NCBI GenBank assembly: GCA_949290565.1 | Contig: CASESH010000018.1 | Span: forward strand, 1,585 to 65,584 | Direction: 5' to 3' | DNA from: an uncultured Christensenella sp. | GTDB lineage: Bacteria > Bacillota > Clostridia > Christensenellales > UBA1242 | DNA: 64,000 nucleotides | Shown: positions 1 through 64,000 of the stretch, in pieces | How the letters are laid out: each line of letters opens with the position of its first letter | Numbering within the stretch: the stretch's first letter is position 1 | Translations under genes and position numbers: made by a program | The notes under the pieces: generated by a model | The model's input: the letters and a program-made list of their open reading frames with translations, nothing else | What the model was told of the DNA's origin: nothing | Databases searched by the model: none

Positions 1-551
1 GTCTTACCAAACAAAATCTCCTCACAAGACAATTTATGAATTGAATTTGTTTTTTCACATACAATCACATTATAGAACATTTTACCTTGTTTTGCAATAA
101 CATCTTTATCAATTTTAAAGCAGTTGTTTTGTAAAAATTTTCTAACCTCAACAATATTTGTTTGAGGTTGTAATATAAACTTTTTAAACTTATTACTATA
201 AGGTCTAGACAAAATCTTAATAATTTCCATACCACCCATACCGGCAATGATTATTTGTTCTGGCAACATTTTTGAACAGTTAATACCTAAATTTAATTCT
301 AAACTATTGTTTTGTTTAGAAAAAACATCTAGTCCATCACCTACTAAAAAACAAGTTTTTCCCTTATAATTAATTAAATTTTTTACTGCTTTACTTAAAC
401 ATTTTTCACTCTTATCTGTCAAAAAACTAAAATCAATCAAATTATTTTCTAATAAAAACTTAGTGATATAACCATGGTCAGCGCCAATATCTGCTACGAC
501 TTTACAATCGACAAACTTACAAATTGTTTGTATTCTCTTATCTTTAATCAC
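1..551 (-). CDS. trmK: tRNA (adenine22-N1)-methyltransferase TrmK/YqfN family; 3' end runs off the window
   Basis: Own translation of the minus strand from GTG at 551 (overlaps the sigA stop): [37 protein letters not shown]...[15 protein letters not shown]. It has DIGxDHxY and AGMGG motifs and sits right after dnaG-sigA as in Bacillus. The frame is open to position 1, so it is absent from the ORF track. Track ORF 65..247 is out of frame and spurious. Confidence 0.75.
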
Positions 552-1599
552 AAAAACCTTCCAACTTTTTGCATCTATTTGGATGACGAAGTTTTCTAAG
601 AGCCTTGGCTTCAATTTGTCTAATTCTTTCTCTTGTAACAGAGAATTCTTTACCAACCTCTTCAAGTGTTCTAGGGTGAGAGTCATCCAAACCATATCTT
701 AGTCTAATAACTTTTTGTTCCCTAGGTGTAAGTGAATCTATTGCTGACATAAGTTGTTCTCTTAAAATTAACTGAACAGCATTTTCAATAGGAGAAGTTA
801 TCTTATCATCTTCTACGAAATCACCTATTCTACTATCTTCTTCCTCCCCAACAGGATTTTCAAGTGATATAGGGTCGAGTGCTATTTTTTGAATTTCACA
901 AACTCTTTGTTCTGGAATTCCCATTTGTTCGGCAATTTCTTGTGCTGTTGGGTCTCTACCTAATTCTTGCATAAGTTGTCTAGAAACTCGTTTTAATTTG
1001 TTAATTGTTTCGACCATATGAACAGGAATTCTAATTGTCCTTGCCTGGTCTGCGATAGCACGAGAGATTGACTGTCTTATCCACCAAGTTGCATAAGTTG
1101 AAAATCTAAAACCCTTAGTATAGTCAAATTTTTCAACAGCCCTTAATAGACCTAAATTACCTTCTTGTATTAAATCTAAAAATTGCATACTTGTCCTACC
1201 AACGTATTTTTTTGCAATACTGACAACAAGACGCAAATTAGATTCTGAGAGTTTTTTTCTTGCATACTCATCTCCCTGACTCATTCTCTTAGCATATTCA
1301 ATTTCTTCCTCGCTTGTGAGCAAAGAAACCTTTCCTATATCTTTTAAATACATCTTTACAGGGTCATCTACGCTAACCTGATTTGCAATTTGAGTTATAT
1401 CTTCAATTTCTTCACTAACATCAGTTTTATTAACCTTAATTCCGTGTTCTATTAAATAAGAAACAACTTCCTCAATCTCTTTTGCAGAAGCGTCATATTT
1501 AAGTAATCTTAAAACAATTTCTTCTTCATTTAAAATTTTCTTTTGTTTAGCAATTTCAATTAATTTGTTTACCTCTGGTTGAAACTTTTCGTTATACAT
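544..1599 (-). CDS. sigA: RNA polymerase primary sigma factor (sigma-70 / SigA)
   Basis: 351 aa. Region 2 [55 protein letters not shown], and region 4.2 [30 protein letters not shown]. It follows dnaG as in the conserved dnaG-sigA operon. Confidence 0.97.
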
Positions 1600-1603
1600 T
1601 CAC

Positions 1604-3385
1604 CTATCTCCAATTTTTAATTTCTTTTGCAATATTATTTAATTTAACAGCAATTTCTTTTCTCTTTTCCAAATCAATCTCATTTTTAAAAGCCTGAGTA
1701 AGTTCTTCCTGTTTATTTTTTAATTCTAAATATGATATTTTCTTAATACACTCATTAAAATAAATATCTAAATTATCTCCAAAATTATTAAAATTAAAAT
1801 TAATAATTTCAGCAATATCAGGATTATTTTCCACATCAAAATAGTCAAATAGCGAACTAATTGTATATGATTTATTATTTATACAACAATTTTTTGCAAA
1901 GTTAAAGAGTTTGTTGTAATTAGAATTTTGAAATGTAAAATCCTTATCTAAAATTCCCTTAGCATAATCTTTTTTATGGATAATACTAGCGAGAATAAAT
2001 TGTTGAGCCTTTAAATAACCCTCCGGCCTTGAAATTAAGATGCTATTTTCATCCTTGTCTTGTTTAGGCAAAGTTGTCGAGTTTGATAATATATCTCTCC
2101 TTAGAATATCTTGCGAGATATTTGTTTTTTTTGAGATAATTTTTAAATATATTTCTTTCTCACTATTAGTATTTAGATTTGAAAGAATTTCCATACATTG
2201 ATTAATAAACTTATTCTTTTCAAAATTATCTTTTAAATTGTGATTTTTTTCAAGCAGGTTTATCTTAAATTCTATTCCATCAATAGCATTATTGATACAG
2301 TCATTTAGTTCAGAACTACCATATTTTTTCAAATACTCATCAGGGTCAAGATTATCTTTTAGACTAACAACCCTAACTTCAAGTCCAGCACTAAGTAAAA
2401 TATCAATTGCTTTATAAGTTGCATTTTGTCCAGCGCTATCTCCATCAAGACACAAAATAATTTTATCAACTAATTTTTTTAATTCTTTTGCGTGATAAGG
2501 TGTTATTGCCGTACCCATACAAGCAACAGAATTTTTAAATCCAGCCTTGTGCATAGCAATAACATCAATCGTACCCTCACAAATTATTATATAATCTAAT
2601 TTTTGATGTTCCTTTTTAAATTGCTTAACATTATAAATATTATAAATTGTTTTACTCTTATCAAAGACGATTGTTTGAGTTGAATTCCTATATTTTGCAT
2701 AATTAGGATTATTTTCTAAACTCCTTGCAGTAAAGCCTATACAATCGCCTAAGTTATTTAGAATAGGAAAAATTAATCTAGTTGCAAAGACATCATAAGG
2801 TTCTTTATTGTCGTTATAGTCAACTAATCCGGCAAGATTCATAGTCTTTAAATCAACATTATTTTGACTTAAATACTTAATTAAACTTTTCCAATCAGGA
2901 CTATAACCGATATTAAAATCTTCAATTACCTTACTATTAAAATCTCTTTTTTTTATGTAATCAAGAACTTTACTATCACTTGTACTTTTAAGACATTGAC
3001 AATAATAATCCTTTGCCAAGTTTAAAGCCCTTAAAACTTTTTCTTTTGTCCTTAATTTTTCCATATCTTCCATAGTATTTGAATACTGAGGAAGTTCAAG
3101 TCCAGCAGATGAGGCAAGTAATTTTACAGCCTCATAAAAAGAGAGATTTTCATATTTTTGAATGAAAGAAATGACATCTCCACTTTCTCCACACCCATAA
3201 CAATGATAAAATTGTTCATCTTCATTAACAGCAAAAGAAGGCGTTTTTTCAAAATGAAATGGACAGCACGCCCAAAAAGTCTTCCCTTTTTTTTCCAACG
3301 TTATAGATTTAGACAAAACAGAAATTATATCGTTTCTTTCCTTAACCTGAGCAATAAATTCAGCAGGAAAACCACGATTAATCAA
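1604..3385 (-). CDS. dnaG: DNA primase DnaG
   Basis: 593 aa. Zn-finger CCPFHFEKTPSFAVNEDEQFYHCYGCGESGDVISF. Toprim motifs IICEGTIDVIAMHKAGF and ILCLDGDSAGQNAT. Confidence 0.95.
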   Translation of the reverse strand: MINRGFPAEFIAQVKERNDIISVLSKSITLEKKGKTFWACCPFHFEKTPSFAVNEDEQFYHCYGCGESGDVISFIQKYENLSFYEAVKLLASSAGLELPQYSNTMEDMEKLRTKEKVLRALNLAKDYYCQCLKSTSDSKVLDYIKKRDFNSKVIEDFNIGYSPDWKSLIKYLSQNNVDLKTMNLAGLVDYNDNKEPYDVFATRLIFPILNNLGDCIGFTARSLENNPNYAKYRNSTQTIVFDKSKTIYNIYNVKQFKKEHQKLDYIIICEGTIDVIAMHKAGFKNSVACMGTAITPYHAKELKKLVDKIILCLDGDSAGQNATYKAIDILLSAGLEVRVVSLKDNLDPDEYLKKYGSSELNDCINNAIDGIEFKINLLEKNHNLKDNFEKNKFINQCMEILSNLNTNSEKEIYLKIISKKTNISQDILRRDILSNSTTLPKQDKDENSILISRPEGYLKAQQFILASIIHKKDYAKGILDKDFTFQNSNYNKLFNFAKNCCINNKSYTISSLFDYFDVENNPDIAEIINFNFNNFGDNLDIYFNECIKKISYLELKNKQEELTQAFKNEIDLEKRKEIAVKLNNIAKEIKNWR

Positions 3386-3459
3386 AACAACAACTCCTAT
3401 TTAAATAACTAACTACTCTATATATACAACACTAAAAAGAGATTTCCTCTTTTTTTCAT

Positions 3460-3488
3460 AAAAAAAAGTCAAAAATTTTGACTTTTTT
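3460..3488 (-). terminator. Rho-independent terminator after the DAK2-domain gene (bidirectional-looking hairpin)
   Basis: GTCAAA-att-TTTGAC hairpin at 3468-3482, flanked by an A8 run on one side and a T6 run on the other. On the minus strand it is followed by T8. It lies 75 nt downstream of the stop at 3563. Confidence 0.6.
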
Positions 3489-3562
3489 AAAAAATCACTT
3501 AATTTTTTATTCAATTAGGTTATTTTTTCGCCCACTTTTTTTCATTTTGAATAAAAAAACAA

Positions 3563-5197
3563 CTATTCAACTGATAAAATATAATAATATACAGGTTGCC
3601 CACCACAAATTGCATTAAACTCACACTGAGGGAAAACTTCTTTTAAATGTTCTTGCAATTTAATTGCATCTTCCTCTTTAACTTCTTGTCCATAGAATAA
3701 ATTAACATTTGCAGACTGTTCATCAATCAATTTTGAAACTAACCCTTCGACCGTTTCAGGAATTTCCTTACCTTTTGCTAAAATTGAATTGTTGTCAAGT
3801 CCTATTATTTCTCCTACACTTAAATCAAATCCATCAACATGAGTAGCCCTAACTGCATAAGTTACACTGCCTGTCTTAACGTTCTTCATTGACTCAGTCA
3901 TAACCTCAATATTTTCTTCAACGCTACTTTCTGGGTTAAAAGAAAGACAAGCAGAAATCCCCTCTGGAACACTTCTAGTTGGAATAACAACAATATTTTT
4001 ACTTGTTAAGTCTTTCGCTTGTTCAGCAGCAAGAATAATATTTTTATTATTTGGTAAAACAAAAACTGTTTGAGCGTTTACTTTTTCAATAGCCTCAGCA
4101 ATGTCATTTGCGCTAGGATTCATAGTTTGTCCACCTGTTATAATGTGATCAACCATTAGGTCTTTAAATAATAGTGCAAATCCATCTCCTGCTGAAACTG
4201 AAACAATCCCCATTAATTTTTCAGGCTCTTTCTTTGTTTGTTCCTCTTGAAGTTGCCTATTTTTTTCAAGCATATTTTCGATTTTTACATTAGTAATTTC
4301 TCCAAGTTCAAGGCCAAAACCTATTGCCTTTTGAGGTTCGTTCGTTAGGACTTGTGCTTTTACTAAACTCAAATCCCCCAAACAAATTACAGAATCTCCA
4401 ATTCCAACAAGTAGTTCTTTTAATTTATCAATATCACTTTGAGTAGTCTTCTTGTGCATATTGATAATGTTGTATTCAACTGAATATACAAATTGAATTT
4501 CAACAATATCGACAGCAACATTTCTATCTTTGTCATTTTGAAAATCAACATTAGGGTCTAAATAGTCAGCATTTGAAGAAATATCCCCTTCAAGAGCCTT
4601 ATAAAATCCTGTAAAAATTACTAAAAGTCCTCTACCACCAGCATCGACAACGCCCGCTTTTTTAAGAACAGGCAATAGTTCAGGAGTTTGCATTAAAATT
4701 TCTTCGCCCTTATCAATCACATTTTTTAAGAAAATCTCAAACTCACTATGTTTTTTACAAACACTAACAGCATAGTCGGCCATGACTCTAATTACAGTTA
4801 AGATAGTACCTTCCTTAGGTTTTGTAACAGCCTTGTAGGCAATGTCTGCCCCCTCTTTCATTGCAAGCGCAAAATCTTTGGTTTTTACCTCAGTGCATTG
4901 ACCTAAAATTTTAGACATACCCTTTAAAATTTGAGATAATATTACGCCTGAATTTCCTCTTGCTCCTCTTAAAGCACCCTTTGTAACAGCCTCAGCCAGA
5001 CTATCAAAATTATTATTTACACACTCATTAACTTCCTTTGTTGCTGACTTAAAAGTCAAATTCATATTAGTGCCGGTATCCCCATCTGGAACAGGAAAAA
5101 CATTTAATGAGTCAACATATTTTCTATTTTCATCAAGCAAACTGGAAGCAGTCAAAATCATCTTCCTAAACATTGCTCCATTGATTGATTTTTGCAA
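3563..5197 (-). CDS. DAK2/DhaL-domain protein (YloV family)
   Basis: 544 aa. N-terminal DhaL motif PVPDGDTGTNMNLT. Paired with an upstream Asp23-family gene, as in the Bacillus yloU-yloV pair. Confidence 0.85.
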   Translation of the reverse strand: MQKSINGAMFRKMILTASSLLDENRKYVDSLNVFPVPDGDTGTNMNLTFKSATKEVNECVNNNFDSLAEAVTKGALRGARGNSGVILSQILKGMSKILGQCTEVKTKDFALAMKEGADIAYKAVTKPKEGTILTVIRVMADYAVSVCKKHSEFEIFLKNVIDKGEEILMQTPELLPVLKKAGVVDAGGRGLLVIFTGFYKALEGDISSNADYLDPNVDFQNDKDRNVAVDIVEIQFVYSVEYNIINMHKKTTQSDIDKLKELLVGIGDSVICLGDLSLVKAQVLTNEPQKAIGFGLELGEITNVKIENMLEKNRQLQEEQTKKEPEKLMGIVSVSAGDGFALLFKDLMVDHIITGGQTMNPSANDIAEAIEKVNAQTVFVLPNNKNIILAAEQAKDLTSKNIVVIPTRSVPEGISACLSFNPESSVEENIEVMTESMKNVKTGSVTYAVRATHVDGFDLSVGEIIGLDNNSILAKGKEIPETVEGLVSKLIDEQSANVNLFYGQEVKEEDAIKLQEHLKEVFPQCEFNAICGGQPVYYYILSVE

Positions 5198-5266
5198 TTT
5201 AATACTCCTCCACGGTTGTGTTTTATTATAAGACTAATTTAATTAAGTCGAATTTACATAAAAAAA

Positions 5267-5617
5267 CTAAATCCTTACCCCGATTACTTTTATATTAACT
5301 GCATCAACAATCATACCTGTAAATTTTTCAACACTATATTTAACTGTACTCTTTACACTATCACAAACCGCCGTTATTGAAACGCCATATTTTAAGATAA
5401 TGTTTAGGTCAACAGTAATGTGATTATCAACACTAGTTATCTTTACCCCACGGGAAAAGGACCTATTTTTAAAAATCTCGCCAAAACTCTCTTTTGCACT
5501 CCTAGTAACTAAATCAATAACTCCATAGCAATCAAGAGCATTATAACCTGCAACTACTGCAATTGCATTATTATCTATTGTAATATCCCCAAAAGCGTTA
5601 GATGTTTTAACGAACAT
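5267..5617 (-). CDS. Asp23/Gls24 family envelope-stress protein (YloU-like)
   Basis: 116 aa. Typical Asp23 layout (GDITIDNNAIAVVAGYNALDCYGV...VDAVNIKVIGV). Sits immediately upstream of the DAK2 gene. Confidence 0.85.
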   Translation of the reverse strand: MFVKTSNAFGDITIDNNAIAVVAGYNALDCYGVIDLVTRSAKESFGEIFKNRSFSRGVKITSVDNHITVDLNIILKYGVSITAVCDSVKSTVKYSVEKFTGMIVDAVNIKVIGVRI

Positions 5618-6058
5618 AACAAATTCCTTTCATAAAAGTTTGTTGGTTCTGACCAACTTACAACTAGTATAATACAACATTTAGTTTGATAGCGCAAGTA
5701 TTTTAAGTAAAATTTTTAAACTAAGATTTACAAAAAAAGTAAAATATAAATGTTTAAAAAGATTTAATAATACAAACATTTTTAAAAAATCTAAAAGTTT
5801 AATCTAAATTAAAAGTTATAAAATTTATAAAATTTTTTCATACTTCAATTTAAAAGAAATATTTAGTAACATAATAGAATTAATCATAAATAATATCTAT
5901 TCATTCAAATTTAATTAATTCTTTTTTAAATGAATTTTTTAATCTTTTTTAAAGTAAGTATTTTCTTATCAATTTAACTTAATTTTAAATTTGCATAGAA
6001 TACTAGTATAAAAATAATAAAGTATATATGTTGTAATTTTAAAATATTTTATTTTAGT

Positions 6059-6082
6059 AAAAAAGAGAGGATTTTCCTCTCT
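6059..6082 (-). terminator. Rho-independent terminator
   Basis: AGAGAGG-atttt-CCTCTCT hairpin at 6064-6082. On the minus strand it is followed by TTTTT. It lies about 140 nt downstream of the 6223 stop. Confidence 0.5.
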
Positions 6083-6222
6083 TAGTTATTTAAATCTATG
6101 TAATGTTTTCTAAGAATTAGTCTAACAAATTTAGACAATAATTTAGGTACTTTAATACAAATTATTTTCATCTTAATAACCTACCTTTTCAAAACATTAT
6201 ATGTTTTAAAAAAGTAAAGTTG

Positions 6223-6465
6223 TTACATATTCATACCTTGTTTTGATTCAAAATATTGTTTTTTTCTTAACGAGTGTTTTTCTAATTCATTAACAACACT
6301 CAATCTTTCTTGTTTTGTTAGATTAGAAAAATCTCCTTTACTTTCTTTTTTATACTGGGCAATACTATCAACTTTGTATAACATTAAACTAGCATCGCTT
6401 GCAAATAAATCCTTTACATATGGAGATGTCTTTTCATCATACGACAATTCGATATAATCTCGCAA
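6223..6465 (-). CDS. hypothetical small protein (TTG start uncertain)
   Basis: 80-aa ORF from the track. No recognisable motif, no convincing RBS, and TTG is the first canonical start in frame. Confidence 0.35.
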   Translation of the reverse strand: MRDYIELSYDEKTSPYVKDLFASDASLMLYKVDSIAQYKKESKGDFSNLTKQERLSVVNELEKHSLRKKQYFESKQGMNM

Positions 6466-6524
6466 GTTGTCAAGACTAAATTGAACATTACCATTATATT
6501 CCCTATAAATTTTTAAGAAATTAT

Positions 6525-6782
6525 TTATTTGATTAAATAACCTGAAATATCTTCTTTGCTAATTCTCCTCAATTTTATAGAATTCAAAACCTCTTTGACC
6601 ATACTGAAAAATCGCTCACTTGTAATATCAGAAATATCTATCTTGTTATTGTTACTATCTATTAAATAATGCTTACATACTTTTTTAGATTGACCTTTTA
6701 CTATTCTTGCAGCATAATTATACAAACTCTTTTCTTCTTCAATATTTTTTTCATTTTTTTCATAAACTTGTAAATTTACCAT
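6525..6782 (-). CDS. hypothetical small protein
   Basis: The track ORF is trimmed to the ATG at 6782 (MVNLQVYEK...), which is preceded by a strong RBS, AAAGGAGGG, 9 nt upstream. No recognisable family. Confidence 0.5.
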   Translation of the reverse strand: MVNLQVYEKNEKNIEEEKSLYNYAARIVKGQSKKVCKHYLIDSNNNKIDISDITSERFFSMVKEVLNSIKLRRISKEDISGYLIK

Positions 6783-7066
6783 TACAAAAATTCCCTCCTT
6801 TATCTGCAATTAATAGTTTTTTTATTAGTATAATTGATAAGTAAGTTTAATTACAAAAAAATTTAATTTTTTAAATATTTTAACATTTTATAATTAATTG
6901 TCCGCTAAATAAAATTAAATTTTTAGTCAACTTCTACTTCTTGTATTGTATTATAATTTATAAATACTATCAACATTCACTCAAAAATCATCACTTTGGG
7001 CACAAAATTTAAACTATTCATTATTAAACAAATATTATTATATTTTTAACTTACTAAAATACTTAT

Positions 7067-7714
7067 TTATCTTAACATATTTACAGCCTTTACCTTATCT
7101 TTGCTAGAATACAAATAATTTCCCACAACTACAATACTAACACCCAACTCTTTTAACTTTGCTATGTTACTAAGATTTACTCCACCATCAACTTCGATTA
7201 AACAATTTAAATTATATTCATTTAAGAAATCTTTAACTTGTTTTATTCTTTTAAAAGTAGTTTGTAAAAACGACTGTCCACTCTTACCCGGTTCAACACT
7301 CATGACTAGAACAACATCACAAAAGCACAAAAATGGCAAAATCTCATCAACGCTAGTATTAGGTTTAAAACTTAACCCCGTAAAACAATCTCTTTTTTTT
7401 ATATCTTCTAGCAATTTAACTAACTGCTCTTTATTAGCAAAACTTTCATAATGTAAAGTAAGAATATTAGCGCCATTTTTTAAATATTTTTTATATGTCT
7501 TTTGAGGATTTTTTATCATTAAATGAACATCAAGTGGTTTTATTGTAGTCTTTTTTATTGATTTTAAAAGAGTATAATCAAATGTTTTTGCACTAACAAA
7601 CTGTCCATCCATAACGTCACAATGAATATAATCTATTCCGGTATTTTCAAGACTAGTTATATAATCTAACATATTCTCTAATTTTGGTGGATTTGTTGAA
7701 GCACTTATAAGCAT
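7067..7714 (-). CDS. rpe: ribulose-phosphate 3-epimerase
   Basis: 215 aa. Motifs IHCDVMDGQFV, LDVHLMI, VMSVEPGKSGQSF and IEVDGGV. Confidence 0.9.
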   Translation of the reverse strand: MLISASTNPPKLENMLDYITSLENTGIDYIHCDVMDGQFVSAKTFDYTLLKSIKKTTIKPLDVHLMIKNPQKTYKKYLKNGANILTLHYESFANKEQLVKLLEDIKKRDCFTGLSFKPNTSVDEILPFLCFCDVVLVMSVEPGKSGQSFLQTTFKRIKQVKDFLNEYNLNCLIEVDGGVNLSNIAKLKELGVSIVVVGNYLYSSKDKVKAVNMLR

Positions 7715-7719
7715 ATTTT

Positions 7720-8760
7720 TTACTCCTTATTAATAAATTTCCTTCTAAGTTGACCACAGGCGCCATCTATATCGTTTCCCAAACTTCTACGAGTAGTGAC
7801 ATTAATATTATAGGACTTTAAAACTCTTGCAAAATCATCAACAGTTTGAGGACTGCACTTTTTAAAATTATTTTCTTTAACTTCGTTAAGGTTAATGAGA
7901 TTAACAATGCAATTAAAATTAGAAAGCAACTTTGCAAGTCTTAAAGCGTGTTCTTTTGAACAATTAATTCCATCAATTAAAATATACTCAAATAAAATTC
8001 TTCTATTTGTTTTCTTGAAATAATATCTACAAGATTCTAAAAGTTTATCAATTTGATAGACATTCGCAATGGGCATAATTTGTTTTCTAGTCTGGTCATT
8101 ATCAGCGTGGAGCGAAATACACAAGTTAATTTGATAACCCGAATTTGCAAGTTCATAAATCTTATCTACAATGCCACAAGTACTAAGTGAAATATTTCTT
8201 TGAGAGTAATTAAGCCCGTGTTTGTCAGTTGCTATATTAATAAAATTTAAAACATTATCAAAATTATCAAGAGGCTCACCACTTCCCATTAAAACAATAT
8301 TTGTAACCTTTCTATCTTGTAAATTTCCACCAAGATAACAATTTGCTACAATTATTTGAGATATAATCTCGCCACTACTTAAATTTCTTACCAACCCATC
8401 AAGGCCAGAAGCACAAAATTTGCATTTCATTCTACAACCAACCTGAGTTGATACACAAAGAGTATAACCAAATTTATAATTCATAAGTACGCCTTCAACA
8501 ATGTTGTCATCATTTAATTTGTATAAAAACTTTTGCGTTCCGTCTTTTGATTTTTGACAATGAATAACTTCTAAACTCTTATCATCAAAATCCTTTTTTA
8601 TTTGACTTTTTAAAATATCTGGAATGTTAGACATTTCATCAAGCGACTTTCCAGCGTGAAGTTGATTAAAAATTTGTTCAGCCCTATACTTTGGTTGAGA
8701 ATAACTAACAACTAAGTCTTGTAGTTTTGAAAAACTTAAACTAAGTAAACTTTCTTTCAT
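7720..8760 (-). CDS. rlmN: 23S rRNA/tRNA A2503 C2-methyltransferase RlmN (radical SAM)
   Basis: 346 aa. Radical-SAM cluster VGCRMKCKFCASG, GSGEPLDN, and C-terminal CGQL. Synteny with fmt/def. Confidence 0.92.
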   Translation of the reverse strand: MKESLLSLSFSKLQDLVVSYSQPKYRAEQIFNQLHAGKSLDEMSNIPDILKSQIKKDFDDKSLEVIHCQKSKDGTQKFLYKLNDDNIVEGVLMNYKFGYTLCVSTQVGCRMKCKFCASGLDGLVRNLSSGEIISQIIVANCYLGGNLQDRKVTNIVLMGSGEPLDNFDNVLNFINIATDKHGLNYSQRNISLSTCGIVDKIYELANSGYQINLCISLHADNDQTRKQIMPIANVYQIDKLLESCRYYFKKTNRRILFEYILIDGINCSKEHALRLAKLLSNFNCIVNLINLNEVKENNFKKCSPQTVDDFARVLKSYNINVTTRRSLGNDIDGACGQLRRKFINKE

Positions 8761-8761
8761 T

Positions 8762-9709
8762 TTAACCTCTAACTAAATACGTAGATGGAGCAATTTTTTT
8801 GCCATTTAAATAAGACTTTGAACTCATTACTTGTTTATTTGGGGCTTGAATAGTATCTAGCAATACATATCCATCTTTACATTTAACAACAAGTCCCTCT
8901 TTGGATGAAGCAATCACTACTTGACCATTTTTAAAGTTATTTTCAGTTATAACCTTGTCATATGGTTTAGCACTAAAAACTTTTAAAAAGCTATCTTCAA
9001 AGTAAACTCTTGCAACCGGCCATGGATTTAATCCGGCACAAAAATTTGAAATTTGTATAGGTGTTTTGTCAAAGTCAATATATGAATTTTCTTTGTCAAG
9101 TTTTGGGAAATATGTTGCTAAACTCTCATCCTGCGGAGTGTAAATTGCCTTAAAATTCTCAATCTCATCTAAGGCCTCCACTAGCAAATCTCCACCAAGT
9201 TTGGCAAGTCTTAAAGTTAATTCTCCGGCTGTTTCTTGTGGTAAAATATCAATAGATTTTGACAAAATCATATCTCCCTTGTCGAGTCCTAGAACAGTTT
9301 GCATAATTGTTATTCCCGTTTGTTTCTCGCCATTTATTAAACACCAATTTATAGGACAACTTCCTCTATATTTTGGAAGGAGTGAAGCGTGAACGTTTAT
9401 AACTCCAAATTTTGCTAATTCTAAAATATTCTTTTTTAGTAATTGCCCAAATGATGCCGTAACTAAAATATCAGGAGAATATTTTTTAATCTCACAAACA
9501 GCAGTTTCTGTACTAACCTTTTCATACTGCAAAAGAGGTATATTATTTTCAATACTAAAAGTTTTAACCTCATTATAGGCAAACTTTTTCCCTCTACCGA
9601 CCTGTTTGTCAAGATTTGTAATAGCACAAACTACTTGATGTTTAGAACAAAAAAGTCTTTCTAAAACAATCTTAGAAAATTCTGCACTTCCTAAAAACGC
9701 AACTTTCAT
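8762..9709 (-). CDS. fmt: methionyl-tRNA formyltransferase
   Basis: 315 aa. INVHASLLPKYRGSCPINW motif. Directly downstream of def. Confidence 0.93.
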   Translation of the reverse strand: MKVAFLGSAEFSKIVLERLFCSKHQVVCAITNLDKQVGRGKKFAYNEVKTFSIENNIPLLQYEKVSTETAVCEIKKYSPDILVTASFGQLLKKNILELAKFGVINVHASLLPKYRGSCPINWCLINGEKQTGITIMQTVLGLDKGDMILSKSIDILPQETAGELTLRLAKLGGDLLVEALDEIENFKAIYTPQDESLATYFPKLDKENSYIDFDKTPIQISNFCAGLNPWPVARVYFEDSFLKVFSAKPYDKVITENNFKNGQVVIASSKEGLVVKCKDGYVLLDTIQAPNKQVMSSKSYLNGKKIAPSTYLVRG

Positions 9710-9722
9710 TTTTCCTCCGAAA

Positions 9723-10160
9723 CTACTTAACTAAATCTATATATAAAATACCATTTAAATGGTCGAACTCGTGACAAAATGCTCGTGCCATAAAGTCACT
9801 AACTGTCATTGTAACCGGGTTGTTGTATCTATCAACAAATTCCATAGTAACAGTTTTTGGACGAACAACTTCTTCACTTCTATTTGGAACACTAAGACAT
9901 CCTTCCTGTCCCTTTTGTGTGCCAGACTGTTTTTTTAATACAGGATTTATGACTTCTAGGTAATAGTTGTTCAAACTAATTACAAAAACCCTTTTTAAAA
10001 CTCCAACTTGTGGAGCAGCAAGTCCTACACCATCAGATTTTTTTAAAGTCTCTTTCATATCATCTAAAAGTTCAAACAAACTTTCATCAAACCTTGTTAC
10101 AACTTTTGAAGTCTTTCTTAATAAATCATTTTCATAAGTAATAATTTTTCTTATTGCCAT
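9723..10160 (-). CDS. def: peptide deformylase
   Basis: 145 aa. All three deformylase motifs are present: GLAAPQVG, EGCLSVP and HEFDHLNG. Confidence 0.95.
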   Translation of the reverse strand: MAIRKIITYENDLLRKTSKVVTRFDESLFELLDDMKETLKKSDGVGLAAPQVGVLKRVFVISLNNYYLEVINPVLKKQSGTQKGQEGCLSVPNRSEEVVRPKTVTMEFVDRYNNPVTMTVSDFMARAFCHEFDHLNGILYIDLVK

Positions 10161-10296
10161 TTTTTCTCCTTGTTAAAACTGTGTAAAAATTTTTGATTAT
10201 AGGTGTATTTAATTATAAAATTTAATTACATAAAAGTAAAGATATATTAAAAACTTTAAGTTTTTTTAAATTTAGAACTAAAATTTGCTATACTAA

Positions 10297-12483
10297 TTAA
10301 CTTAAATTTTGAGGGTCATCTTCAACAAAAATTGAGACTTTATTTTGCTTACATTTATCGCAAATTTCATATATTTTTGGTATAATGGTTGCCTGATTTT
10401 TTTTATTTATTCTCATCATAATTTGGTACCTAAAATTCTTTTGAATTCTTTTCTTAGGACATTTCATAGCATGAAGATAAACAAAATCACTAGAATATGT
10501 TTGTTGCAAAAAATTAATCTCATCATATATGTTTTTTAGAACAATCTCGGCTTTTTCAAAATTTTCACTAATTACAAGCACCCTAAGAAGATGAACAAAA
10601 GGTGGAAATTTAGTTACTTCTCTAAGATTTATCTCACGTTTAAAAAAAGCCTTGTAATCATATGTGGAAGCATATCTATAAGCATAGTGCCTTGGGAAAT
10701 AAGTCTGTAAAACAACTTTACCCTCGCTATCACTTCTCCCAGCCCTACCAGCGACCTGAGTAATTAACTGAAAAGTCCTTTCTATTGCTCGATAGTCACT
10801 AAAATGTAAACTAACATCAGCATCAACTATTCCAACAAGCGTAACATTATTAAAGTCGTGCCCTTTTGCTATCATTTGAGTTCCAACTAAAATTGACGGG
10901 CTAGTGTTATTGAATTGCTCTAAAACCTCAGCATAACTATTTTTGTTTCTTGTCGTATCATTGTCAAGTCTAAATATCGGGACATCAAAAATCTTTTTTA
11001 ATTCATCAACAACTCTTTGTGTTCCAACTGCTCCGTATCTTATTGAACTACTTCCACATTTTGGACAAACAGTCATTTTTTTATATCTTTTATCACAGTA
11101 ATGACATTTTAGCATATCATCTTCTTTGTGATAAACTAGTGAAACATCACAGTCCTGACATTTTGGCACATAAGCACAATTATTACACATTATAAAAGAT
11201 GAATAGCCTCTACGATTTATAAAAATCATTGCTTGATTGTTTTGCGCTAAACAACTTTCTAGTTCTGCTATTAGGCGATAAGAAAAAATATTAATATTGC
11301 CCTTCATTGGTTCAAGCATCATATCAACAATTTCAATATTGGGCATCTGTTTTTGATTGGCCCTATCAGTTAGAGTTAAAAGTCTATACTCGCCTGTGCT
11401 AGCAAGATAATAACTCTCAACACTAGGCGTAGCACTTCCTAAAACAAGTGGGCAGTTATTAAGATAAGCAAGGTATTTTGCTACTTCGTGAGTGTGAAAT
11501 CTAGGATTGCTTTGACTAAAATAACTACTATCATGTTCTTCATCAATAATAATAATTCCTAAATCTTCAATAGGAGCAAAAATACATGACCTAGCACCGA
11601 TAGCAATTTTGGCCTGTTTGTTTTTTATTCTATTCCACTCATCAAACCTCTCCCCCTGAGATAAGTTAGAATGTAAAATTGCAACTGTATCACCAAAGGC
11701 GTTTCTAAATCTAGCGAACATTTGAGGAGTTAAAGAAATTTCTGGTACAAGCATAATTGCCGTCTTACCTTGTTTTAAAGCATTTTTTATACAATTTATG
11801 TAAACCTCTGTTTTGCCACTTCCTGTTACGCCGTGGAGTAAGTAAGTTGCATATTTTGATTTAGTAATTTTATCTACGGCTTCTTGTTGTTGCTTGTTTA
11901 AAACGATTTCTTTTTTCTTTACAGTAAAAGTTGACTTTGGTTTTCTATCCTCTTGAACGCTTTTTATAATTGCAAAACCTTTTTGTAAAACATTTTTTAA
12001 AGTAGATGAGGAGAATTCTTTTAATATTATCTCTTTTTTAACTTCTCCCCTTTCTTGTAAAAAGAGTAATAATCTTATCTGTTCTTTTGCCTTTTGACTC
12101 AAAACAGGAATTGATTGAAAGTTTGGTAAAACATACTCTATATACTTAGCCTTAACCTTACCACTTATCACAATAGGAGGTAGACATAATTTTATAACAT
12201 CTATTGCACGAAGATAAAAATTTTTCTTCATAAAAAAACACAGCCTTAGCATATTTTGAGTTAGCAAAGGTTGTGCTTCTTTAACTGAAACTATATCTTT
12301 TATTTTGTCCAAATCGTAATTAGAAGTCTCTTTGATATTAATTACAAAACCATCAACCTTTTTGCTACCAAACATAACGACTACTCTATGCCCAACTTTA
12401 ACATCCAAACCATCAGGTATAGAATAATCAAAAATTTTGTCTGTTGTGCTAGATGTAATATCAACTATAACTTCTGCAATCAT
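10297..12483 (-). CDS. priA: primosomal protein N' (replication restart helicase PriA)
   Basis: 728 aa. Walker A LLHGVTGSGKTEVY, DEEH box IIIDEEHDSSY, and the Cys-rich Zn-binding insert CNNCAYVPKCQDCDVSL..CHYCDK..CPKCGS. Confidence 0.93.
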   Translation of the reverse strand: MIAEVIVDITSSTTDKIFDYSIPDGLDVKVGHRVVVMFGSKKVDGFVINIKETSNYDLDKIKDIVSVKEAQPLLTQNMLRLCFFMKKNFYLRAIDVIKLCLPPIVISGKVKAKYIEYVLPNFQSIPVLSQKAKEQIRLLLFLQERGEVKKEIILKEFSSSTLKNVLQKGFAIIKSVQEDRKPKSTFTVKKKEIVLNKQQQEAVDKITKSKYATYLLHGVTGSGKTEVYINCIKNALKQGKTAIMLVPEISLTPQMFARFRNAFGDTVAILHSNLSQGERFDEWNRIKNKQAKIAIGARSCIFAPIEDLGIIIIDEEHDSSYFSQSNPRFHTHEVAKYLAYLNNCPLVLGSATPSVESYYLASTGEYRLLTLTDRANQKQMPNIEIVDMMLEPMKGNINIFSYRLIAELESCLAQNNQAMIFINRRGYSSFIMCNNCAYVPKCQDCDVSLVYHKEDDMLKCHYCDKRYKKMTVCPKCGSSSIRYGAVGTQRVVDELKKIFDVPIFRLDNDTTRNKNSYAEVLEQFNNTSPSILVGTQMIAKGHDFNNVTLVGIVDADVSLHFSDYRAIERTFQLITQVAGRAGRSDSEGKVVLQTYFPRHYAYRYASTYDYKAFFKREINLREVTKFPPFVHLLRVLVISENFEKAEIVLKNIYDEINFLQQTYSSDFVYLHAMKCPKKRIQKNFRYQIMMRINKKNQATIIPKIYEICDKCKQNKVSIFVEDDPQNLS

Positions 12484-12490
12484 ATAAAAC

Positions 12491-12763
12491 CTACTTATTA
12501 TCTAATTTTGTATCATCTACTTTTTCAGTTGCAATGTAGTTATTTACTTGATTGTCTTTTCCTGCCTTTTTAGGGTCAGTAATTACAATTTTACCTGCAT
12601 ACAACTCACGAGCAGCAATAGAAATTGCCTTTTCATCACTATGCTCAATATATTCTGGCATATCTTTTTCTAATTCCTTAGCCCTCTTTGCAACGATATT
12701 AGTTAAAATATATTCATTACCAGCAATCTTTTTTAATTCCTCAATAGGTGGATCAATCATCAT
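12491..12763 (-). CDS. rpoZ: DNA-directed RNA polymerase subunit omega
   Basis: DPPIEELKKIAGNEYILTNIVAKRAKEL matches the omega N-terminal helix motif. Sits upstream of priA as in Bacillus. The start is set to the ATG at 12763 (AAAGGA RBS upstream); the track uses TTG at 12772. Confidence 0.8.
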   Translation of the reverse strand: MMIDPPIEELKKIAGNEYILTNIVAKRAKELEKDMPEYIEHSDEKAISIAARELYAGKIVITDPKKAGKDNQVNNYIATEKVDDTKLDNK

Positions 12764-13027
12764 AATAATCAATGTCCTTTTAAATTTATTTCACTAGACT
12801 AGTCTAACACAAACAAACTCAATTTGCAAGAGATTATTTTACTATACAATAAATTTTATACTTAAATCAAACTCAGTTATAATAACTAAAAATAAAAGTA
12901 TTATATAATTAATAAGTTTATCTAATTGTGTTCTTTAAAAAAATATTAAATCACAAGCAAAAAAAGTATAAATTTTATCTGTTGTATAACCTTTAAAAAT
13001 TTAGTAAAAAGTAGATTTTACATATTT

Positions 13028-14986
13028 TTATAAATTTTTTACAAAGTCATCTTCATATAAAACTAAAATATTTAAAGCCCTTGCCTTATCAAGTTTACTG
13101 CCCGCATCACTACCACAAACAACGCAATCAGTATTTTTTGAAACGCTAGAAACCACTTCGCCACCCCTATCTTCGATAAGTTTGGTTGCCTGACTACGCT
13201 TATAGTTTTCTAAGGTACCTGTTAAAACAACTTTTTTATTGTAAAAGAAATTATTTAAATCAACTTCTTTTTTCTCTTGTTGTTCTATTGTGACACCACT
13301 ATCTAACAAATTTTGAATTTCCAACAAATTACTTTTAGATTTAAAAAAATCAACAATATTTTCAGCAATAACATTTCCTATGTCATTAATTTCGACTAAC
13401 TCATCAAAAGTAGCACACTTTAAGGCGTCTAAATTAGTAAATTTTTTTGCTAAATCCTTTGCTGTTTTTTCTCCTACTCCATCAATACCTAAGGCATCAA
13501 TAAAATTATTAAACTGACAATTTTTGCTTTTTTCAATACTATGCAATAGATTTGAAATTTTCTTATCTTTAAATCCCTCAATTCCTTCTAAATCACTTTT
13601 GCTTAATTTGTACAAATCACTTGCTTGTCTTATTAATTTAAGGTCAAACAAAGTAGTAATTATTTTATCGCTAAGTCCAACAATATTCATACAACTTTTT
13701 GAAGCAAAATAAGTTATTTTATTTATTTGTTTTTCCCTACAAAACTCATTTGTACAAAACAAATTAATTCCTATTTCTATCAACTTTTGATTGCAACTTG
13801 GGCAATGAGTTGGCTTTTGTATTTGTGTAGAATTGTCAAATTTTTGTGCTAATCCTAAAATTTCAGGTATAACCTCGTTACTTCTTCTAACAAAAACAAG
13901 ACTATTTAATAAGATGTTTTTTCTCTTTATATCATCGTAATTGTTTAATGTCGCCCTTGAAACAACTGCCCCCGCAAGTTCAATAGGTTCAATAATTCCA
14001 ATAGGATTTATTTTTCCCGTTCGTCCAACATTCCACTCTACTTTTTTTAACATACTAGTCATTTCAACGGGTGCAAATTTGTATGCAATCGCCCATTTAG
14101 GGAATTTGGTAGTATAGCCAATTTCTTCTCTCATAGCAAGATTATCAAGTTTAATTACAATTCCATCTATTAAAATATTTAATTTACTTTTTATCTTGTC
14201 AACTCTATCAATAATTTCTTTTATTTGCTCAGCCGTTTGACAAACCTCAAAAAGTTGTCCGGTCAAAAATTTATTTGCCTTTAAAAATTCCTGAACTTTT
14301 TGCTGACTGTCAATATGTTTATCATCAATGCTTATTATGTCATAAAAGACTACGTCTAAATTTCTCTTTGCAGTTACCTTTGGGTCCAAATTCCTTATTG
14401 CCCCAGCGACTGCATTTCTGGCATTCTTTAACTTTTCATCGGCAGTCTTATTGTACTTTGCCAAGTTTTCAAGAGTAATTATTCCCTCTCCTGCGACAGT
14501 CAAATCTCCCATATAATCAATTTTTAATGGAACAGATTTGATTGTTTTAACTTGTTCGGTTATTTCTTCTCCAACAATTCCATCTCCTCGGGTTGCAGCC
14601 TCGTACAATAAACCATTCTTGTACTTAACTATTACTCTTAAACCATCAAATTTGTACTCGACGGTAAATTTAGGATTTTTAACAAGAGACTCAATATCTA
14701 AAACAAACTTTTTAAGTCCTTGAATATCATTACATTTATTTAAACTATACAACTTTGTTTGGTGAACTACCTTCTTGTAATCTGGTAAAACTTCTCCACC
14801 AACACGTAATGTAGGCGAAGACGGTAAAACAGTATTAGTTGTTTGTTCAAGTTGGACGAGTTCATCATATAGTTTATCATAGTCATAGTCACTAACTGTT
14901 GGTTTGTCTAAAACATAATAATTATAGGCATACTCATTTAATTTATCAACAAGGAATTTCATTCTTTCCATTGTCTGTTCTTGCAT
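13028..14986 (-). CDS. ligA: NAD-dependent DNA ligase LigA
   Basis: 652 aa. Adenylation motif EYKFDGLRV, Zn finger CPSCNQKL..LFCTNEFC, HhH region, and C-terminal BRCT (KKVVLTGTL...). Confidence 0.95.
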   Translation of the reverse strand: MQEQTMERMKFLVDKLNEYAYNYYVLDKPTVSDYDYDKLYDELVQLEQTTNTVLPSSPTLRVGGEVLPDYKKVVHQTKLYSLNKCNDIQGLKKFVLDIESLVKNPKFTVEYKFDGLRVIVKYKNGLLYEAATRGDGIVGEEITEQVKTIKSVPLKIDYMGDLTVAGEGIITLENLAKYNKTADEKLKNARNAVAGAIRNLDPKVTAKRNLDVVFYDIISIDDKHIDSQQKVQEFLKANKFLTGQLFEVCQTAEQIKEIIDRVDKIKSKLNILIDGIVIKLDNLAMREEIGYTTKFPKWAIAYKFAPVEMTSMLKKVEWNVGRTGKINPIGIIEPIELAGAVVSRATLNNYDDIKRKNILLNSLVFVRRSNEVIPEILGLAQKFDNSTQIQKPTHCPSCNQKLIEIGINLFCTNEFCREKQINKITYFASKSCMNIVGLSDKIITTLFDLKLIRQASDLYKLSKSDLEGIEGFKDKKISNLLHSIEKSKNCQFNNFIDALGIDGVGEKTAKDLAKKFTNLDALKCATFDELVEINDIGNVIAENIVDFFKSKSNLLEIQNLLDSGVTIEQQEKKEVDLNNFFYNKKVVLTGTLENYKRSQATKLIEDRGGEVVSSVSKNTDCVVCGSDAGSKLDKARALNILVLYEDDFVKNL

Positions 14987-14989
14987 ATT

Positions 14990-17287
14990 TTAGTCCTCCA
15001 CAACTGTAATTGGTGCGTACTCGACTGAAAGCGTTTTTCTTCCAAAATTTTCAAATTCAATCGTAACGCATTTTGTAAGAGCAATACCCGTATTAATTGT
15101 AATTACACCCTTACCAAATTTAGGATGAGTTACAGTTTTTCCAACGGCATATTTTTTTTCAATCAACTCATCTTTTTTATTAACTAGCGAACTACCTTCA
15201 AGCGAAAAACTTGTCTTTTTAGAAAAAGTTGGAAATGAATTAACTTTGCTTTCACTTTGTCTGTTGTAAGTAGGTTTTGTAAATAAATAGGAATTATTAA
15301 AACTGCTAGCGTTATTATTATAATTATTGTAACCACCTGTGAAGTTATCAGCAATAAGTTCACATTCCTTTAAAAACCTAGAAGGAGTCATATACTCAGT
15401 TCTACCATACATAAAACGGCTATTAGCACTCGACAAAAATAATTTTTCTTTTGCTCGTGTAATTGCTACGAACATAAGCCTCCTTTCTTCCTCTAAGTCG
15501 CTAGAAGAAGAATATGCCCTTATTATAGGAAACATTTTTTCTTCTAACCCAATAACAAAAACAACTCTAAATTCCAACCCCTTAACAGCGTGAACAGTTG
15601 CCAAGGTAACAGTGTTATTTTTATCGTCATACATATCCATATCAGTTATCAAAGTTATAGATTGCAAAAATTCACTAACTGTGCTTTTTAGGTTGTTTTT
15701 GAAATATTCTTGTGCCAGCAATATAAAATTATCTATATTAAGTAATCTCGCTAAATCTTCCTCGCTACTAGTTGAATATATTGATTTAAAATTCACAGTT
15801 TGAACTAAATATTTAATAAATTCAATTCCATTAAGTTGGTCATATGCTTGATTTAGCAAAACGACTATATCTTTAAAAGGTTTTATCTTTTTTTCAATGG
15901 CGTTATCTAGTAAATATTCTTCTGAATTCAAAATTAAATTGTATGGAGTAGTGTTATGAAAAGTTGCAAGTTCAAGTAAAGTCTTTATAGTAGCCTCTCC
16001 AATCCCTCTTTTTGGAAAGTTTATAATTCTAGAAAAAGAGGTCGAATCGTATGGGTTTGAAAGCATTTTTAGATAGGCAACAAGATTTTTTATTTCTAAC
16101 CTATCAAAAAACTTATTTCCACCATATACTTTGTACGCTATGTTGTTATTTAAAAACTTTTCTTCAATAGGTGCTGTCATAGCATTCAACCTTGTTAGTA
16201 CCGCAAAATCACTATACTTATAGTTATCATAATTAACCATTCTTCTAATAGTGTTTGCAACAAACTCAGCCTCACTGAATTCATCTCTTGCCCTATAATA
16301 TAAGATGTCATCACCCATACTATTATCTGTCCACAAAATTTTGTCATTCCTTTGAGTGTTATTCTTTATGAGTTTATTTGCAAGGGTAAGAATTTTTTTT
16401 GTACTTCTATAATTTTGTTCAAGTTTTAAGAGTTTATAACCCGGAAAGTCTTTTTGAAAATCTCTTATGTTTTGAATGTTTGCCCCACGCCAAGAATAAA
16501 TACATTGGTCTTCATCTCCAACAACGAAAATATTTTTATGTTCAAGCGCAAGCAATCTAACAATTTGATATTGAATCTGGTTCGTGTCTTGAAATTCATC
16601 GACATGAATATACATAAACCTATTTTGATATCTCTTTAAAATGTCCGGGAATTCCATAAAAAGTTCATATGTTCTAATTAGCAGGTCGTCAAAATCAAGG
16701 GCGTTATTATTTGCTAAATAGTTCTGGTATGCAGAATAAACACTTGTAATTTCATCTATATTATCTTCGTATTGATTGAGTTTTTTATATTCCCAAGGAG
16801 AAAGATTTTTGTTTTTGGCATTTGAAATATGATAACTAACTTTTGAAGCAAAATTGTCAATTTTTATACCTAAATTTTCTATTACTGTTTTAATTGCCTT
16901 TTCTTTTTCACTGTCGGTATATATTGAAAAATTACTATCAAAATTAGCGCTATTATCTAGATTTTTTGATGATTTTAAACTCGATATATGTCGCCTTAAA
17001 ATCTTAACACACATAGAGTGAAATGTAGAAATCCATATATCTTGTGCCTCATCTCCAAGTAAATTAAAAAGTCTTTCTCTCATCTCATTTGTCGCCTTAT
17101 TAGTGAAAGTTATAGCAAGAATATTATAAGGACTAACTTGCAGGTTTTTTATTAAATATGCAACTCTATATGTAACTAATCTTGTCTTACCACTTCCAGC
17201 ACCGGCAAGCACCATAATCGCACCATTTATTTGTTTCAAAGCGTTTTCCTGAGCGCTGTTTAGTAAACTAAAATCTACTTCTTTCAC
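14990..17287 (-). CDS. pcrA: ATP-dependent DNA helicase PcrA (UvrD family)
   Basis: 765 aa with a GTG start after AAGGGGA. Motifs VLAGAGSGKTRLVTYR, IHVDEFQDTN, QNYRST and TVHAVKGLEF. The pcrA-ligA order matches Bacillus. Confidence 0.92.
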   Translation of the reverse strand: MKEVDFSLLNSAQENALKQINGAIMVLAGAGSGKTRLVTYRVAYLIKNLQVSPYNILAITFTNKATNEMRERLFNLLGDEAQDIWISTFHSMCVKILRRHISSLKSSKNLDNSANFDSNFSIYTDSEKEKAIKTVIENLGIKIDNFASKVSYHISNAKNKNLSPWEYKKLNQYEDNIDEITSVYSAYQNYLANNNALDFDDLLIRTYELFMEFPDILKRYQNRFMYIHVDEFQDTNQIQYQIVRLLALEHKNIFVVGDEDQCIYSWRGANIQNIRDFQKDFPGYKLLKLEQNYRSTKKILTLANKLIKNNTQRNDKILWTDNSMGDDILYYRARDEFSEAEFVANTIRRMVNYDNYKYSDFAVLTRLNAMTAPIEEKFLNNNIAYKVYGGNKFFDRLEIKNLVAYLKMLSNPYDSTSFSRIINFPKRGIGEATIKTLLELATFHNTTPYNLILNSEEYLLDNAIEKKIKPFKDIVVLLNQAYDQLNGIEFIKYLVQTVNFKSIYSTSSEEDLARLLNIDNFILLAQEYFKNNLKSTVSEFLQSITLITDMDMYDDKNNTVTLATVHAVKGLEFRVVFVIGLEEKMFPIIRAYSSSSDLEEERRLMFVAITRAKEKLFLSSANSRFMYGRTEYMTPSRFLKECELIADNFTGGYNNYNNNASSFNNSYLFTKPTYNRQSESKVNSFPTFSKKTSFSLEGSSLVNKKDELIEKKYAVGKTVTHPKFGKGVITINTGIALTKCVTIEFENFGRKTLSVEYAPITVVED

Positions 17288-17383
17288 TTTTTTTCCCCTT
17301 GTCTAACCGTAACCTCTACAATATAAAAATTATACATAAATAAGAAAAAAAAGCAACTAAACATTTATTGCTTACAATCTAAA

Positions 17384-17703
17384 TTATTCAAATAAATTAA
17401 TTATTATTTTATTTTGTCTTAAAGCATAATCATAGGCAATTTTTGTTCCACTTTTTGCAAACACAAATGTTTTATTCTTGCCTACTTTTTTGATTATAGT
17501 AATTTTTATTAAAGTAAAAAATACAAATGTCACTATTATCTATCATTGCTTTGTTTCTTTGTACATAACTTGCCTTGCTACCTACACTATTTGCTTTATA
17601 ATAGCAATCTTCTTCATATGTTATCAAATTAAATTCTTCACAAGGAGCAAATGATATTTTTTTCTGCAACAAATCTCTTTGACTTTAATGATTCAGAAGA
17701 CAT
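17384..17703 (-). pseudogene. fragmented SLOG/DUF1273-like (YpsA-type) gene remnant with two frameshifts in poly-A runs
   Basis: Three pieces in different frames: MSSESLKSKRFVAEKN (ATG at 17703), track ORF 17472..17672 (..ASYVQRNKAMIDNSDICIFYFNKNYYNQK), and GKNKTFVFAKSGTKIAYDYALRQNKIIINLFE* (stop at 17384). The frame changes coincide with an A7 run (about 17657-17663) and an A6 run (about 17486-17491). The joined product resembles only the C-terminal half of the family. Confidence 0.45.
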
Positions 17704-17952
17704 TTACTAAATCTAGATACTAAACTAAAATGTGTTAAAATTATTTTTAAATTTTCAATACTACATTATAAAAAAATAATTCATTTTTTAACATATTTAA
17801 TTATTATAAAATAAATTAGTATTATTTTTTTACATATTTAATTTACTATAAAATAAATTATTTAATTAAGGCCAAAAAAAATTGTATATTAAAATAAAAA
17901 AGTCAACCGTAAAAGTTGACTAAACTATTTTTAGTTCATTAAATTTTAAGAA

Positions 17953-18348
17953 TTATACAAAACTAAAAGCGTGTTCTTTATAGTATCTATTTCTTAAAAA
18001 CTTATACTTTTGTGTTAAATTATTTAAGTAAAATTGCTTAGCCTCAGTGTCAAGTGAACTAAACAAATCTTTATCAATAAGAGATAAAATTGGATTTTGA
18101 GTACAATTTGTTTCTATTAACTCGCAAACTCTTTTATACAAATCATCATCATAAGAAATTGACCTTTTGTAATCTTCCCTCTTTTTGCAACACACATCTC
18201 TATGCTCATAGATATATTTTGCAAATGAAGTGGCATTATCTATTGTAGTGCTTTTAAAATCTCTTGTATAATTATTGTTTTTAAGTCTTTCTTTCGCACT
18301 CTTTGCAAGTGAACAAATACTCCCTCTTTTACTCTCCTTGCTAATCAT
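17953..18348 (-). CDS. hypothetical protein
   Basis: 131-aa ORF with non-repetitive composition. An AAGGGAGG motif lies upstream but 14 nt away. No recognisable motif. Confidence 0.5.
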   Translation of the reverse strand: MISKESKRGSICSLAKSAKERLKNNNYTRDFKSTTIDNATSFAKYIYEHRDVCCKKREDYKRSISYDDDLYKRVCELIETNCTQNPILSLIDKDLFSSLDTEAKQFYLNNLTQKYKFLRNRYYKEHAFSFV

Positions 18349-18790
18349 TATAACACAAAAAACCTCCCTTAAAAATCACACGCAAAAACATTCAATATTA
18401 TACTGAATAATCATTAGTTTGCAACTTTTAACGAAAGAATAAAGTGTCTTTTTTTGATGAAAAAATAAATAAAATTAGAAATAAGATACACTTAAAATAT
18501 TAATGAATTTTTTTTATAAAAACTAAACAAAAAACAAAAAAATTGTAAATAAAATATAAAAAATTTACAACTAACATCTACAATTTATTAGAAAAAAATA
18601 AAAGAAAAGATACAAAAATAACAAAATTACAATTGTTTTATTATAGATAAATTTTTATTTGTTTATTCAAGATAAATTGAAATTAAATAAATTTTTCTTG
18701 TAAAGAAAGTAGAAAAACTAATTTATTTTAGTTAATTAATTTTAAAAATTTATTATTATAAAAGAAGTTATAATTTTTGTAATTAGAAAA

Positions 18791-18817
18791 TAAAAAAAGT
18801 CCTTTAAATTAGGACCT
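18791..18817 (-). terminator. Rho-independent terminator of rpsU
   Basis: Minus strand reads GGTCCT-aatttaa-AGGACT followed by TTTTTTT. It begins 6 nt after the rpsU stop. Confidence 0.65.
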
Positions 18818-18822
18818 TTATT

Positions 18823-18999
18823 TTACTTAAATCTTTTCTTTCTAGCATTTTCGCTTTTCTTCTTTCTAGCAACCGAAGGTTTTTCGTATGCTTCCTTTTT
18901 TCTTAAATCACCAATTATGCCATCTTTTTGACATTTTCTCTTAAATCTCTTAATAGCACTTTCAAGGCTTTCAGTTTCTCCAACCTTAACTGTTGACAT
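18823..18999 (-). CDS. rpsU: 30S ribosomal protein S21
   Basis: Not in the ORF track (58 aa). Own translation: [71 protein letters not shown] at about 19010-19019. Classic S21 sequence and Bacillus-like location near mtaB. Confidence 0.9.
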
Positions 19000-19222
19000 A
19001 CTCTATTTCACCTCCTTTACCAAAAGCAAATCTTTATTCATTATATTCAAAATTTTATATTTGTCAATCTTTTAAATTAAAAACAAGCAAAGAAAAGTAT
19101 AATTTTAAATATAAAATTACTTTTTATTTATTTAAAGAATTTAAATTATGTTAAATTCTTAGTTAAACAATTAAAAAATTATAATATACAATTTATATTA
19201 CAAAATTATTTAAGAAAATATT

Positions 19223-20467
19223 TTATTTTATTAACTCGCACCTTAATCCAGATTTATAAACATCTTTTGCAACGCAAGTTACAATTTGATTAGGTTTACC
19301 ACAAGGTAAGTAACATTTAATGTAATTTTGACTAAATCCCTCGTAAAAATCTCCTTCTTTCTTTTCAATCAGGACTTCAAAAGTTTTATTTAAGTTTGAT
19401 TTTAAATATTCAATTTTATTCTTTTGCACCACTTTTTTAAGCCTATCTTCTCTAAGTTTAATAATGTTACCATTAATTTGAGGCAATTTACTTGCCCTTG
19501 TGCCTTCTCTTGAAGAATAAGCAAAAAAGTGAACATTGCTAAATTTTACTTTATCAACAAAGTTAAGAGTAGTTTCAAAATCTTTTTCACTCTCGGTAGG
19601 ATAACCAACAATAATATCAGTTGTTATCGCAGGATTATCAAAGTAAGAACGTATCAAATTGACTTTTTGCAAGTATAACTCTGTAGTATAGTGCCTATTC
19701 ATATCTTTTAAAGTCTTATCGCAACCACTTTGTAAAGACAAATGAAAATGAGGACAAAAATTTTTCATACTAGAAACAATTTTTAAAAATTCATCATCAA
19801 TAATACTTACTTCCATACTACTAAGTCTTATTCTACAAGGTAAATCTTTAAGAGCATACAAGACCTTACCTATTGCTCTTTCTCCGTTAATTCTATAATC
19901 GCTAACATCAATACCTGTTAAGACAATTTCTTTGCAAGAGTTTGAAAGTATGGTTGCCTCTTTTACAATACTATCTAATTTCCTAGACCTACTAAAACCT
20001 CTAAGATACGGAATTAGACAGTAAGAACAATAATTATTACAACCATCTTGAATTTTTACATAGCCTCTTGTTCTAACATTAGTTGAAACAAAACCATCTT
20101 CATATTCCTTTAAGAGAGGACAAACTAGATTACCTTTTTCCTCAAAAAGTTGAGGGATTTTACTTTTATTAGTGTTTCCAATAACATTAACTACCTGCTT
20201 TTTATCTAAAAATTGTTCAGCGTTATGTTGACTTGCACACCCACAGACATAAATTTTTGCGTTTTTGTTTATTTTAATGATTTTAGCAATCATCTGCCTA
20301 CTCTTTTTCTCAGCCTCACTTGTAACAGCGCAAGTATTGACAATGTAAATGTCAGCAAAGCAAAGTTGTTGAGTAGTAAGATATTTTTCTTTTAAAACAT
20401 TTTGTAAACTATCAATTTCGTATTGATTTACCTTACAGCCCAAATTTAATAAACAAACTTTTTCCAT
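19223..20467 (-). CDS. mtaB: MiaB-like tRNA methylthiotransferase, probably MtaB (YqeV)
   Basis: 414 aa. MTTase N-domain (NLGCKVNQYE), radical-SAM GCNNYCSYCLIPYLRG, and a C-terminal TRAM-like domain. Follows rsmE as in the Bacillus yqeU-yqeV pair. MiaB versus MtaB cannot be separated by eye. Confidence 0.7.
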   Translation of the reverse strand: MEKVCLLNLGCKVNQYEIDSLQNVLKEKYLTTQQLCFADIYIVNTCAVTSEAEKKSRQMIAKIIKINKNAKIYVCGCASQHNAEQFLDKKQVVNVIGNTNKSKIPQLFEEKGNLVCPLLKEYEDGFVSTNVRTRGYVKIQDGCNNYCSYCLIPYLRGFSRSRKLDSIVKEATILSNSCKEIVLTGIDVSDYRINGERAIGKVLYALKDLPCRIRLSSMEVSIIDDEFLKIVSSMKNFCPHFHLSLQSGCDKTLKDMNRHYTTELYLQKVNLIRSYFDNPAITTDIIVGYPTESEKDFETTLNFVDKVKFSNVHFFAYSSREGTRASKLPQINGNIIKLREDRLKKVVQKNKIEYLKSNLNKTFEVLIEKKEGDFYEGFSQNYIKCYLPCGKPNQIVTCVAKDVYKSGLRCELIK

Positions 20468-20520
20468 TCTCTTTTCCTCTTTTAAAAGTCAACAAATAAA
20501 ATTAAATTCTTTAAAATAAA

Positions 20521-21240
20521 CTAGTCAAGCAACAACATTACAAGACTAGCAAGACTAACTGCGCAAGTTTCAGTTCTAAGAATTCTTTTGCCAAGAGTTA
20601 ACGAAATTGCATTACAATTTTTTATTTTCTCGACCTCATCGTTAGTGAAACCTCCCTCACTACCAACTATAATGGCAATATTTTTTTTATTCTTTAAATC
20701 TAAATCTCTAAAATGTTTACTTCCATCGACTTCATTTGCAAAAATAACTATGTCGTATTCTTTAAGCATTCCTAACATTTCATCGAACTTAACTGCGCTG
20801 GTTATATTCAATAAACTTGTCCTGCCACACTGTTTACAGGCGTTTACAACTATTTTATTTAATCTCTCCATTTTATTTAGGTTGTCCTTTTTAACGCAGT
20901 ATGTTGACACAAATGGAACAATTTTACTTGCCCCAAGTTCAGTTAATTTTTGAGTTATGTAGTCTAATTTATCTAGTTTTGGAAGGCCTTGAAAAAGAGT
21001 CAACTTTATTTTAGGGTTAGCAAGACAATTTTCTAAACTGATTATCTCCAAAATACTAGCGTTCTTTGTTTGACTCACAATTTGACAGTGATAAAAACAA
21101 GAATTATCATAAAAACACTTAACTTTATCTCCGACTCTATATCTTAGAACTTTACTTAAATGTTCATTTTCATTTCCTGATAAGGTTATTTTATTATCAA
21201 TAATGTCAGATTTACTTATAAAAAAACTATCTTCTCTCAT
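20521..21240 (-). CDS. rsmE: 16S rRNA (uracil1498-N3)-methyltransferase RsmE
   Basis: IAIIVGSEGGFTNDEVE and LGKRILRTETCAV motifs. Start moved to the internal ATG (MREDSFFISK); the track start is at 21276. Confidence 0.85.
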   Translation of the reverse strand: MREDSFFISKSDIIDNKITLSGNENEHLSKVLRYRVGDKVKCFYDNSCFYHCQIVSQTKNASILEIISLENCLANPKIKLTLFQGLPKLDKLDYITQKLTELGASKIVPFVSTYCVKKDNLNKMERLNKIVVNACKQCGRTSLLNITSAVKFDEMLGMLKEYDIVIFANEVDGSKHFRDLDLKNKKNIAIIVGSEGGFTNDEVEKIKNCNAISLTLGKRILRTETCAVSLASLVMLLLD

Positions 21241-21337
21241 AACATTGAGTTTATCAAACAATAAAAAACAAGTCAATTATCAAATTAACTTGTTTTTTAA
21301 AATGTATTTTAAGTATTTATATACAAACTTCTTAAAA

Positions 21338-22480
21338 TTATTTAAGTCTAGCCATTTTGTCAGCAAAATTTTTACACTTTTTATAACTAGTAAGATTGTT
21401 AGAAATTTGCTCGACAAGTTCCTTATCTTTCCGACTCATTTCCTTAGGCATTTCTACCCTAACAGTTACAAGCAAATCGCCACTTCCTTCTCTTTGTAAA
21501 AACTTAACGCCTTTATTTTTAAGTTTAAATACTGTATTAGGCTGAGTAAGAGCAGGAATTTCAAGGTCATAAAAGCCATCTGCCGTAGGAATTTTGACTT
21601 TTCCGCCAAGATAGGCTGTTGTAAATGGAATAGGAAGTTCAAGTAATAAGTTAAAGCCATCTCTAACTAAAATCGGATGTTGCTCAACTCTAACATTTAT
21701 CACAAGGTCGCCATTTGGTCCACTTTTAATAGAAGCGTTTCCTTTTCCTCTCATAGTTAAGACTTGCCCATCATCAATTCCTGCTGGAATGTTCACCTTG
21801 ATTTCTTGAACCGTTTTAATACTGCCTTTACCCGAGCAATTAGTGCACTTTTCCTTTATAATCTTACCGGTTGCATTACAAGTCTTACAAGGTGCGACCG
21901 TCGACATTTGACCAAAGAAGGTGTTTTGAGTAACGTGAACTTGACCTGAACCGTGACAGTCTGGGCAAGTAGAATATTCTCTACCATTTTTTGCCCCTGT
22001 GCCGTTGCAACTGTCACATTTGTCAAGTTTATTTACCTTAAAAATCTTTTCGCAACCAAAAATAGCCTCTTTAAAAGATAAGGTAACATTTACAACAATG
22101 TCCTCGCCTTGAACTTGAACCCCACTTGTTCTTGTCCTTGCTCCTCCACCAAAAGATGAAAAAATGTCAAATATATCTTCAAAACCACCAAAGTTTCCAC
22201 TAAAACCGCCAAAGCCACCTGAACCACCAAAGCCACCAGCCCCAAATGGATTTCCATCGGCGCTACCAAATTGGTCATAATTTGCCCTTTTATTTTGGTC
22301 GCCAAGTGTTTCATACGCCTCGTTTACTTCCTTAAACTTCTTTGCACACTCGCTGTCGTTTGGGTGTAAGTCAGGATGGTATTGTTTTGCAAGTTTTCTA
22401 TAAGCCGACTTAATTTCATCTTGGGTTGCCTTTTTATCTACTCCTAAAATTTTATAATAGTCTTTATTTTCGTTTGGCAT
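21338..22480 (-). CDS. dnaJ: molecular chaperone DnaJ
   Basis: J domain DYYKILGV..YHPD, G/F-rich linker, and four CxxCxGxG fingers (CDSCNGTG, CPDCHGSG, CKTCNATG, CTNCSGKG). Confidence 0.96.
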   Translation of the reverse strand: MPNENKDYYKILGVDKKATQDEIKSAYRKLAKQYHPDLHPNDSECAKKFKEVNEAYETLGDQNKRANYDQFGSADGNPFGAGGFGGSGGFGGFSGNFGGFEDIFDIFSSFGGGARTRTSGVQVQGEDIVVNVTLSFKEAIFGCEKIFKVNKLDKCDSCNGTGAKNGREYSTCPDCHGSGQVHVTQNTFFGQMSTVAPCKTCNATGKIIKEKCTNCSGKGSIKTVQEIKVNIPAGIDDGQVLTMRGKGNASIKSGPNGDLVINVRVEQHPILVRDGFNLLLELPIPFTTAYLGGKVKIPTADGFYDLEIPALTQPNTVFKLKNKGVKFLQREGSGDLLVTVRVEMPKEMSRKDKELVEQISNNLTSYKKCKNFADKMARLK

Positions 22481-22492
22481 TTATTTCCACCC

Positions 22493-24328
22493 TTATTTTT
22501 TATCATTATCATCAATTATAATTTCATCGTCACCCTTGTTGTCATCATCTTTCTTGTCTTCTGCTTTCTTGTTAGCCTCAGCCTCTTTTGAAGCCTCGAC
22601 ATACAACTTTGAAATTATGCTACTTGAAGTTGAAGTCAAATCTTCAAGTGCTTTTTTAATTTGTTCAACATCATCAGTCTTAATCTTGTTTTTGCAATCT
22701 TCAATAGCGTTTTTCAAAGTATTTGATTCTTCTTCGCTCAACTTACTGCCATTTTCTTTAAGCATTTTTTCAAGAGACAAAATCATATTTTCTGCGTTGT
22801 TCTTTTGTTCAAACAACTCTTTTTTCTTTTTGTCCTCATCGGCAAATTTTTCAGCCTCTTTGATTGCTTCTTCAATGTCTTTTTCGCTTAGATTAGAAGA
22901 AGAAGTGATAGTAATACTTTGTTCCTTATTTGTTCCTAGGTCCTTTGCAGAAACATGAACAATACCATTTGCATCAATATCGAACGTTACTTCAATTTGT
23001 GGAACGCCCCTTGGTGCAGGTGGAATGTCAACAAGACTGAATCTTCCAAGAGTCTTATTACCACTAGCAAACTCTCTTTCTCCTTGCAAAACGTGGATGT
23101 CAACACCCGGTTGATTATCAGTTGCAGTTGAGAAAATTTGAGATTTTTTGGTAGGAATTGTTGTGTTTCTTTCAATTAACTTAGTGAAAATACCACCAAG
23201 AGTTTCAATACCAAGAGAAAGTGGAGTTACATCAAGAAGTAAAACATCTTTGACTTCACCAGCAAGAACGCCACCTTGAATAGCAGCACCCATAGCAACA
23301 CATTCATCTGGATTAATGCCTTTAAAAGGTTGTTTTCCTGTAATTTTCTTAACCTCATCAACGACTGCTGGAATACGAGTTGAACCACCAACTAAGATAA
23401 CCTTATCAATTTCATTTAAAGATAACTTACTATCTTTTAAAGCCCTTGTAACAGCCTGACTTGTCTTTTCAACAAGGTCCTCAGTAATGCTGTTGAATTT
23501 TGCTCTTGTCAAATCATATTCAAAGTGTTTTGGACCATTTGCATCTGCTGTAATGAATGGCAAATTAATTGTTGTTTTCATAACGCTAGACAAGTCAATT
23601 TTTGCCTTTTCACTAGCCTCTTTAATTCTCTGCATAGCAAGTTTATCTTTTGATAAATCAATGCCCTCTTTGTTTTTAAATTCAGTAACAATAAGGTCCA
23701 TAATTCTCTTATCAAAGTCATCTCCCCCAAGTCTATTGTCTCCTGCCGTTGCTACGACTTCAAAGACACCATCACCAATTTCAAGTATGGAAACATCAAA
23801 TGTACCACCACCCAAATCGTAAACAAGAATCTTTTGATTTTTGCCATTTTCGACTTTGTCAAGGCCATAAGCAAGTGAAGCAGCAGTAGGTTCGTTTATA
23901 ATTCTTAAAACTTCTAGTCCTGCAATTTTTCCAGCATCCTTAGTTGCTTGTCTTTGACTATCTGTAAAATATGCTGGGACAGTGATAACTGCTTGCGTTA
24001 CTTTTGAACCTAAATAACTTTCAGCATCTTGCTTTAATTTTTGCAAAATCATTGCTGAGATTTCCTGTGGAGTATAACTTTTACCCTCTACATTTACCTT
24101 ATAATCACTACCCATTTCTCTCTTAATTGAGATAATTGTATTGTCTGGATTAGCAACAGCCTGTCTTTTTGCGACCTGTCCTACAAGCCTTTCGCCTTTT
24201 GAAAATGCTACAACTGATGGAGTTGTTCTCTCTCCCTCAGCATTTGGTATGACAGTTGGAGTATTTCCCTCCATAACTGCTACACAAGAATTCGTTGTTC
24301 CTAAATCTATTCCTATAACTTTTGACAT
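22493..24328 (-). CDS. dnaK: molecular chaperone DnaK (Hsp70)
   Basis: [24 protein letters not shown] and [10 protein letters not shown] motifs. Start set to the ATG at 24328 ([10 protein letters not shown]), preceded by AAGGAG 8 nt upstream; the track start is at 24367. Confidence 0.97.
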
Positions 24329-24421
24329 TTTTAATTTCTCCTTTTTATTGTCAATTTTTTTATTCAACTATTTTCTATAAAGAAAGTAGGTTGTTTTTGG
24401 TTTTATTTTAAAATGTATTTT

Positions 24422-24967
24422 TTATTTTGCAACTACAACTTGACTGTATTTGATAATATTACCATTCAAAGTGTACCCAGCCTCAATTTCCTCAACGACT
24501 GTTCCACTTTTATTTTTTTTGTCCTCAACCATAAGCACAGCGTTGTGTTTATCAGCATCAAATTTTTTACCAACACAATCAATTTTTTTAACTCCGAGTT
24601 TTTCAAGTGCAGAAATAATATTTTTTTCAATCATATTAACGCCCTCTAAAACTACTTCATCTTTAATCATTTTCTTTGCTTTTTTAAAAGAATCTAAGCA
24701 AGGTAAAATCGTTTCAAGCGCCTTAGTCATTCCCTCAGTCTTAAAAGCAATTTCAGATTCTTTTGTTCTTTTCCTATAATGCTCAAAATCTTTTTCAAGT
24801 TCTTTGTAGTCATTTAAGATTTTTGCCATTTGGGTTTTAATCCCATCAAACTCCTCTTGACTTAAAACAACTTCCTGACTAGTTTGTTCTACATTCTCAT
24901 CTTTTTTGTCCTGCTTTTCTTGACTAGCATCTTGTTTTAAATCTTCTTTTCTTTCTTCACTAGACAT
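24422..24967 (-). CDS. grpE: nucleotide exchange factor GrpE
   Basis: Acidic N-terminus, a coiled coil and a C-terminal beta domain (GKKFDADKHNAVLMVE). Sits between hrcA and dnaK. The ATG overlaps the hrcA TGA stop (TGATG). Confidence 0.9.
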   Translation of the reverse strand: MSSEERKEDLKQDASQEKQDKKDENVEQTSQEVVLSQEEFDGIKTQMAKILNDYKELEKDFEHYRKRTKESEIAFKTEGMTKALETILPCLDSFKKAKKMIKDEVVLEGVNMIEKNIISALEKLGVKKIDCVGKKFDADKHNAVLMVEDKKNKSGTVVEEIEAGYTLNGNIIKYSQVVVAK

Positions 24968-26013
24968 CAATCTCCCCCCTTATTGAGTTTGTTTTTAACC
25001 TCATCAGTTATAAGTTTTAAAACACTTGCAACACTTGCATAATCAATCCTTTCAGGTCCTATAACTCCAACAGTAGCAATCTTTTCACCATTTAAAATAA
25101 CCGGCGCTTTGATAACTGCACAGTTGCTGAGTTTTTCGTTGTTGTTTTCCTCTCCCAAGTTGACTGTAATTTGTTCACCCTCGTTAGTTGTCATAAGGTC
25201 GCCCAAACTGTCATCATCATCTAAAACACTTAAAATGTTCTTGGCCTTGTTAGTATTGAATTCCGGACTCTCTAACAGTTTGATTAAACCTTGATTGCTA
25301 ACTTTACTCTTAGTCTTGTTATAATAAACTTCCAAGACTTCAAGAACAAGATTAAAAACACTTTCATATTCTTTCATACACTTTTTAATGCTGGAAGAAA
25401 ACAGGTCAATATTTTGATTTAAAAATTTAATATTTTTCCCAACAAAAATATTTGAAAAGACATTACTTGCGTTATCACAATCTTGCTTGGTAATTTCTCC
25501 GTTAGCGCTAATGGTATTAGAAATTGCCCCAGCATTTGTTTCAATAAGTACTAAAACTTGATTGTTTATCAAATAAACTATTTTAATTTGCTCAACAATT
25601 AGGTTTTCAAATCCGTCAAACATAAACACCGTTGGGTAATTTGTTTTTGTGCTGACAACTTTTGAAATACTTTCTACAATCTCGCTAAGACTAGAAGTTC
25701 TTGCAAACAAATCTTCTTTAACGTCTTGCAAACAACCTTCATAAAATTTACTATTTTTTAAAGTTTCATCAACAAAAAACCTGTAACCTTTTGTCGTTGG
25801 TACCCTACCACTAGAAGTGTGAAGTTGTTTTAAATAACCCATAGCCTCTAAGGCGTTCAACTCATTCCTAATCGTAGCAGTTGACAAGTCGTGAAGATTG
25901 GTTTGTTTGACAAATAGACTTGTAATAGGGCTAGCAACTTTAATATAGTTTTCAATCGCACTATATAAAAGTTTCTTTTTTCTATCAGACAACTCTGGCA
26001 AATCATTTGTCAT
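24967..26013 (-). CDS. hrcA: heat-inducible transcription repressor HrcA
   Basis: 348 aa. N-terminal wHTH LSDRKKKLLYSAIENYI..TIRNELNALEAMGYLKQLHTSSGRVPT. First gene of hrcA-grpE-dnaK-dnaJ, with CIRCE upstream. Confidence 0.93.
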   Translation of the reverse strand: MTNDLPELSDRKKKLLYSAIENYIKVASPITSLFVKQTNLHDLSTATIRNELNALEAMGYLKQLHTSSGRVPTTKGYRFFVDETLKNSKFYEGCLQDVKEDLFARTSSLSEIVESISKVVSTKTNYPTVFMFDGFENLIVEQIKIVYLINNQVLVLIETNAGAISNTISANGEITKQDCDNASNVFSNIFVGKNIKFLNQNIDLFSSSIKKCMKEYESVFNLVLEVLEVYYNKTKSKVSNQGLIKLLESPEFNTNKAKNILSVLDDDDSLGDLMTTNEGEQITVNLGEENNNEKLSNCAVIKAPVILNGEKIATVGVIGPERIDYASVASVLKLITDEVKNKLNKGGD

Positions 26014-26076
26014 ACCTTACCTCCTTTTCATTGTATGCAACAAAATTAGGAATTAGCACTTGCATTATTGTAAGCG

Positions 26077-26103
26077 TTAGCACTCTTTATCTTTAAGTGC
26101 TAA
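26077..26103 (-). promoter_or_regulatory. CIRCE operator (HrcA binding site)
   Basis: TTAGCACTC-tttatcttt-AAGTGCTAA is 8/9 + N9 + 8/9 versus the consensus TTAGCACTC-N9-GAGTGCTAA. It lies 64 nt upstream of the hrcA start. An extra TTAGCACT half-site sits at 26053-26060. Confidence 0.88.
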
Positions 26104-26107
26104 CACT

Positions 26108-26135
26108 ATTATATGCTTAAATTTTAAAAAGTCAA
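26108..26135 (-). promoter_or_regulatory. sigma-A type promoter of the hrcA operon
   Basis: Minus strand reads TTGACT (26135-26130), a 16-nt spacer, then TATAAT (26113-26108), immediately followed by CIRCE. This is the classical Firmicute arrangement. Confidence 0.7.
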
Positions 26136-26600
26136 CAATTTAGTTCACTTTTTTTTAAATTTTTTTTATTTTTTAACCTAAATAAAAAAAGAACTTAACT
26201 TTTTACAAGCAATCTTCAAAAATTCACTTATAAGTCAAGTTCTTATAAAATTTATTCATTTATATATATGTAATTTTTTAATATAGTAGTTGTAATACAA
26301 TATTAAGTTTTATAAATACAATAAATAGTAATTGTATAAAGTTACAGTTAAACTTAAACATTACATTCCTACATATTTATCAATATTTTAGTTGATTATA
26401 AACTAAATTTAAATTAATCGTACATTAAAAGTATTTTCTAATATAAGTATAACTATTTTAATATATTGAAGTAACAAATATTGATATAAAATATTTTTTT
26501 AACTTGATATTAGTTTAATTAAAGTGATTAACTTTTAGTAATTTTCCTTTTTTACTAAACAAAAGATTAGTAAAAAATTAAATATTTCCACATAAAACTA

Positions 26601-27527
26601 CTATCTTTGTAATTCTTCTGCGAAGTCATCAACTGACCTTTGAAGATAATCTACATACTTCTTATCTACTGAATAATTTACTTCATCTTTTGTTTGTTGA
26701 GATATTTTATTAACATCTAAACTAGAAAGTTTTTTAGCAAATTCTTCTTGTTCTTTCTTTGAAAAATATTTTTTTAATTCACTTTCACTCTTTACTAAAC
26801 ATGCGATTGTCTTTGAGTCAACTGAATTTGTAACAAAATCGTTAGGATATTTAATTTCTTTTTGAGAACCACTTAAACATTTTTTTAACTTAGTCATTAG
26901 GGCTTGTCTCCTACCTGTGTCAATTTGAAAATTAATACCACTTGCACAGAAATCAGAAGAAATTACACCGTTGGCATGACCATTTTTACCTTGGGTATAA
27001 AAAATCTCATCTAAAAAAACATTATTTTTACAAGCAACATTCATAAGACTTGTAATAATTTTATCTTTAATTGCTTTTAATTCAAAATATTCTAATAAAG
27101 GATTATTTTTATACATTTTGACACTAGGTTTTAATGATTCATCAACAACAAATGAAAGAATTGATTTGAATAAAAATTTGTTGTCATAGTCAAACATAAT
27201 TCCATATTTTTTTCTCAAATCATCATAGAGTTGATAGTAACTAACAGCATGGCATTTCTTTTTACTATAAACTAAACCACTTGTGGTTTTATCTAACTTG
27301 ACAGGCATAAATTGTATACTATCAAGACCAACACTTTCATAAAGTCGTGGCAATAAAACATATGCGTCCATTATACTTTTATAAAATCTATAATTAGGAA
27401 TAATAAACTCAAAATCATCAGTAAATTGACCTTGAATATGCTTTTGATACAAATCTCTAAAATAAGGATTATCAACGTAACCATTCTTGTCATAAGCGAG
27501 GCCAAATGTTTTATAAAATCTTTCCAT
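26601..27527 (-). CDS. hypothetical protein (unknown family), second gene of a two-gene unit
   Basis: Approx 308 aa. Start set to ATG at 27527 (MERFYKTFG) with AAAGGTGA 5 nt upstream; the track uses GTG at 27536. It begins 5 nt after the upstream stop. No motif recognised. Confidence 0.65.
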   Translation of the reverse strand: MERFYKTFGLAYDKNGYVDNPYFRDLYQKHIQGQFTDDFEFIIPNYRFYKSIMDAYVLLPRLYESVGLDSIQFMPVKLDKTTSGLVYSKKKCHAVSYYQLYDDLRKKYGIMFDYDNKFLFKSILSFVVDESLKPSVKMYKNNPLLEYFELKAIKDKIITSLMNVACKNNVFLDEIFYTQGKNGHANGVISSDFCASGINFQIDTGRRQALMTKLKKCLSGSQKEIKYPNDFVTNSVDSKTIACLVKSESELKKYFSKKEQEEFAKKLSSLDVNKISQQTKDEVNYSVDKKYVDYLQRSVDDFAEELQR

Positions 27528-27532
27528 TTTTT

Positions 27533-28441
27533 TCACCTTTTCATTTCTAAATTTTTTCTAACTTTTTGTATTTTATTAATGTCATCTTGTATAATCTGCT
27601 CATAAGCAAAACGATTGAACTTTTTAAAACGATTGCTTAAATATTCAACAAAAGGCTTATCAAATTCATAGCCACAATATACTTCAAACAAATCAATATT
27701 TTCTTGCAATCTAGACTTAGAGAATTCAGACAAAATTTTAATCTTTTCAGGTTGAGAAAACAAACTATTCTGTGAGGACAAAAACCTTTCAATTAAATTT
27801 TGCATATCGTTATCTTCTTTTTGTTCACTCTCTTTATTTTCAAAAGAAAGTCTATTTTGATAATTATGTGAAATAGAAGAAAACAATTTTGGTTTAACTG
27901 AATCTACCTTACCATTATTATCAAGCCCAAGTGCCAAATTACCTGAATTTTCATAATTTCTTGTAATCATATTAAAAATATCAATAATAACTTTTTCTTT
28001 TTGAGCCTTTTCAGTAAAGAAATTAGCCAATCTAACACCATTAGTAGTTTGTTCAAAGAAATCAGAAGTAGGAGTAAAACTTGTATTGTATCTAGTATTT
28101 AACCACTTAGTCAAAGTTATTAAATCTATACCTTCTACTAACAAATTATTGAAAAAAAGTCCCGGTTTATCAAAAATCATAATTGGTAAAAAACAAGGAG
28201 TTTCAATATTAAAAGAACTAGATAAGATAGATGATGATAATATATTAGCATCAATTGTAATTTTTTTATTATCATCATTGTGCAAATTTAAAAGTCCATT
28301 TTTAGATAAGAAGCCATTTTCTTTTAAAGATTGAATTGTTTCTATCACTAATTTGTCATTTAAAATAAATCCATTTTTATCTACTTTTACTTCTTTTCTT
28401 ATAACATCTCTAAAATAATCTTCATATTGGGCATAATTCAT
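27533..28441 (-). CDS. hypothetical protein (unknown family), first gene of a two-gene unit
   Basis: 302 aa with a strong RBS (AGGAGAG) before the ATG at 28441. No motif recognised. A few short stretches resemble the downstream ORF (VDKNGFILND vs YDKNGYVDNP). Confidence 0.65.
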   Translation of the reverse strand: MNYAQYEDYFRDVIRKEVKVDKNGFILNDKLVIETIQSLKENGFLSKNGLLNLHNDDNKKITIDANILSSSILSSSFNIETPCFLPIMIFDKPGLFFNNLLVEGIDLITLTKWLNTRYNTSFTPTSDFFEQTTNGVRLANFFTEKAQKEKVIIDIFNMITRNYENSGNLALGLDNNGKVDSVKPKLFSSISHNYQNRLSFENKESEQKEDNDMQNLIERFLSSQNSLFSQPEKIKILSEFSKSRLQENIDLFEVYCGYEFDKPFVEYLSNRFKKFNRFAYEQIIQDDINKIQKVRKNLEMKR

Positions 28442-28867
28442 TTACTCTCCTATTTAGATAACATCATTACAACAATATAATAGTTTATAAAAGCAAAAAT
28501 TTCAATACCCTTTTTTTTATTTATCTAAATTGAACATTTTTATAATACTTTGTAACAAAAAATAACAAAAATTTACTATAAATAAAGGTCAAAATAAAGA
28601 AAGTTATAAAAATTTAAATTATTTTACAACGGTTGTAAAATAGGAATTTACAACAAAAATTAAAATAATTATAAAATCAAATCTAAGGATTTTACTTTTT
28701 AGTAAATTTTTAGTCAAGGTTTAAAATACTTTAATTAATAATTTTTAAATAAATAAAAGAAGTATTTTCTCTTACTTAAATATTAAAATTGAAAAGAAAA
28801 TACTCCATCTCATATATAAAGCTTTAAAAATATATTTTGTTAGTAACAATTATTGAAATAGCAATTT

Positions 28868-30076
28868 TTACAAATCATAGTTATTAGGGTCGTTATCCTC
28901 TAAATATTCTTCAATAATAAGAGGACGTTTTAGGGCAAGAATTTCTCTTGTTCTTTCTAAATTCTCTGCTTTTTCCCTCAAAACAGTTGCTTTTGCTTCA
29001 AGTTTTGCAAGTCTTTTTTCTTCTTTATCTAACTCATCATTATACTTTATTCTTTTATCCCTAAGTTTTTTTCTGTCTCTTTCTAGTCTTTGGAACATAT
29101 AATGTGAACGTATGTAAGCATATCTTTCCCTTTTTATTCTAGAAAGTATAAGTTCAATTTTTCTTTCGTAAATTCCTCTTGCATAGTGAACTTTTTTAAA
29201 TTTAGACATCAACTCAGTTTTTAAACTAAGCATATGATTAATTAATTTTTCAAGTACCTCTATATGAGCCCAATACCTGCTAGACTGTTCATCAGGAAGA
29301 TTATCATCTTCCTCATCTTCATCTACGACTTCTTTTTTCTCTACTTCTTTATCTTTAAAAAAGTCATGTTCTTGGCCATCTTTTGGAAACATATAATGAA
29401 CAAAAAATTCTATTTTAGGCTTTTCTAATTTTTTTTCAATTTCTTGTATTTTATCTTCGCTTTCTTTAATTTCTTTTTTAATTTTAAGTTCTTCTAATGA
29501 TTCATCTTTTAATATTTCCTCATCTTCTTTACTTAGGTCTTCATCAAGGAAATTTTCTTGTTTTATGCTTTCATTATCATCTTGTTCATCATCTTGTTCA
29601 TCATCTTGTTCATCATCATCTTCATCATCTTTTAATTCTTCCAAATCTTCGCCTTCAAAAATGTCATCATCATCAAAATCTTCCTCATTAAGAGTTAAAT
29701 GATTTGCCTTGTCTATAAGTCGATTAACCTCTTTCTCATTTTCAATCTGTTGTTTTGTAGGTTCATAAATATCCCCTTTTTCAACAGTTTCTTTAAAGAT
29801 TTCATTTGACTGAGCAATTTTATCTTCTATACTATTCATGCTTTTTTCTAAATTGACTTTGTTAGGATAACTATTATCAGTTAATAAATAAACTCTTATG
29901 TAAGATTTGTACAGTCTTAGGAGTAAATCTAACATATTGCTCCTTGCAAAAATATCATTTTCCTTTAAAAGCAAAGTATAAAGATTTTTTCTAGCCACTT
30001 GTAGTGCAAGCCCATAATCTAAATTGTTATTCATTAAATAACCAACAGCACCTTGTTCTCTTATTTCCTTATACAT
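28868..30076 (-). CDS. hypothetical acidic coiled-coil protein with (DDEQ)3 repeat
   Basis: 402 aa with RBS AAAGGAG. The central D/E-rich region includes a perfect 3 x 12-bp DNA repeat (29576-29611). The C-terminal part is a K/R/E heptad-like coiled coil (RLAKLEAKATVLREKAENLERTRE). Confidence 0.65.
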   Translation of the reverse strand: MYKEIREQGAVGYLMNNNLDYGLALQVARKNLYTLLLKENDIFARSNMLDLLLRLYKSYIRVYLLTDNSYPNKVNLEKSMNSIEDKIAQSNEIFKETVEKGDIYEPTKQQIENEKEVNRLIDKANHLTLNEEDFDDDDIFEGEDLEELKDDEDDDEQDDEQDDEQDDNESIKQENFLDEDLSKEDEEILKDESLEELKIKKEIKESEDKIQEIEKKLEKPKIEFFVHYMFPKDGQEHDFFKDKEVEKKEVVDEDEEDDNLPDEQSSRYWAHIEVLEKLINHMLSLKTELMSKFKKVHYARGIYERKIELILSRIKRERYAYIRSHYMFQRLERDRKKLRDKRIKYNDELDKEEKRLAKLEAKATVLREKAENLERTREILALKRPLIIEEYLEDNDPNNYDL

Positions 30077-30215
30077 AAAAAACTCCTTTAACTTAACTTA
30101 TCATATTATAACAAATTAAATTAAATTTTACAAGAATAAAAAAAAATCGACAAAAATTTAAAAAAAACTTAACAAATCATAAACTATAAAAAGTTTTTTT
30201 GTTAAGTTCATATTG

Positions 30216-31355
30216 TTAAATTAATTTTAGAATTATACTATTTAAAACATAATACGCATTTTCACAAACTTTAATATGACCATCTTTAAGAGATATAAAT
30301 CCACGAGAAGATAAAAACTCAATTTCCTTTTGCTTATCTTTCAAGATATGAGTACCAAAAGAGTTATCGTATTTTGATATATCAATTCCTTCTCGTGTTC
30401 TAAGTCCAAGCATTAAAGTTTCTTCTCTTTTCATTTCCAGCGTGATTTTTTCAACTGAATAAACAGGGACTTCATCATTTTGAATTTTTTCAATATACTC
30501 AGAAAAATCTTCGGTATTATTAAATCTAGTGTCATTAAGATAGGAATGTCCCGCAAGTCCAAACGCAAGATATTCTCCCATCTGCCAATAATTCAAATTG
30601 TGTGCACATTCAAAATCTGGCAAAGAAAAATTAGAAACTTCGTACCTATAAAAGCCTGCCTTTTTAAGTTGAGAATAAACAATATTGTACATTTCAATAG
30701 TTTCATCTTCGGTTGGGAATGGAATATTTTCATCTAGCGACATATCGAATAAAGGAGTATTTTTTTCTAATATTAAAGAGTAGGCTGATATGTGAGTAAT
30801 TTTGCTTCTTGTTAAGAACCTAACCATTTTTTTAACATCGAGTATTGTTTGGTAAGGAAGCCCTATCATCATATCAACATTAATATTAATAAACCCGCAA
30901 TCTCTTGCTAATTTAATAGCCTCTTTTAATTGTCTAGCATTATGTCTTCTACCTATTGCCATAAGAACTTTATCATTAATTGACTGTCCTCCAATACTTA
31001 TTCTATTGCAACCTAAAAGCAAATACTCTTTTAATTTTTCTCTTGTCATACTTTCAGGATTACATTCAATAGTAATCTCGGCGTGTTTAGAGAGTTTAAA
31101 ATTTTTTTTCAAAGTGAGCATAATTTTTGTAAACTGCCCTTCATCAAGAGTAGAGGGCGTTCCTCCGCCAAAATAAACTGAGGAGACTCTATAATAGTCG
31201 CCGTATGCCTTTGCTCTCATTTCAATTTCACTGCATAAGCAGTCAACGTATTGAGCCTTTTTGTCCTCCTTATCACAGTACGAAACAAAGCTACAATAAT
31301 TACATTTTTTTTGATTGCAAAATGGAATATGAATATATAAAGATAAATTTTTCAT
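30216..31355 (-). CDS. hemW: radical SAM heme chaperone HemW (HemN-like, oxygen-independent coproporphyrinogen oxidase family)
   Basis: 379 aa. LYIHIPFCNQKKCNYCSF radical-SAM motif and GGGTPS. Immediately downstream of lepA, as in the Firmicute lepA-hemN-hrcA cluster. Confidence 0.85.
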   Translation of the reverse strand: MKNLSLYIHIPFCNQKKCNYCSFVSYCDKEDKKAQYVDCLCSEIEMRAKAYGDYYRVSSVYFGGGTPSTLDEGQFTKIMLTLKKNFKLSKHAEITIECNPESMTREKLKEYLLLGCNRISIGGQSINDKVLMAIGRRHNARQLKEAIKLARDCGFININVDMMIGLPYQTILDVKKMVRFLTRSKITHISAYSLILEKNTPLFDMSLDENIPFPTEDETIEMYNIVYSQLKKAGFYRYEVSNFSLPDFECAHNLNYWQMGEYLAFGLAGHSYLNDTRFNNTEDFSEYIEKIQNDEVPVYSVEKITLEMKREETLMLGLRTREGIDISKYDNSFGTHILKDKQKEIEFLSSRGFISLKDGHIKVCENAYYVLNSIILKLI

Positions 31356-31356
31356 A

Positions 31357-33153
31357 TTAATCTAATTTGAGAATAGTCATAAACGCCTCACTAGGAATCT
31401 CCACTGAACCGACCTGACGCATTCTCTTTTTCCCCTCCTTTTGTTTTTCAAGTAACTTACGCTTTCTAGTGATATCACCACCATAGCACTTAGCAAGAAC
31501 ATCTTTACGCATAGCCTTAACTGTTTCCCTTGCTATAACCTTTGAACCTATACACGCCTGAATTGGAAGTTCAAAAAGTTGTCTTGGAATTACTTCCTTT
31601 AACTTCTCAGCAAGGCGTTTACCTCTTTGGTAGGCGCTATCTTTATGAACAATTATACTTAAAGCATCACACTTTTCATTGTTTAATAAAATGTCAAGTT
31701 TGCACAAATCACTTTTAACATATTTATTAACCTCATAATCAAGACTTGCGTACCCTCTCGAACGAGATTTAAGACCATCAAAAAAGTCATAAACTATTTC
31801 ATTAAGTGGAATCTCATACTTTAAAACAACTCTTTGACTATCTAAGTACTGCATATCAAGATAAACCCCACGCTTGTTTTGACAAAGTTCCATAATATTT
31901 CCAACATACTCAGGTGGAGTATAAATACTGACACTAGCAATAGGTTCTTCAATTCTATTAATATCGGTAACATTTGGGAGTGCTGAGGGATTTGAAACTT
32001 CAACAACACTGCCATCAGTTTTATAAACTTTATAACTAACGCTAGGCGCAGTAGTAATAATGTCAAGATTAAACTCTCTTTCTAGCCTCTCGGTTATTAT
32101 CTCCAAATGCAACAATCCTAAGAAACCACATCTAAACCCAAAACCAAGCGCTGTCGAATTTTCTGGCGTATAATGAATTGAATCATCATTTAATTTTAAC
32201 TTTTCAAGAGCATCTTTTAAATCGTTGTACCTTGCACCATCAGTTAAAAAAATTCCACAATATACCATAGGTTTAATATCTTTATAGCCATCAAGCGGTT
32301 GACTTGTTGGATTGTCAGCATAAGTTATTGTATCTCCAACTTTTGTTTCACTAACCTTTTTTATGCTAGCGCAAATATAACCTACCATTCCACTACTTAG
32401 GCAATCAATTGGCTTTGTTTGAGGAGTGAAAACACCCACTTCGGTAACATCATAAGTTAAACCTGTTTTCATCATTTTAATCTTAGTACCTGTCTTTACT
32501 ATCCCATCAAAGACTCTAACAAGACTGACTGCACCCTTAAAATTGTCATAGTAACTATCAAAAATAAGTGCTTTAAGTGGTAAATCATCACTTCCTTTTG
32601 GACTTGGAATATTGTGAATAATAGACTCTAAAACTTTGTCGATATTTATTCCTTCCTTTGCAGAAATAAGAGGAGCGTCTTGACAAGAAATTCCAATAAT
32701 TTCTTCTATTTCCTTTTTAACTTCTTCAACTCTTGCACTTGGCAGGTCAATTTTATTGATAACAGGAATAATCGTAAGGTCATTTTCAAGAGCAAGATAA
32801 ACGTTTGCTAAGGTTTGAGCCTGAACCCCCTGAGTTGCATCAACTACTAAAATTGCTCCCTCACACGCTTTCAAAGAACGAGAAACTTCATAAGTAAAGT
32901 CAACGTGTCCGGGCGTATCTATTAAGTTAAGCATATACTCCTGCCCTTCATAATTGTAAAACATTCTAGTAGGCGTAAGTTTTATAGTAATGCCACGCTC
33001 TCTCTCAATGTCCATACTATCTAAAACTTGTTCAGTTAACTCTCTTTGAGAAAGCGTACCTGTAAATTCAATCAACCTATCAGCAAGCGTACTTTTGCCG
33101 TGGTCAATGTGCGCTATTATACAAAAGTTTCTAATATTTGCCTTCTTTATCAT
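31357..33153 (-). CDS. lepA: translation elongation factor 4 (LepA)
   Basis: 598 aa. G1 [17 protein letters not shown]3 [11 protein letters not shown]4 NKIDL, and the LepA-specific C-terminal domain (..[16 protein letters not shown]). Confidence 0.97.
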
Positions 33154-33468
33154 AACAATTTATTATAAAATAAGTAGTGTATAATTACAACTATTTTAAA
33201 TTAGTTTTTTAACTAAAAATAAATTATGAGTTAAAGAATTCTTAATATTTGACAGAAAAAATTCAATACGCTATTGGTTTAAGTGATTATAAAATAAATA
33301 TTTTTTTAAATTAAATTAATTTTTAAAATAAAAAAATTAAAAGCGAGAAAAAATGATAAATAGATTTGCAAAACAACAAGAATTACAAGAACTAGAAGTC
33401 AAACTAAATGAACAAATAACTTTTTGTAAAAAATTTAGTAGTAGTATTTTAACGAAAATAACTTAGTG

Positions 33469-33497
33469 TAAAAAAAGACTAGTAAAAATACTAGTCT
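33469..33497 (-). terminator. Rho-independent terminator of the GDPD gene
   Basis: AGACTAGTA-aaaa-TACTAGTCT, a 9-bp perfect stem at 33476-33497. On the minus strand it is followed by T7 (33469-33475). It lies 29 nt after the stop at 33526. Confidence 0.75.
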
Positions 33498-33525
33498 AAG
33501 CAAAATAAAATAATGATTAAAAATT

Positions 33526-34260
33526 TTAAATTCTTGGAATAAAGTTTTCAAAAATAATATTGTCACAATACTTTACAACTTTCATATAGTCGCCTTGGCT
33601 TTGAACCGGCCAGACAATCAAAGGTAAATCTTTAACTTTTTTTAGGTATCTATTAGGCACTTCATCCCACTTATACGCTATAAACTGAGGATTTGCCGTT
33701 TTTTTACTAAGAGCAATTTTCCTTAACAAAATCCTTTTTATTGGACCAATTTTCTCATTTTTTAGTGATGAAGAAAGTTGACCTCTAATAATGTGAGGAG
33801 CATTTTGATAAAACCATCTAAGGCTAAAAGGATTAAAACTCATAACTGCGATATCGCCCTCATAGTCTTTTATAACCTCATAAACTCTTTTTTCAAAGTT
33901 AGTGGATATATTATTGTCCTTAATTTCAATCAAAATAGGAACTCGCCCTTTTATAAATTCAAGAGTTTCTTTTAAAGTAGGAATTTTTTGTGAACTATTA
34001 AGGAGCGTATAAGATTTTAATTCATCAATATTTTTTATATGTTTGACATAACCATCTTTTCCGGTAAGCCTATTTAGAGTTTTATCGTGAAAAACAATTG
34101 GAGTGCCATCTTCAATAGATTGAACATCTATTTCAATAGGAAATTCACCCTCAATCGCCTTTTGAAAAGATAGAATACTATTTTCAGGAGCAGTTTCATC
34201 ATGCAAACCACGATGAGCAATAAATCTATTTACAATCCAACTTTCAAAAACATTTTCCAT
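33526..34260 (-). CDS. glycerophosphodiester phosphodiesterase family protein
   Basis: 244 aa. GDPD signature IAHRGLHDETAPENSILSFQKAIE..PIEIDVQ. Confidence 0.85.
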   Translation of the reverse strand: MENVFESWIVNRFIAHRGLHDETAPENSILSFQKAIEGEFPIEIDVQSIEDGTPIVFHDKTLNRLTGKDGYVKHIKNIDELKSYTLLNSSQKIPTLKETLEFIKGRVPILIEIKDNNISTNFEKRVYEVIKDYEGDIAVMSFNPFSLRWFYQNAPHIIRGQLSSSLKNEKIGPIKRILLRKIALSKKTANPQFIAYKWDEVPNRYLKKVKDLPLIVWPVQSQGDYMKVVKYCDNIIFENFIPRI

Positions 34261-34624
34261 AATGACCTCAAAACAAAGTATTTTTATTTCTTTATAAACC
34301 TTTATTTATGAAAACTAATACTTAAATTAAGTAATTTAGTTAAATTTAACACTAGATAAGAATACAAACTGTATTTTTAGCAAAAAGTTAAAATTTTTAC
34401 TTATACAAGTTAAACTAAAAACCATTTGTAATAGTAAATTATATCACTTAATTTTCTTTTTTCAAATTAATTTGTTAAAAAAACACTTTTTTCTTAATTA
34501 ATATGTTAAAAAAAACTCAAATATTCTACTTTTTTGTAAAAAAAACAAATTAAATATGTATTATTGTAACAAATATCTAATTTTATAAAGTTTTATAAAA
34601 TAAAAGAATCAAAAATTTATCAAA

Positions 34625-34794
34625 CTTAAATAAACTTAAATAATCTTAATAAAACTTAATAAAACTTAATAATACTTAATAATACTTAATAAAACTTAAC
34701 AAATCTTAGTAAAACTTAACAAATCTTAATAAATCTTAGTAAAACTTAACAAAAGTTAACAAAACTTAACAAAAGTTAACAAAACTTAACAAAA
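34625..34794 (+). repeat. 10-bp phased tandem array A (17 units; CTTAAYAAAW on + strand)
   Basis: Read directly: CTTAAATAAA CTTAAATAAT CTTAATAAAA x2 CTTAATAATA x2 ... CTTAACAAAA GTTAACAAAA alternating at the right end. The period is exactly 10 bp over 170 bp. It starts 24 nt beyond the rarA stop. Confidence 0.95.
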
Positions 34795-34818
34795 GTTTTA
34801 AAAAATTTTATACTTATA

Positions 34819-36102
34819 TTACTTAATCTTATCAAATTTTTTTCTTTTTAAAAATTTTTCTTTTCCATTTTGACTAGGAATATAATACACTTTATCTTTC
34901 AAAGTTTTTGGCAAATAATCTTGTTTGACATAACCTCCAAAGTCATGAGGGTACTTATACCCTGCTGTTTTATCATCATTTATAGAGGGATGATTTTTTA
35001 AGTTATTTGGTACATTATCATCTTTTGAATTCTCAATGTCATTCTTTGCTCTCTCCATTGCAAGATAAACTGAGTTTGATTTTTCAGCCTCACAGGCGTA
35101 AATAATCGCGTGAGAAAGAGTAAGTAAACATTCAGGCAAACCTAATTTTTCACAACTATATAGCGCACAACTACTAAGCAAAAGGGCATTGCTGTCTGCC
35201 ATTCCAATATCTTCACTGCTGTGAGCAATTAAACGCCTTGCTATAATTCTAGGGTCGCAACCTGCCTTAATTAATCTATTTGACCAATACAAAGCAGCAT
35301 CAGTATCACTTCCCCTTATGCTCTTACAAAATGCCGACAACATATCATAAAACATTGTTGAATCTAAACTATAACCACCCTCACCAATACTTTGGGTTGC
35401 CACCTCTTTATTAATGACAATTTGCTTATTTTTATCAAGATTAGTTGTGTTAACAGCAAGTTCCAAACCATTTAGCGCCTGTCTTACATCTCCTCCGCTA
35501 GCAAAAGCAAAATATTCATAAGCATCTTCTTCAACAACAACGGGCAAATTACCAAGTCCCCTTTCTTTATCACTGACAGCACGCTTTAAAACGCAAATAA
35601 TATCTTCTTTTGTTATAGGTTTAAATTCAAAAACTCTACACCTTGAAACAATAGCACGAGTCATACTAGTATAAGGATTTTCAGTCGTAGAACCTATGAA
35701 AATAATATGCCCTTCTTCGATGGCTTGCAAAATACAATCACTTTGCGCTTTACTCCATCTATGGCACTCATCTAAAAACAGGTAAGTTTTTTTATTAAAC
35801 AATTCAAAGTTCTTTTTTGCTTTATCAATAATCTCTCTTGCCTCATTAACCCCACTAGAAACGGCGTTCAATTTTTCAATCTCTCCGCTTGAAGTGTTTG
35901 CAATTATATGCGCTAAGGTAGTTTTGCCCGTTCCCGGTGGTCCATAAAAAATACAACTACCTAAGACTTGCGCCCTAATTGCCCTATCCAAAAGAGAATT
36001 TTTACTAACAATATGTTTTTGTCCAACAAACTCGTCTAAGGTAGTAGGCCTCATTCTTTCACTAAGAGGTTTTTTGTTATTAAACATTGAATAATATTCC
36101 AT
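34819..36102 (-). CDS. rarA: replication-associated recombination protein A (RarA/MgsA AAA+ ATPase)
   Basis: 427 aa. MRPTTLDEFVGQKHI, Walker A FYGPPGTGKTTLA, Walker B LFLDECHRW, and a C-terminal MgsA domain. Confidence 0.9.
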   Translation of the reverse strand: MEYYSMFNNKKPLSERMRPTTLDEFVGQKHIVSKNSLLDRAIRAQVLGSCIFYGPPGTGKTTLAHIIANTSSGEIEKLNAVSSGVNEAREIIDKAKKNFELFNKKTYLFLDECHRWSKAQSDCILQAIEEGHIIFIGSTTENPYTSMTRAIVSRCRVFEFKPITKEDIICVLKRAVSDKERGLGNLPVVVEEDAYEYFAFASGGDVRQALNGLELAVNTTNLDKNKQIVINKEVATQSIGEGGYSLDSTMFYDMLSAFCKSIRGSDTDAALYWSNRLIKAGCDPRIIARRLIAHSSEDIGMADSNALLLSSCALYSCEKLGLPECLLTLSHAIIYACEAEKSNSVYLAMERAKNDIENSKDDNVPNNLKNHPSINDDKTAGYKYPHDFGGYVKQDYLPKTLKDKVYYIPSQNGKEKFLKRKKFDKIK

Positions 36103-36510
36103 ACAAAAAATATATCACAAATTAATTTAATTGTAAACATTTGAATTTTTAAATAAAAAGATTAAAAGAGTAAACTCATATTTTTTAACTTTATTTTTAG
36201 AAATTACTAGCAACACATTTTTTAAAAAAAATTCAATTAATAACGTTTATTAAAATTTTAATACTTTAATTGATATTTAATAATCTAATAACTCAAAAAA
36301 TTTTAAATAGTTTAGTTATGTTTATAAGTTTCTTTCATATTTATATAAGTTTCATTCAAGTTGTTTAAAGTTTTTATTTTTTATTTCTTGATAAGTTTTT
36401 AAAAGTAAATTTATGTTTAATGCAAGATTTTTTTGTAAACTACAAAAATTTTTTTTAGGACTAGCAAATTTTGACAAATTTTTACATATATCTTACCAAG
36501 GAAGGTTTAT

Positions 36511-37212
36511 ATGATTGTTGAGAGTTTTATAGCATTTATGAATAAAATTATGCTCTTTTCTGCCTATGTGAACAACGCCTCTAATTTTCCAAAACCTCTA
36601 ACTCAGGAGCAAGAAAAAGCATATTTTGAAGCGTACAAAAAAGGAGATAAAAACGCAAAAGATAAACTCGTTTCTCACAATTTAAGGCTTGTAGTTCATG
36701 TTGCTAAAAAGTACTGTCAAACTGCCGAAAGCGATGACCTTATCAGTGTAGGTTCAATAGGACTTATTAAGGCGGTAAACACTTTTGACTACGATAAAAA
36801 TACTCAATTCTCAACTTACGCTGCAAGGTGCATAGAAAATGAAATACTTATGCTTCTTAGAGTTAATAAAAAACATATTCCCGTAATGTCGCTAAATGAA
36901 AGTTTAGGTAAAGACAAAGAAGGAAATGATGTGGCTATTCAAGATATTATTCCTGATGAAAACCAGAATGTTTCAGTCCAAGTAGAAAATCAAGTATTGA
37001 CTGAAAAACTTTTACAAATAATTAAGAAATCTCTTAGTCAAAGAGAATATGAAATTATGTGTATGAGATATGGCTTAAACAACAAACCCGTTTACACCCA
37101 AAGGGAAATTGCAAAAAAACTAAAAATTTCTCGTTCATACATAAGTAGATTAGAAAAGAAATCACTCGATATTTTAAGAGAGAAAACAAAAAAAGAAGAT
37201 GTTTATTACTAA
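36511..37212 (+). CDS. sigK: sporulation sigma factor, pro-sigma-K type (uninterrupted)
   Basis: 233 aa. Pro-sequence followed by YVNNASNFPKPLTQEQEKAYF, which resembles B. subtilis SigK YVKNNAFPQPLSSSEEKKYL. Also YAARCIENEILM, GKDKEGNDVAIQDI (SigK-like DKEGN) and TQREIAKKLKISRSYISRLEKKSL. SigE is the closest alternative. Confidence 0.75.
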   Translation: MIVESFIAFMNKIMLFSAYVNNASNFPKPLTQEQEKAYFEAYKKGDKNAKDKLVSHNLRLVVHVAKKYCQTAESDDLISVGSIGLIKAVNTFDYDKNTQFSTYAARCIENEILMLLRVNKKHIPVMSLNESLGKDKEGNDVAIQDIIPDENQNVSVQVENQVLTEKLLQIIKKSLSQREYEIMCMRYGLNNKPVYTQREIAKKLKISRSYISRLEKKSLDILREKTKKEDVYY

Positions 37213-37570
37213 GAGTTTTAGTAAAATAGAATGTATCATATTGCAAAAACAATTATTAAGTAGTAAAAAATAATTTTAATAAAAAAATAATAAAAAAGTT
37301 CGATAATAAATTTATAAAAAATGTATATAAATGCAATCATAAATTTTAAAAGTTCTAATAAAATCTAACATTATTTAGAAACAAAAAAATAAATAGAATT
37401 CTTAAAAAAAAGAATTTTAAATTTAAAAAAGTTGTAAAATCTCTAATAATTAAAAAAATAAAGCAGTTTATTGTTTTTTATATGATTTAAAAAGACATAA
37501 AAATAAAAAGTAAAAAATAAATCAATATTTACATACTTGACAAATTATAATAAAAACTTAAAATAAAGAC

Positions 37571-37918
37571 ATTAGGCAGACAGGTGGTCGCAGTCCAATT
37601 GTAGTGATTGGAGTGAGGAAAGTCCGAGCTTCATAGAACAGGGTGCTGAGTAACTCTCAGTGAAGGCGACTTTAAGGAAAGTGCAACAGAAATAAACAGC
37701 AAAGCAATGCTTTGCAATGGTGGAAAGGCGGAGTAAGAGCCCACCGACCGACTAGTGATAGTTGGTGCCATGTAAACCCCACCCGAAGCAAGATTAAAAA
37801 GAATCGTTATAAAGTTGTTCGCTAGATTCTTTAACAATATCGCTTGAACTATTTGGCAACAAATAGTCTAGATAGATGACCACCAAATACAGAACTCGGC
37901 TTATAGTTTGCACTAATC
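37571..37918 (+). ncRNA. rnpB: RNase P RNA (bacterial, ribozyme component)
   Basis: Universal P4 strands GAGGAAAGTCCG (approx 37615-37626) and ACAGAACTCGGCTTA (approx 37889-37903). P1 pairs ATTAGGCAGAC with GTTTGCACTAAT, and P2 pairs AGGTGGTC with GACCACC. A strong terminator follows. Track ORF 37631..37837 lies inside it and is spurious. Confidence 0.88.
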
Positions 37919-37957
37919 ATAACTACTTGCAAGTTGCAAGTAGTTATGTTTTTATTT
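37919..37957 (+). terminator. Rho-independent terminator of rnpB
   Basis: 13-bp perfect stem ATAACTACTTGCA-agt-TGCAAGTAGTTAT (37919-37947), followed by GTTTTTATTT. Confidence 0.8.
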
Positions 37958-38294
37958 AATGTTTATATTAACTAAACCTAGTTAAGTTATTTATATAAAT
38001 TAAACACTATAAAATGAATCTTAATTTAAGTAAATCTTGTACTAATTATAAATAATTTTTAATCTACGACTTCATAATACTAAAATATTATAAAATAAAA
38101 AATGTACATATAAAATGTACATTTATAACCATTCAATTTTACAAAAAATATTTAATAAAAATTTATAGTTTTTATTTATATAATTTTTTTGATTAGTATG
38201 AAAATAAACAATAAAAAATTTTTGAAAAAAGTAAAAATTTACACAATACTAAATTCACAAATACAAAGTAAACGCTGTACTAAAAAACTAAATT

Positions 38295-40139
38295 CTAGAA
38301 TTTAGCAATCATAACGTTTAAGATAGGTTTTCTCTTTACTTTTCTACTAATGCAATTTGAAGCAAGTTTTCTAACCATGGCTTGTATTTCTTCGTCAGTG
38401 AAGTTTCTCAAATCTACATCTTTTAATTTATTAAAAATTGTTTCCTTAGCACTAGGAACGATTTTATCATATTCGTTCTCATATATAGAACCACGAGAAA
38501 CAATATCAGGTTTATCCATGATATTACCCGTTTCTAAGAGTATTTTAATAAGAATAATAACAAGTCCACTCTCACTTAAAGCCCTCCTATCTCTCATAAC
38601 CTGACAATCTGGAGTACCAACGCCCGTTCCATCTATCAAAACTGAACCGGCTTGAACAACCTTAGAAATTTTCATCATATTTTGGTTAAGTTCGACCTGC
38701 ATACCAATTTCAGGAATTATGATATTTCTTTCAGGCATACCAAGTTCGAGGGCAAGATTTTTATGATTTTTGAGGTGCCTATATTCCCCGTGAATAGGAA
38801 TAAAGAACTTAGGTTTAATGACTGAGTGAAGTATTTTAAGTTCTTCCTTATATGCGTGGCCTGAGGCGTGAACATCAGCAACTTGATTATAGATGATATT
38901 ACAATCTTTTCTATAAAGTTTGTTAATTAAATCGTTAATTTGAGTTTCATTGCCCGGAATAGGCGAAGAAGAAAGAATTACGACATCATTTTTACCGAGT
39001 TTGACCTTATTGAAAGCATCACTAGCAATTCTAGCAAGAGCACTTGCGCCCTCACCTTGTGAACCGGTAGAAATAATTACAAGATTTTTATCATCATAGT
39101 TTGCAATCTTATCAATATCAATAATTGCCTCTTTGTTACAAACAAGTTCGCCCGTTTTAAAAGCAATATCGCTAACGGTCAACATACTACGTCCGGTAAA
39201 AGCAACCTTACGATTATGCTTAATGGCAGTATTAATAATTTGTTGCAAACGATAAACATTAGAGGCAAAAGTTGCGATAATAATTCTCTCTTTTGTAAAC
39301 TTATCAAACAGTTCATCAAACGTTTTACCCACAACAGTTTCGCTAAGAGAAAAGCCTTCCCTTTCGACATTTGTACTTTCACACAAGAGCAAATCTACGC
39401 CCTTTTTACCAATTTCGGCAAGTCTTTTCATATCACAAACATTATTTTTAATGTTAAAATCAATTTTAAAATCGCCCGTATGAACAACGACTCCGGCAGG
39501 AGTGTTAATTACATAGGCGCACGCACCGGGAATTGAGTGAGTGATTGAAACATTCTCAACTACAAATTTCCCAGCATAAACAGTTGTGTTAGGTTTAATA
39601 GGTTTTAATAAAGCGCTAAGTTTACCTTGATTGTCTCTAAGTTTCTTATCAACAAGTCCAAGAGTAATAGGAGTACCATAAATAGGAGCGTTGACAATTT
39701 GTAATACATTTGCAATGCAACCAATATGGTCCTCGTGGCCGTGAGTAATAAAAATTGCCCTAAGTTTAGACTTTTTTTGTTCAAGATAAGTTAAGTCTTG
39801 AATAACCTTATCAATTCCCGGCAAACTCTCATCACCAAAAGCGTGCCCAGCATCTACCATAATCATATCGTCGCCATATTCAAATAAGGTCATATTTTTA
39901 CCAATCTCATCAATACCACCCAAGAAAGTAACTTTAAGATTATAATAACCGTGTTCTTTTCTATGTTTATGCTCTACCTCAAAATCATTATTTGACTTTG
40001 AAGTTTTAGGGAATTTTTTAACACCTTTATTCAAATTAGAATTTTTTAAAGAGTTTATATTTTGATTTTTATAATAAAATTTAGTTTGATTTTTATTGTT
40101 TTTTACTTGAAAAACTTGTTTAGTTTGATTTAATTCCAT
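38295..40139 (-). CDS. rnj: ribonuclease J (metallo-beta-lactamase/beta-CASP)
   Basis: ITHGHEDHIG, GDFK and HASGHA motifs. Start set to ATG at 40139 (MELNQTK), preceded by AAGGAG 6 nt upstream; the track start is at 40175. An approx 60-aa N/K-rich extension precedes the conserved LKVTFLGGIDEIGKN. Confidence 0.92.
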   Translation of the reverse strand: MELNQTKQVFQVKNNKNQTKFYYKNQNINSLKNSNLNKGVKKFPKTSKSNNDFEVEHKHRKEHGYYNLKVTFLGGIDEIGKNMTLFEYGDDMIMVDAGHAFGDESLPGIDKVIQDLTYLEQKKSKLRAIFITHGHEDHIGCIANVLQIVNAPIYGTPITLGLVDKKLRDNQGKLSALLKPIKPNTTVYAGKFVVENVSITHSIPGACAYVINTPAGVVVHTGDFKIDFNIKNNVCDMKRLAEIGKKGVDLLLCESTNVEREGFSLSETVVGKTFDELFDKFTKERIIIATFASNVYRLQQIINTAIKHNRKVAFTGRSMLTVSDIAFKTGELVCNKEAIIDIDKIANYDDKNLVIISTGSQGEGASALARIASDAFNKVKLGKNDVVILSSSPIPGNETQINDLINKLYRKDCNIIYNQVADVHASGHAYKEELKILHSVIKPKFFIPIHGEYRHLKNHKNLALELGMPERNIIIPEIGMQVELNQNMMKISKVVQAGSVLIDGTGVGTPDCQVMRDRRALSESGLVIILIKILLETGNIMDKPDIVSRGSIYENEYDKIVPSAKETIFNKLKDVDLRNFTDEEIQAMVRKLASNCISRKVKRKPILNVMIAKF

Positions 40140-40840
40140 TTTTTCTCCTTGCAAAATAAGTATTAAAGTACACAAAAAGATTAGTTAAAACTCAATTGAA
40201 CCATAATCTAAAAACAAATTAAAGCCACAAAAAAGCATAAATATAATTAAGTTCTAAATTAATTTAAAAAATAGTTTTTATTGATAAATTTAACTAGTTT
40301 AAATATAAAAAAAGAAAGTAAATTAATTAAAACTATTAAATTCGCCAATTAGTGCATAGTATTTTATATTTTGTATGATAAAAGAAAACTTATATCTATT
40401 CCCTATTCATTAAAATAAAGGAAATAATATAAAAATATAAGATTAACTAACTCAAAATATAATCTAAAATTTTTTAAGCACTAAAAAAGAAACTAAATAA
40501 CATAGTCCTCTTTAATCACTTAAAATTTACTCATTAGTTAAAAACTAACCTCTCTAAAAAGTAAGATACCAAAAAATATCATACAAGTCAACAATTTTTT
40601 TGTTCTTTCATAAAAATTAAAGTCAAAATAAAACAACAAAATAGAGGCCACTAATTCAGTTAAAAATTTTACTTAACTATTGCAAATTAAAAAATTTATT
40701 ATAAAATGTTTTTTTTAAATCTAACTATTATTAAAGATTAAGAAAAGTTTATATAAGTTTACAAAAAATAATAAACACACTTTAAATTATTTTTATTAGA
40801 CAAAATAGTATTTAAAAGTTATCTTTATTTAATTAATCGA

Positions 40841-41785
40841 CTAAATAATGTATTTTATCTTGTTTATCTCATCTCTTTCCTCAAATGTTTTAGGAATAAC
40901 AACGTAATCTGGATAAACATAAAATCTCATACCATGACAACTGAAAAAACTGACAAGTCCAAAAATACTAAAAGTAAAAGCCGTTAAGGGTAAAGTAACT
41001 AAAAGAGAAAGAGTAAATGAAAAAACGCAGAAAATAAAATTGACAACAAAAGCGAGTAAAACAAGTAATGTGCTGGTCGAAAAGATACTCCCAAACTTTT
41101 TAAAAATACTTTTAAAATTTGTCTTAATTGAAACAAGAGGATTTTCGTTATAAACAGTAACTGCTGGCAACCAGCACGAAAAGAAAGAATATTTTAAAGC
41201 AACAAAGACAAGCAGAACTCCCAGCACGCAAATTGCTAACAAAAAGTATAAGAAGGAACCGAGCGAAACAAGTCTAATCATTAAATAAATTAATAGCAAA
41301 GTTATTGCGTTGACAGGCAAAAGTACAAAAAATCTAACAAGACTATATAGAGCACTCTTACCCAAATACTTTACAAATTTAACTGTAAAACTGTACTTTG
41401 ACTGACTTGTCATATAGCCATAAACAACTTCATTCATTGGAAGAAGTGCAAGATTAATTAGAAATGGAAAAACAAACAAAATATAAATTGCTAGAAAAAC
41501 AATATTAACATTTAGTTGAGGATTTGAGTTCAATACTGACCAAAAGTTTTCATTAACCTGCTCTATTGAAATGGCAGTTGCGTCTGGCTTTGCAAAAAAG
41601 ATATTGTCTAAAATAGCAAAAAAATCATTAAAAACATTTGCTTGATTTAGTTTATCTATTATTGGTAATGCAATAACAGTACAAACAGCAAGACTTAACA
41701 AAATACAAATAACATAATATAAAAGAACTTTCCAAACATTAGAAAAATTAGAAACAAGTAATCTAAAAGTATTTCTAAAAATCAT
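40841..41785 (-). CDS. polytopic membrane protein, unknown function
   Basis: 314 aa with at least 6 hydrophobic segments (for example VLLYYVICILLSLAVCTVIALPI and LLVLLAFVVNFIFCVFSFTLSLLVTLPL). No family assigned. Confidence 0.6.
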   Translation of the reverse strand: MIFRNTFRLLVSNFSNVWKVLLYYVICILLSLAVCTVIALPIIDKLNQANVFNDFFAILDNIFFAKPDATAISIEQVNENFWSVLNSNPQLNVNIVFLAIYILFVFPFLINLALLPMNEVVYGYMTSQSKYSFTVKFVKYLGKSALYSLVRFFVLLPVNAITLLLIYLMIRLVSLGSFLYFLLAICVLGVLLVFVALKYSFFSCWLPAVTVYNENPLVSIKTNFKSIFKKFGSIFSTSTLLVLLAFVVNFIFCVFSFTLSLLVTLPLTAFTFSIFGLVSFFSCHGMRFYVYPDYVVIPKTFEERDEINKIKYII

Positions 41786-42231
41786 TTACAATCTAACCTT
41801 TTAAAAATAAAAAATGTATTAAACAAAATAGAATTAGTAAACTTAATAATTCAAAATTATGTGCAAAAAACTCTCAACTCAAATTTTAATTAAAAATTTA
41901 ATAAGAAAATAAATAACACATATTTTGTATTTTATAGTATATAATTTAAACGCAAATAAATCAACTTATTTAAAATAAAATTTATTAATAAAAATGGTGT
42001 AACAAACTAAAAACTTAAAAATACTTACATATAAAGTTTTTAGTTAAAAAAATTTAACAATAAAAAGTTTTAAATTAGTTACTAAAAAACAATAAAAATT
42101 TAATAAAATAAATTATCATAAAATAATACGAAGTTAAATAAAATAATTTAATTTAAAAAAAGATTAGATTAACCTTGTTTGTATTTAACAAAGTTAATAA
42201 AGAAAAATATTTATAATTCACTAATTTAGAT

Positions 42232-42261
42232 AAAAAAAGAGAGGGCTAAAAATTCCCTCTC
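42232..42261 (-). terminator. Rho-independent terminator closing the phage-like operon
   Basis: GAGAGGG-ctaaaaatt-CCCTCTC (42239-42261). On the minus strand it is followed by T7. It begins 9 nt after the stop at 42270. Confidence 0.75.
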
Positions 42262-42269
42262 AAAAAAAT

Positions 42270-42815
42270 TTAATCATTTTTTTTATTTAACTCTTTATTT
42301 ATTTCATCAGCAATTTCATTGCTAGATATTTTTGATTTAGATTTATATTTTAACACGCCAAGTCCAACAAGAATAGAAAGCACGACAGCACAAACATCAA
42401 CAATTATGTTAACACATAAATCAACTCCAAATGACAAGCAAATTGCCTGAGTAATGGCAAGAACTGAACAAATAATTGTAATCCAAAAAGAAAGAGAATT
42501 TACTTTGTTTTTTTCTTCGATGCCTAAATCGTTTGTAATAGAATTAGAAGAATCATCATTTTCATTCATATAAGTAGTATTTGCAATTTCACTACCATAA
42601 CTTTTTGGTACTAAACGAGAAGCCGTTTTTATATTTGTCTGAACACAAGTTGTGTTGTTTAAATTATTGTTTTGATTTTGATTTATCAAAGAATTGGAAC
42701 TGTCGCTAAAATTATTAAAATTAATTTCACTTCCGTCTTCTTGCAAATTATTTAAGGAATTATCAATTATATTAGATGAAATATTATAAGAGTTATCAAG
42801 GCTATTTTTACTCAA
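42270..42815 (-). CDS. membrane protein with an N/S-rich N-terminus and two C-terminal TM helices (holin-partner-like)
   Basis: 181 aa. TTG start overlaps the TGA stop of the BhlA-like gene (ATTGA). TM segments FWITIICSVLAITQAICLSFG and IIVDVCAVVLSILVGLGVL. The function is inferred from context only. Confidence 0.55.
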   Translation of the reverse strand: MSKNSLDNSYNISSNIIDNSLNNLQEDGSEINFNNFSDSSNSLINQNQNNNLNNTTCVQTNIKTASRLVPKSYGSEIANTTYMNENDDSSNSITNDLGIEEKNKVNSLSFWITIICSVLAITQAICLSFGVDLCVNIIVDVCAVVLSILVGLGVLKYKSKSKISSNEIADEINKELNKKND

Positions 42816-43033
42816 TTTTCTCTATCTCCCTTTTTAAGTAGTGTAGAGCGAATCTCTTTTAGTTCTTGCTTAATATCTTCGACAGTATCTAAATGCTGAT
42901 TTAATTTAGAAATAGTATCTTGATATTTTTTTTCTCTCTTAGCACTATCTTTTAACTGATAGACAAGCAAAGAAACAAACAGCACAGCCCAAGCCCCATT
43001 TGTAACTGCTTGGTTAAAAACTTCTTCCCACAT
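42812..43033 (-). CDS. BhlA/UviB-family holin-like protein
   Basis: 73 aa. One N-terminal TM followed by a charged coiled tail. NGAWAVLFVSLLVYQLKDSAKREKKY parallels the BhlA pattern G.FAVLF..LL.Y..K.S..RE.K. RBS not obvious. Confidence 0.6.
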   Translation of the reverse strand: MWEEVFNQAVTNGAWAVLFVSLLVYQLKDSAKREKKYQDTISKLNQHLDTVEDIKQELKEIRSTLLKKGDREN

Positions 43034-43311
43034 AAAATTTAATTAACTGTTTAGAATTTTTTTAAAACCTTCTTTAATTTTTTTTTCATAAATCTTCTTT
43101 TTTTTCATAAACCCTCTACATAATTAAAACAAGACAAAGTTATAATTAATAAATTAGATTTAAAAAATACCATTAAGGCACAAGATAAAAACTAGAAAGA
43201 GTAAAACAAATTAAATAAGAAAAATGTTAAGATAAATCTAGTAAAAAAACTAAAAATTTATATAACTTTGTCTTAAAAAAAGTTAATTTTTTTCACATTT
43301 TAAAATAAAGT

Positions 43312-44778
43312 TTATTTTGGTTGTTTAAAATTAAACTGCAACAAAGTAATGTCAAAATCTTCCAAACTAGAAGTAATATCATATCTAAAAATCGTACCTG
43401 AAATATTAACTCTAATTTTACGCAAATTAGGACTTTCTGGAATCTTGTATGTTCGAACTTTGTCATCAAAATGAATAGTCAAATCAAATTCTTTGTTGCA
43501 AATGACTTCTATATCTTTAAGAATGTTCTTTTGAGTAAAGTTGTCAAATAATAAGTTAGGACTTTCAAACTTTTTGTCAAGTACCGAAGAACCAACTTTA
43601 CCCGTATCATTTAAAACCCATAATTTGTTGCTATTATTTAAAGCAATAACTAAACGTTTGTAAAAAAGATAGTTTACTGAAACCATAGAAACAATATCAA
43701 CGCCATATAAAATATTATACTCTTGTGTTGCTAAATCAAATTCAACAAGCGCGTTATTTGAACTTAAAACTTCATCATTAAAACCAATTTTGCAAGCAAT
43801 GTAAAGTTTATTATCGTGGTAGCAGGTGTTGGCTTGTTCTTGGTCATACTCGGCAAGTTTTTCACAAATTGAACTGTCAACTTTTTTAACATCATAGCCA
43901 TCAAAAGAATAAAGTCCATCTTGTTGTAAAAAATATATTTTTTCTCCACAAATACAAACGCTATCACAATAAATCTTTTGACCTGCGTCATAAATATTGC
44001 TAGTTGTAAAATCACTTTTTAAATAAGTATTAATCTTGCTAATTCCAAAATCTCTAAACACATAAACGTTGTCTAGAAATGAAATCAAGTTTTTTAATTC
44101 GCCCTTATAATCGTTTAATTCTAACATTCCGGCGTCTTCACTTTCGGTAGTGTTCTTTAACCAATCAAGAGGGTTACAGTTGGCGCTGTACCTAACAATA
44201 TAATCCCACTTGGTATCAATAGCAAACAATCTATCATTATGAAAACACACACTTTTAAAACTAGGCGCAGTATCAACTGTGATAGGGTCCTCATCGCAAA
44301 ACCATACAAGCAAGTTATCGCTCTTTGATGAAAAGCCCATAACATCATCACCACTAATTCTAAAATTAATACCAATAGGAGACTCGTTAAAAGTATGATT
44401 AATGCAATAGTAGTCATCATTTAGAAAGAAAAGAGGAGTATAGTAAACTTTTTTATCCTGACAAATGACGACTAAAAAATAAAGAAAAGTTTGGTTATCG
44501 TGACTAAAACATCTATATCTAAAAATTTTTTTAACATTACTAGGAATTGGGTTGCGAGTTACGAAAGTAGAAGGACTAGAATGTAAAGTACTAATTGGAA
44601 TAGTAATTTCCTCTAAACCATTACCCAAGACTAACCTACCTTCCCTAGATTTAAGGTTATAGCAAACGCTAGGATTAACATAGTTGTTATTATAGGCTTT
44701 CTTTTTAGCAAGAGAAGTGGAAAAATTGTCAATAAAAAATTTCAGATTGCCAAAATCATTTTCATCAAAATAATTCAT
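43312..44778 (-). CDS. phage-associated structural protein of unknown type (possible tail/adsorption component)
   Basis: 488 aa from the ATG at 44778 (RBS AGAGGTGG). It is translationally coupled to the upstream gene (TAATG). Beta-rich, non-repetitive sequence. The role is guessed from its position after the head genes. Confidence 0.55.
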   Translation of the reverse strand: MNYFDENDFGNLKFFIDNFSTSLAKKKAYNNNYVNPSVCYNLKSREGRLVLGNGLEEITIPISTLHSSPSTFVTRNPIPSNVKKIFRYRCFSHDNQTFLYFLVVICQDKKVYYTPLFFLNDDYYCINHTFNESPIGINFRISGDDVMGFSSKSDNLLVWFCDEDPITVDTAPSFKSVCFHNDRLFAIDTKWDYIVRYSANCNPLDWLKNTTESEDAGMLELNDYKGELKNLISFLDNVYVFRDFGISKINTYLKSDFTTSNIYDAGQKIYCDSVCICGEKIYFLQQDGLYSFDGYDVKKVDSSICEKLAEYDQEQANTCYHDNKLYIACKIGFNDEVLSSNNALVEFDLATQEYNILYGVDIVSMVSVNYLFYKRLVIALNNSNKLWVLNDTGKVGSSVLDKKFESPNLLFDNFTQKNILKDIEVICNKEFDLTIHFDDKVRTYKIPESPNLRKIRVNISGTIFRYDITSSLEDFDITLLQFNFKQPK

Positions 44779-45338
44779 TAAAACCACCTCTTAGCCTTGA
44801 CGAACGCAAAAGTTTTGTACGCACGGGCGACCTTGTCATCAAAAGCCTTACGATAATAAGCAGAATCATCTAGAACACCACTAAGTAAAAAGAATTCACT
44901 AGCGACACCCATAGCGATAGTTCTAGCGCCGATAAAATTGAACTCGTTGACCTTGTCGTTGATACTGCTTACGCTAGGAATGTAAGAAAAATCAACACAA
45001 ACAGGAATATTTGAATTAAAACAAAGTTTATCATCAGCAATGGAAAATTTAACCTTACCATTTTTAGAAAAAACCTTGTTTACTTTAATTAAGTTTGAGT
45101 GGATTTGACTTAAAGGAAATTCGCAGTCGCCATGACTGACAATAATAGTCACTTTTGAAGGTTTAGATTTAGTAGTTGCCAACTCGTGTAAAATTCCATT
45201 TAATGCAATGAGCAACTTATCGAATTCAGTTTGAACCTCAGAACTAACTTGGTCAGCATTACCTTCAAAAATAGGTTCAAGTCTGTCATAGTTATCTACA
45301 TAAGCACTAGCAAGTTGCAGAATTTCTAAAACAGTCAT
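44778..45338 (-). CDS. phage-associated protein, possible head-completion/connector protein
   Basis: 186 aa with a strong RBS (AAAGGAGAAG). Position downstream of the capsid gene. No motif recognised. Confidence 0.55.
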   Translation of the reverse strand: MTVLEILQLASAYVDNYDRLEPIFEGNADQVSSEVQTEFDKLLIALNGILHELATTKSKPSKVTIIVSHGDCEFPLSQIHSNLIKVNKVFSKNGKVKFSIADDKLCFNSNIPVCVDFSYIPSVSSINDKVNEFNFIGARTIAMGVASEFFLLSGVLDDSAYYRKAFDDKVARAYKTFAFVKAKRWF

Positions 45339-45381
45339 AATACTTCTCCTTTTAAGAAAAGACTAGATAAAGGGGCAAAAG

Positions 45382-45741
45382 TTAAATCCATCTAGTCGTG
45401 TTTGCCTTTTCAAAATTAACAACTCCACCCCGTTTGTCAGCAAAAACTAACTTTTGTTTTAAATCAAAAATATTTTTATTTTTTAATTCTAATTCTTCTT
45501 TTTCTTTAAGTTTTTTGTTATTTTGACTAACTTCCAAAAGAATAGATTTTTTTCGCCTAATATGAGTGTAGAGTGCTCTTTTAAGTGCTAAACAATCTAA
45601 TTTTGTGCCAATACTAAAAGCAAATTGATTTTTGAACTTTGCATAGTAGTTGTTTTTATGATAGAATATAGCATATTCTCTTTCAATTTTTTTTAGTCTT
45701 GAAGATATGTTAAATAAGTCATTTGTAATTAATTTTTCCAT
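45382..45741 (-). CDS. phage-associated basic protein, unknown function
   Basis: 119 aa with RBS AAAGGGG, lysine-rich. Immediately downstream of the capsid gene. Confidence 0.5.
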   Translation of the reverse strand: MEKLITNDLFNISSRLKKIEREYAIFYHKNNYYAKFKNQFAFSIGTKLDCLALKRALYTHIRRKKSILLEVSQNNKKLKEKEELELKNKNIFDLKQKLVFADKRGGVVNFEKANTTRWI

Positions 45742-45770
45742 TTTACCCCTTTGACCTAATCTAAAATTTT

Positions 45771-46937
45771 TTAGTTAGAAGCAACAATCTTTGAAATCTT
45801 GCCTTGTCCACCTGGTCTATCACAAATGAGTTCGGCATATTTTACAAGTGTTGCTGAATATGTTGGATTGTTTGAAGATGGAATTAAAATGTTGCCATTT
45901 TCAGTTTGTAACCATTCCCAATCGCAAAGTTGGTGTAAATTGAAATCTTTGGTGTTAAGTAAGTACATTGTACCACTATCAACAAATCTTTCATAAACAA
46001 CAGGAATTCCTGCATATGTCATTGTCTTGTAACCACCTTCTAAAACTGCAACATCAATGTTTCTTTTATACTTTGACAAGTACTCTTGATAAAGTGTTCT
46101 AACATCTCCTGAAACAGCAATAAAGTCAATTTGATTACCTGTTTCTTCTTCTATTGAATTAAGAGCATTTTGAATTACACTATCGCTAATTGGAGTTGAA
46201 GTTGTACCGGCAAATTCATAAGGATAAAGCCATTTATATGAACTTCTATCTACGCCGTAAATAGTTGAATTAGATGTACTTGTATCAAAAATTCTCTTAA
46301 TACCTGTTATTTCATTATCCTTTGAACCACTTGCATAGAGTTTGTCTCCAACTGCAAAAGTGAATTCCTTGCTAAAAACAACAGTGTTATTCTTTCTATC
46401 TACGAACTCTACAACTACCCCTTCTTCTTCTAAGGCGCCATCAGAATAAATATCTACTTTCATTCCTTCAACCAAGTTTTTGACGCTATCAAATTTTGTA
46501 CCGGCACTTACATCGCTAACAGTTGCAACAAGTCCTGTCCCATCTCCGTATAACATACGGCCAAGATTAAACGAACTTGACTTTATTAAACTTTCCATCT
46601 CGTCGCTTAATAAATTAACAAACGCACCAACATTGGACATACTTGCTCTAATTGCCTTGTCTGAAATTTCAATCTTGCCATACAAGTTTTTTAACCCTGT
46701 CTTGAATTGTAAAAATTTGTGTGAACTTGCACTTGGTAAATTGCCTGTTTCAGTTGTAGCACAAATTCCACCATTTAAACCATATGGGGCTAGTTTGATA
46801 ATCTCTTTACCAAAAACATCTTTGCTAGATTGTTTTATTCTAGAAAGTAAAGCATTTGACTTTAAGTTAAGTTGTTCGCTTATTACTCCTAAATAAACTG
46901 ATTTTAAAGCATTTTCTGCTGATTGAATTGTAACCAT
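45771..46937 (-). CDS. phage major capsid protein (probably HK97-fold)
   Basis: 388 aa with RBS AAGGGGA. Its size, its position after a scaffold-like gene, and the stretches LYGKIEISDKAIRAS..FVNLLSDEMESL, RMLYGDGTGLVATV and C-terminal YSATLVKYAELICDRP resemble capsid-family patterns. Not verified by search. Confidence 0.65.
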   Translation of the reverse strand: MVTIQSAENALKSVYLGVISEQLNLKSNALLSRIKQSSKDVFGKEIIKLAPYGLNGGICATTETGNLPSASSHKFLQFKTGLKNLYGKIEISDKAIRASMSNVGAFVNLLSDEMESLIKSSSFNLGRMLYGDGTGLVATVSDVSAGTKFDSVKNLVEGMKVDIYSDGALEEEGVVVEFVDRKNNTVVFSKEFTFAVGDKLYASGSKDNEITGIKRIFDTSTSNSTIYGVDRSSYKWLYPYEFAGTTSTPISDSVIQNALNSIEEETGNQIDFIAVSGDVRTLYQEYLSKYKRNIDVAVLEGGYKTMTYAGIPVVYERFVDSGTMYLLNTKDFNLHQLCDWEWLQTENGNILIPSSNNPTYSATLVKYAELICDRPGGQGKISKIVASN

Positions 46938-47309
46938 TTATTTTCCCCTTGTAATAAATTATGTTTTTTAGTTTAATAACCTTATAGTATAGAGAAATTC
47001 AAGCACATTCCTCTTTACTAAATAAGGTTACTTGTAGGGCAACTTTCTCACTTCGTTGACCTAACCTTTACGACAACCTATTTTAGCAAATTCAATAGGC
47101 TGAAAAACACGAATAAACAGCCCTAAAAAACTACCTACTTAACTATTAAATGATAGTAATTCAAAATTTTTTCTTCCTTTTTTTGATTGTTCTAAAATAT
47201 AATGCTTGACTCAATCTTAAATAAAAGAATGTTTAAAAAAAACAAATGAAATTTGTTTGGTTTAATTAAAACTTACTTTATACAAAAATAGTTAGAAAAA
47301 TTTTTTATT

Positions 47310-47567
47310 TTAGGACTTTTGCTTTGGTAAAGCACATTTACTAAGTATTCCCCCTGTTTCCATTTGAACTATTAATTCTCTTAAAGCCTTTGACTTAACT
47401 ATTTCATAAGACCTGATAAATTGACCTTCGCAAATTGTATGTAAAATGTTTGCAAAGCCAACTAAGTAGAATGACTTTAACAGTTTTCCAACTAATAGTT
47501 TTTGCCAAACTACAAGGCGAACTCTACTTATTATTAGTAAACATATCTCTAACAATCTTCTCGGCAT
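47310..47567 (-). CDS. possible small ORF overlapping the scaffold gene 3' end
   Basis: 85-aa track ORF. The ATG lies 44 nt inside the scaffold gene in another frame. Non-low-complexity, locally GC-richer sequence, but a weak RBS. Confidence 0.3.
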   Translation of the reverse strand: MPRRLLEICLLIISRVRLVVWQKLLVGKLLKSFYLVGFANILHTICEGQFIRSYEIVKSKALRELIVQMETGGILSKCALPKQKS

Positions 47568-48018
47568 CTTCTAAATTCTTTGGTTTACTAACCGGACTAA
47601 CTACAACATTGCTCCCTCTTTGCGAACCAATGAGAGTAGGAACAGAATCTAATTTAGTCTCAAAAATATACTTAGAAACAACTTTATCTCTAAGTTGTGC
47701 ATTAGATAAAATAAAATCAACTATCTCCTGTTCTTTGTCCTGCCAAGAAGTGCCTTCTTTAACTTCCTGTGGTGAAGAATTCTCCTCATTATCATCAAGT
47801 CGCTTTTGAAGACAAGCAAGTGATTGACATTTTTTAGTGTAATCACTTTGTAAATTATTGTAGGCCGTTAAAAGACTTTCGACATCTTTAAACTTGCCTA
47901 ACTTGGAGCCAATTTTGTTATCAAAACCTGACCTATTATCATCAACGCTATTAGCCTGCAAAAGTTCTTTGCCTTGTCCATTTGTAACGCATGGTTGTTC
48001 CAAAATATTTTCTTCCAT
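47524..48018 (-). CDS. phage scaffolding-like protein
   Basis: 164 aa with RBS AAAGGGGA. Helical and acidic. KFKDVESLLTAYNNLQSDYTKK and the C-terminal KPKNLEDAEKIVRDMF resemble scaffold proteins. Located between portal and capsid. Confidence 0.5.
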   Translation of the reverse strand: MEENILEQPCVTNGQGKELLQANSVDDNRSGFDNKIGSKLGKFKDVESLLTAYNNLQSDYTKKCQSLACLQKRLDDNEENSSPQEVKEGTSWQDKEQEIVDFILSNAQLRDKVVSKYIFETKLDSVPTLIGSQRGSNVVVSPVSKPKNLEDAEKIVRDMFTNNK

Positions 48019-48072
48019 AAAAATCCCCTTTTTAAATAAGATAAAAGAATAAACAAAAACTAAAACATTAGA

Positions 48073-48340
48073 TTTTGTTAAGTTAGTTAAAAAATAAGTT
48101 TTGTTAAGATTATTTAAGTTTTGTTAAGATTATTTAAGTTTTATTAACTTTTGTTAACTTTTATTAACTTTCGTTATGTTTTATTAAGTTTAATTAACTT
48201 TTATTAACTTTTATTAACTTTTATTAACTTTTATTAACTTTTATTAACTTTTATTAATTTTTATTAAGTTTTATTAAGTTTTATTAAGTTTTTGAAAGTT
48301 TTATTAAGTTTATTTAGGTTTAACTAAGATTTGTTAAGTT
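48073..48340 (-). repeat. 10-bp phased tandem array B (about 26 units; TTTTATTAAC/G on + strand, i.e. unit on minus strand)
   Basis: Read directly. From 48101 to 48340 every 10-nt print block is one unit (TTATTAACTT x7 in a row, TTATTAAGTT x5, TTGTTAAGAT/TATTTAAGTT 20-bp doublet x2). It ends 2 nt from the portal stop codon (48343). Confidence 0.95.
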
Positions 48341-48342
48341 TT

Positions 48343-49920
48343 CTAAATATTTATTCCAAAAATTTCTAAAACTTTATTCTTAAATTGTTCATCAATTTTG
48401 CCATTTTCATCTCTAAAAATGTCCGAATCAAGCAACTTTAAAATATGGTCTCTCTTTGTTGACAAACTTTCGCTTAGTGAACAGTCGCTCATAAAAACTA
48501 CATCTTCAAGTCCTAAGTCGCTACTTTTAAAGTATTTAACTGAAATCTCTTTCTTATCATTAGAAACTCTAATAAGTCTAGGCAAAACAGCAAACTGTTT
48601 ATAAAGTCTTAAAATCATTTTTGCCATACTCTTAACTGCGCCATCAATTTGTTCAATAGTCGAGTTAAGTCTTGAAGAATCTTGTTCAATTAAGAGTTCG
48701 AGTGCCGTACCGCTTAGAGAATTAGCACTAAATTGGTTAGACAAAATGTTAGTAACGCCACTAATTTCGCTAAATTCTTGTAAAAGACTTTCTTCTTCCT
48801 TATCGAAGCAACTAGGAAGGTTTTCTTCCTCTAAGAACTTAGGAGGCGTACCACCCTGCCTATAAATAATAACTTTGCCCGGTTCTAAACCATCTTGAAT
48901 AAGGTCCTCGACGTCAATACTGCCATCTTCGACAGTCAAAACACCCATAGAAATACGGTTTAAGAACTCGTGCTTTCTATTTTTAACAGCGTTGTAGGCT
49001 CTTTGAACGGGAATAATTTTACTAATGATACTTTTTCCCCAAAAACAACCTACGACTGAAAGACAATTTTGTTTAATGAAAGGAAAACCTCTTTTACCGT
49101 CAGGCAAATTAATAAATGGCAAATCGCCAACATAAAGCAACTTATCTTCACAAACGATAACAAGTCTGCCATTAGGAAACTGTTGCGAAGGGGCCTCATA
49201 TTTTTCAATCACAATGGCGTGGTCGTGTTTAGTGGAAGAAGAAAGAGAGGTCGAGGAATAGTCGAAAATATCAATATCTTTACCACTAACGTCAACGCCC
49301 CAAATATTCTTAATTGCTCTAACGCTGTAAGCCTTAGCGTGAATAATGCTCTCGCAATCATTAATGTCCTCGCAAGAATTATTGTCTGGAAAAATTTCAA
49401 ATGGAGAAACGGCGCAAACGCTAACTTCTCCTTCATAAACAAAGTCGCCACTAGAATTAGTAATTTTTTTACCCTGATTGTGATTCCAAACGACCTTGTA
49501 GAAACTAGTTCCGGTTATCTCGCTCCACTTTATCGCCTTAGAAATCACGCTTGACAAGTCAAGTTTTTCATAAACGCTACGCAAAATGTCTTGTGACAAG
49601 TCTGCAATTTGATGGTCATCTTTTGAAGGACTAGATGGAAGAATGTCCATTTCAGGCTTAACGGCAGTAAGTTTAGAAACTCTATCTTCAATAATTGAAG
49701 CAATGTGATTAAAGACATTTCTTTCTTGCCAAAAGTAACTTTTCTCGTTGTCCTCAATATCCATAAGAAGATTAATATTAGTGTATTGCTTACCAATAAA
49801 GAAATTATTATTTAGTCGCCACTCAGCCTCAAAAGGTTTTCTATCTTTTTGTCTTTTTTCAAAATCTTGCTTAACCGAGTTGATTAAATCTTCAATAAAC
49901 TCGCTTTTTTTCTTTCTCAT
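48343..49920 (-). CDS. phage portal protein
   Basis: 525 aa with RBS AAAGGAA. The N-terminal KPFEAEWRLNNNFFIGKQY is the portal-type pattern (E.EW..N..FY.G.QW). Its size and its position between terminase and scaffold fit. Confidence 0.65.
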   Translation of the reverse strand: MRKKKSEFIEDLINSVKQDFEKRQKDRKPFEAEWRLNNNFFIGKQYTNINLLMDIEDNEKSYFWQERNVFNHIASIIEDRVSKLTAVKPEMDILPSSPSKDDHQIADLSQDILRSVYEKLDLSSVISKAIKWSEITGTSFYKVVWNHNQGKKITNSSGDFVYEGEVSVCAVSPFEIFPDNNSCEDINDCESIIHAKAYSVRAIKNIWGVDVSGKDIDIFDYSSTSLSSSTKHDHAIVIEKYEAPSQQFPNGRLVIVCEDKLLYVGDLPFINLPDGKRGFPFIKQNCLSVVGCFWGKSIISKIIPVQRAYNAVKNRKHEFLNRISMGVLTVEDGSIDVEDLIQDGLEPGKVIIYRQGGTPPKFLEEENLPSCFDKEEESLLQEFSEISGVTNILSNQFSANSLSGTALELLIEQDSSRLNSTIEQIDGAVKSMAKMILRLYKQFAVLPRLIRVSNDKKEISVKYFKSSDLGLEDVVFMSDCSLSESLSTKRDHILKLLDSDIFRDENGKIDEQFKNKVLEIFGINI

Positions 49921-50255
49921 AATTCATTCCTTTTTATAAAATATATATTCAACTTCTAACCCCAAACTCGAAACAAAAAAAACAAATGAGCAATTAAAAA
50001 AGTAAAGAGGAAACAAATCCAATTTACTTTTTTTAGGATAATAAAACGCTATTATTTAAGAGTAATACTCTTGCATTTTACTTATATAAAATAAATATTT
50101 TATTATTTAAAGATAAGTTTTAAAAAAATATAAAATCATTTAAAACAATTAAAAAAATTGTTTGTGAAATAGAAGGTTAAAAAAAATTCAAAAACAGTTA
50201 AAAGTTTGTAAATTAAAAAATAAAAGAGTAAGAAGTTTAAAGGTTAAAAGAAAAA

Positions 50256-50585
50256 CTAATTTGATTGCTCACTTAAAATTTTAATCAGTCTATTTTTTTC
50301 AGTCAACAACTCCTCATCACTAAAATTAGAGTAATCGCAACAATCAGATGACGAAGAATTATTCATTTCACACAAAATTTTAATAGAATTAATATCAGGT
50401 GCGTGTTTTCTAGTAGTAATCTTTTGAGATTTAAGAGTTTTGTTCCCCTCTTTGTCGCAAACGAATTCTTCCACGCACTCACTAGTAGTGTAACCCTTTG
50501 CTAAATAGGAAAGCGAATCAAACAAAAAACTTTCCTGCCCGGGCAAAACATTTTTACAATCTTGATTATTTTTTTTTCTACCCAT
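50256..50585 (-). CDS. hypothetical protein, weak resemblance to the C-terminal half of XtmA-type small terminase subunits
   Basis: 109 aa from the internal ATG (MGRKKNNQD...). KITTRKHAPDINSIKILCEM resembles the ..LPPDv.A.kfwL.. segment of TerS, and FSDEELLTEKNRLIKIL is also TerS-like. No N-terminal HTH is seen, and it is located after terL rather than before it. Confidence 0.3.
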   Translation of the reverse strand: MGRKKNNQDCKNVLPGQESFLFDSLSYLAKGYTTSECVEEFVCDKEGNKTLKSQKITTRKHAPDINSIKILCEMNNSSSSDCCDYSNFSDEELLTEKNRLIKILSEQSN

Positions 50586-50941
50586 ATTGAAAATCCCAAA
50601 AAAAGTTTTAATGTAGTCAAAGCAAGAAACAAAAAAGTTTACAAGCAAATGACTTAAATATTTTTAAAAGTTTTAGCCTAACAAACATATCACAATTAAA
50701 ATTTTGTTAAAGTCTTTTTAATTGTCAGTTTTGTTTAGTAAAACAAATAGAAATTAAAGTAATTTAGATATTTATAATAAAATATTTTTGCAAAAATATA
50801 AAAAATTAAAAATTCTTATATAAAACATTAACAACTATTTTTAATAAAGGCGTAATTTATTTATTGTTAAAGTTTTATTTATAAAGTCGTACAACTTATT
50901 TAGAAACAAAAATTATCGCTAAATTTTGTTTAATTTAAACT

Positions 50942-52465
50942 TTATCTATATAATCTTTTTTTACGCATAAGTTCTTTTGCAACTTTGTCCTTATGTTTTT
51001 CAAGGTAAGTTTTAGGTCTAGCGTGAGGACTAGGTTTTGTCATAAGATAATATCTAAGTTCATCAAGGCAGTGGTCATCTTTTTTGACAGGCGTGTCGCC
51101 ACTCGACCAAAAATATGTTTTAAATTCTCTAATTAGATTAGTACAACAAGAAAAAATAAACAATCTAGCACGACCATTTGAATTTTTAATGTAAGACTTA
51201 ACCTGAGCAATTCCGGAAAACAAATCTTTATTTACTTTTGTATTCACAGCAATTCCCCTTTCATAAAATAGTTCGGCAACGCTTTTAACACCATTCAAAG
51301 TTCTTTGCCCGGCAGCGCTGTCAATAAGCGCCTCGTAATAACCCATATTGTTAGTGGGCCAATTTAAACTTTTACAAATGTTTTTTATTTTTTCAGCGTG
51401 ATAGTCAATGTCCTTACCTGCCTCAAAGTGCTCTTTTATAACATAAACATTTCCATCATAGTCAACGCAATACCAATGGCAAGCAAGAGGATTATTTAGT
51501 CCTGGGTCAATAGAAATTCCATCGTACCAATCGCTTGGAACATTAAACGGTTGAATAACATTAACTCTGTCGTCAAACTCTTTATAAACAAGTCCTTGGC
51601 TACCCGAAAACCTTCCATACTTTCTGGCATCGAGGTCATCAGTTGAGAGAGAGTTTTCAAAGAATTCAATCTCCTTCTCATCAAGGAAAGGGTTGTCGTT
51701 CCAATCCATTTGAATAAACCAAACCTCAGGGTTGTTTTTTTGATTTAAGAAAATCTCATCATAAACCCAACTCAAACCTTTTAAAGGAGTCATAGTACCA
51801 AAGAGTTCCCCCTTTTTATCAAGAACTCTCATTCGACATTCGAGATAAATGTCGTAACTAGGCTCCTCGTCAAACCAAACAAAATCTAAACTAGTTCCCT
51901 GGAATTTTTCACGACCTTGGTCGCAACTTTTAAACCCTATTGTGCTAGTCGAACCAAAAACATTTTTAATAAGGATATAATCAATAATACCATTTTCTGG
52001 GCTGTCTTTTTTACCTGAAAGCATAACAATTTCCTCAATCCAAAGAGGATTTAGATATTGCAAAATTTTTTTTTGAGCAACATCTCTTTGGACCTGTTTT
52101 GAAAGACTAACTACCCAGCCACTAACCGGGCCCTTATTATTTCTAAAAGGATGAATTCCCCTTGCTAAAAAAATAACCTCAACAGCACCACATTCAGTCT
52201 TGCCCGTTCTGTTGCCACCAAAAACCCACCTATTACGTTTTAAGCACTTGTGGAACTCCATTTGCTTTAAATGAACTTTTTCACCTGTATTGTAAGAAGC
52301 AAGTTTGTCAAAACGCTTTCTACTTTCGATTTCGCCATCAATTAAACCTAATTCCAAAACAGTTTTATAAAAAGAAGAACCGTTTTTTAAACCAAAAGCC
52401 GACTTACGATATCTTTTTTCAACTTCCAAAGCCACCAAAGTCAGCCTAGCAACTTCATCTCTCAT
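50942..52465 (-). CDS. terL: phage terminase large subunit
   Basis: Approx 507 aa from the ATG at 52465 (RBS AAAGGTGG). Walker A-like GGNRTGKTECGA, Walker B DFVWFDEEP, and the C-terminal nuclease motif DDHCLDELRY. Confidence 0.85.
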   Translation of the reverse strand: MRDEVARLTLVALEVEKRYRKSAFGLKNGSSFYKTVLELGLIDGEIESRKRFDKLASYNTGEKVHLKQMEFHKCLKRNRWVFGGNRTGKTECGAVEVIFLARGIHPFRNNKGPVSGWVVSLSKQVQRDVAQKKILQYLNPLWIEEIVMLSGKKDSPENGIIDYILIKNVFGSTSTIGFKSCDQGREKFQGTSLDFVWFDEEPSYDIYLECRMRVLDKKGELFGTMTPLKGLSWVYDEIFLNQKNNPEVWFIQMDWNDNPFLDEKEIEFFENSLSTDDLDARKYGRFSGSQGLVYKEFDDRVNVIQPFNVPSDWYDGISIDPGLNNPLACHWYCVDYDGNVYVIKEHFEAGKDIDYHAEKIKNICKSLNWPTNNMGYYEALIDSAAGQRTLNGVKSVAELFYERGIAVNTKVNKDLFSGIAQVKSYIKNSNGRARLFIFSCCTNLIREFKTYFWSSGDTPVKKDDHCLDELRYYLMTKPSPHARPKTYLEKHKDKVAKELMRKKRLYR

Positions 52466-52900
52466 TAAAACCACCTTTTCGACAAAAGAAGTATATTTTG
52501 CTAAAAATAGAAAAGTTAAAATAAACTATCAAAAGAAAATAATTACTAAAATACAAAAACATAAAATAAATTCTTTCTCTAAAATTAAAAACAAATTTTT
52601 AAACAAATTCTTAATCTCTATTAAATTTATTTAAACACAACTTTTTAAAACAATTAAATGACTAAAACACCTATAAATGTAAACAATTATAATAAAAGCC
52701 AATTTGCAAAAACACAAATCGACTTTTTGTAACTTTCAAAACTTTAATATTAAGAACTTTATTATTAAAATACTTAAAAATTAAAATGATTAAATTAGAT
52801 TAACAATAACTCAAAATCATTATGTTAAATGTAATAAATAAATTTGTATATTATATAAAAAATAGATTTACAAAACACAAATAAATTTTATTATTTAAAA

Positions 52901-53000
52901 AGTTTTATTAAGTTTATTTAACTTTTGTTAAGTTTTGTTAAGTTTAATAAAGTTATATTAGGTTTTGTTAACTTTTGTTAAGTTTTGTTAAGTATTTTAT
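52901..53000 (-). repeat. 10-bp phased tandem array C (10 units; AGTTTTGTTA type on + strand)
   Basis: Read directly: AGTTTTATTA AGTTTATTTA ACTTTTGTTA AGTTTTGTTA AGTTTAATAA AGTTATATTA GGTTTTGTTA ACTTTTGTTA AGTTTTGTTA AGTATTTTAT. It ends 5 nt before the AGGAGG RBS of the + strand gene. Confidence 0.9.
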
Positions 53001-53016
53001 TTTACAGGAGGTCAAA

Positions 53017-53808
53017 TTGAAAAAATTTTTACCAATCTTAATTGTCTTTTCGCTCATTTGCCTATTTATTGATACAAATTCGGTCAAGGCAAAATACACT
53101 AACTATGTTTATGCCAGAGTGCAAACAAGCGGAGTTTACTTATACAAATCGACCAATCCAACTCCCCAAAATTCATATTTTGAAATCCCGGCAACATATT
53201 TTGTATTACTCCTTTCCAACTATGACGCAAACTTTTACAAAGCACAATATAGAGATTATGTAGGCTATGTTCTTAAAAAAGAAGTAACGCCTGTTAACGA
53301 AACTCCACAAACTCCATTTTTAGAGACTCAAACATTTAGAGTTTACTCATCGGACGGAACAGGAATAAAATCAAGCCCGTTTGATAATGGAATAGTAATA
53401 GGTCAAGTAAAAGAACTAGAAGAAATAAACTATTATGGAAGCATAATAGGTCGAGAAGAAATAGACAAGCGAGGTAGTGTATGGGCATATGGCAAGACAT
53501 CAAATGGACAAGCAGGTTATTTTTATTGCGGTCTAATTGATGGACTAGAAAACATACCAATAAACACTGAAAGCACTACAATACTAGAAAATCCGTTTGA
53601 GGAAAATTCAAGCGACTACCTATACAACCTAGTTGATATAACTCCAATAGTAAAAATACTTATCATAGGACTAGTAACTATTCCGGCGATAGCAATATTA
53701 TGGCTAATATTTTTACCGAATACAAAACGACTTAAACCTAAGGGGATAAAAGTTAGTAAACCCCAAACTATTAAACAAATACAAGATTATAATGATGACT
53801 TATTATAA
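53017..53808 (+). CDS. secreted, C-terminally membrane-anchored protein with two SH3b-like repeats
   Basis: Start corrected to TTG at 53017 (AGGAGG at 53006-53011, 5-nt spacer); the track start at 52975 lies inside array C. Signal peptide KKFLPILIVFSLICLFIDTNSVKA. Two segments ending in ..FYKAQYRDYVGYVLKKEV and ..SNGQAGYFYCGLI resemble SH3b. C-terminal TM ILIIGLVTIPAIAILWLIFL. It is one of only two protein-coding genes (with sigK) and three features (with rnpB) on the + strand. Confidence 0.7.
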   Translation: MKKFLPILIVFSLICLFIDTNSVKAKYTNYVYARVQTSGVYLYKSTNPTPQNSYFEIPATYFVLLLSNYDANFYKAQYRDYVGYVLKKEVTPVNETPQTPFLETQTFRVYSSDGTGIKSSPFDNGIVIGQVKELEEINYYGSIIGREEIDKRGSVWAYGKTSNGQAGYFYCGLIDGLENIPINTESTTILENPFEENSSDYLYNLVDITPIVKILIIGLVTIPAIAILWLIFLPNTKRLKPKGIKVSKPQTIKQIQDYNDDLL

Positions 53809-53990
53809 TAAGATAAATCTTAGCCTTAAAAAATAATAAATTTTAGTAAATTTTACGGTTTTATATTAAGAAGTTTTTAATTAGAAATAAAATATATAAG
53901 TCAAATATAAAATTTATACTCTATATTAATTATTTATATTTATAAGTTGAATAAAAATAATTTATTAATTATCTAGGCTAAAAAATATTA

Positions 53991-54150
53991 AGTTTTATTA
54001 AGTTTTGTTAACTTTATTTAACTTTTGTTAAGTTTTTTTAACTTTTGTTAAGTTTTTTTAACTTTTGTTAAGTTTTGTTAAGTTTCGTTAAGTTTTGTTA
54101 ATTTTATTAAGTTTTGTTAAGTTTTGTTAAGTTTTGTTAAGTTTAATAAA
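53991..54150 (-). repeat. 10-bp phased tandem array D (16 units; AGTTTTGTTA type on + strand)
   Basis: Read directly. It includes a 20-bp doublet ACTTTTGTTAAGTTTTTTTA x2 (54021-54060). There is a single 9-bp unit near 54101, after which the register shifts by one. Confidence 0.92.
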
Positions 54151-54828
54151 CTTTTTTTAATAATTATTTTATAACTTTACTATAAATAGTTAAAGTAAAA
54201 ACAAATTAAGTAAAAGGAAACTAGCAAAATATAATTTCTTTTAATCATAATAATAAAGAATGTTAAAATTAAAAAATTCCAACAAACAAATAAAAACAAA
54301 ATAAATATTAACTAAAATATTTTTAGAAAACATATAAATTGTTTTATTTTTAGTACTAAAATAAGTAAGAATTAGCACTAAAAAAATCTAAATTACTTTA
54401 TACCCTTTTTTAAACTTATGATTGAATAATATAAAAGAAATTAAAGATAAAATAATTTCTTTGATATAAATTGAACAATTCCAAAACAATTTAGAAAAAC
54501 TACAAATAAATTTATAAGAATTAATGAAATCAACAATTTGTAAATTTTAAATACCAAATATAAATATATTAAAACAACCTAAACAAGCAACAAAATAAGA
54601 AAATAACTTATGAGAAATTAAAGTGTTGAGGATTAATTAATCAAAAGAAAGTAATAAAAAACAAATAAATAAAAATAAAAAACTAAAAAATTTGCTTAAT
54701 TAAGTATTAATAATAAAAATATAAAAAGTAATTTAAAAAGAAATAAAAGCAAGTGAACAAATCATTATAAAAACAAATTGATAAAAATTAATACTTATAA
54801 AAATAGTAATTCATAATAAAAAAATGAA

Positions 54829-55464
54829 TTAATTGAACTTTCTAAGTTTGTTAATAATAAGACCGCACAAATAATCTCTATCATTTTTGAGCAGTCTTCC
54901 CTCGCTGTCATCAACACAAGCCCTATTAACCCTCTGCAAAATGTCGCTAAGAAAATTATCGCTGAAAACCTTTTGAGAGTTAGAGCAATTAGAGAGATTT
55001 TTAGAAAGTACTCTTTGGAAACGTTCGAGAGCAATCATAAGTTTTCTAAAAAAGGTTCTACGGTCCATATTAAAGAGAGCCGGGCAACTGCTAGAAGGAA
55101 TATTGTCAACATACCTAGCCATTAAGAGTTGAACGTAGTCAGATTTAAGTTCGGCGAGAGATTTATCGACAATACATTTAAAATTAAGTAAGTTGATTTT
55201 TTGCTGTTCAAGAAGAATAATCCCATCTGCTAAATCATAAAGAGTAAGACTCGAAGGCAAAATCATAGAATTAGAAGCCCTTGAAAGAACAAGTTTATCA
55301 ATCGACTTAACCAAGTTAGGAACACAAGAATAAACCGAAAGAAAGGAACGACTCCAAGTTCTCAAAGCCTTCTTGTCAAAATTGTTAGGATTAAAATCAT
55401 TCATAAGGAATTGAGTTGAGTCAACAGCAAAATCATCACTTATATTTAAAAAATCAAATTTCAT
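54829..55464 (-). CDS. hypothetical protein, possible sigma-70 region-4-like / phage late-gene regulator
   Basis: 211 aa with a strong RBS (GGAGG 5 nt upstream). LSELKSDYVQLLMARYVDNIPSSSCPALFNMDRRTFFRKLMIALERF has the spacing of a sigma region-4 / DUF1492-type HTH. Weak, by eye only. Track ORF 54795..55034 overlaps out of frame and is spurious. Confidence 0.55.
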   Translation of the reverse strand: MKFDFLNISDDFAVDSTQFLMNDFNPNNFDKKALRTWSRSFLSVYSCVPNLVKSIDKLVLSRASNSMILPSSLTLYDLADGIILLEQQKINLLNFKCIVDKSLAELKSDYVQLLMARYVDNIPSSSCPALFNMDRRTFFRKLMIALERFQRVLSKNLSNCSNSQKVFSDNFLSDILQRVNRACVDDSEGRLLKNDRDYLCGLIINKLRKFN

Positions 55465-55524
55465 TTAAACCTCCATATTAAAAGCGCTCCCTATTAATAT
55501 AATACCGTAAAGATGACAAGGCGT

Positions 55525-55544
55525 GTCCACTTAAAAAAAAGTGG
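55525..55544. promoter_or_regulatory. inverted repeat TCCACTT-A6-AAGTGGA upstream of the regulator gene
   Basis: 7-bp arms at 55525-55531 and 55538-55544, 61 nt upstream of the 55464 start. Each arm contains a degenerate DnaA-box-like core (TGTCCAC / GTGGATA). Confidence 0.4.
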
Positions 55545-56243
55545 ATATTTTTCCCTGTCAATTAAATTCTCTCACATAAAAATGACAAAATCAATATTTA
55601 GTACACTTTTTTTTAAAAAAAATTTTTTTGGCAAAAAAACAAGCGCTCATAGAGTAATCATAAATTAAAAAAAGCAACAAATAAAAATGATTTTTTAAAA
55701 AAAAACTCACGAAAAAAAAATAGTGTAAAGAAAATGAAAGTTTTTGAAAGAATAAGAAAGATTTATAAAGATTATTATAAAAATAATTAACAAATATGTA
55801 GTTTTTTAAGAAAAAAATAAGAAATAATAAGAAAAAGTTTAAGTAATAAAATTTAAAAAAAGAAATTTATATTGTTAAGAAAATAAAAATTAAAAAATTA
55901 TATTGCTAAGAAAAAAATCATTAAAAAATATTTATTAAAAAAATGTTTTATAAACTATTGCAATTCCAACTGTATTAACTAAGAAACAAAAAATTAAAAA
56001 AGAACAAAACCAAAGTTGTAATTCTTCATATATAAAGGTTTTTACAACTTAATTTTTTCAAATTGTTTTCTAAAATTAATTTTATAAAAGTAAAAAAAAT
56101 AGTTATACAAACTTACTTCTAAGATTCAAAAAGTTTTAAATAGAGTAAAAATTTTTAGTTTAAAAGAGCAAGAATTAGTAATTTTAGTCTTTAACAAAAA
56201 AGTAAACAATTAAGTATTTAAAGTTAATATAAAGCCTAAAAAG

Positions 56244-56566
56244 TTATCCACAATAAAATGAAAACAAAAAAAGTGCTTATAATAAAGCACTTTAACATTA
56301 AATTAAGCAATGTTGTCCACAAAATCACATAATTTTAGCAATTTTTTCAAGAAAAAAGTAATAAAGAAAGTCATAAAAAGAAAAAAGTTGATTAAAAAGA
56401 AAAACTATAAAGAAACCAACAAAAAAGAATATCTACTAAAACTACTCTTTTAAAAAAAACTTAACTTAATAATAAATAAAACAAAAAAGAAAGAAATATA
56501 AAAGAAAGAAGTTGCAGTTTTTTAGCAAAAAATTGAATTCACAATAAATTAACAACTTTATCCACA
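56244..56566 (+). promoter_or_regulatory. cluster of three same-orientation DnaA boxes
   Basis: TTATCCACA at 56244-56252 (perfect), TTGTCCACA at 56312-56320 (one mismatch), and TTATCCACA at 56558-56566 (perfect). All lie in a 1.1-kb non-coding, extremely AT-rich spacer. Confidence 0.6.
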
Positions 56567-56579
56567 AAGGAAAACGAGA

Positions 56580-57236
56580 TTAAGCGAGTTTATCTTGCTC
56601 GACATTTAAAGAATTGATATTATCATCAAGCATACAAATTTTGTTGATAGAAATTTCGTAAGCGACTCTTGTTTCTACGCAGTCGTCATCTAACTTTTTT
56701 TGGTACTCCCTACTTTGAATACGACCTATAATACTAACTTTTTGACCGACAACAAAATTTTTTAAATATCTAGCATTTCTACCCCAAGCGATAGCAGGTA
56801 AATAATCTGACTTATTGTAAGACCTATTTACAGCAATAAGAACATCACAAATTTCACGACCGAAAGGCGTAGTTCTAAAAACGGGCTCTTTGCAAATAAA
56901 GCCACTAATTTCGACAAGATTTGGGTTCATAGAATAGTCAATCTCGACAACACTTCTAACAAAAACATTGAGAATAAGTTTACTTTTTCCATCTACAAAC
57001 TTGTTGTAACTTCTAAACTGACCCTGAACGGCCACAAGATTACCCACGACAAAAGAGTTATCGAGCAACTTTTCGCTAATAATGACAGGAATAGTGTCAA
57101 AATTATTAGACAATCTTTCGATATTAATAAAAACCTCATAGAAGCCTTCGCCAAAAGATTCGTGGCTAAAAACGGGCGCAGAAGCAACAGTACCTCTTAA
57201 AAAAACTTTGTTATTTTCCATCAATTCGTAATTCAT
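56580..57236 (-). CDS. tandem-OB-fold single-stranded DNA-binding-like protein
   Basis: 218 aa with RBS AAGGGAGA. Two SSB/PriB-like OB repeats: NKVFLRGTVASAPVF..VAVQGQFRSYN and NLVEISGFICKEPVFRTTPFGREICDVLIAVNRS..LPAIAWGRNARYL..VGQKVSIIGRIQSREYQ. No acidic C-terminal tip. Confidence 0.7.
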   Translation of the reverse strand: MNYELMENNKVFLRGTVASAPVFSHESFGEGFYEVFINIERLSNNFDTIPVIISEKLLDNSFVVGNLVAVQGQFRSYNKFVDGKSKLILNVFVRSVVEIDYSMNPNLVEISGFICKEPVFRTTPFGREICDVLIAVNRSYNKSDYLPAIAWGRNARYLKNFVVGQKVSIIGRIQSREYQKKLDDDCVETRVAYEISINKICMLDDNINSLNVEQDKLA

Positions 57237-57320
57237 TTTTTTCTCCCTTAAATTTAAAATAAAACGGACAAACGCCTAAACTTACAAACCCAACTAACAA
57301 GAAGATAAATAAACAAAAAC

Positions 57321-57410
57321 CTTATAAAACAGTCTAAAACTTAATAAATCTTAATTAAACTTAATAAAATAGTCTAAAACTTATTAAAACTTAATAAAAG
57401 TTAAGTAAAA
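57321..57410 (+). repeat. 10-bp phased tandem array E (9 units; CTTAATAAAA on + strand, with TAGTCTAAAA variant)
   Basis: Read directly: CTTATAAAA CAGTCTAAAA CTTAATAAAT CTTAATTAAA CTTAATAAAA TAGTCTAAAA CTTATTAAAA CTTAATAAAA GTTAAGTAAAA. Confidence 0.88.
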
Positions 57411-57533
57411 ATTTATTAAATTATTATATTTAATTAATCAAAATTAAAAAGTTCTAGCATAATAAAGTTAAAAAATAGATATAAGTCTTATTAAAAATTA
57501 GTTTAAAATACATTATAAACAAACAATTTAATA

Positions 57534-58319
57534 CTACTTAGCAATTTGTTTACCCGTATGGTCAATATAAAAATCAGATTTTAAAAGCAAATCGCTAATT
57601 TTAACAAATTCAAAGCCTCTACTTTTTAAAGTGGTAAGCACGCTAGGCAAATAGTCTAAAACATAATCAGCATTATTGTGGCACAAGATAATTGAACCCG
57701 AACCAACCTTAGTAATAATATTGCTAATAACTTTTTCAGACGAGATATTTTTCCAATCGCAAGAGTCAACATTCCATTGAACAGTTTGCAAATTAAGACT
57801 TTCAGCAGTAGAAATAACATTGTTGTTATAAGCGCCAAAAGGAGCACGGAATAAAGTAACAGGCTGATTAGTAATTCTTTGAATTTTTTCCATAGAAGTT
57901 TCAAGTTCTAGTTGAATTTGAGAAGTTGAGAGTTTAGTCAAATCAGGGTGAGTATTACTATGAGTACCAATTTCCATACCATAATTAAAAATAGTTCTAG
58001 TAAGTTCGGGGTATTTGTCAACCCAGATACCAACCAAGAAGAAAGTGGCCTTAACATCAAATTGTTCCAAAATTTTTAAGATGCCCTCAGTTTTATCGGC
58101 GCCCCAAGAAGCATCAAAAGAAATGGCAATTTGATTGCTAGAATTGTCAACACAGTAAACAGGAAGTTTTCTATTTGAGTTAGACAAAAATACACTAGCA
58201 AGAGGAGCCTCTCCACCGAGCGAAGAACAAAGAAGAATAAGTACCAAAGTTAGAAGAACAACTAACTTAATGGTCTTGCTAGAAAAACTTAAAAAAACTA
58301 TCTTACCCTGCCTTTTCAT
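57534..58319 (-). CDS. polysaccharide deacetylase (NodB/CE4), PdaB-like
   Basis: N-terminal TM/signal sequence, then ISFDASWG (the PdaB-type FD.SWG in place of TFDDG), GTHSNTHPD and LFRAPFG. Start set to ATG at 58319; the track uses TTG at 58331. Confidence 0.85.
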   Translation of the reverse strand: MKRQGKIVFLSFSSKTIKLVVLLTLVLILLCSSLGGEAPLASVFLSNSNRKLPVYCVDNSSNQIAISFDASWGADKTEGILKILEQFDVKATFFLVGIWVDKYPELTRTIFNYGMEIGTHSNTHPDLTKLSTSQIQLELETSMEKIQRITNQPVTLFRAPFGAYNNNVISTAESLNLQTVQWNVDSCDWKNISSEKVISNIITKVGSGSIILCHNNADYVLDYLPSVLTTLKSRGFEFVKISDLLLKSDFYIDHTGKQIAK

Positions 58320-58740
58320 AATACACCCCAAGCGAATAAAAATTTTGACAACAAATGTAGCAAAAAGACTAAAAAACTGAGAAATAAAAATTAAAATAAA
58401 TAAATAATTTGTTTAAAAGAGATTAAAAATTAAGAATATCTTAAATCTTAAAATATTAAATTAAAACAAATCAAACAAGCATTAAAAAAACTAATAAATA
58501 TATGTAAAATTAAAAAAGAAAAAGAATTAAATAAAAAATTTTTTAGAATATTTTGCTAACATTTATTCAAAAAATTACAAGACAAATTTTTAAAAATAAG
58601 TCTTAATAAAAGATATTCAGTTATAATTAAAAAAATGAGTATGACAAGAAAATAAATATAAAATCAAATGTAAAAATATAAGTAAACTAATTAATTATAA
58701 ACTTAAATTAAACAATAATTAGATAAATAAAAAAGAAAAA

Positions 58741-58761
58741 AGATAGACAAAATTTCTATCT
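58741..58761. terminator. bidirectional-looking hairpin terminator beyond array F
   Basis: AGATAGA-caaaatt-TCTATCT, followed by T-runs on both strands (TTTTTCT on +, TTTTTCTTTTTT on -). On the minus strand it comes after parC and array F. Confidence 0.5.
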
Positions 58762-58820
58762 TTTTCTAACATATTGCATAAAAATAAAATTAAATAACAC
58801 TAAAACTTGACTAGCAAAAA

Positions 58821-59010
58821 CTTAATAAAACTTAATAAAAGTTAATAAAACTTAATAAAACATAAATAAACTTAATAAAACTTAAATAAACTTAATAAAA
58901 CATATTAAAACTTAACAAAATAGTCCAAAACTTAAATAAACTTAATAATTCTTAAAAAAAGTTAATAAAATAGTCTAAAACTTAATTAATCTTAATAAAA
59001 CTTAACAAAA
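58821..59010 (+). repeat. 10-bp phased tandem array F (19 units; CTTAATAAAA on + strand)
   Basis: Read directly. Every 10-nt print block from 58821 to 59010 is one unit (CTTAATAAAA x8, GTTAATAAAA x2, TAGTCCAAAA, TAGTCTAAAA, and others). It ends 34 nt from the parC stop (59045). Confidence 0.95.
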
Positions 59011-59044
59011 AAACAATCACTAAACAAAAAAGCATTTAATAGAA

Positions 59045-62000
59045 CTAAATATCTGCGCTAATACCTACCTTACTGACAGGAATAGTCTTTTTAGTTTTAT
59101 CAAAAGGTTTTGCTTTGTCAGATTTAGAGCAAATTTTAATTAAATCAGTTGACCTTGAAAAGAAGTTAGAATTTTTATCAAACAAGCAAATTTCCTTAGG
59201 ATTAGTAACAAGACAAGAGAAAGCGAGTTTTTCGCCGGAGTGAAGTTTTATACCCTTTCTATACCTAGCACTAGGGTCAATCGAAGCGGTAATAACACGC
59301 TTACACAGTCCGTTTTGAGTAACGACAACAATTTCGCCCTCATTATTGACACAACTGTCAATACTTAAACAATAGTCGCCCTCAGCCAAATTAATACCCT
59401 TAACGCCACCAGCGACTCTACCTTGAACAGGAATATCATCAGTTTTAGCATTTAAGACCATACCTGAGGAAGTAACAAAAACAAGATTGTAATTAGTTAA
59501 GAGTTCAGACTCGACCTTAATAAGCCTATCATCATCTTTAAGTTTAATTGCTTGGTAAGCGTTTTTAAGTAAGTTATATTCAGATTTAGGAGTTTTCTTG
59601 ACCATACCGAACTTAGTATAGAACATTAAATTACCTTCTTGATTTTCTATGTCCTGATTGAAAATGGCAACAATATGCTCATCTTTTTCGAGTTCCTTAA
59701 ACAAATCAGTTTCAGCGACACCACGCCCTCTAAACTTACATTCACCAATTTGTGAGGCGTTAATCTTAAAGCAGTTACCAAGCGAAGTGAAGCAAAGCAA
59801 CTTAGAATTAGACAAACAATCAAACTTAATAACATTAATATCAGCCAAAGTAGAGTCCTCTTTAATATCTCTACTAGATTGGAAATAATTTTTTTCTTTG
59901 ATAAGTTTAAACGAGTTATCAAGAGCCTTTAAAATAATAATATTTTGAGGAACATTTATCTTTTTAAGGTCCTCATTAACGCTAATTTTAGCGCTTTCCT
60001 TAGCGAACTTAGTAAGTCTATCCTTTTTATATTTTTTTCTAATCTCAAAGAGTTCCTTTTTAACAACTTCAAATTGTTTTTTAGGAGAAGCCAAGACTTC
60101 TTTTAAATACTTAATGAGTTCGTGCAAAGATTTAAGTTCTTCCTCTAACTTATAGACTTCAAGACTAGTTAGTCTAGCAAGTCGCATATCCAAAATAGCC
60201 TGAGCCTGTCTATCTGAAAGTTTAAATTTATCGATAAGTCTAACCTTAGCCTCAGAGGAATTCTTACTTGTTTTAATAATTTTGACGACGGCGTCAATAT
60301 TTTTAATAGCGATGATAAGACCTTCTAAGATATGAGCCCTTTCCTCAGCCTGACTAAGTTCGAACTTAGACCTACGAACAATAATCTCTCTTTGGTATTG
60401 ACTATAATAAGAAATAATATCTAAAAGTCCCATTTGTTTAGGTTTTCCACCAGCGATAGCAACCATATTGATACCAAAGGTACACTGCAAATCGGTGTAT
60501 TTAAGAAGTGAATTATAAATTTTATTTACACTAGCATCCTTTTTCAAACGAATAACAGCACGCATACCTTGTCTATCAGATTCATCTCTAATTTCGGCGA
60601 TACCACCTAAATCGTATTTATCCTCCTCTTTAAGTTCGAGGATTTTTCTAAGGAGAGTAGATTTGTTAACGCCATAAGGGATTTCAGTAATTACAAAACT
60701 CTTTCTATCAGAACCCTCGCCTTCCAAGTGGATTTTAGCACGAATATAAATCTTACCCTTACCTGTCTTGTACGCCTGAACAAGTTCAGAAGAATCAAGA
60801 ATATAAGCGCCCGTAGGAAAATCCGGACCTTTAATAAACTTCATCATCTCGGCAAGAGAAATCTTAGGATTGTCAATGTAGGCAATAACCCCATCAATAA
60901 CTTCTGCTAGGTTATGAGGAGGAATATTAGTAGCAAGACCAACGGCAATACCCATAGAACCATTTACTAAAAGGTTAGGAAATCTACCCGGAAGACAAAC
61001 AGGTTCTTTTAAGGTATCATCAAAGTTGAGTTCCCACTTAACAGTATTTTTATCTAAATCTCTTAGCAACTCCATAGCCAAAGGCGAAAGTTTTACCTCA
61101 GTATATCTCATAGCAGCAGGAGGGTCTCCATCAATACTACCGAAGTTACCTTGGCCGGTAATAAGAACTTGACTACAACTAAATTCCTGAGCCATATTAA
61201 CAAGTGCTTGATAAACTGAACTATCTCCATGAGGATGATATTTACCTAAACAATCACCAACGATTCTAGCCGACTTTTTAAAAGGCGAATCAGGAGTAAC
61301 ACCAAGTTCTAGCATATCATAGAGGATTCTACGCTGAACAGGTTTAAGCCCGTCTTCTACACGAGGCAAAGCCCTATCGATGATAACGTGCTCAGAATAA
61401 GGAATCATAGACTCATGCAAAATAGTCTCAATATTTTTGTAAATAATACCATCAACTACCTCACTAGACCCACCATCGTAAAACAATCTCTCGTTGTCAA
61501 TCTTACCACTGACACCAAAAGCATTGCTACCAACGTTAAGGCTAACCTCCTCAAAATCACGATTTAAAAGGTCAACGCTCTTTTGCAACAACCTTTCATT
61601 TTTTATTTGTTCGCTATCCTTTTCATCTTGACCTTCAAAATTTGTTACACTTGAACTTGACAAACTCGAAGGTTTTTTACCCCTAAAACTTGGATTTTTT
61701 GTGCCATTTGTCACATTTTTATTACTATTGCTATTCTTATTTGTACTCAAATCTTCTCTTCCTTTTGTATCAAAATCAACTTTTTCTTCCTCAGAAGTTA
61801 TATCACTATCTTCATTTTGCAAATCTAAAAAACTATCTCCTTCCTCATTAGTTGTTTGAAAAAGATTATCTTCTTCTTGAATTGAATCAAATTGCTCATA
61901 GTTACTTTCTTGGAAAGAATTATCTAATTTACTTTCAAAATCTTGATTAGTGACCTCTGCTCGCTTTTTGTCTTGATTTGAATAATTATAGTCTTCACTT

Positions 62001-62713
62001 TCATTAAAATCATTGTCCATATTAGTTTTTGTATGACTATATTTTTCCAAATCTTTTTCATTGTCAAAATCTTCATTATCTAATTCACTAACATTGTCAA
62101 ACTCTTGACTACTTGTTTCACTGTTGTTGTCAAACTCTTGACTACTTGTTTGTATATGGTTACTTACTGAAATATCAGATTCATCATTTTGATTATCTTG
62201 TAGTTTATAAATAAACTCATTTTGTTTAACTTGTGAATTGTCAGTTATATTGTTATAATTAAAATCATTAGAACTATCTTGTGTATTTTCATCTAAGAAA
62301 TTATTTTCAAAATCACTTTCAGAATCATTCAACTGCTCTTGCCAATTAGAATTTAAATCTTCATAAGATTGTTTAGGGCTATCATTTTCCCTATTTTCTC
62401 TGGCCTTTTGACTAAGTCTTTTAATGTAATTTTGCTCATCTAAAACATTTTTATTTGACTTAGTAATCTTATTTAAAATTTTTTGTTTATTAGATAAGTC
62501 TTGCTCATTAGAAGTTTCAACTTGCTTGTATTTACCCGTAACAAAATCGAAAGAAAGTTGACCTTGCGCTATCCCACTTTCTCTCTGCTCTTGACTATCT
62601 TCTTTTTCCTCATCTTCTCTAACAAACAACTCACTTACATCAATTTGACCGGGAATGGAATCATCAAAATTATTTTCATTATTGTTGTTGTCAAAATCTT
62701 CATCATCAAACAT
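59045..62713 (-). CDS. parC: DNA topoisomerase IV subunit A (ParC-type) with an approx 415-aa low-complexity N-terminal extension
   Basis: 1222 aa. The catalytic core begins near residue 430: [80 protein letters not shown] and YIDNP closely follow B. subtilis ParC rather than GyrA. No GyrA box (QRRGGKG) is seen in the C-terminal domain. Residues 1-415 are D/E/N/S/Q-rich. Confidence 0.85.
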
Positions 62714-62993
62714 AAAAACCTACCCAAAATAATAAAAGAATTTATTAAAATAAAAAAATTTATAAAGTAAACCATTATAAGTTAAAATTTTGTAACATAA
62801 AATATTTAGCAACAATTTAAGTTAAAACAGTACTGTTTTTTAAAATATAAATAGATTTATATTTATCTAAAATTAGTTAAATTAATTTTTTAATAAAAAA
62901 ATAATTTTATTGTGTTATCCTAGTAAATTTGTTTTTCATTTAAAGAATAAAATCAATATTAAACAAATAGTTAGTAAGACAAAATTAATGAAG

Positions 62994-64000
62994 CTATTTT
63001 TTCTCGTATTTCATAAACTCATCTTCTTTATTAAAATCAACATACTGAGAAAGATATTGCTTTCTTGACTCGATATCGTTACCCATAAGAGTAGTAATAG
63101 AAAGTTCAGCATTGGCAATATCATCAATACCAACTTTAATAAGCATTCTAGTTTCAGGATTCATAGTAGTTTCCCACAGTTGGTCTGGATTCATTTCTCC
63201 AAGGCCTTTGTACCTTTGAATAGAATAACCCTTGCCAAACTTTTTAATAACCTCTGGGAGTTCCTTGTCCGAATAAACATATTCACTCTTGTCTTTTTTA
63301 TAAATTCTATAAAGAGGAGGCAAAGCAATATAAACGTGCCCGCAAGAAATCAAATCTCTCATATATCTAAAAAAGAAGGTGAGCAAGATAGACCTAATAT
63401 GAGCACCATCTTGGTCAGCATCTGAAAGAATAACTACTTTATGGAATTTTAAATTTTTTAAATTAAAATCTTCCCCAATACCAGCGCCCAAAGAGGCGAT
63501 AACAAGCCTAAATTCCTCATTAGAAAGGACTTGTTCTAATCTCTTTTTTTCAGCATTAAGAGGTTTTCCCCTAAGAGCAAGAACAGCCTGAAAACTTCTA
63601 TCTCTACAAAGTTTAACAGTTCCCCCAGCACTATGACCTTCAACAATAAAGAGTTCATTAAGTTCAGCATTTTTACCCGTACAGTGAGCGAAATTGCCAA
63701 GCAAACTAGAAGATTCTATGCTATTTTTTTGTCTATTCAAATCTTTTGCCTTTTTTGCCGCAATTCTAGCACGAGCCGCATTTTTTGCTTTTTCTATAAT
63801 ACTAGTAGCAATCTTAGCGTTTTCTTTCTTGTCAAAAAACCTTGTCAAGCCTTTGTAAATCATACTTTCTACAAGACCCTTAACCTCAGGATTACCCAAC
63901 TTAGTTTTTGTTTGTCCTTCAAATTCAATATCGTGCATTTTTATAGCAAGAACAGTAGAAATTCCCTCACGATAGTCCTCACTAATTAAATTTTCCTCTT
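62994..64000 (-). CDS. parE: DNA topoisomerase IV subunit B (ParE/GyrB family); 5' end beyond the window
   Basis: FEGQTKTKLGN, IVEGHSAGG (Toprim), LSDADQDGAHIRSILLTFFFRYM and KGLGEMNPDQLWETTM. The frame stays open upstream of the track ATG to position 64000 (..EDYREGISTVLAIKMHDIEFEGQTK). ParE is assigned from pairing with a ParC-like partner. Confidence 0.8.
   Translation of the reverse strand, partial: EENLISEDYREGISTVLAIKMHDIEFEGQTKTKLGNPEVKGLVESMIYKGLTRFFDKKENAKIATSIIEKAKNAARARIAAKKAKDLNRQKNSIESSSLLGNFAHCTGKNAELNELFIVEGHSAGGTVKLCRDRSFQAVLALRGKPLNAEKKRLEQVLSNEEFRLVIASLGAGIGEDFNLKNLKFHKVVILSDADQDGAHIRSILLTFFFRYMRDLISCGHVYIALPPLYRIYKKDKSEYVYSDKELPEVIKKFGKGYSIQRYKGLGEMNPDQLWETTMNPETRMLIKVGIDDIANAELSITTLMGNDIESRKQYLSQYVDFNKEDEFMKYEKK

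Follow-up and report, generated by a model that had tools for sequence, protein, structure and literature searches.

A dispersed family of 10-bp tandem arrays, probably young minisatellites, in the AT-rich spacers of an uncultured Christensenellales-like species

Mycobacterial MIRUs form a dispersed minisatellite family with units of 40-100 bp, which lie in one orientation relative to transcription and overlap stop and start codons. Centromere and iteron arrays, such as R1 parC/ParR, pSK41 parC, the omega heptads of pSM19035 and tubC/TubR, consist of 4-10 units, and the omega heptads occur at several sites and in both orientations. Curved DNA built from phased A-tracts is familiar from kinetoplast-type bends and from the curved regions upstream of Clostridium and Bacillus promoters. 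In C. elegans, PATC/Helitron-derived minisatellites combine 10-bp periodicity with curvature, and have been proposed to act mechanically, not as a short protein-binding motif (bioRxiv 10.64898/2026.08.08.743475).

Here, we describe a repeat family in a 64,000-nt stretch of DNA (the window) from an uncultured, gut-type Christensenellales-like Clostridia species. Six arrays in the window together contain about 98 head-to-tail copies of the unit STTAAYAAAA. With a probability of about 60 %, we consider them a young, lineage-specific, slippage-driven family of AT-rich minisatellites (VNTR) occupying unusually long, strongly AT-rich spacers. The change in copy number between near-identical strains, together with the absence of arrays from sister species, argues for young, unstable minisatellites and against a conserved protein-binding or packaging device.

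Six phased arrays of one 10-bp unit

Tandem Repeats Finder (TRF) assigned arrays A-F a period of 10 with 0-4% indels. The positions are those of the original prediction and the unit counts agree with it to within one or two units; the exact 10-bp phase that it described holds in all arrays, apart from a single 1-bp slip in array D. The two-unit motif CTTAAYAAAACTTAAYAAAA, with up to three mismatches allowed, matched 76 times against 1.01 expected by shuffling, a count reached in 0 of 100 shuffles, and all matches except one fall inside the arrays. TRF and the motif scan detected no further array in positions 59011-64000 of the window, nor in 1-34000, where none had been noted before. All six arrays lie between genes, which bears out their description as non-coding, and their units are contiguous and uninterrupted, with no unique spacers between repeats, so that they are rightly set apart from CRISPR. 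No single-strand structure was found in the arrays. The repeat sequence was not found in the searchable literature, in keeping with the claim that no described element matches it.

The logo from 98 units reads S-T-T-A-A-Y-A-A-A-A, with variable positions 1 and 6. Fast turnover notwithstanding, eight of the ten positions are 88-98% conserved over all arrays, and position 1 is G or C in 93% of units, though spacer GC is only 16-17%; constraint, as well as youth, could be the cause of this conservation. Isolated units outside the arrays are not enriched (9 found, 7.1 expected), which argues against the unit being a dispersed binding site.

Arrays A, E and F carry the unit as CTTAAYAAAA on the + strand; in the other three arrays, this reading is on the - strand. 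Array A (34622..34794; about 17-18 units of CTTAAYAAAA; TRF 17.3 copies, 0% indels) follows the stop codon of MgsA (34819) at a distance of 25 bp, precedes the GDPD start (34260) by about 360 bp, and has an identical copy in ENA scaffold_1854. Array B (48073..48342; about 25 units; TRF 48095-48342, 24.8 copies, 0% indels), with degenerate units from near 48073, reaches up to the portal stop codon (48343) on one side and, on the other, stops 55 bp short of the start (48018) of a 164-aa ORF. The divergent spacer between TerL (start 52474) and a 277-aa membrane-protein ORF (probable TTG start 53018) contains array C (52894..52993; 10 units; TRF 52900-52993, 9.4 copies). Array D (53983..54161; about 16-18 units; TRF 53988-54144, 15.8 copies) lies between the convergent gene ends 53808 and 54829, and consists of two blocks whose phase slips by 1 bp near 54102. 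In the spacer that runs from the polysaccharide deacetylase stop (57534) to the SSB start (57236) is array E (57316..57426; about nine units counted; TRF 57335-57410, about 7.5 copies at period 10), for which TRF rows of period 20 and 40 begin at 57316 and which contains TAGTCTAAAA variants. Array F (58817..59010; 19 units; TRF 19.4 copies) begins 35 bp past the stop (59045) of the ParC/GyrA-like gene, and the deacetylase start follows about 490 bp downstream.

Copy number, descent and relatives

Same-species assemblies from other samples show 99.7-99.96% identity outside the arrays, and array lengths that differ in steps of 10 bp: array C is longer by 30 bp, array B by 10 and by about 210 bp, and array F by about 90 bp. 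In these short-read assemblies, which may collapse or expand tandem repeats, array B has 47 units in L070 and 25 in L071; array C has 10 in the window, 13 in L070 (a 30-bp insertion, equal to three units) and at least 15 in L076; array E has nine in each of three assemblies (L074, L076, L077), whereas L079 has at least 15; and array F has 19 in the window, 28 in L074 and at least 21 in L076. Array D, for which 18 units are counted, is the same in L074 and L076; strain L078, which is more divergent, has about 10 units there, and its mix of variants is different. Copy number spans a roughly two-fold range between near-identical strains, and the six sites are occupied in every strain covering them, including one that is about 0.8% divergent. 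The original prediction had held that plain minisatellites should vary freely in copy number between near-identical strains, as the whole-unit differences indicate, and should occur at similar density in all spacers. The latter is not what we see: density is uneven, with all six arrays within 24.4 kb of the approximately 85 kb of genome examined (p ~0.01-0.04).

Pairs of arrays have rare 15-mers in common (A-B 10, C-D 11, E-F 10, B-F 13), and the rare TAGTCTAAAA variant is common to E and F. This pairwise sharing indicates that the arrays, one unit family at six intergenic loci, descend from one another, and the clustering fits their local spread. Adjacent units are the most similar, and higher-order repeats of 20-50 bp are present. 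Our data are compatible with a mechanism in which arrays would grow and shrink by whole 10-bp units through slipped-strand mispairing and unequal recombination, whilst new arrays would be seeded in nearby spacers by multi-unit blocks copied through ectopic recombination or template switching. Such local block copying would explain both the shared rare variants and the clustering within 24 kb. The moderate bend and gentle superhelicity conferred by one A4 tract per 10 bp would be a by-product of the unit, and the bend could have an effect on local transcription or nucleoid-protein binding.

The arrays are not conserved at orthologous sites in related species. The closest relative, the sister species L065, shares with the window the order ParE-ParC-deacetylase-SSB-regulator-membrane protein-TerL-portal-capsid at 59-82% protein identity, and its packaging modules are 78-79% identical to those of the window. 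Despite this shared gene order and phage-like gene cluster, L065 has no period-10 array, and from ParE to the capsid gene no lineage-specific gene sets the two apart. Arrays are also absent from L067, L069 and the more distant L085, which has a homologous phage-like cluster. When 3- or 4-unit patterns were scanned against 185,579 GTDB species genomes, JGI metagenomes and IMG/VR, the only hits were single arrays, mostly of 3-13 units, in unrelated taxa. The host lineage has a low coding density (78-79%, against 92-93% in relatives), and the AT-rich spacers of the sister lineage carry a different repeat family, a dispersed 105-nt hairpin element.

The phage-like cluster and competing explanations

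All six arrays had been placed in or next to a phage-like island, and this link stands in part. Arrays B, C and D are inside the phage-like cluster, whereas two host genes (SSB and polysaccharide deacetylase) intervene between it and arrays E and F, and the genes for RNase J, RNase P RNA, a sigma factor and MgsA between it and array A. The cluster includes an ORF for a sigma/RinA-like regulator (54829-55464), which has a weak match to a PHROG transcriptional-regulator family. As a separate observation, this phage-derived head, packaging and lysis cluster has stayed at a single chromosomal position despite deep divergence. A candidate gene transfer agent (GTA) in Christensenellales-like bacteria, it perhaps represents more notable biology than the arrays.

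The arrays might be sites that wrap around an oligomeric DNA-binding protein, for which the candidates are a centromere protein of the ParR, omega or TubR type, a packaging protein like TerS, and the cluster's regulator. They would then organize how the cluster and the genes around it are segregated, packaged or repressed. Direct repeats of 10 bp are of sufficient length for a protein to bind cooperatively, TTAA and AAAA are conserved while positions 1 and 6 vary, and the arrays are grouped around a cluster that encodes a regulator and are present in all strains seen. We nevertheless judge such a role distinctly unlikely, because the homologous clusters of L065 and L085, which have the same genes, function without any array, ordinary host genes lie beside three of the arrays, orientation is mixed, copy number is unstable, and single units are not enriched elsewhere. 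The iteron, centromere or pac role of the original prediction fares no better. Pfam and PHROGs revealed no ParA, ParM, TubZ or ParR-type genes among the ORFs flanking the arrays, and thus none of the adjacent partition NTPase and adaptor genes of a ParR/parC-, omega- or TubR-type centromere. Nor are the arrays conserved with the element that they would serve, since the homologous cluster lacks them in L065 and L085. No TerS, which would be expected in or beside a phage pac/TerS region, was recognized nearby, and the packaging module of L065 is array-free. Insertion of a mobile element (a MITE, or a Helitron- or IS-borne repeat) at six sites, with the arrays as its internal minisatellites, would explain why a single unit family appears at several loci, in either orientation and with rare variants in common, and the hairpin element dispersed in similar spacers of the sister lineage offers a parallel. 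It is highly improbable, since a search for conserved flanks outside the arrays, for terminal inverted repeats and for target duplications came up empty, the ORFs scanned in the window include no transposase, and the spacer of array B is nearly equal in length to its counterpart in the sister species (325 bp vs 290 bp). Short-read metagenome assembly is prone to error in tandem repeats, and many short-read contigs terminate within the arrays; yet at least four samples, assembled independently in ENA and Logan, have arrays at the same six sites, and overlapping assemblies agree in variant order, so that the chance of an assembly artefact is close to negligible.

The phased A-tracts might give the arrays a mechanical role. 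AAAA occupies unit positions 7-10 at a period of 10.0, and an A4 tract with this exact period predicts a shallow superhelix (twist of 344-354 degrees per unit). Three wedge models rank the arrays among the top 1-10% of windows of equal length for predicted end-to-end shortening; the strong curvature originally proposed is, however, tempered by a predicted bend far below that of an (A6N4)n control and by non-repeat sites, for example 3394-3640 and 34403-34640, that are predicted to be more bent. Bent, superhelical arrays might serve as UP-element-like enhancers, nucleoid-protein traps or topological barriers between transcription units, with copy number as a rheostat. The distance from the array end to a start codon is 25-80 bp for B, C and E, that from a stop codon to the array beginning is 0-35 bp for A, B and F, and 10-bp-periodic minisatellites have been reported as mechanical insulators in a eukaryote (bioRxiv 10.64898/2026.08.08.743475). 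Such action is still unlikely, given the modest predicted curvature, a 10.0-bp period out of phase with the helical repeat of about 10.5 bp, promoter-like matches not above shuffled expectation, the lack of terminator hairpins in or beside the arrays, a distance to promoters that varies from 25 to about 490 bp, and a sister species that runs the same operons array-free. It is a long shot that the arrays are sequence-encoded bacterial mechanical elements, a prokaryotic counterpart of the C. elegans PATC insulators. Supercoils would then be trapped, or a nucleoid protein wrapped, by minisatellites with helically phased A-tracts; transcription units within a vertically inherited, GTA-like capsid cluster and next to it would thereby be insulated or tuned, and 10-bp slippage would provide a heritable rheostat. 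If true, a copy-number-dependent effect on transcription or topology would be a rare case of bacterial regulation by DNA mechanics.

We infer that the arrays lack a selected function and are not essential to the phage-like gene cluster. As minisatellites, they would provide strain markers for an uncultured lineage, and they are a practical source of contig breaks in its metagenome assemblies. Together with the hairpin repeat of the sister lineage, they suggest that a clade with expanded AT-rich spacers quickly gains lineage-specific repeat families.

Comparison with known systems

With curved A-tract DNA, the arrays have in common one A4 run per approximate helical turn over 90-250 bp and a predicted bend above background. 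They differ from it in that the tract is only four A's long at a period of exactly 10.0 bp, the predicted bend far weaker than that of (A6N4)n, and the position relative to promoters inconsistent. Like the C. elegans PATC, they are 10-bp-periodic minisatellites with intrinsic curvature, which is here predicted; the PATC system, by contrast, is eukaryotic, chromatin-based and transposon-derived. Short direct repeats are also typical of centromere and iteron arrays, and multiple sites and both orientations recall the omega heptads. Unlike these, our arrays have 9-47 units, not 4-10, are hypervariable in copy number, have no partition or adaptor genes nearby, are missing from the homologous clusters of relatives, and are chromosomal, beside housekeeping genes.

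The closest likeness is to bacterial VNTRs and MIRUs. The arrays are head-to-tail, spacerless and intergenic, some within operon-like gene rows; their unit recurs at six loci with shared rare variants, as expected of a MIRU-like dispersed family, and close strains differ by whole units (in short-read assemblies), whereas the orthologous sites of related species are array-free. In contrast to MIRUs, the unit is a nearly pure A/T 10-mer of about one helical turn, lies in both orientations, and is clustered within 24 kb.

Six phased arrays in intergenic DNA

Tandem Repeats Finder (TRF) recovered six period-10 arrays in the window where the original prediction had placed them, and the sequence itself bears them out. 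The A-rich strand is the forward one in arrays A (34622-34794, 17.3 copies by TRF), E (57335-57410, with period-20 and period-40 rows from 57316; about 7.5 copies by TRF, 9 counted) and F (58817-59010, 19.4 copies), and the reverse one in B (48095-48342, 24.8 copies), C (52900-52993, 9.4 copies) and D (53988-54144, 15.8 copies). The consensus of 98 units is STTAAYAAAA; it varies at position 1 (C or G) and position 6 (T, C or A) and is 88-98% conserved at the remainder. The register is strict in the sequence of all six arrays, with a 1-bp slip in D near 54102 as its sole break. A two-unit motif, tolerating up to three mismatches, matched 76 times against 1.0 expected, and all except one of the matches fell inside the arrays. 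The first 34 kb had been described as array-free, and TRF extends this to the remainder of the 64-kb window outside A-F; isolated units are not enriched either (9 observed versus 7.1 expected).

Window genes, mapped with Pfam and PHROGs, are almost all on the reverse strand, and every array is intergenic. The genes around the arrays comprise GDPD (33526-34260), MgsA (34819-36102), a sigma factor (36511-37212, + strand), RNase P RNA (37572-37920, placed by Rfam, which found no other RNA family in the window), RNase J (38295-40175), a phage-like cluster at about 40.8-55.5 kb, SSB (56580-57236), a polysaccharide deacetylase (57534-58331) and a ParC/GyrA-like protein (59045-62713); array E is mapped here at 57316-57426. 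A stop codon precedes arrays A, B and F by 25, 0 and 35 bp, a start codon follows arrays B, C and E at 55, 25 and 80 bp, and D lies between convergent gene ends. The proposed tie to the phage-like island thus stands in part: B, C and D lie inside the cluster, whereas A, E and F flank ordinary host genes. About 430 aa of acidic, low-complexity sequence rich in Asp, Glu, Asn and Ser extend the N terminus of the ParC/GyrA-like protein (1222 aa) ahead of its topoisomerase domain (extension encoded at 61400-62713, - strand); this extension is common to the orthologues of L065, a contig of the sister species, and of the more distant relative L085, and is absent in remoter homologues (1038-1052 aa).

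Past the right end of the window, the sequence is extended by an additional scaffold of this species, 17 kb long (FtsK, RecA, GH95); it contains no arrays, nor do short extensions on both sides, so that the six arrays fall within 24.4 kb of about 85 kb. Such clustering is improbable under uniform positions (range test, p about 0.009) and, when only spacers of 150 bp or more are counted, the arrays range over a run of 15 among 33 (p about 0.04). The clustering is suggestive, and local spread would account for it as well as would an association with the phage-like cluster.

The phage-like cluster and its relatives

The cluster begins at its low-coordinate end with a 314-aa ORF and two holins, followed by three ORFs (491, 186 and 119 aa), the gene for the major head protein (45771-46937) and, preceding array B, two more ORFs, of 85 and 164 aa. 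Directly above array B lies a P22-like portal (48343-49920), then a 130-aa ORF and TerL (50942-52474); a 277-aa membrane-protein ORF (+ strand) separates arrays C and D, and a 211-aa regulator-like ORF above D closes the high-coordinate end. No integrase or tail genes were recognised in the cluster. It occupies the same chromosomal site, after ParE-ParC-deacetylase-SSB, in the window (40841-55464), L065 (16664-23810) and L085 (8894-15537), in hosts that have diverged to 59% (L065, the closest relative found) and 48% (L085) ParC identity with the window. Its TerL, portal and capsid share 78-82% identity with their sister-species counterparts, and no sequenced phage TerL among 50,697 phage records exceeds 31% identity to that of the cluster. 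These sequence comparisons suggest vertical inheritance and make the cluster a candidate gene transfer agent or domesticated prophage; reports of gene-transfer-agent-like packaging exist for gut Clostridia, Christensenellaceae among them (PMC12946183). A cluster for capsid, packaging and lysis kept at one site may deserve its own follow-up beside the arrays.

The gene order of L065 matches that of the window (ParE, ParC, deacetylase, SSB, regulator, membrane protein, TerL, small ORF, portal, 164-aa ORF, capsid) and its spacers are similar in length, yet they are merely AT-rich and hold no period-10 array. The cluster of L085 has short spacers and no arrays, and two further relatives, L067 and L069, have neither cluster nor arrays. 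The window lineage and L065 share an unusually low coding density of 78-79% and spacers of 16-17% GC with a median length around 280 bp, and the low-coding group also includes L083; the remoter L069 and L085 are 92-93% coding, which indicates that intergenic DNA expanded in the clade of the window and L065.

Scans with three- or four-unit patterns of IMG/VR, 185,579 GTDB species genomes and JGI metagenomes returned only short, solitary arrays (3-13 units) from organisms unrelated to this one, among them giant-virus contigs, Roseburia and Bacillus, and in none of these collections a locus with several arrays. The genes next to the arrays of two matched contigs, L014 and L022, show no common ground, and collection matches were therefore taken as independent simple repeats. 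L014 belongs to a MAG of Roseburia hominis, an unrelated member of the Clostridia; its array (1273-1402) is degenerate, counts 13 units of period 10 built on the same core, AATCTTAACA, and sits upstream of a gene for an AAA-ATPase, indicating that similar units can expand independently elsewhere. A portal-based search of IMG/VR gave only relatives of at most 37% identity, without long period-10 arrays, and a literal sequence search of the literature for the array found no paper. The arrays are thus younger than the split from L065 and, as far as sequence data reach, confined to this species.

L065 and L086, another sister-lineage contig, carry a different dispersed intergenic repeat, a multi-hairpin element of about 105 nt (L065: 1592-1690, 6217-6315, about 15130-15235, 16093-16202 and 17582-17691; L086: 2724-2833). 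In it, a U-run comes after a closing stem with three internal hairpins; the element folds as RNA at -47.7 kcal/mol (z = -9.2), often directly follows stop codons, matches no Rfam family and, by BLAST against the window, is missing from the window species. It may be a terminator-like or MITE-like repeat. A correspondence between its sites and those of the arrays was rejected, as 2 shared sites in nine syntenic spacers, against 1.7 expected, were judged chance overlap.

Array turnover and predicted mechanics

Exact protein matches tie the window to ENA and Logan metagenome assemblies, and the names borne by homologues of its ParC, RecA and MgsA indicate Clostridia / Christensenellales. Outside the arrays, same-species contigs from the assemblies of other samples have 99.7-99.96% identity with the window; within the arrays they differ from it in whole units. 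The copy numbers come from short-read assemblies, which may collapse or expand tandem repeats: A, 18 units in the window and in the single other assembly; B, 25 versus 47 in ERZ16268163 scaffold_1854 and 25 in ERZ16268169; C, 10 versus 13, by an exact 30-bp, three-unit insertion, and, where one contig stops, at least 15; D, 18 in the window and two others, and about 10 in a strain of some 0.8% divergence that has another mix of variants; E, 9 versus at least 15; F, 19 versus 28 and at least 21. Several of these contigs terminate within an array. Longer versions hold variant orders that are not present in shorter ones, and all six sites are occupied in every strain covering them. Outside the arrays, strains also vary by a 33-bp insertion at 38090, in a period-13 repeat downstream of RNase P RNA, and by 15-20-bp indels at 40803-40838, in the spacer adjoining the 314-aa ORF.

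The most alike units are neighbours within arrays, which also contain higher-order repeats of 20, 40 and 50 bp. Rare 15-mers, defined as those not generable from four common units, are common to array pairs (A-B 10, C-D 11, E-F 10, B-F 13, A-F 8), which relates the arrays by descent through multi-unit blocks rather than as independent inventions. A search for conserved non-array flanks or inverted repeats at the arrays found none.

Strong curvature had been proposed for these phased A-tracts. Three dinucleotide wedge models predict a bend of about 8-16 degrees per turn and place the end-to-end shortening of the arrays in the top 1-10% among same-length windows, but an (A6N4)n control is far more bent; with a twist of 344-354 degrees per unit, the path would be a shallow superhelix rather than a planar circle. 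Predicted curvature in two non-repeat AT-rich stretches, 34403-34640 and 3394-3640, exceeds that of every array, and the former stretch is located upstream of an extended -10 promoter of near-consensus sequence that serves the GDPD gene (34465-34438, - strand). Folded as single strands, the arrays gave no structure (z -0.7 to +2.4), promoter-like matches were not above shuffles, and no terminator hairpin was found at or adjoining the arrays.

A probable young minisatellite family among known systems

Our data are best explained by a young, lineage-specific minisatellite family, and they support the interpretation in the original prediction in part. Such arrays would expand and contract through slippage and unequal exchange and would be copied between nearby spacers, with curvature a probable by-product of one A4 run per 10 bp. 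The centromere- or pac-type role once suggested is not supported: homologous clusters lack arrays, partner genes are absent, and copy number and orientation vary, which makes any role essential to the cluster, whether as pac site, centromere or origin, unlikely. A modulatory role, in which the arrays act through DNA mechanics or nucleoid-protein binding, is possible; the conserved TTAA and AAAA positions, the G or C kept at position 1 despite very AT-rich spacers, the fixation of arrays at all six sites and their clustering all speak for it.

The repeat layout resembles that of ParR-, omega- or TubR-type centromeres, but the arrays have no partner genes beside them and are not conserved in homologous clusters. 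By sequence definition they are phased A-tract DNA, although of moderate predicted bend. A recent eukaryotic parallel, by analogy only, comes from C. elegans, whose Helitron minisatellites of 10-bp periodicity have been proposed to serve as mechanical insulators (bioRxiv 10.64898/2026.08.08.743475). The arrays behave like bacterial VNTR or minisatellite loci; occurring as one family at several loci, they are akin to dispersed families such as MIRUs, from which they differ in a much shorter unit, of roughly one helical turn.

What the first reader, a model, noticed from the sequence alone, without database searches (positions are those of the whole stretch)
42232..55464. Tail-less, integrase-less capsid and DNA-packaging island embedded among core genes
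The region encodes a sigma-like regulator, TerL, a TerS-like ORF, portal, scaffold, capsid, three unknown proteins and a holin pair, closed by a strong terminator.

I could not recognise any of the following:
- integrase, excisionase or repressor
- replication enzymes
- prohead protease
- tail tube, tape measure or baseplate
- endolysin
- att repeats

The gene set is close to the minimum for making and filling a capsid. Three readings are possible. It could be a decayed prophage. It could be a capsid-forming satellite, as in cf-PICI-type elements that borrow helper tails. It could be a domesticated GTA-like particle system. The ORFs are intact with good RBSs (AAAGGGG/AGGTGG types) and show translational coupling (TAATG, ATTGA), which argues for maintained function rather than decay.
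Basis: partly seen in the sequence, partly recalled or inferred. Interest (0 to 1): 0.75.

Follow-up and report, generated by a model that had tools for sequence, protein, structure and literature searches.

The report
Domesticated short-tailed phage particle island
This 13 kb block is an old phage head, DNA-packaging, stub-tail and lysis module that uncultured gut Clostridia have kept intact under selection, at a largely conserved chromosomal site, across more than a hundred species, which makes it a strong candidate for a new gene-transfer-agent-like particle system.

Summary
The 491-aa "unknown" protein folds as a podovirus tail nozzle (AF2 pLDDT 88; Foldseek E 1e-21, TM 0.72 to the phage Pa223 and VP1 nozzles; also SU10, P22 gp10, T7 gp12).

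The module has the same gene order in every related locus that spans it. It occurs in about 125 species-level genomes of uncultured Christensenellales-type gut Clostridia. Where flanks are visible they are mostly the same host genes (pdaB-ssb on one side, rnj-sigK on the other).

No integrase, replication genes or att repeats were found. dN/dS is 0.04-0.06 for TerL, portal, capsid and nozzle, the same as for RNase J next door. Island divergence tracks host-gene divergence. IMG/VR holds only this island, not a complete phage carrying it.

This rules out a decaying prophage and a mobile capsid-forming satellite. It supports a vertically inherited, domesticated particle system of GTA type.

It is a different lineage from the recently described Faecalibacterium FpGTA, because the capsid family differs and there is no Prp protease. 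The window's copy is the most reduced version: no fibre-like protein, no DUF7934, no Zn-ribbon protein, and a portal lacking its C-terminus.

Particle formation, cargo and transfer are untested.

The parts
54829..55464 (-). Sigma-70 region-4 / DUF1492-type transcription regulator, first gene of the island
   Evidence: phrog_36 E 9e-4. In the aligned family, 12/23 members hit Sigma70_r4_2 and 9/23 hit DUF1492. It sits in the same position in all relatives whose contig reaches it.
52975..53808 (+). Divergently transcribed membrane-anchored protein with two SH3b-like (cell-wall-binding type) domains. It is conserved between the regulator and TerL in every relative.
   Evidence: Family profile hits the SH3b domains of autolysin 4krt (E 3e-4), 2kt8, 2kyb and 6biq. 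Position and strand are the same in all loci. dN/dS is 0.07. There is no catalytic domain.
50942..52474 (-). Large terminase (probable ATG at 52465, behind AAAGGTGG)
   Evidence: Terminase_6N 7e-12, Terminase_6C 7e-7, phrog_2 1e-34. ATPase and nuclease motifs are intact. Identity to the window is 52-78% in relatives (59-78% over full-length copies). dN/dS is 0.048.
50256..50648 (-). Small conserved protein (about 100-110 aa from the internal ATG); candidate small terminase without a DNA-binding domain
   Evidence: The family is conserved directly after TerL in nearly all loci. No Pfam, PHROG or PDB hit. The role is inferred from position and size only.
48343..49920 (-). Portal protein, P22/SU10 type. 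It lacks the C-terminal ~90 aa present in most relatives.
   Evidence: P22_portal 5e-19, SU10_portal 3e-9, phrog_156 2e-33. The alignment shows the C-terminal truncation is shared with L001. dN/dS is 0.037.
47524..48018 (-). Candidate scaffolding protein
   Evidence: Lies between portal and capsid in all loci. No family hit. dN/dS is 0.20. Role inferred from position.
45771..46937 (-). Major capsid protein, podovirus type
   Evidence: NF033394 capsid_maj_Podo 8e-73. phrog_14242 5e-51. More than 5,800 homologous clusters. dN/dS is 0.047.
45382..45741 (-). Conserved 119-aa protein of unknown role (head completion or neck?)
   Evidence: A positionally conserved ORF of about 80-140 aa lies between capsid and p186 in nearly all loci; sequence similarity to the window's copy is detectable only in the closer relatives, and the positional family aligns with 38% mean column identity. 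No hit in Pfam, PHROGs, NCBIfam or PDB.
44778..45338 (-). Conserved 186-aa protein, candidate head-to-tail adaptor, translationally coupled (TAATG) to the nozzle
   Evidence: Always directly upstream of the nozzle, as SU10 gp16 is upstream of gp17. The AF2 model has low confidence (pLDDT 47). hhalign against SU10 gp16 is negative. PDB profile search is negative.
43312..44787 (-). Podovirus tail nozzle / hub protein (probable ATG at 44778)
   Evidence: AF2 pLDDT 87.8, pTM 0.89. Foldseek PDB hits: 9nwi_Y E 1.4e-21 TM 0.72; 8zkk_O TM 0.74; SU10 7z4b; P22 gp10 8u10; T7 gp12. Weak profile match to SU10 gp17. dN/dS is 0.061.
42812..43033 (-). BhlA-family holin
   Evidence: PF10960 2.6e-18.
42270..42815 (-). 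Phage_holin_1-type holin with a lineage-specific N/S-rich N-terminal extension
   Evidence: PF04531 6.7e-5, phrog_297 2.9e-8. The L001 homologue is only 130 aa.
42232..42262 (-). Intrinsic terminator closing the operon
   Evidence: GAGAGGG-aatttttag-CCCTCTC followed by TTTTTTT, read directly.
40841..41785 (-). 314-aa polytopic membrane protein that follows the island in many relatives; whether it belongs to the island is uncertain
   Evidence: Present between the island and RNase J in L001, L003, L005 and many GTDB loci at 28-69% identity. No family hit.
56580..57236 (-). PRK05813-type two-OB SSB immediately upstream of the island; a conserved neighbour whose membership is uncertain
   Evidence: NF004476 2e-84, phrog_26861 1e-31. 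Adjacent to the regulator in two deep clades. It has its own terminator-like hairpin at 56293-56270.

Best explanation
The island is a domesticated, vertically inherited remnant of a P22/SU10-like short-tailed phage. It retains only the late module.

**Retained genes**
- A DUF1492 / sigma-region-4 activator.
- A divergently transcribed SH3b membrane protein.
- TerL.
- A small TerS candidate with no DNA-binding domain.
- Portal, scaffold and capsid.
- Two small neck proteins, one probably the adaptor.
- The tail nozzle.
- Two holins.

**Proposed mechanism** (inferred, not shown)
1. The activator switches on the single operon that ends at the terminator.
2. Procapsids assemble on the portal.
3. 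TerL fills them by headful packaging with whatever DNA is available, mostly chromosomal.
4. Adaptor and nozzle close the portal.
5. The holins, with a muralytic activity encoded elsewhere or supplied by the cell, release the particles.

This is a gene-transfer-agent-like (viriform) system in uncultured Christensenellales-type gut Clostridia.

**Shown here:** gene identities, the nozzle fold, conserved order and site, purifying selection, co-divergence with the host, and absence of mobility and replication genes.

**Inferred:** particle formation, random host-DNA cargo, release, and delivery to recipients.
For: **Structural and packaging genes are identified and intact**.

**The same gene order is found wherever it can be seen.**
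- All of the roughly 44 loci that span TerL to nozzle share it.
- About 125 species-representative genomes carry the nozzle.
- At 55%, 41%, 32% and 27% nozzle identity the island is flanked, wherever the fetched flank reaches far enough, by pdaB-ssb on one side and/or mem314-rnj(-sigK) on the other; both sides are seen together only in L001 and L003.
- A 48% GC relative also has RNase J downstream.

**Selection is strong.**
- dN/dS between close species pairs: TerL 0.048, portal 0.037, capsid 0.047, nozzle 0.061, SH3b protein 0.07. RNase J is 0.05.
- Window versus L001: pN 0.13-0.39 against a saturated pS of 0.55-0.74.
- A 99.2%-identical strain has 18 indels in the aligned 9.6 kb, none inside the nine genes checked.

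**The island diverges with its host.**
- Island-versus-host pairwise identities correlate (Spearman 0.44-0.96).
- TerL is 59-78% identical across full-length copies, where RNase J falls to 40%.

**No sign of mobility or of a free phage.**
- No integrase, replication gene or att site.
- IMG/VR contains only short contigs of this same island. Plausible real phages appear only at 36% capsid identity or less.

**Literature context.** GTA-like packaging of 4-7 kb chromosomal fragments has been seen in Christensenellaceae MAGs in human faecal VLPs, with no locus assigned. A podovirus-like GTA-type element (FpGTA) was shown experimentally in Faecalibacterium (PMC12946183).
Against: - There is no experimental or read-mapping evidence that this island makes particles, what they carry, or that DNA is delivered.
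- The window copy lacks any fibre, spike or receptor-binding protein, ejection proteins and an endolysin. It also lacks the portal C-terminus and the Zn-ribbon protein that most relatives keep. This lineage may be losing function or may depend on unseen loci.
- The regulator is phage-type, not a demonstrated host regulator.
- The TerS and adaptor assignments are positional only.
- The co-divergence statistics use non-independent pairs.
- Capsid capacity relative to the 13 kb locus is unknown.
Confidence: 0.55

Rival explanations
1. A domesticated particle kept for something other than gene transfer. Possibilities include a killing or lysis particle (as argued for PBSX), a programmed eDNA or altruistic-lysis device, a decoy that packages or competes with invading phage DNA, or a sporulation-linked function. 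The neighbours are pdaB and sigK, and in one relative spoIIGA-sigE-sigG-spo0A.
For: Conservation and selection are equally compatible with this reading. The window version has no receptor-binding or ejection proteins. Sporulation genes flank the island. The FpGTA authors themselves leave open a PBSX-like non-transfer role.
Against: TerL, portal and nozzle are as constrained as housekeeping genes, which argues that DNA packaging and a sealed exit channel matter. No toxin or effector gene lies in the island. The sporulation link is adjacency only, and the right flank varies between clades.
Confidence: 0.25
2. A capsid-forming satellite (cf-PICI-like) that makes its own small capsids and borrows missing tail parts from a helper phage.
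For: The gene set is limited to head and packaging functions plus a late-activator-type regulator. No fibres are encoded.
Against: No integrase, att site, replication/primase module or helper-sensing repressor. The chromosomal site is fixed and divergence tracks the host over about 125 species. The island encodes its own nozzle. A podovirus-type neck cannot accept the siphovirus or myovirus tails that cf-PICIs hijack (established knowledge, not tested here).
Confidence: 0.04
3. A decaying cryptic prophage remnant with no maintained function.
For: The window lineage has lost several genes that relatives keep, and its intergenic regions are inflated by 10-bp repeats.
Against: All ORFs are intact in the window and in every relative that spans them. 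dN/dS is 0.04-0.2. pN is far below pS in this lineage too. In a near-identical strain no indel falls inside the nine genes checked.
Confidence: 0.03
4. Part of an ordinary, complete prophage or of an active integrase-less temperate podovirus whose other modules lie elsewhere.
For: Distant capsid, portal and TerL relatives (24-36% identity) sit on 42-60 kb IMG/VR contigs that look like real phages.
Against: In the window the island is bounded by rnj/rnpB/sigK on one side and ssb/pdaB/gyrA/gyrB on the other, and everything else in 64 kb is housekeeping. The same holds in the relatives whose called genes and Pfam hits were inspected. No complete phage carries this nozzle family in IMG/VR.
Confidence: 0.03

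Closest known systems
FpGTA of Faecalibacterium prausnitzii (PMC12946183, Nat Commun 2026)
   Same: Both are integrase-less chromosomal operons of about 10-13 kb in gut Clostridia. Both encode TerL, a small TerS-like protein without a DNA-binding domain, portal, scaffold-position protein, capsid and short-tailed-phage-type hypothetical proteins. FpGTA was shown to make ~40 nm particles that look tail-less and carry ~8.5-9 kb of random host DNA. Its fibre and endolysin genes lie in a second locus.
   Different: The lineage differs.
- The FpGTA capsid is annotated N4-gp56 family, and a Prp-type protease gene lies between portal and capsid.
- This capsid is NF033394 capsid_maj_Podo with no N4-gp56 hit. 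The intervening protein is not a protease.
- Here the TerS candidate follows TerL.
- The holins are inside this island.
- The host clade is Christensenellales-type, not Ruminococcaceae.
- No experimental data exist for this element.
RcGTA-type gene transfer agents of Alphaproteobacteria (viriforms; PMC9662315)
   Same: A phage-derived head, packaging and tail cluster with no replication or integration genes. It is vertically inherited and under purifying selection across a whole bacterial order. Accessory genes (lysis, fibres) are scattered elsewhere.
   Different: RcGTA is siphovirus-like, with a protease, tail tube and tape measure, an HK97-type capsid, and control by host CtrA/GafA. This element is podovirus-like, has no protease, and carries a phage-type DUF1492 regulator. 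The two have independent origins.
P22 / SU10 / T7-type podovirus virion module
   Same: P22/SU10-family portal, podovirus capsid family, and nozzle fold (TM 0.55-0.74). The adaptor-position gene lies directly upstream of the nozzle, as in SU10 gp16-gp17. There is no prohead protease.
   Different: No tail fibres or spikes, needle or plug, or ejection/internal core proteins. No endolysin, replication module or lysogeny module. The nozzle is half the size of SU10 gp17. Sequence identity to any phage capsid is 26% or less, and the nozzle has no tblastn hit in 50,697 phage records.
Capsid-forming PICIs (cf-PICI)
   Same: A small island encoding its own capsid, portal and terminase, but an incomplete virion.
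   Different: cf-PICIs are mobile (int, att, rep, helper-responsive regulation) and lack tail genes. This island is immobile and syntenic across species, and it has a nozzle.

Membership tests
Gene transfer agent / viriform (criteria as in PMC9662315 and the introduction of PMC12946183) | Caudoviricete-derived structural and packaging genes resident in the cellular chromosome | tested here: met
   TerL, portal, capsid and nozzle identified. The flanks are housekeeping genes.
Gene transfer agent / viriform | No genes for autonomous replication, integration/excision or lysogeny control | tested here: met
   None found by Pfam, PHROGs or NCBIfam in the island or anywhere in the 64 kb window. No att repeats.
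Gene transfer agent / viriform | Vertical inheritance with the host lineage, under purifying selection | tested here: met
   Conserved order and site. dN/dS 0.04-0.06. Spearman 0.44-0.96 against host genes. The caveat is that the pairs are not independent and no formal tree reconciliation was done.
Gene transfer agent / viriform | The capsid holds less DNA than the encoding locus, so the element cannot transfer itself | not testable with these tools
   T number and capacity are unknown. The locus is 13.2 kb. GTA-like fragments in Christensenellaceae MAGs were 4-7 kb, but the link to this locus is not established.
Gene transfer agent / viriform | Packages essentially random host DNA and delivers it to recipient cells | not testable with these tools
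   Needs sequencing of the VLP DNA and transfer assays.
Gene transfer agent / viriform | Production controlled by host regulatory circuits | tested here: inconclusive
   The island has its own DUF1492/sigma-r4 regulator. No recognisable host-regulator site was identified. The promoter scans were uninformative in this AT-rich DNA.
FpGTA (Faecalibacterium) lineage | [quoted passage not shown] | tested here: not met
   The window capsid hits NF033394 capsid_maj_Podo (245 bits) and no N4-gp56 model at E <= 0.1. The FpGTA capsid RCH50849.1 is named N4-gp56 family. No direct sequence comparison was possible.
FpGTA (Faecalibacterium) lineage | Prp-type cysteine protease gene between portal and capsid | tested here: not met
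   The 164-aa protein at that position has no protease hit. RCH50850.1 is annotated Prp.
FpGTA (Faecalibacterium) lineage | Second locus with baseplate, fibre, RBP and endolysin | not testable with these tools
   Only 64 kb of the genome is available, and no such genes lie in it.
Capsid-forming PICI satellites | Integrase with att sites, replication module, helper-responsive regulation | tested here: not met
   None found. The locus is fixed across species.
Capsid-forming PICI satellites | No tail genes (tails borrowed from a helper) | tested here: not met
   The nozzle is encoded in the island.
P22/SU10/T7-like podovirus virion module | Portal, capsid and nozzle of podovirus type | tested here: met
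P22/SU10/T7-like podovirus virion module | Adaptor (gp4 / gp11 / gp16 type) between portal and nozzle | tested here: inconclusive
   The 186-aa protein is in the right position. However, the AF2 model is unusable and the profile comparisons are negative.
P22/SU10/T7-like podovirus virion module | Tail fibres or spikes, and ejection / internal core proteins | tested here: not met
   None in the window. Some relatives carry a 740-830 aa GLUG / Listeria-Bacteroides-repeat protein, DUF7934 proteins or a phrog_5302 tail protein.

The most novel reading that the evidence does not exclude
This island family is an ancient gene transfer agent of independent origin, specific to Christensenellales-type gut Clostridia. 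It would be the unassigned genetic basis of the 4-7 kb GTA-like chromosomal packaging seen in Christensenellaceae MAGs (HGM11616, QANA01) in human faecal virus-like particles. [quoted passage not shown]
Probability: 0.4. Interest if true: 0.8.

Novelty: new variant of a known kind. Interest (0 to 1): 0.7.

Why it matters
Very few GTA-type systems have an identified locus. Outside Alphaproteobacteria almost none do, and the first podovirus-like one (FpGTA) was reported only in 2026.

This finding adds a second, evolutionarily separate podovirus-derived element. Its signature of domestication is clear:
- a conserved locus in about 125 species,
- selection as strong as on a housekeeping neighbour,
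- no mobility genes.

The host group consists of abundant but almost entirely uncultured gut bacteria. The finding gives a concrete candidate locus for GTA-like packaging signals that currently have no genetic explanation.

The family also shows a natural series of reduction: with or without the fibre-like protein, DUF7934, the Zn-ribbon protein and the portal barrel. That series could show which parts a minimal DNA-packaging particle needs.

Tried and rejected
1. **Direct homology test against FpGTA.** I could not obtain the Faecalibacterium sequences. Cluster look-ups of nozzle representatives returned no useful names. I fell back on the NCBIfam family names, which differ.

2. **Structure of the 186-aa adaptor candidate.**
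   - The last protein search found only 2 homologues.
   - The resulting model had pLDDT 47 and is unusable.
   - hhalign against SU10 gp16 and a PDB profile search were both negative.

3. **TerS assignment.** No Pfam, PHROG or PDB support was found. It is kept only as a positional candidate.

4. **Promoter, terminator and motif scans of the regulatory regions.** Sigma-70-like hits were at the shuffle expectation (94 against 87). The TerL upstream region is conserved only within clades. No regulator site was assigned.

5. **The 10-bp repeat arrays flanking the SH3b gene as regulator-binding sites.** Rejected. The same repeats occur in unrelated intergenic regions of the window and are absent from relatives.

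6. **A split gyrB at the window edge.** Rejected. The frame simply continues off the window.

7. **The three unknown proteins at 26601-30076 as a second particle locus.** There is no phage signal.

8. **First dN/dS pass.** Using all pairs with dS below 1.5 mixed in saturated pairs. It was redone on close pairs only.

9. **Rfam.** It found only RNase P RNA in the window and nothing in the island.

Full report
**What is in the window**

The window is about 28% GC, and nearly all its genes lie on the minus strand. Outside the flagged block everything identifiable is housekeeping:
- rpoD, dnaG, priA, ligA, pcrA
- hrcA-grpE-dnaK-dnaJ, lepA, hemN, mgsA
- sigK, RNase P RNA, RNase J
- a PRK05813-type SSB, sporulation deacetylase pdaB, gyrA and gyrB

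The island runs from the regulator gene (54829-55464) to a strong intrinsic terminator just after the second holin at about 42232-42262.

**Checking the observation**

These assignments are solid:
- TerL: Terminase_6N/6C, phrog_2 1e-34.
- Portal: P22_portal 5e-19, SU10_portal, phrog_156 2e-33.
- Capsid: phrog_14242 5e-51; NCBIfam capsid_maj_Podo 8e-73.
- Both holins: BhlA 2.6e-18; Phage_holin_1/phrog_297.

The TerL ATPase and nuclease motifs are intact in the translation.

The regulator is recognisable only at family level. Among 23 aligned orthologues, 12 hit Sigma70_r4_2 and 9 hit DUF1492. By my own knowledge, this is the superfamily of late-operon activators of Gram-positive phages.

The TAATG and ATTGA gene overlaps are real.

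No integrase, repressor, replication gene, protease, tape measure or muralytic domain was found by three profile libraries. Flanking direct repeats do not exceed shuffled expectation.

The labels "scaffold" and "TerS-like" rest on position only.

**The main correction: the island has a tail part**

I built an alignment of 34 homologues of the 491-aa ORF. The AlphaFold model is confident, with pLDDT 87.8 and pTM 0.89.

Foldseek against the PDB returns almost exclusively podovirus nozzle or hub proteins at the top:
- Pseudomonas phage Pa223 tail, E 1.4e-21, TM 0.72
- Vibrio phage VP1, TM 0.74
- SU10, GP4, PhiM1, P22 gp10, T7 gp12, crAss001 muzzle

A weak profile match to SU10 gp17 covers the same conserved strands.

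The 186-aa gene directly upstream is translationally coupled to the nozzle. It occupies the position of the adaptor, as SU10 gp16 does relative to gp17. I could not confirm this assignment:
- The word-indexed search found only two homologues.
- The model was poor, with pLDDT 47.
- Profile comparisons were negative.

The particle encoded here would therefore be a head with a portal-(adaptor)-nozzle stub. It would lack fibres, needle and ejection proteins.

**Distribution and synteny**

The nozzle family is found only in uncultured Clostridia MAGs.

A scan of one genome per GTDB species found 125 genomes with a relative. The 80 retained are all gut MAGs labelled Clostridia, "Christensenella sp.", Christensenellales, Candidatus Caccopulliclostridium, Candidatus Onthoplasma or Pumilibacteraceae.

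An exhaustive profile search finds 1,862 clusters at 50% identity. The capsid has more than 5,800 clusters at 90% identity.

In every locus that spans TerL to nozzle (about 44) the order is identical:

1. regulator
2. SH3b membrane protein on the opposite strand
3. TerL
4. optional 740-830 aa protein
5. ~100 aa protein
6. ~71 aa four-Cys protein
7. portal
8. scaffold
9. capsid
10. ~100-138 aa protein
11. ~186-219 aa protein
12. nozzle
13. optional DUF7934 and other proteins
14. holin(s)

Host flanks at decreasing nozzle identity:
- 55% (L001): ssb upstream; mem314-rnj-sigK-mgsA downstream.
- 41% (L003): ssb upstream; mem314-rnj-sigK downstream.
- 32% (L005): mem314-rnj downstream; the upstream flank is not reached.
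- 27% (L006): pdaB-ssb upstream; the downstream genes are different.

One clade instead has spoIIGA-sigE-sigG-spo0A downstream. A 48% GC relative also has RNase J downstream.

**Selection and descent**

dN/dS between closely related species pairs:

| Gene | dN/dS |
|---|---|
| TerL | 0.048 |
| Portal | 0.037 |
| Capsid | 0.047 |
| Nozzle | 0.061 |
| SH3b protein | 0.07 |
| Scaffold | 0.20 |
| RNase J (host neighbour) | 0.05 |

- For the window against its nearest species-level relative L001, synonymous sites are saturated (pS 0.55-0.74) while pN is 0.13-0.39.
- A 99.2%-identical strain differs by 18 indels over the aligned 9.6 kb, none inside the nine genes checked.
- TerL stays at 59-78% identity across full-length copies, while RNase J drops to 40%.
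- Pairwise identities of island proteins correlate with those of flanking host genes, with Spearman 0.44-0.96. The pairs are not independent, so this is supportive rather than a formal test.

**No free phage counterpart**

- The nozzle has no tblastn hit in 50,697 phage records.
- The capsid is at most 26% identical to any phage capsid in that set.
- In IMG/VR, the 11 nozzle hits, and those capsid hits of 45% identity or more whose gene content I examined, are the same chromosomal island; several of the nozzle-hit contigs carry pdaB/ssb flanks and one long capsid-hit contig carries rnj. Many of the shorter capsid hits were not examined.
- Only contigs at 36% capsid identity or less (L142, L150, L151) look like full phages.
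- Some island variants carry a different post-capsid module (L103, L127, L141, L147). Tail parts have therefore been exchanged within the family.

**Interpretation**

Decay is excluded by the selection data. A mobile satellite is excluded by the fixed locus, the missing int/att/rep genes and the island's own nozzle. An ordinary prophage is excluded by the flanks.

What remains is a domesticated particle system. I think the most likely mode of action is that of a gene transfer agent:
1. The activator switches on the operon.
2. Procapsids assemble.
3. A Terminase_6-type TerL packages DNA by headful. The headful mechanism is inferred from family membership. The small partner protein has no DNA-binding domain.
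4. The adaptor and nozzle close the portal.
5. Holins release the particles.

A non-transfer role remains a serious alternative. It could be killing, eDNA release, defence or something sporulation-linked. The window version encodes no receptor-binding protein, no ejection proteins and no endolysin.

**Comparison with the literature**

PMC12946183 (Nat Commun 2026) describes FpGTA in Faecalibacterium:
- A 10.5 kb operon encodes TerS (no DNA-binding domain), TerL, portal, scaffold, capsid and short-tailed-phage-like hypothetical proteins.
- It makes ~40 nm particles with no visible tail that carry ~8.5-9 kb of host DNA.
- A second locus encodes the fibre, RBP, holin and endolysin.

The same study saw GTA-like packaging in Christensenellaceae MAGs without identifying a locus: HGM11616 at 4.1/7.1 kb and QANA01 at 6.3 kb.

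The present island is analogous but not the same lineage. FpGTA's capsid is named N4-gp56 family, and a Prp protease gene lies between portal and capsid. This capsid is capsid_maj_Podo with no N4-gp56 hit, and there is no protease. I could not compare sequences directly.

No other paper in the library describes this element.

**The window's copy is the most reduced form**

Compared with most relatives, the window and L001 lack:
- the 740-830 aa GLUG / Listeria-Bacteroides-repeat protein after TerL,
- the DUF7934 proteins after the nozzle,
- the 71-aa Zn-ribbon protein,
- about 90 C-terminal residues of the portal.

Island proteins have also diverged somewhat faster than host genes in this lineage. 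Nozzle is 56% and p186 52%, against RNase J 82% and MgsA 89%. They are still clearly under constraint.

**Verdict**

This is a new variant of a known kind: a GTA-like viriform derived from a podovirus. It is of real interest because of its breadth, its clean signature of domestication and its possible link to unexplained packaging signals in the gut. Its function remains inferred.

Noticed in passing
window 34622-34794, 48095-48342, 52900-52993, 53988-54144, 57335-57410, 58817-59010: There are six arrays of a 10-bp tandem repeat (TTAAGTTTTG or its complement), with 7 to 25 copies each, in intergenic regions inside and outside the island. One abuts the portal stop codon and two flank the SH3b gene. 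They are absent from the orthologous regions of relatives L001 and L003, and they account for part of this genome's inflated spacers. The 10-bp phasing suggests bent DNA or a spreading microsatellite. The cause is unknown.
   Followed up: partly
window 61445-62713 (N-terminal part of ORF 59045-62713): The GyrA reading frame carries an in-frame N-terminal extension of about 420 aa. It is acidic, N/D/E/S-rich low-complexity sequence with no PDB match. The gyrase A homology starts at residue 424. It is either a real disordered extension or the true start is internal.
   Followed up: partly
window 42270-42815: The Phage_holin_1 protein has an N/S-rich low-complexity N-terminal extension of about 95 aa. 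This is missing from the 130-aa orthologue in L001. It is the same kind of low-complexity expansion as in GyrA.
   Followed up: no
window 46938-47523: There is a 587-nt spacer between the scaffold and capsid genes, compared with 53 nt in L001. It has no homologue in any fetched locus and no Rfam match. The 240 nt just upstream of the capsid start (46960-47200, minus strand) fold much better than shuffles (z = -3.7, 0 of 200). It may be a leader or a small RNA. No covariation test is possible.
   Followed up: partly
L004, L005, L035, L040, L052-L058 (after TerL); L005, L038, L044 (after nozzle); L054 10123-12477: More distant versions of the island carry extra genes.
- A 740-830 aa protein with a GLUG motif and Listeria-Bacteroides repeats.
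- One or two DUF7934 proteins.
- In one clade, a 784-aa phrog_5302 tail protein.

These are likely fibre or receptor-binding parts that the window lineage has lost.
   Followed up: partly
L103, L127, L141, L147 (IMG/VR contigs): These are island variants with the same TerL-portal-scaffold-capsid genes (47-54% capsid identity). After the capsid they carry a different set of proteins (about 516, 374, 946, 365 and 204 aa) instead of the p186-nozzle pair. This suggests tail-module replacement within the family.
   Followed up: no
most relatives, e.g. L003 4607-4828, L004 5190-5405: A conserved ~71-aa protein with four cysteines (C-x4-C ... C-x2-C, zinc-ribbon-like) sits just before the portal in most island copies. 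It is missing from the window and from L001.
   Followed up: partly
window 26601-30076: Three consecutive proteins (311, 302 and 402 aa; the last has acidic repeats) lie between hemN and hrcA. None has a hit in Pfam, PHROGs or NCBIfam.
   Followed up: partly
L004 13110-16993: In one clade the island is followed directly by spoIIGA-sigE-sigG and spo0A. In the window it lies between pdaB and sigK. The repeated adjacency to sporulation genes may be coincidence or may hint at its regulation.
   Followed up: no

Follow-up and report, generated by a model that had tools for sequence, protein, structure and literature searches.

Eukaryotic topoisomerase II has a long, poorly conserved, charged and disordered C-terminal region that carries regulatory and localization signals. 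Docking peptides on variable disordered linkers are also known from SSB, with its linker and acidic tip, and from FtsZ, with its C-terminal linker and conserved peptide. In E. coli and Salmonella, the last 35-38 aa of GyrA form an acidic C-terminal tail that modulates activity (PMC6463007, PMC11626157). The A subunit characterized here resembles this GyrA in being a bacterial type IIA A subunit with a non-conserved, acidic, disordered appendage. However, the GyrA tail is C-terminal, ~35 aa long and placed behind a true gyrase pinwheel, whereas the present tail is N-terminal, 415 aa long and part of a protein that lacks a GyrA box; here the tandem motifs at the tip are conserved and the acidity is not conserved among relatives. 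Assignment to the E. coli-type GyrA acidic tails was therefore rejected on position, length, the missing GyrA box and the loss of acidity in 28 of 80 relatives. With eukaryotic topoisomerase II the protein shares a long charged disordered segment on a type IIA topoisomerase, but the eukaryotic segment is at the opposite terminus, has phosphorylation and nuclear-localization signals and has no tandem Q-motifs. In layout the tail parallels the SSB and FtsZ tethers, in which a conserved terminal docking peptide is likewise carried on a linker of highly variable length and sequence, although those tethers are C-terminal and have known partners, while the one described here is N-terminal, has two motifs at fixed spacing and belongs to a topoisomerase. 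Clostridia are not known to have MukBEF and have SMC-ScpAB instead. The MukB-ParC contact that positions E. coli topo IV on the chromosome (PMC5061553, PMC4738335) differs from the present case in that it joins the folded ParC C-terminal domain to the MukB hinge and uses neither a disordered tail nor a short motif.

The window, by which we mean the whole 64-kb stretch of DNA that was analyzed, contains a complete gene for a ParC-like type IIA topoisomerase A subunit on the reverse strand (59045..62713, (-); 1222 aa plus stop), recognized from the ORF list and Pfam. It is a single frame that begins with ATG, and its product matches PF00521 (E=1e-157) and PF03989 (E=2e-25) and is 100% identical to the homologue P0001. 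The GyrA/ParC core sets in at about aa 424-447, with the Pfam DNA_topoisoIV domain starting at aa 447 and GLKPVQRR at aa 455; in tail-less homologues GLKPVQRR is found at aa 39-41. This bears out the original prediction of an N-terminal extension of about 415 residues, which we place at aa 1-415 (61469..62713, (-)) on the basis of open-frame statistics, composition, charge and GC by codon position, and which has no Pfam match and no PDB sequence match.

The N-terminal tail is genuine and almost certainly translated, as had been claimed. Given the base composition of the same stretch, the probability that 415 codons contain no stop is 6e-19; none of 20000 shuffled sequences stayed open, and the other five frames contain 17-106 stops. 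GC by codon position within the tail (0.43/0.25/0.21) is coding-like, and overall GC is 30% vs. 14% in the neighboring intergenic DNA. It is extremely improbable that the upstream frame is missing from the mature protein, either through an internal start near the core or through an assembly or sequencing fusion. Such a reading can draw on in-frame TTG/ATG codons at aa 375, 376, 410, 432, and 436, on an evolution of the mid-tail that looks unconstrained and on the odd gap ahead of ATG-1, an AT-rich spacer of 280 bp between parE and parC (62714..62993, unstranded, read from the sequence; 14% GC), where the related loci L001 and L002 have the parC ATG 2-3 nt past the parE stop, after GAGGGG or AAAGGA. 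Against it stand the low chance of an open frame and the motifs directly behind ATG-1, which are kept across dozens of species; moreover, ATG-1 is preceded 5 nt upstream by a Shine-Dalgarno-like GGGTAGG, whereas no convincing Shine-Dalgarno sequence was found before the internal candidates, and a start at ATG-436 would cost conserved core residues. The assembly fusion that the original prediction had named as a possible refutation was not seen, since the length of 1222 aa is identical in five independent assemblies that differ by 1-11 substitutions. Because the motif after ATG-1 is conserved, and because the ATG of relatives follows a Shine-Dalgarno sequence 2-3 nt past the parE stop, a sole internal start is ruled out; an internal start near the core may nevertheless yield an additional isoform. 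Promoter-like matches in the spacer were not above chance, and no terminator was found in it.

The enzyme behind the tail consists of a conserved N-terminal arm (aa 424-446) and a DNA breakage-reunion core (aa 447-888; together 60050..61444, (-)), defined by Pfam and by PDB sequence matches to GyrA and ParC (1e-165 to 1e-104) and bearing the catalytic-tyrosine motif AAMRYTE of the breakage-reunion domain, followed by a C-terminal beta-pinwheel domain (59048..59971, (-)) with PF03989 in three stretches and matches to the C-terminal-domain structures 1zi0 and 1wp5. A GyrA-box-like motif (QRRGGKG, which in GyrA stands at the start of the C-terminal domain) is absent from the window protein and from all 120 homologues, and the alignment to E. 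coli GyrA begins only past the position of the box. The GyrA box is needed for supercoiling, and since it is lacking, the protein is best regarded as topo IV-like. Among NCBIfam models, the protein falls below the GyrA equivalog cut-offs (NF004043 and TIGR01063, 836.3 vs. 902 and 818.3 vs. 877) and below that for ParC (TIGR01061, 693.8 vs. 813.25), and passes only the generic subfamily model NF004044 (743 vs. 654). NCBI names of the homologues are similarly mixed ('DNA topoisomerase 4 subunit A' or 'gyrase subunit A'). GyrA proper was rejected because of the missing box and the GyrA scores, and the label 'ParC' is plausible on these sequence comparisons. The 64-kb window holds no second A subunit.

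The original prediction had called such an arm highly unusual in bacteria. We found no description of an N-terminal tail of this kind in the literature. Among the nearest relatives it is common, as ~85 of the 120 closest homologues carry tails of 60-680 aa, with uncultured Clostridia as the source throughout. The tails share one architecture, with two motifs at the tip, a hypervariable linker and a conserved helix before GLKPVQRR. In a neighbor-joining tree, clades without a tail are followed by clades with one motif on a tail of 75-95 aa and then by clades with two motifs on tails of 190-680 aa, and every lineage of the two-motif clade has kept an open frame and a linker of at least 77 aa. 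The two tip peptides and the basal helix are the only conserved parts of the tail, which suggests a flexible docking leash.

The tip begins with an acidic cap (aa 1-18; 62660..62713, (-)) that was read from the sequence, and nearly all homologues share this acidity of the head, with a median net charge of -0.26 per residue. Motif 1 (SLiM-1; aa 19-34; 62612..62659, (-)) was delimited by regex matches in homologues and by AlphaFold2, which gives it a pLDDT of ~76 and a short helix at aa 26-29. Its family consensus is PIDGQIGIEELY (P-I-D-G-Q-I-G-I-E-E-L-Y-V-R), and, depending on the regex, it is present in 85-93 of the 120 homologues, in which core identity is 48-66%; no amino-acid change affects it in any of the five full-length strain variants. 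Motif 2 (SLiM-2; aa 47-60; 62534..62575, (-)) is marked by its constant distance from motif 1, which is 26-31 aa in 65 distinct homologue sequences, and follows the consensus P-I-D-G-Q-[ILM]-S-[FLM]-x-D-[LI] (PIDGQxSFxDL), with QGQLSFDF in the window. Both copies can be written as [PI]-[IL]-D-G-Q-h-[GS]-h-x-[DE]-h, and across the 65 tandem-motif sequences the G and the Q are invariant. In a minimal homologue (P0042), AlphaFold2 predicts the motif as a helix (aa 8-19, pLDDT ~70). Across ~150 kb of the window and related loci the motif is confined to ParC, and a profile search of 1.84 billion representative proteins, in which single motifs are too short to be detected, returned the tandem motif from no other family.

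At the base of the tail lies Block 2 (aa 363-405; 61499..61627, (-)), a conserved helix and turn defined by a logo from 57 homologues and by AlphaFold2 (helix aa 367-383, pLDDT 80-88). Its consensus is ..V-E-x-L-N-K-D-F-E-E-V-D-x-x-V-G-x-D-V-F, its position in homologues is fixed at 60-74 aa ahead of GLKPVQRR, and aa 346-447 of the window protein are 64% identical to the homologue P0002. Alignments place Block 3 next (aa 406-423; 61445..61498, (-); family EKVY.ENSG.DVVDG), which lengthens the N-terminal arm of the core. In strain L005, an in-frame deletion of 141 nt takes out Block 2; either the block may be dispensable or the L005 contig may be misassembled. Neither the tandem tip motifs nor the Block 2 helix at its fixed distance from the core had featured in the original prediction.

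Between tip and base, the hypervariable linker (aa 112-362; 61628..62380, (-)) is predicted by AlphaFold2 to be coil with pLDDT <50, and it could not be aligned with the closest species-level relative, to which the mid-tail shows no alignable similarity. These values agree with the disorder that was to be expected from the original prediction; a charge-hydropathy calculation also puts all tail segments on the disordered side, and the tail is, according to both methods, largely disordered. Ahead of the linker, AlphaFold2 models a K-rich helix at aa 73-109 (62387..62497, (-); pLDDT 68-82). The reported bias toward D, E, N, S and Q is real in the window tail (aa 1-415: N 14%, S 12%, D 12%, E 12%, Q 7.5%), where 100 acidic and 41 basic residues give a net charge of -59 and the core and C-terminal domain are slightly basic, but it is not uniform, as aa 63-111 have a net charge of +3. 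Relatives differ more widely. The distance from motif 1 to Block 2 ranges from 22 to 617 aa among homologues; in 80 relatives in which it was measured, the motif-to-Block 2 stretch is 77-551 aa long, its net charge per residue runs from -0.33 to +0.16, and in 28 of them, among which are the relatives whose cores match best, it is either neutral or net basic. By these comparisons, the acidity and the N/S/Q bias are lineage-specific and unconserved. The orthologue comparison that had been proposed thus recovers the tail in most of the nearest homologues (~85 of 120), but neither its length nor the charge of its linker.

Change between strains is concentrated in the same region. Relative to strain L004, the window has 10 non-synonymous and 1 synonymous changes in the tail vs. 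2 non-synonymous and 14 synonymous changes in the core, and 10 of the 11 tail codon differences between the two strains fall in the linker, within aa 112-357. The exact 25-bp repeat with a 33-bp period that had been reported (62094-62118 and 62127-62151) is present as part of a 33-bp tandem array of 2.8 copies (62059..62151, (-)), detected by Tandem Repeats Finder, by a repeat finder and as exact 25-mers, which encodes TSSQEFDN twice and a degenerate third unit. The linker of the window is 8% aromatic and has 11 [DEN]-aromatic-[DEN] sites where 3.7 would be expected. This acid-flanked aromatic pattern is enriched only in the window species (z = 4.2); relatives have a median z of -0.1, and the linkers of the nearest clade contain 0-1.5% aromatic residues.

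Taken together, we think it fairly probable that the tail is a translated, disordered 'motif on a leash' docking module of a topo IV-like A subunit. The existence of the tail, its disorder, its layout, the pattern of its conservation and its spread over clades are shown by the data, whereas we infer docking, the identity of a partner and an effect on activity along the following lines. The acidic tip would present two copies of one short linear motif, 26-31 residues apart, at the end of a linker that is free to drift in sequence, length and sign of charge, its composition presumably set by AT-biased mutation and its 33-bp repeat presumably a product of replication slippage. The linker would end in the Block 2 helix and the extended arm, whose spacing to the catalytic core is constant; the N-terminus of ParC is expected to exit there, next to the DNA gate and the TOPRIM domain of ParE. 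On such a leash, the two tip motifs (four per heterotetramer) could sample a large volume and dock bivalently on a conserved, probably dimeric, partner, by which the decatenase might be concentrated or regulated where it is needed; a candidate dock is DnaN, the beta sliding clamp that stays behind on newly replicated DNA. Docking of the motifs inside the enzyme itself, to ParE or to the C-terminal domain of ParC, is just as possible. Of the roles first proposed for the tail (DNA mimic, tether or condensate), tethering fits the comparative data best, and a conserved role as a DNA mimic is disfavored because 28 of 80 relatives have a linker without net negative charge.

As the likeliest partner we suggest DnaN, tentatively and as a candidate that may well prove wrong. 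It is proposed because the motifs start with Q-aliphatic-[S/G/D]-hydrophobic, because QLSFDF comes near the clamp-binding hexapeptide, because the spacing is that of a PIP box (Q-x-x-h-x-x-h-h) and because a clamp dimer offers two pockets. Both motifs have the Q1, aliphatic position 2 and hydrophobic position 4 of bacterial clamp-binding motifs, with Q at position 1 in 100% of the variants of each, I/M/L/V/F at position 2 and, at position 4, I/L/M/F/V in motif 1 and F/L/M/I in motif 2; and, as clamp motifs do, they lie in a terminal tail on the disordered side (aa 19-60). The fit is mixed further along, where clamp-binding motifs have a terminal F or L at position 5 (pentapeptide, Q-phi-x-[L/M]-[F/L]) or position 6 (hexapeptide, Q-phi-x-[L/M]-x-[F/L]). 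In the window, QLSFDF (motif 2) has the hexapeptide spacing with F at position 4 instead of L or M, and QIDVSE (motif 1) misses the terminal hydrophobic residue. Canonical penta- or hexapeptide types (e.g., QMSLL, QLSFDF) make up 14 of 58 distinct motif-2 variants and none of 29 motif-1 variants; most follow Q-h-x-h-x-[DE]-h (47 of 58 and 28 of 29, respectively), so that the last hydrophobic residue is mostly at position 7, one beyond the hexapeptide form. A strictly conserved D-G before the Q is not known as a feature of clamp-binding motifs. Motif 2 of the window is one of two matches to a relaxed clamp-binding regex in window ORFs of at least 150 aa, a match of little weight in a single sequence because 6.6% of shuffled tails match by chance. 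The FEN1-type PIP box QxxLDDFF may be compared with QIGIEELY and QLSFDDL here. The PIP box (Q-x-x-[ILM]-x-x-[FY]-[FY]) shares the spacing of Q1, h4, h7, and h8 and frequent acidic residues at positions 5-6, but position 7 here is L, M or I, and only about every second motif-1 variant has an aromatic residue at position 8; a PIP box was rejected because residue 7 is not aromatic but aliphatic and because PCNA is absent from bacteria, so that the spacing alone fits. The published clamp-binding consensus is QL[S/D]LF or QxxLF (PMC12309361), or Q-phi-x-[L/M]-x-[F/L] (bioRxiv 10.1101/2025.08.20.671105), and QLSFDF in the window and QMSLL, QISLL and QIGFDF in relatives resemble it. Like the clamp clients Hda (QLSLPL, N-terminal), PolC (QLSLF, C-terminal), MutS (QMSLL) and RecB (QVEMEF), the tail has a Q-initiated hydrophobic peptide at a disordered terminus; unlike in these, motif 1 and most motif-2 variants are one residue longer, and D-G before the Q is invariant or nearly so. 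The literature searches turned up no type II topoisomerase as a clamp client, and the profile search, in which single motifs would escape detection, returned the tandem motif from no other family and so gave no sign of the shared hub-binding peptide that clamp clients should have.

That the tandem motif is exclusive to ParC is also what an intramolecular ligand would predict, and an auto-regulatory tail is conceivable, although unlikely. The acidic tip motifs, with or without the acidic linker, would fold onto the enzyme's own DNA-binding surfaces, for which the ParE ATPase gate, the groove for the G-segment at the DNA gate and the C-terminal pinwheel, which is basic, are candidates. There the tail would act as a competitor of DNA or would gate the capture of the T-segment, in a way similar to the tuning of DNA wrapping by the acidic tail of E. 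coli GyrA; the control of supercoiling by that GyrA tail is a precedent (PMC6463007, PMC11626157). In established type IIA architecture the tail exits the core beside the DNA gate, and ParE-ParC fusion constructs are among the PDB matches; the acidic head of almost all homologues, the contrast between the net -59 of the tail and the slightly basic core and C-terminal domain, and the fixed distance between Block 2 and the core, which suggests packing on the enzyme, point the same way. Bulk charge mimicry is not conserved, however, given the neutral or net basic linkers of 28 of 80 relatives, so that the tip alone is eligible; leashes of 22-617 aa are hard to square with a tuned intramolecular effective concentration, and AlphaFold2 gave no confident signal of tail packing, though the core itself was modeled poorly.

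The length variation bears equally on the idea that most of the tail is a low-complexity expansion that is tolerated but essentially without function. AT-biased mutation and replication slippage would have inserted it between the core and a short ancestral peptide at the N-terminus, and its size and composition would be devoid of a role. Tenfold differences in length and flips in the sign of charge among relatives, a middle that cannot be aligned with the nearest relative, the 10 to 1 ratio of non-synonymous to synonymous tail changes between strains, the 33-bp repeat, the restriction of the acid-flanked aromatic pattern to this species and an N richness that fits 30% GC here and 14% GC in the adjoining spacer all suit it. 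We nonetheless consider it improbable, since the two-motif clade has always kept a linker of at least 77 aa and an open frame in stop-prone AT-rich DNA, and since the conservation of the tip motifs and Block 2 indicates selection on the whole tail, if not on the sequence of the linker. Expansion of the linker is in fact compatible with the leash model and clashes only with claims that composition matters. One such claim, that acidic-aromatic stickers ([DE]F[DE]N) set in N/S/Q-rich spacer sequence drive condensate-like self-association and topo IV foci on the nucleoid, is highly improbable. The long disordered region, the aromatic content of the window linker and the excess of its acid-flanked sites would suit stickers, and the disordered C-terminal region of eukaryotic topo II has been implicated in condensation, but relatives lack the sticker pattern, and with its net charge of -59 the tail should resist homotypic coacervation in the absence of polycations.

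The gene next to the tailed subunit is that of its B partner. The 3′ part of a ParE/GyrB-type gene (62994..64000, (-)), cut by the end of the window, was recognized with the NCBIfam GyrB and ParE models, and the locus of strain L004 contains the full B subunit of 653 aa with HATPase_c, DNA_gyraseB, Toprim and GyrB_C domains. The A- and B-subunit genes adjoin in the window, as they do in L001 and L002.

The ParC-like ORF of the window (59045–62713, minus strand) starts with an ATG and encodes 1222 aa, and the landmark GLKPVQRR, which lies at aa 39–41 in tail-less homologues, sits at aa 455 of this protein. The offset defines an N-terminal extension of about 415 aa (61469–62713, minus strand), referred to here as the tail, and agrees with the original prediction of such an arm ahead of the ParC core. 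The expectation that stop codons should have interrupted this frame also held: given the base composition of that same stretch, the chance of 415 codons without a stop is 6e-19, none of 20000 shuffles of the stretch stayed open, and the remaining five frames contain 17–106 stops. GC by codon position (0.43/0.25/0.21) and overall GC (30% vs. 14% in the adjoining spacer) are both coding-like. The D/E/N/S/Q bias is equally evident (N 14%, S 12%, D 12%, E 12%, Q 7.5%; net charge −59), and the exact 25-bp repeat (62094–62118 and 62127–62151) proved to be part of a 33-bp tandem array of 2.8 copies (62059–62151). Fusion of two ORFs during assembly had been named as an alternative source of the extension. 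Since the 1222-aa length is identical in five assemblies of different sources, with 1–11 substitutions, this explanation is rejected, and the protein is no assembly chimera.

Comparative evidence argues for translation from the first ATG (ATG-1). Homologue alignment places a conserved motif directly 3′ of this codon. In two loci of relatives (L001 and L002), the parC ATG lies 2–3 nt past the parE stop and is preceded by GAGGGG or AAAGGA; a start codon at this distance behind a Shine-Dalgarno sequence is the classic layout of translational coupling. In the window, GGGTAGG is found 5 nt ahead of the parC ATG, comparable to other genes there, and no convincing Shine-Dalgarno sequence precedes the in-frame internal TTG and ATG codons close to the core. 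An extra short isoform from an internal start, alongside the full-length product, is conceivable. In contrast to the apparently coupled genes of L001 and L002, parE and parC of the window are separated by a 280-bp spacer (62714–62993; 14% GC) that carries an 18-bp tandem repeat at 62731–62771. It seems that a recent insertion of AT-rich DNA uncoupled the operon; a search of the gap for a promoter or terminator gave nothing above chance.

Behind the tail, the core has the sequence features of an ordinary type IIA A subunit. Pfam assigns a GyrA/ParC breakage-reunion domain to aa 447–888 and pinwheel repeats to the C-terminal part, with no match over aa 1–441. Searched against PDB sequences, the core scores about equally with solved GyrA and ParC structures, and the tail returns noise only (E ~2.6). 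The protein reaches neither the NCBIfam GyrA equivalog (836 vs. a cut-off of 902) nor the Gram-positive ParC equivalog (694 vs. 813), and the sole NCBIfam model that it passes is a generic subfamily model. Gyrase requires the GyrA box for supercoiling. Since this box is absent from the window protein and from all 120 of its closest homologues, and the gene sits after a ParE/GyrB-type gene, "ParC-like, topo IV-type" appears to be the best label. Several homologues have received "topoisomerase 4"-type names from NCBI, and the closest relatives that bear a name are uncultured Christensenella sp. and Clostridia MAGs.

A tail of this kind had been considered highly unusual for bacteria, a view that has to be revised for this clade, where about 85 of the 120 best homologues (cores 48–66% identical) carry tails of 60–680 aa. 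When relatives were compared for presence, length and conservation, the tail itself and both of its ends recurred, and the length, sequence and charge of the linker, its disordered middle, did not. At the tip, motif 1 (aa 19–34; consensus P-I-D-G-Q-I-G-I-E-E-L-Y-V-R) comes right after the start codon and is followed, 26–31 aa further on, by motif 2 (aa 47–60; consensus P-I-D-G-Q-[ILM]-S-[FLM]-x-D-[LI]), a second copy of the same type that was found, always with G-Q, in 65 distinct sequences. Motif 1 and Block 2, a conserved stretch before the core, are 22 to 617 aa apart among homologues. Block 2 itself (aa 363–405; ..V-E-x-L-N-K-D-F-E-E-V-D-x-x-V-G-x-D-V-F) always lies 60–74 aa ahead of GLKPVQRR, and Block 3 (EKVY.ENSG.DVVDG) lengthens the usual N-terminal arm. 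The conserved information resides at the tail's two ends. Neighbor-joining of the cores orders clades without a tail, then one clade with a single motif and a 75–95-aa tail, and then a large clade in which both motifs are present and the tail measures 190–680 aa.

Shorter ParC tails of Clostridia (25–110 aa) contain a related acidic-hydrophobic peptide, Q[LIV]xI[DE][DE][LI]I, followed by a K-rich helix, and Q-initiated acidic-hydrophobic motifs of ParC may thus be much more widespread than long tails. Many ParC proteins of uncultured Clostridia (P0202–P0280) show peptides such as QLNIDELIDG or QVDIEDLIDNG, and then EEEKKxNKKKLKEQLLVS. When cultured carriers were sought with the short-tail homologue P0119, only unnamed or "Clostridia/Firmicutes bacterium" MAG proteins were recovered; all carriers identified to date are uncultured and represented by metagenome-assembled genomes, which is the main practical limit. 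In a strain-variant locus of the parC region (L005), the 1175-aa protein P0161 (L005 66–3593) has lost aa 365–411, and with them Block 2, by an in-frame 141-nt deletion corresponding to window 61480–61620. There is no obvious flanking microhomology, and the deletion, seen on the single metagenome scaffold ENA scaffold_36701, may reflect genuine polymorphism or an artefact of that scaffold.

Substitutions are distributed unevenly over the protein. Between the window and L004, another strain-variant locus, 11 codons of the tail differ (1 synonymous and 10 non-synonymous, all within aa 112–357), and 16 codons of the core differ (14 synonymous and 2 non-synonymous). Even the closest species-level relative could not be aligned over the tail's middle part; over aa 346–447 the two are 64% identical. 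Across 80 relatives, the net charge per residue of the linker ranges from −0.33 to +0.16; 28 of these relatives, among them the ones whose cores are most similar, have a neutral or basic linker. The head with its motifs, by contrast, is acidic throughout (median −0.26). These 28 linkers weaken the case for DNA mimicry through bulk negative charge, one of the roles suggested at the outset, as a conserved role. An acidic-aromatic "sticker" was likewise set aside as a conserved feature: acid-flanked aromatic sites are enriched in the window linker (11 vs. 3.7 expected, z = 4.2) and absent as a pattern from relatives, and they look like the product of duplication of an EFDN-type unit (compare the 33-bp repeat). 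Since linker charge is variable and the aromatic pattern is unshared, the acidic, N/S/Q-rich character is lineage-specific, and the best explanation for it is that an unconstrained spacer has undergone AT-biased drift and slippage.

AlphaFold2 was run on aa 1–520 of the window protein with a 76-sequence alignment and on the minimal homologue P0042 (872 aa), giving pLDDT and secondary structure; the core was poorly modeled in both (pTM 0.25 and 0.50, respectively), and only disorder and helix calls are usable. The suspected disorder was borne out by these predictions, as aa 112–362 have pLDDT <50 without secondary structure, and charge-hydropathy classes every tail segment as disordered and the core as folded. 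Motif 1 has a pLDDT of ~76 in the window model and is a helix in P0042 (aa 8–19, pLDDT ~70); a K-rich helix is predicted at aa 73–109 (pLDDT 68–82) and a Block 2 helix at aa 367–383 (pLDDT 80–88). Such values are typical of a disordered tail in which small elements are predicted to fold on binding.

The tail has the pattern of tethered short linear motifs: a conserved terminal peptide pair whose mutual spacing is fixed, a spacer that varies freely in length, sequence and charge, and a conserved element anchored at the folded domain. The SSB tip and the C-terminal peptide of FtsZ follow this pattern. The N-terminus of the A subunit in type IIA enzymes lies next to the TOPRIM domain of the B subunit at the DNA gate, so the leash would begin at that gate. 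This proximity is also why ParE-ParC fusions can be made and crystallized, and such constructs are among the PDB matches of the core. Two docking peptides per ParC, and four per holoenzyme, would be offered, and we infer that they are presented to a conserved, probably dimeric partner.

Within the ~150 kb examined, the motif is limited to ParC, and a profile search of 1.84 billion representative proteins found no tandem arrangement in other protein families. The 20 matches of profile A3 were ParC N-termini or fragments except P0175 and P0179, two internally repetitive proteins whose Pfam matches are noise and which were treated as chance or compositional. P0175 (426 aa, A/G/P/R-rich) has ~13 tandem repeats PxxPRRGQISFTE[FL]E resembling motif 2 (GQISF..), a likeness that is probably coincidental. 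A word-indexed search with the same profile yielded no more than 54 candidates and nothing new; in the 50%-identity library, counts are no gauge of prevalence because ParC cores collapse into few clusters.

As to the partner, the motif begins Q-aliphatic-[S/G/D]-hydrophobic, as the beta-clamp-binding motif does (consensus forms in PMC12309361; bioRxiv 10.1101/2025.08.20.671105), and RecB binds the clamp through QVEMEF with a KD of 2 uM (bioRxiv 10.1101/2025.08.20.671105). QLSFDF of the window is a near fit to the hexapeptide form Q-phi-x-[L/M]-x-[F/L], and relatives have QMSLL, QISLL or QIGFDF. The clamp consensus is matched by 0 of 29 motif 1 variants and 14 of 58 motif 2 variants, most variants instead follow Q-h-x-h-x-[DE]-h(-h), which has the spacing of a PIP box, and a single relaxed clamp-regex match arises by chance in 6.6% of shuffled tails; for these reasons DnaN, the leading candidate, is a possible but rather doubtful docking partner. 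That the tandem Q-motifs form a new PIP-box-like class of beta-clamp-binding peptide, tethering topo IV of this Clostridia clade bivalently to DnaN rings behind the fork, seems unlikely on present evidence. The main rival, which we also consider unlikely, has the peptides docking within the enzyme itself, against ParE or the DNA-binding surfaces of ParC. Among window ORFs of at least 150 aa, the sole other match to the relaxed clamp-binding regex lies inside a deacetylase ORF (57534–58331), and PolC, DnaE, MutS, MutL and DnaN are not encoded within the 64 kb.

Decatenase delivery is understood mainly for E. coli, via MukB; Firmicutes use SMC-ScpAB. Eukaryotic topo II has a disordered C-terminal region, and Hda carries a terminal clamp-binding peptide. 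E. coli GyrA has a short acidic C-terminal tail (PMC6463007, PMC11626157), and E. coli ParC is recruited by MukB (PMC5061553). None of these four systems matches the window tail in position, size or motif. Literature searches found no report of ParC or GyrA with an N-terminal tail and no topo IV-clamp contact; the enzyme itself is ordinary, and its accessory module, shared across the clade, is undescribed. A clade of uncultured gut Clostridia would bear a conserved docking-peptide pair on topo IV, on a leash of 60–680 residues, and which protein binds PIDGQIGIEELY and PIDGQxSFxDL can be asked with peptides. If the clamp were the partner, decatenation and replication would be directly linked, and the known repertoire of clamp-binding motifs would be enlarged. 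It would also be the first demonstrated case of physical coupling between a bacterial type II topoisomerase and the sliding clamp, and these MukBEF-less bacteria would have a direct route for bringing their decatenase to precatenated DNA just after its replication. As an example of disordered-region evolution, the tail is a clean natural case, with end motifs and spacing kept and a linker drifting freely in sequence, length and charge.

Several neighboring features deserve mention. Tandem arrays of 10-bp period with the unit TTTTATTAAG (variants TTTTGTTAAG and TTTTATTAAC) occur at 58817–59010, 34642–34794, 48139–48311, 52903–52985, 53993–54144 and 57337–57399, all intergenic, and form a dispersed family (52 matches vs. 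4.2 expected in the window). Immediately 3′ of the parC stop, the array comprises 19.4 copies. Several arrays directly follow a gene and share its strand; none was found downstream of parC in L002. Phasing with the helical repeat suggests that the arrays form curved DNA or bind a protein. At 40841–56000, a run of ORFs that match no Pfam family, together with a P22-like portal (48343–49920) and a large terminase (50942–52474), probably represents a prophage, or what is left of one, that inserted between housekeeping genes. An SSB-family protein of 218 aa (56580–57236, minus strand) has two Pfam SSB stretches, the best at aa 106–202, suggesting a tandem OB arrangement, and ends ...VEQDKLA without an acidic SSB-type tip; in L002, ORFs of 265 and then 218 aa follow parC and match the window ORFs in size. 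The replication/repair cluster at 544–17287 (minus strand; rpoD, dnaG, priA, NAD-dependent ligA and a pcrA/uvrD-type helicase), with an hrcA-grpE-dnaK-dnaJ operon further along, is ordinary and provides useful context for the organism.
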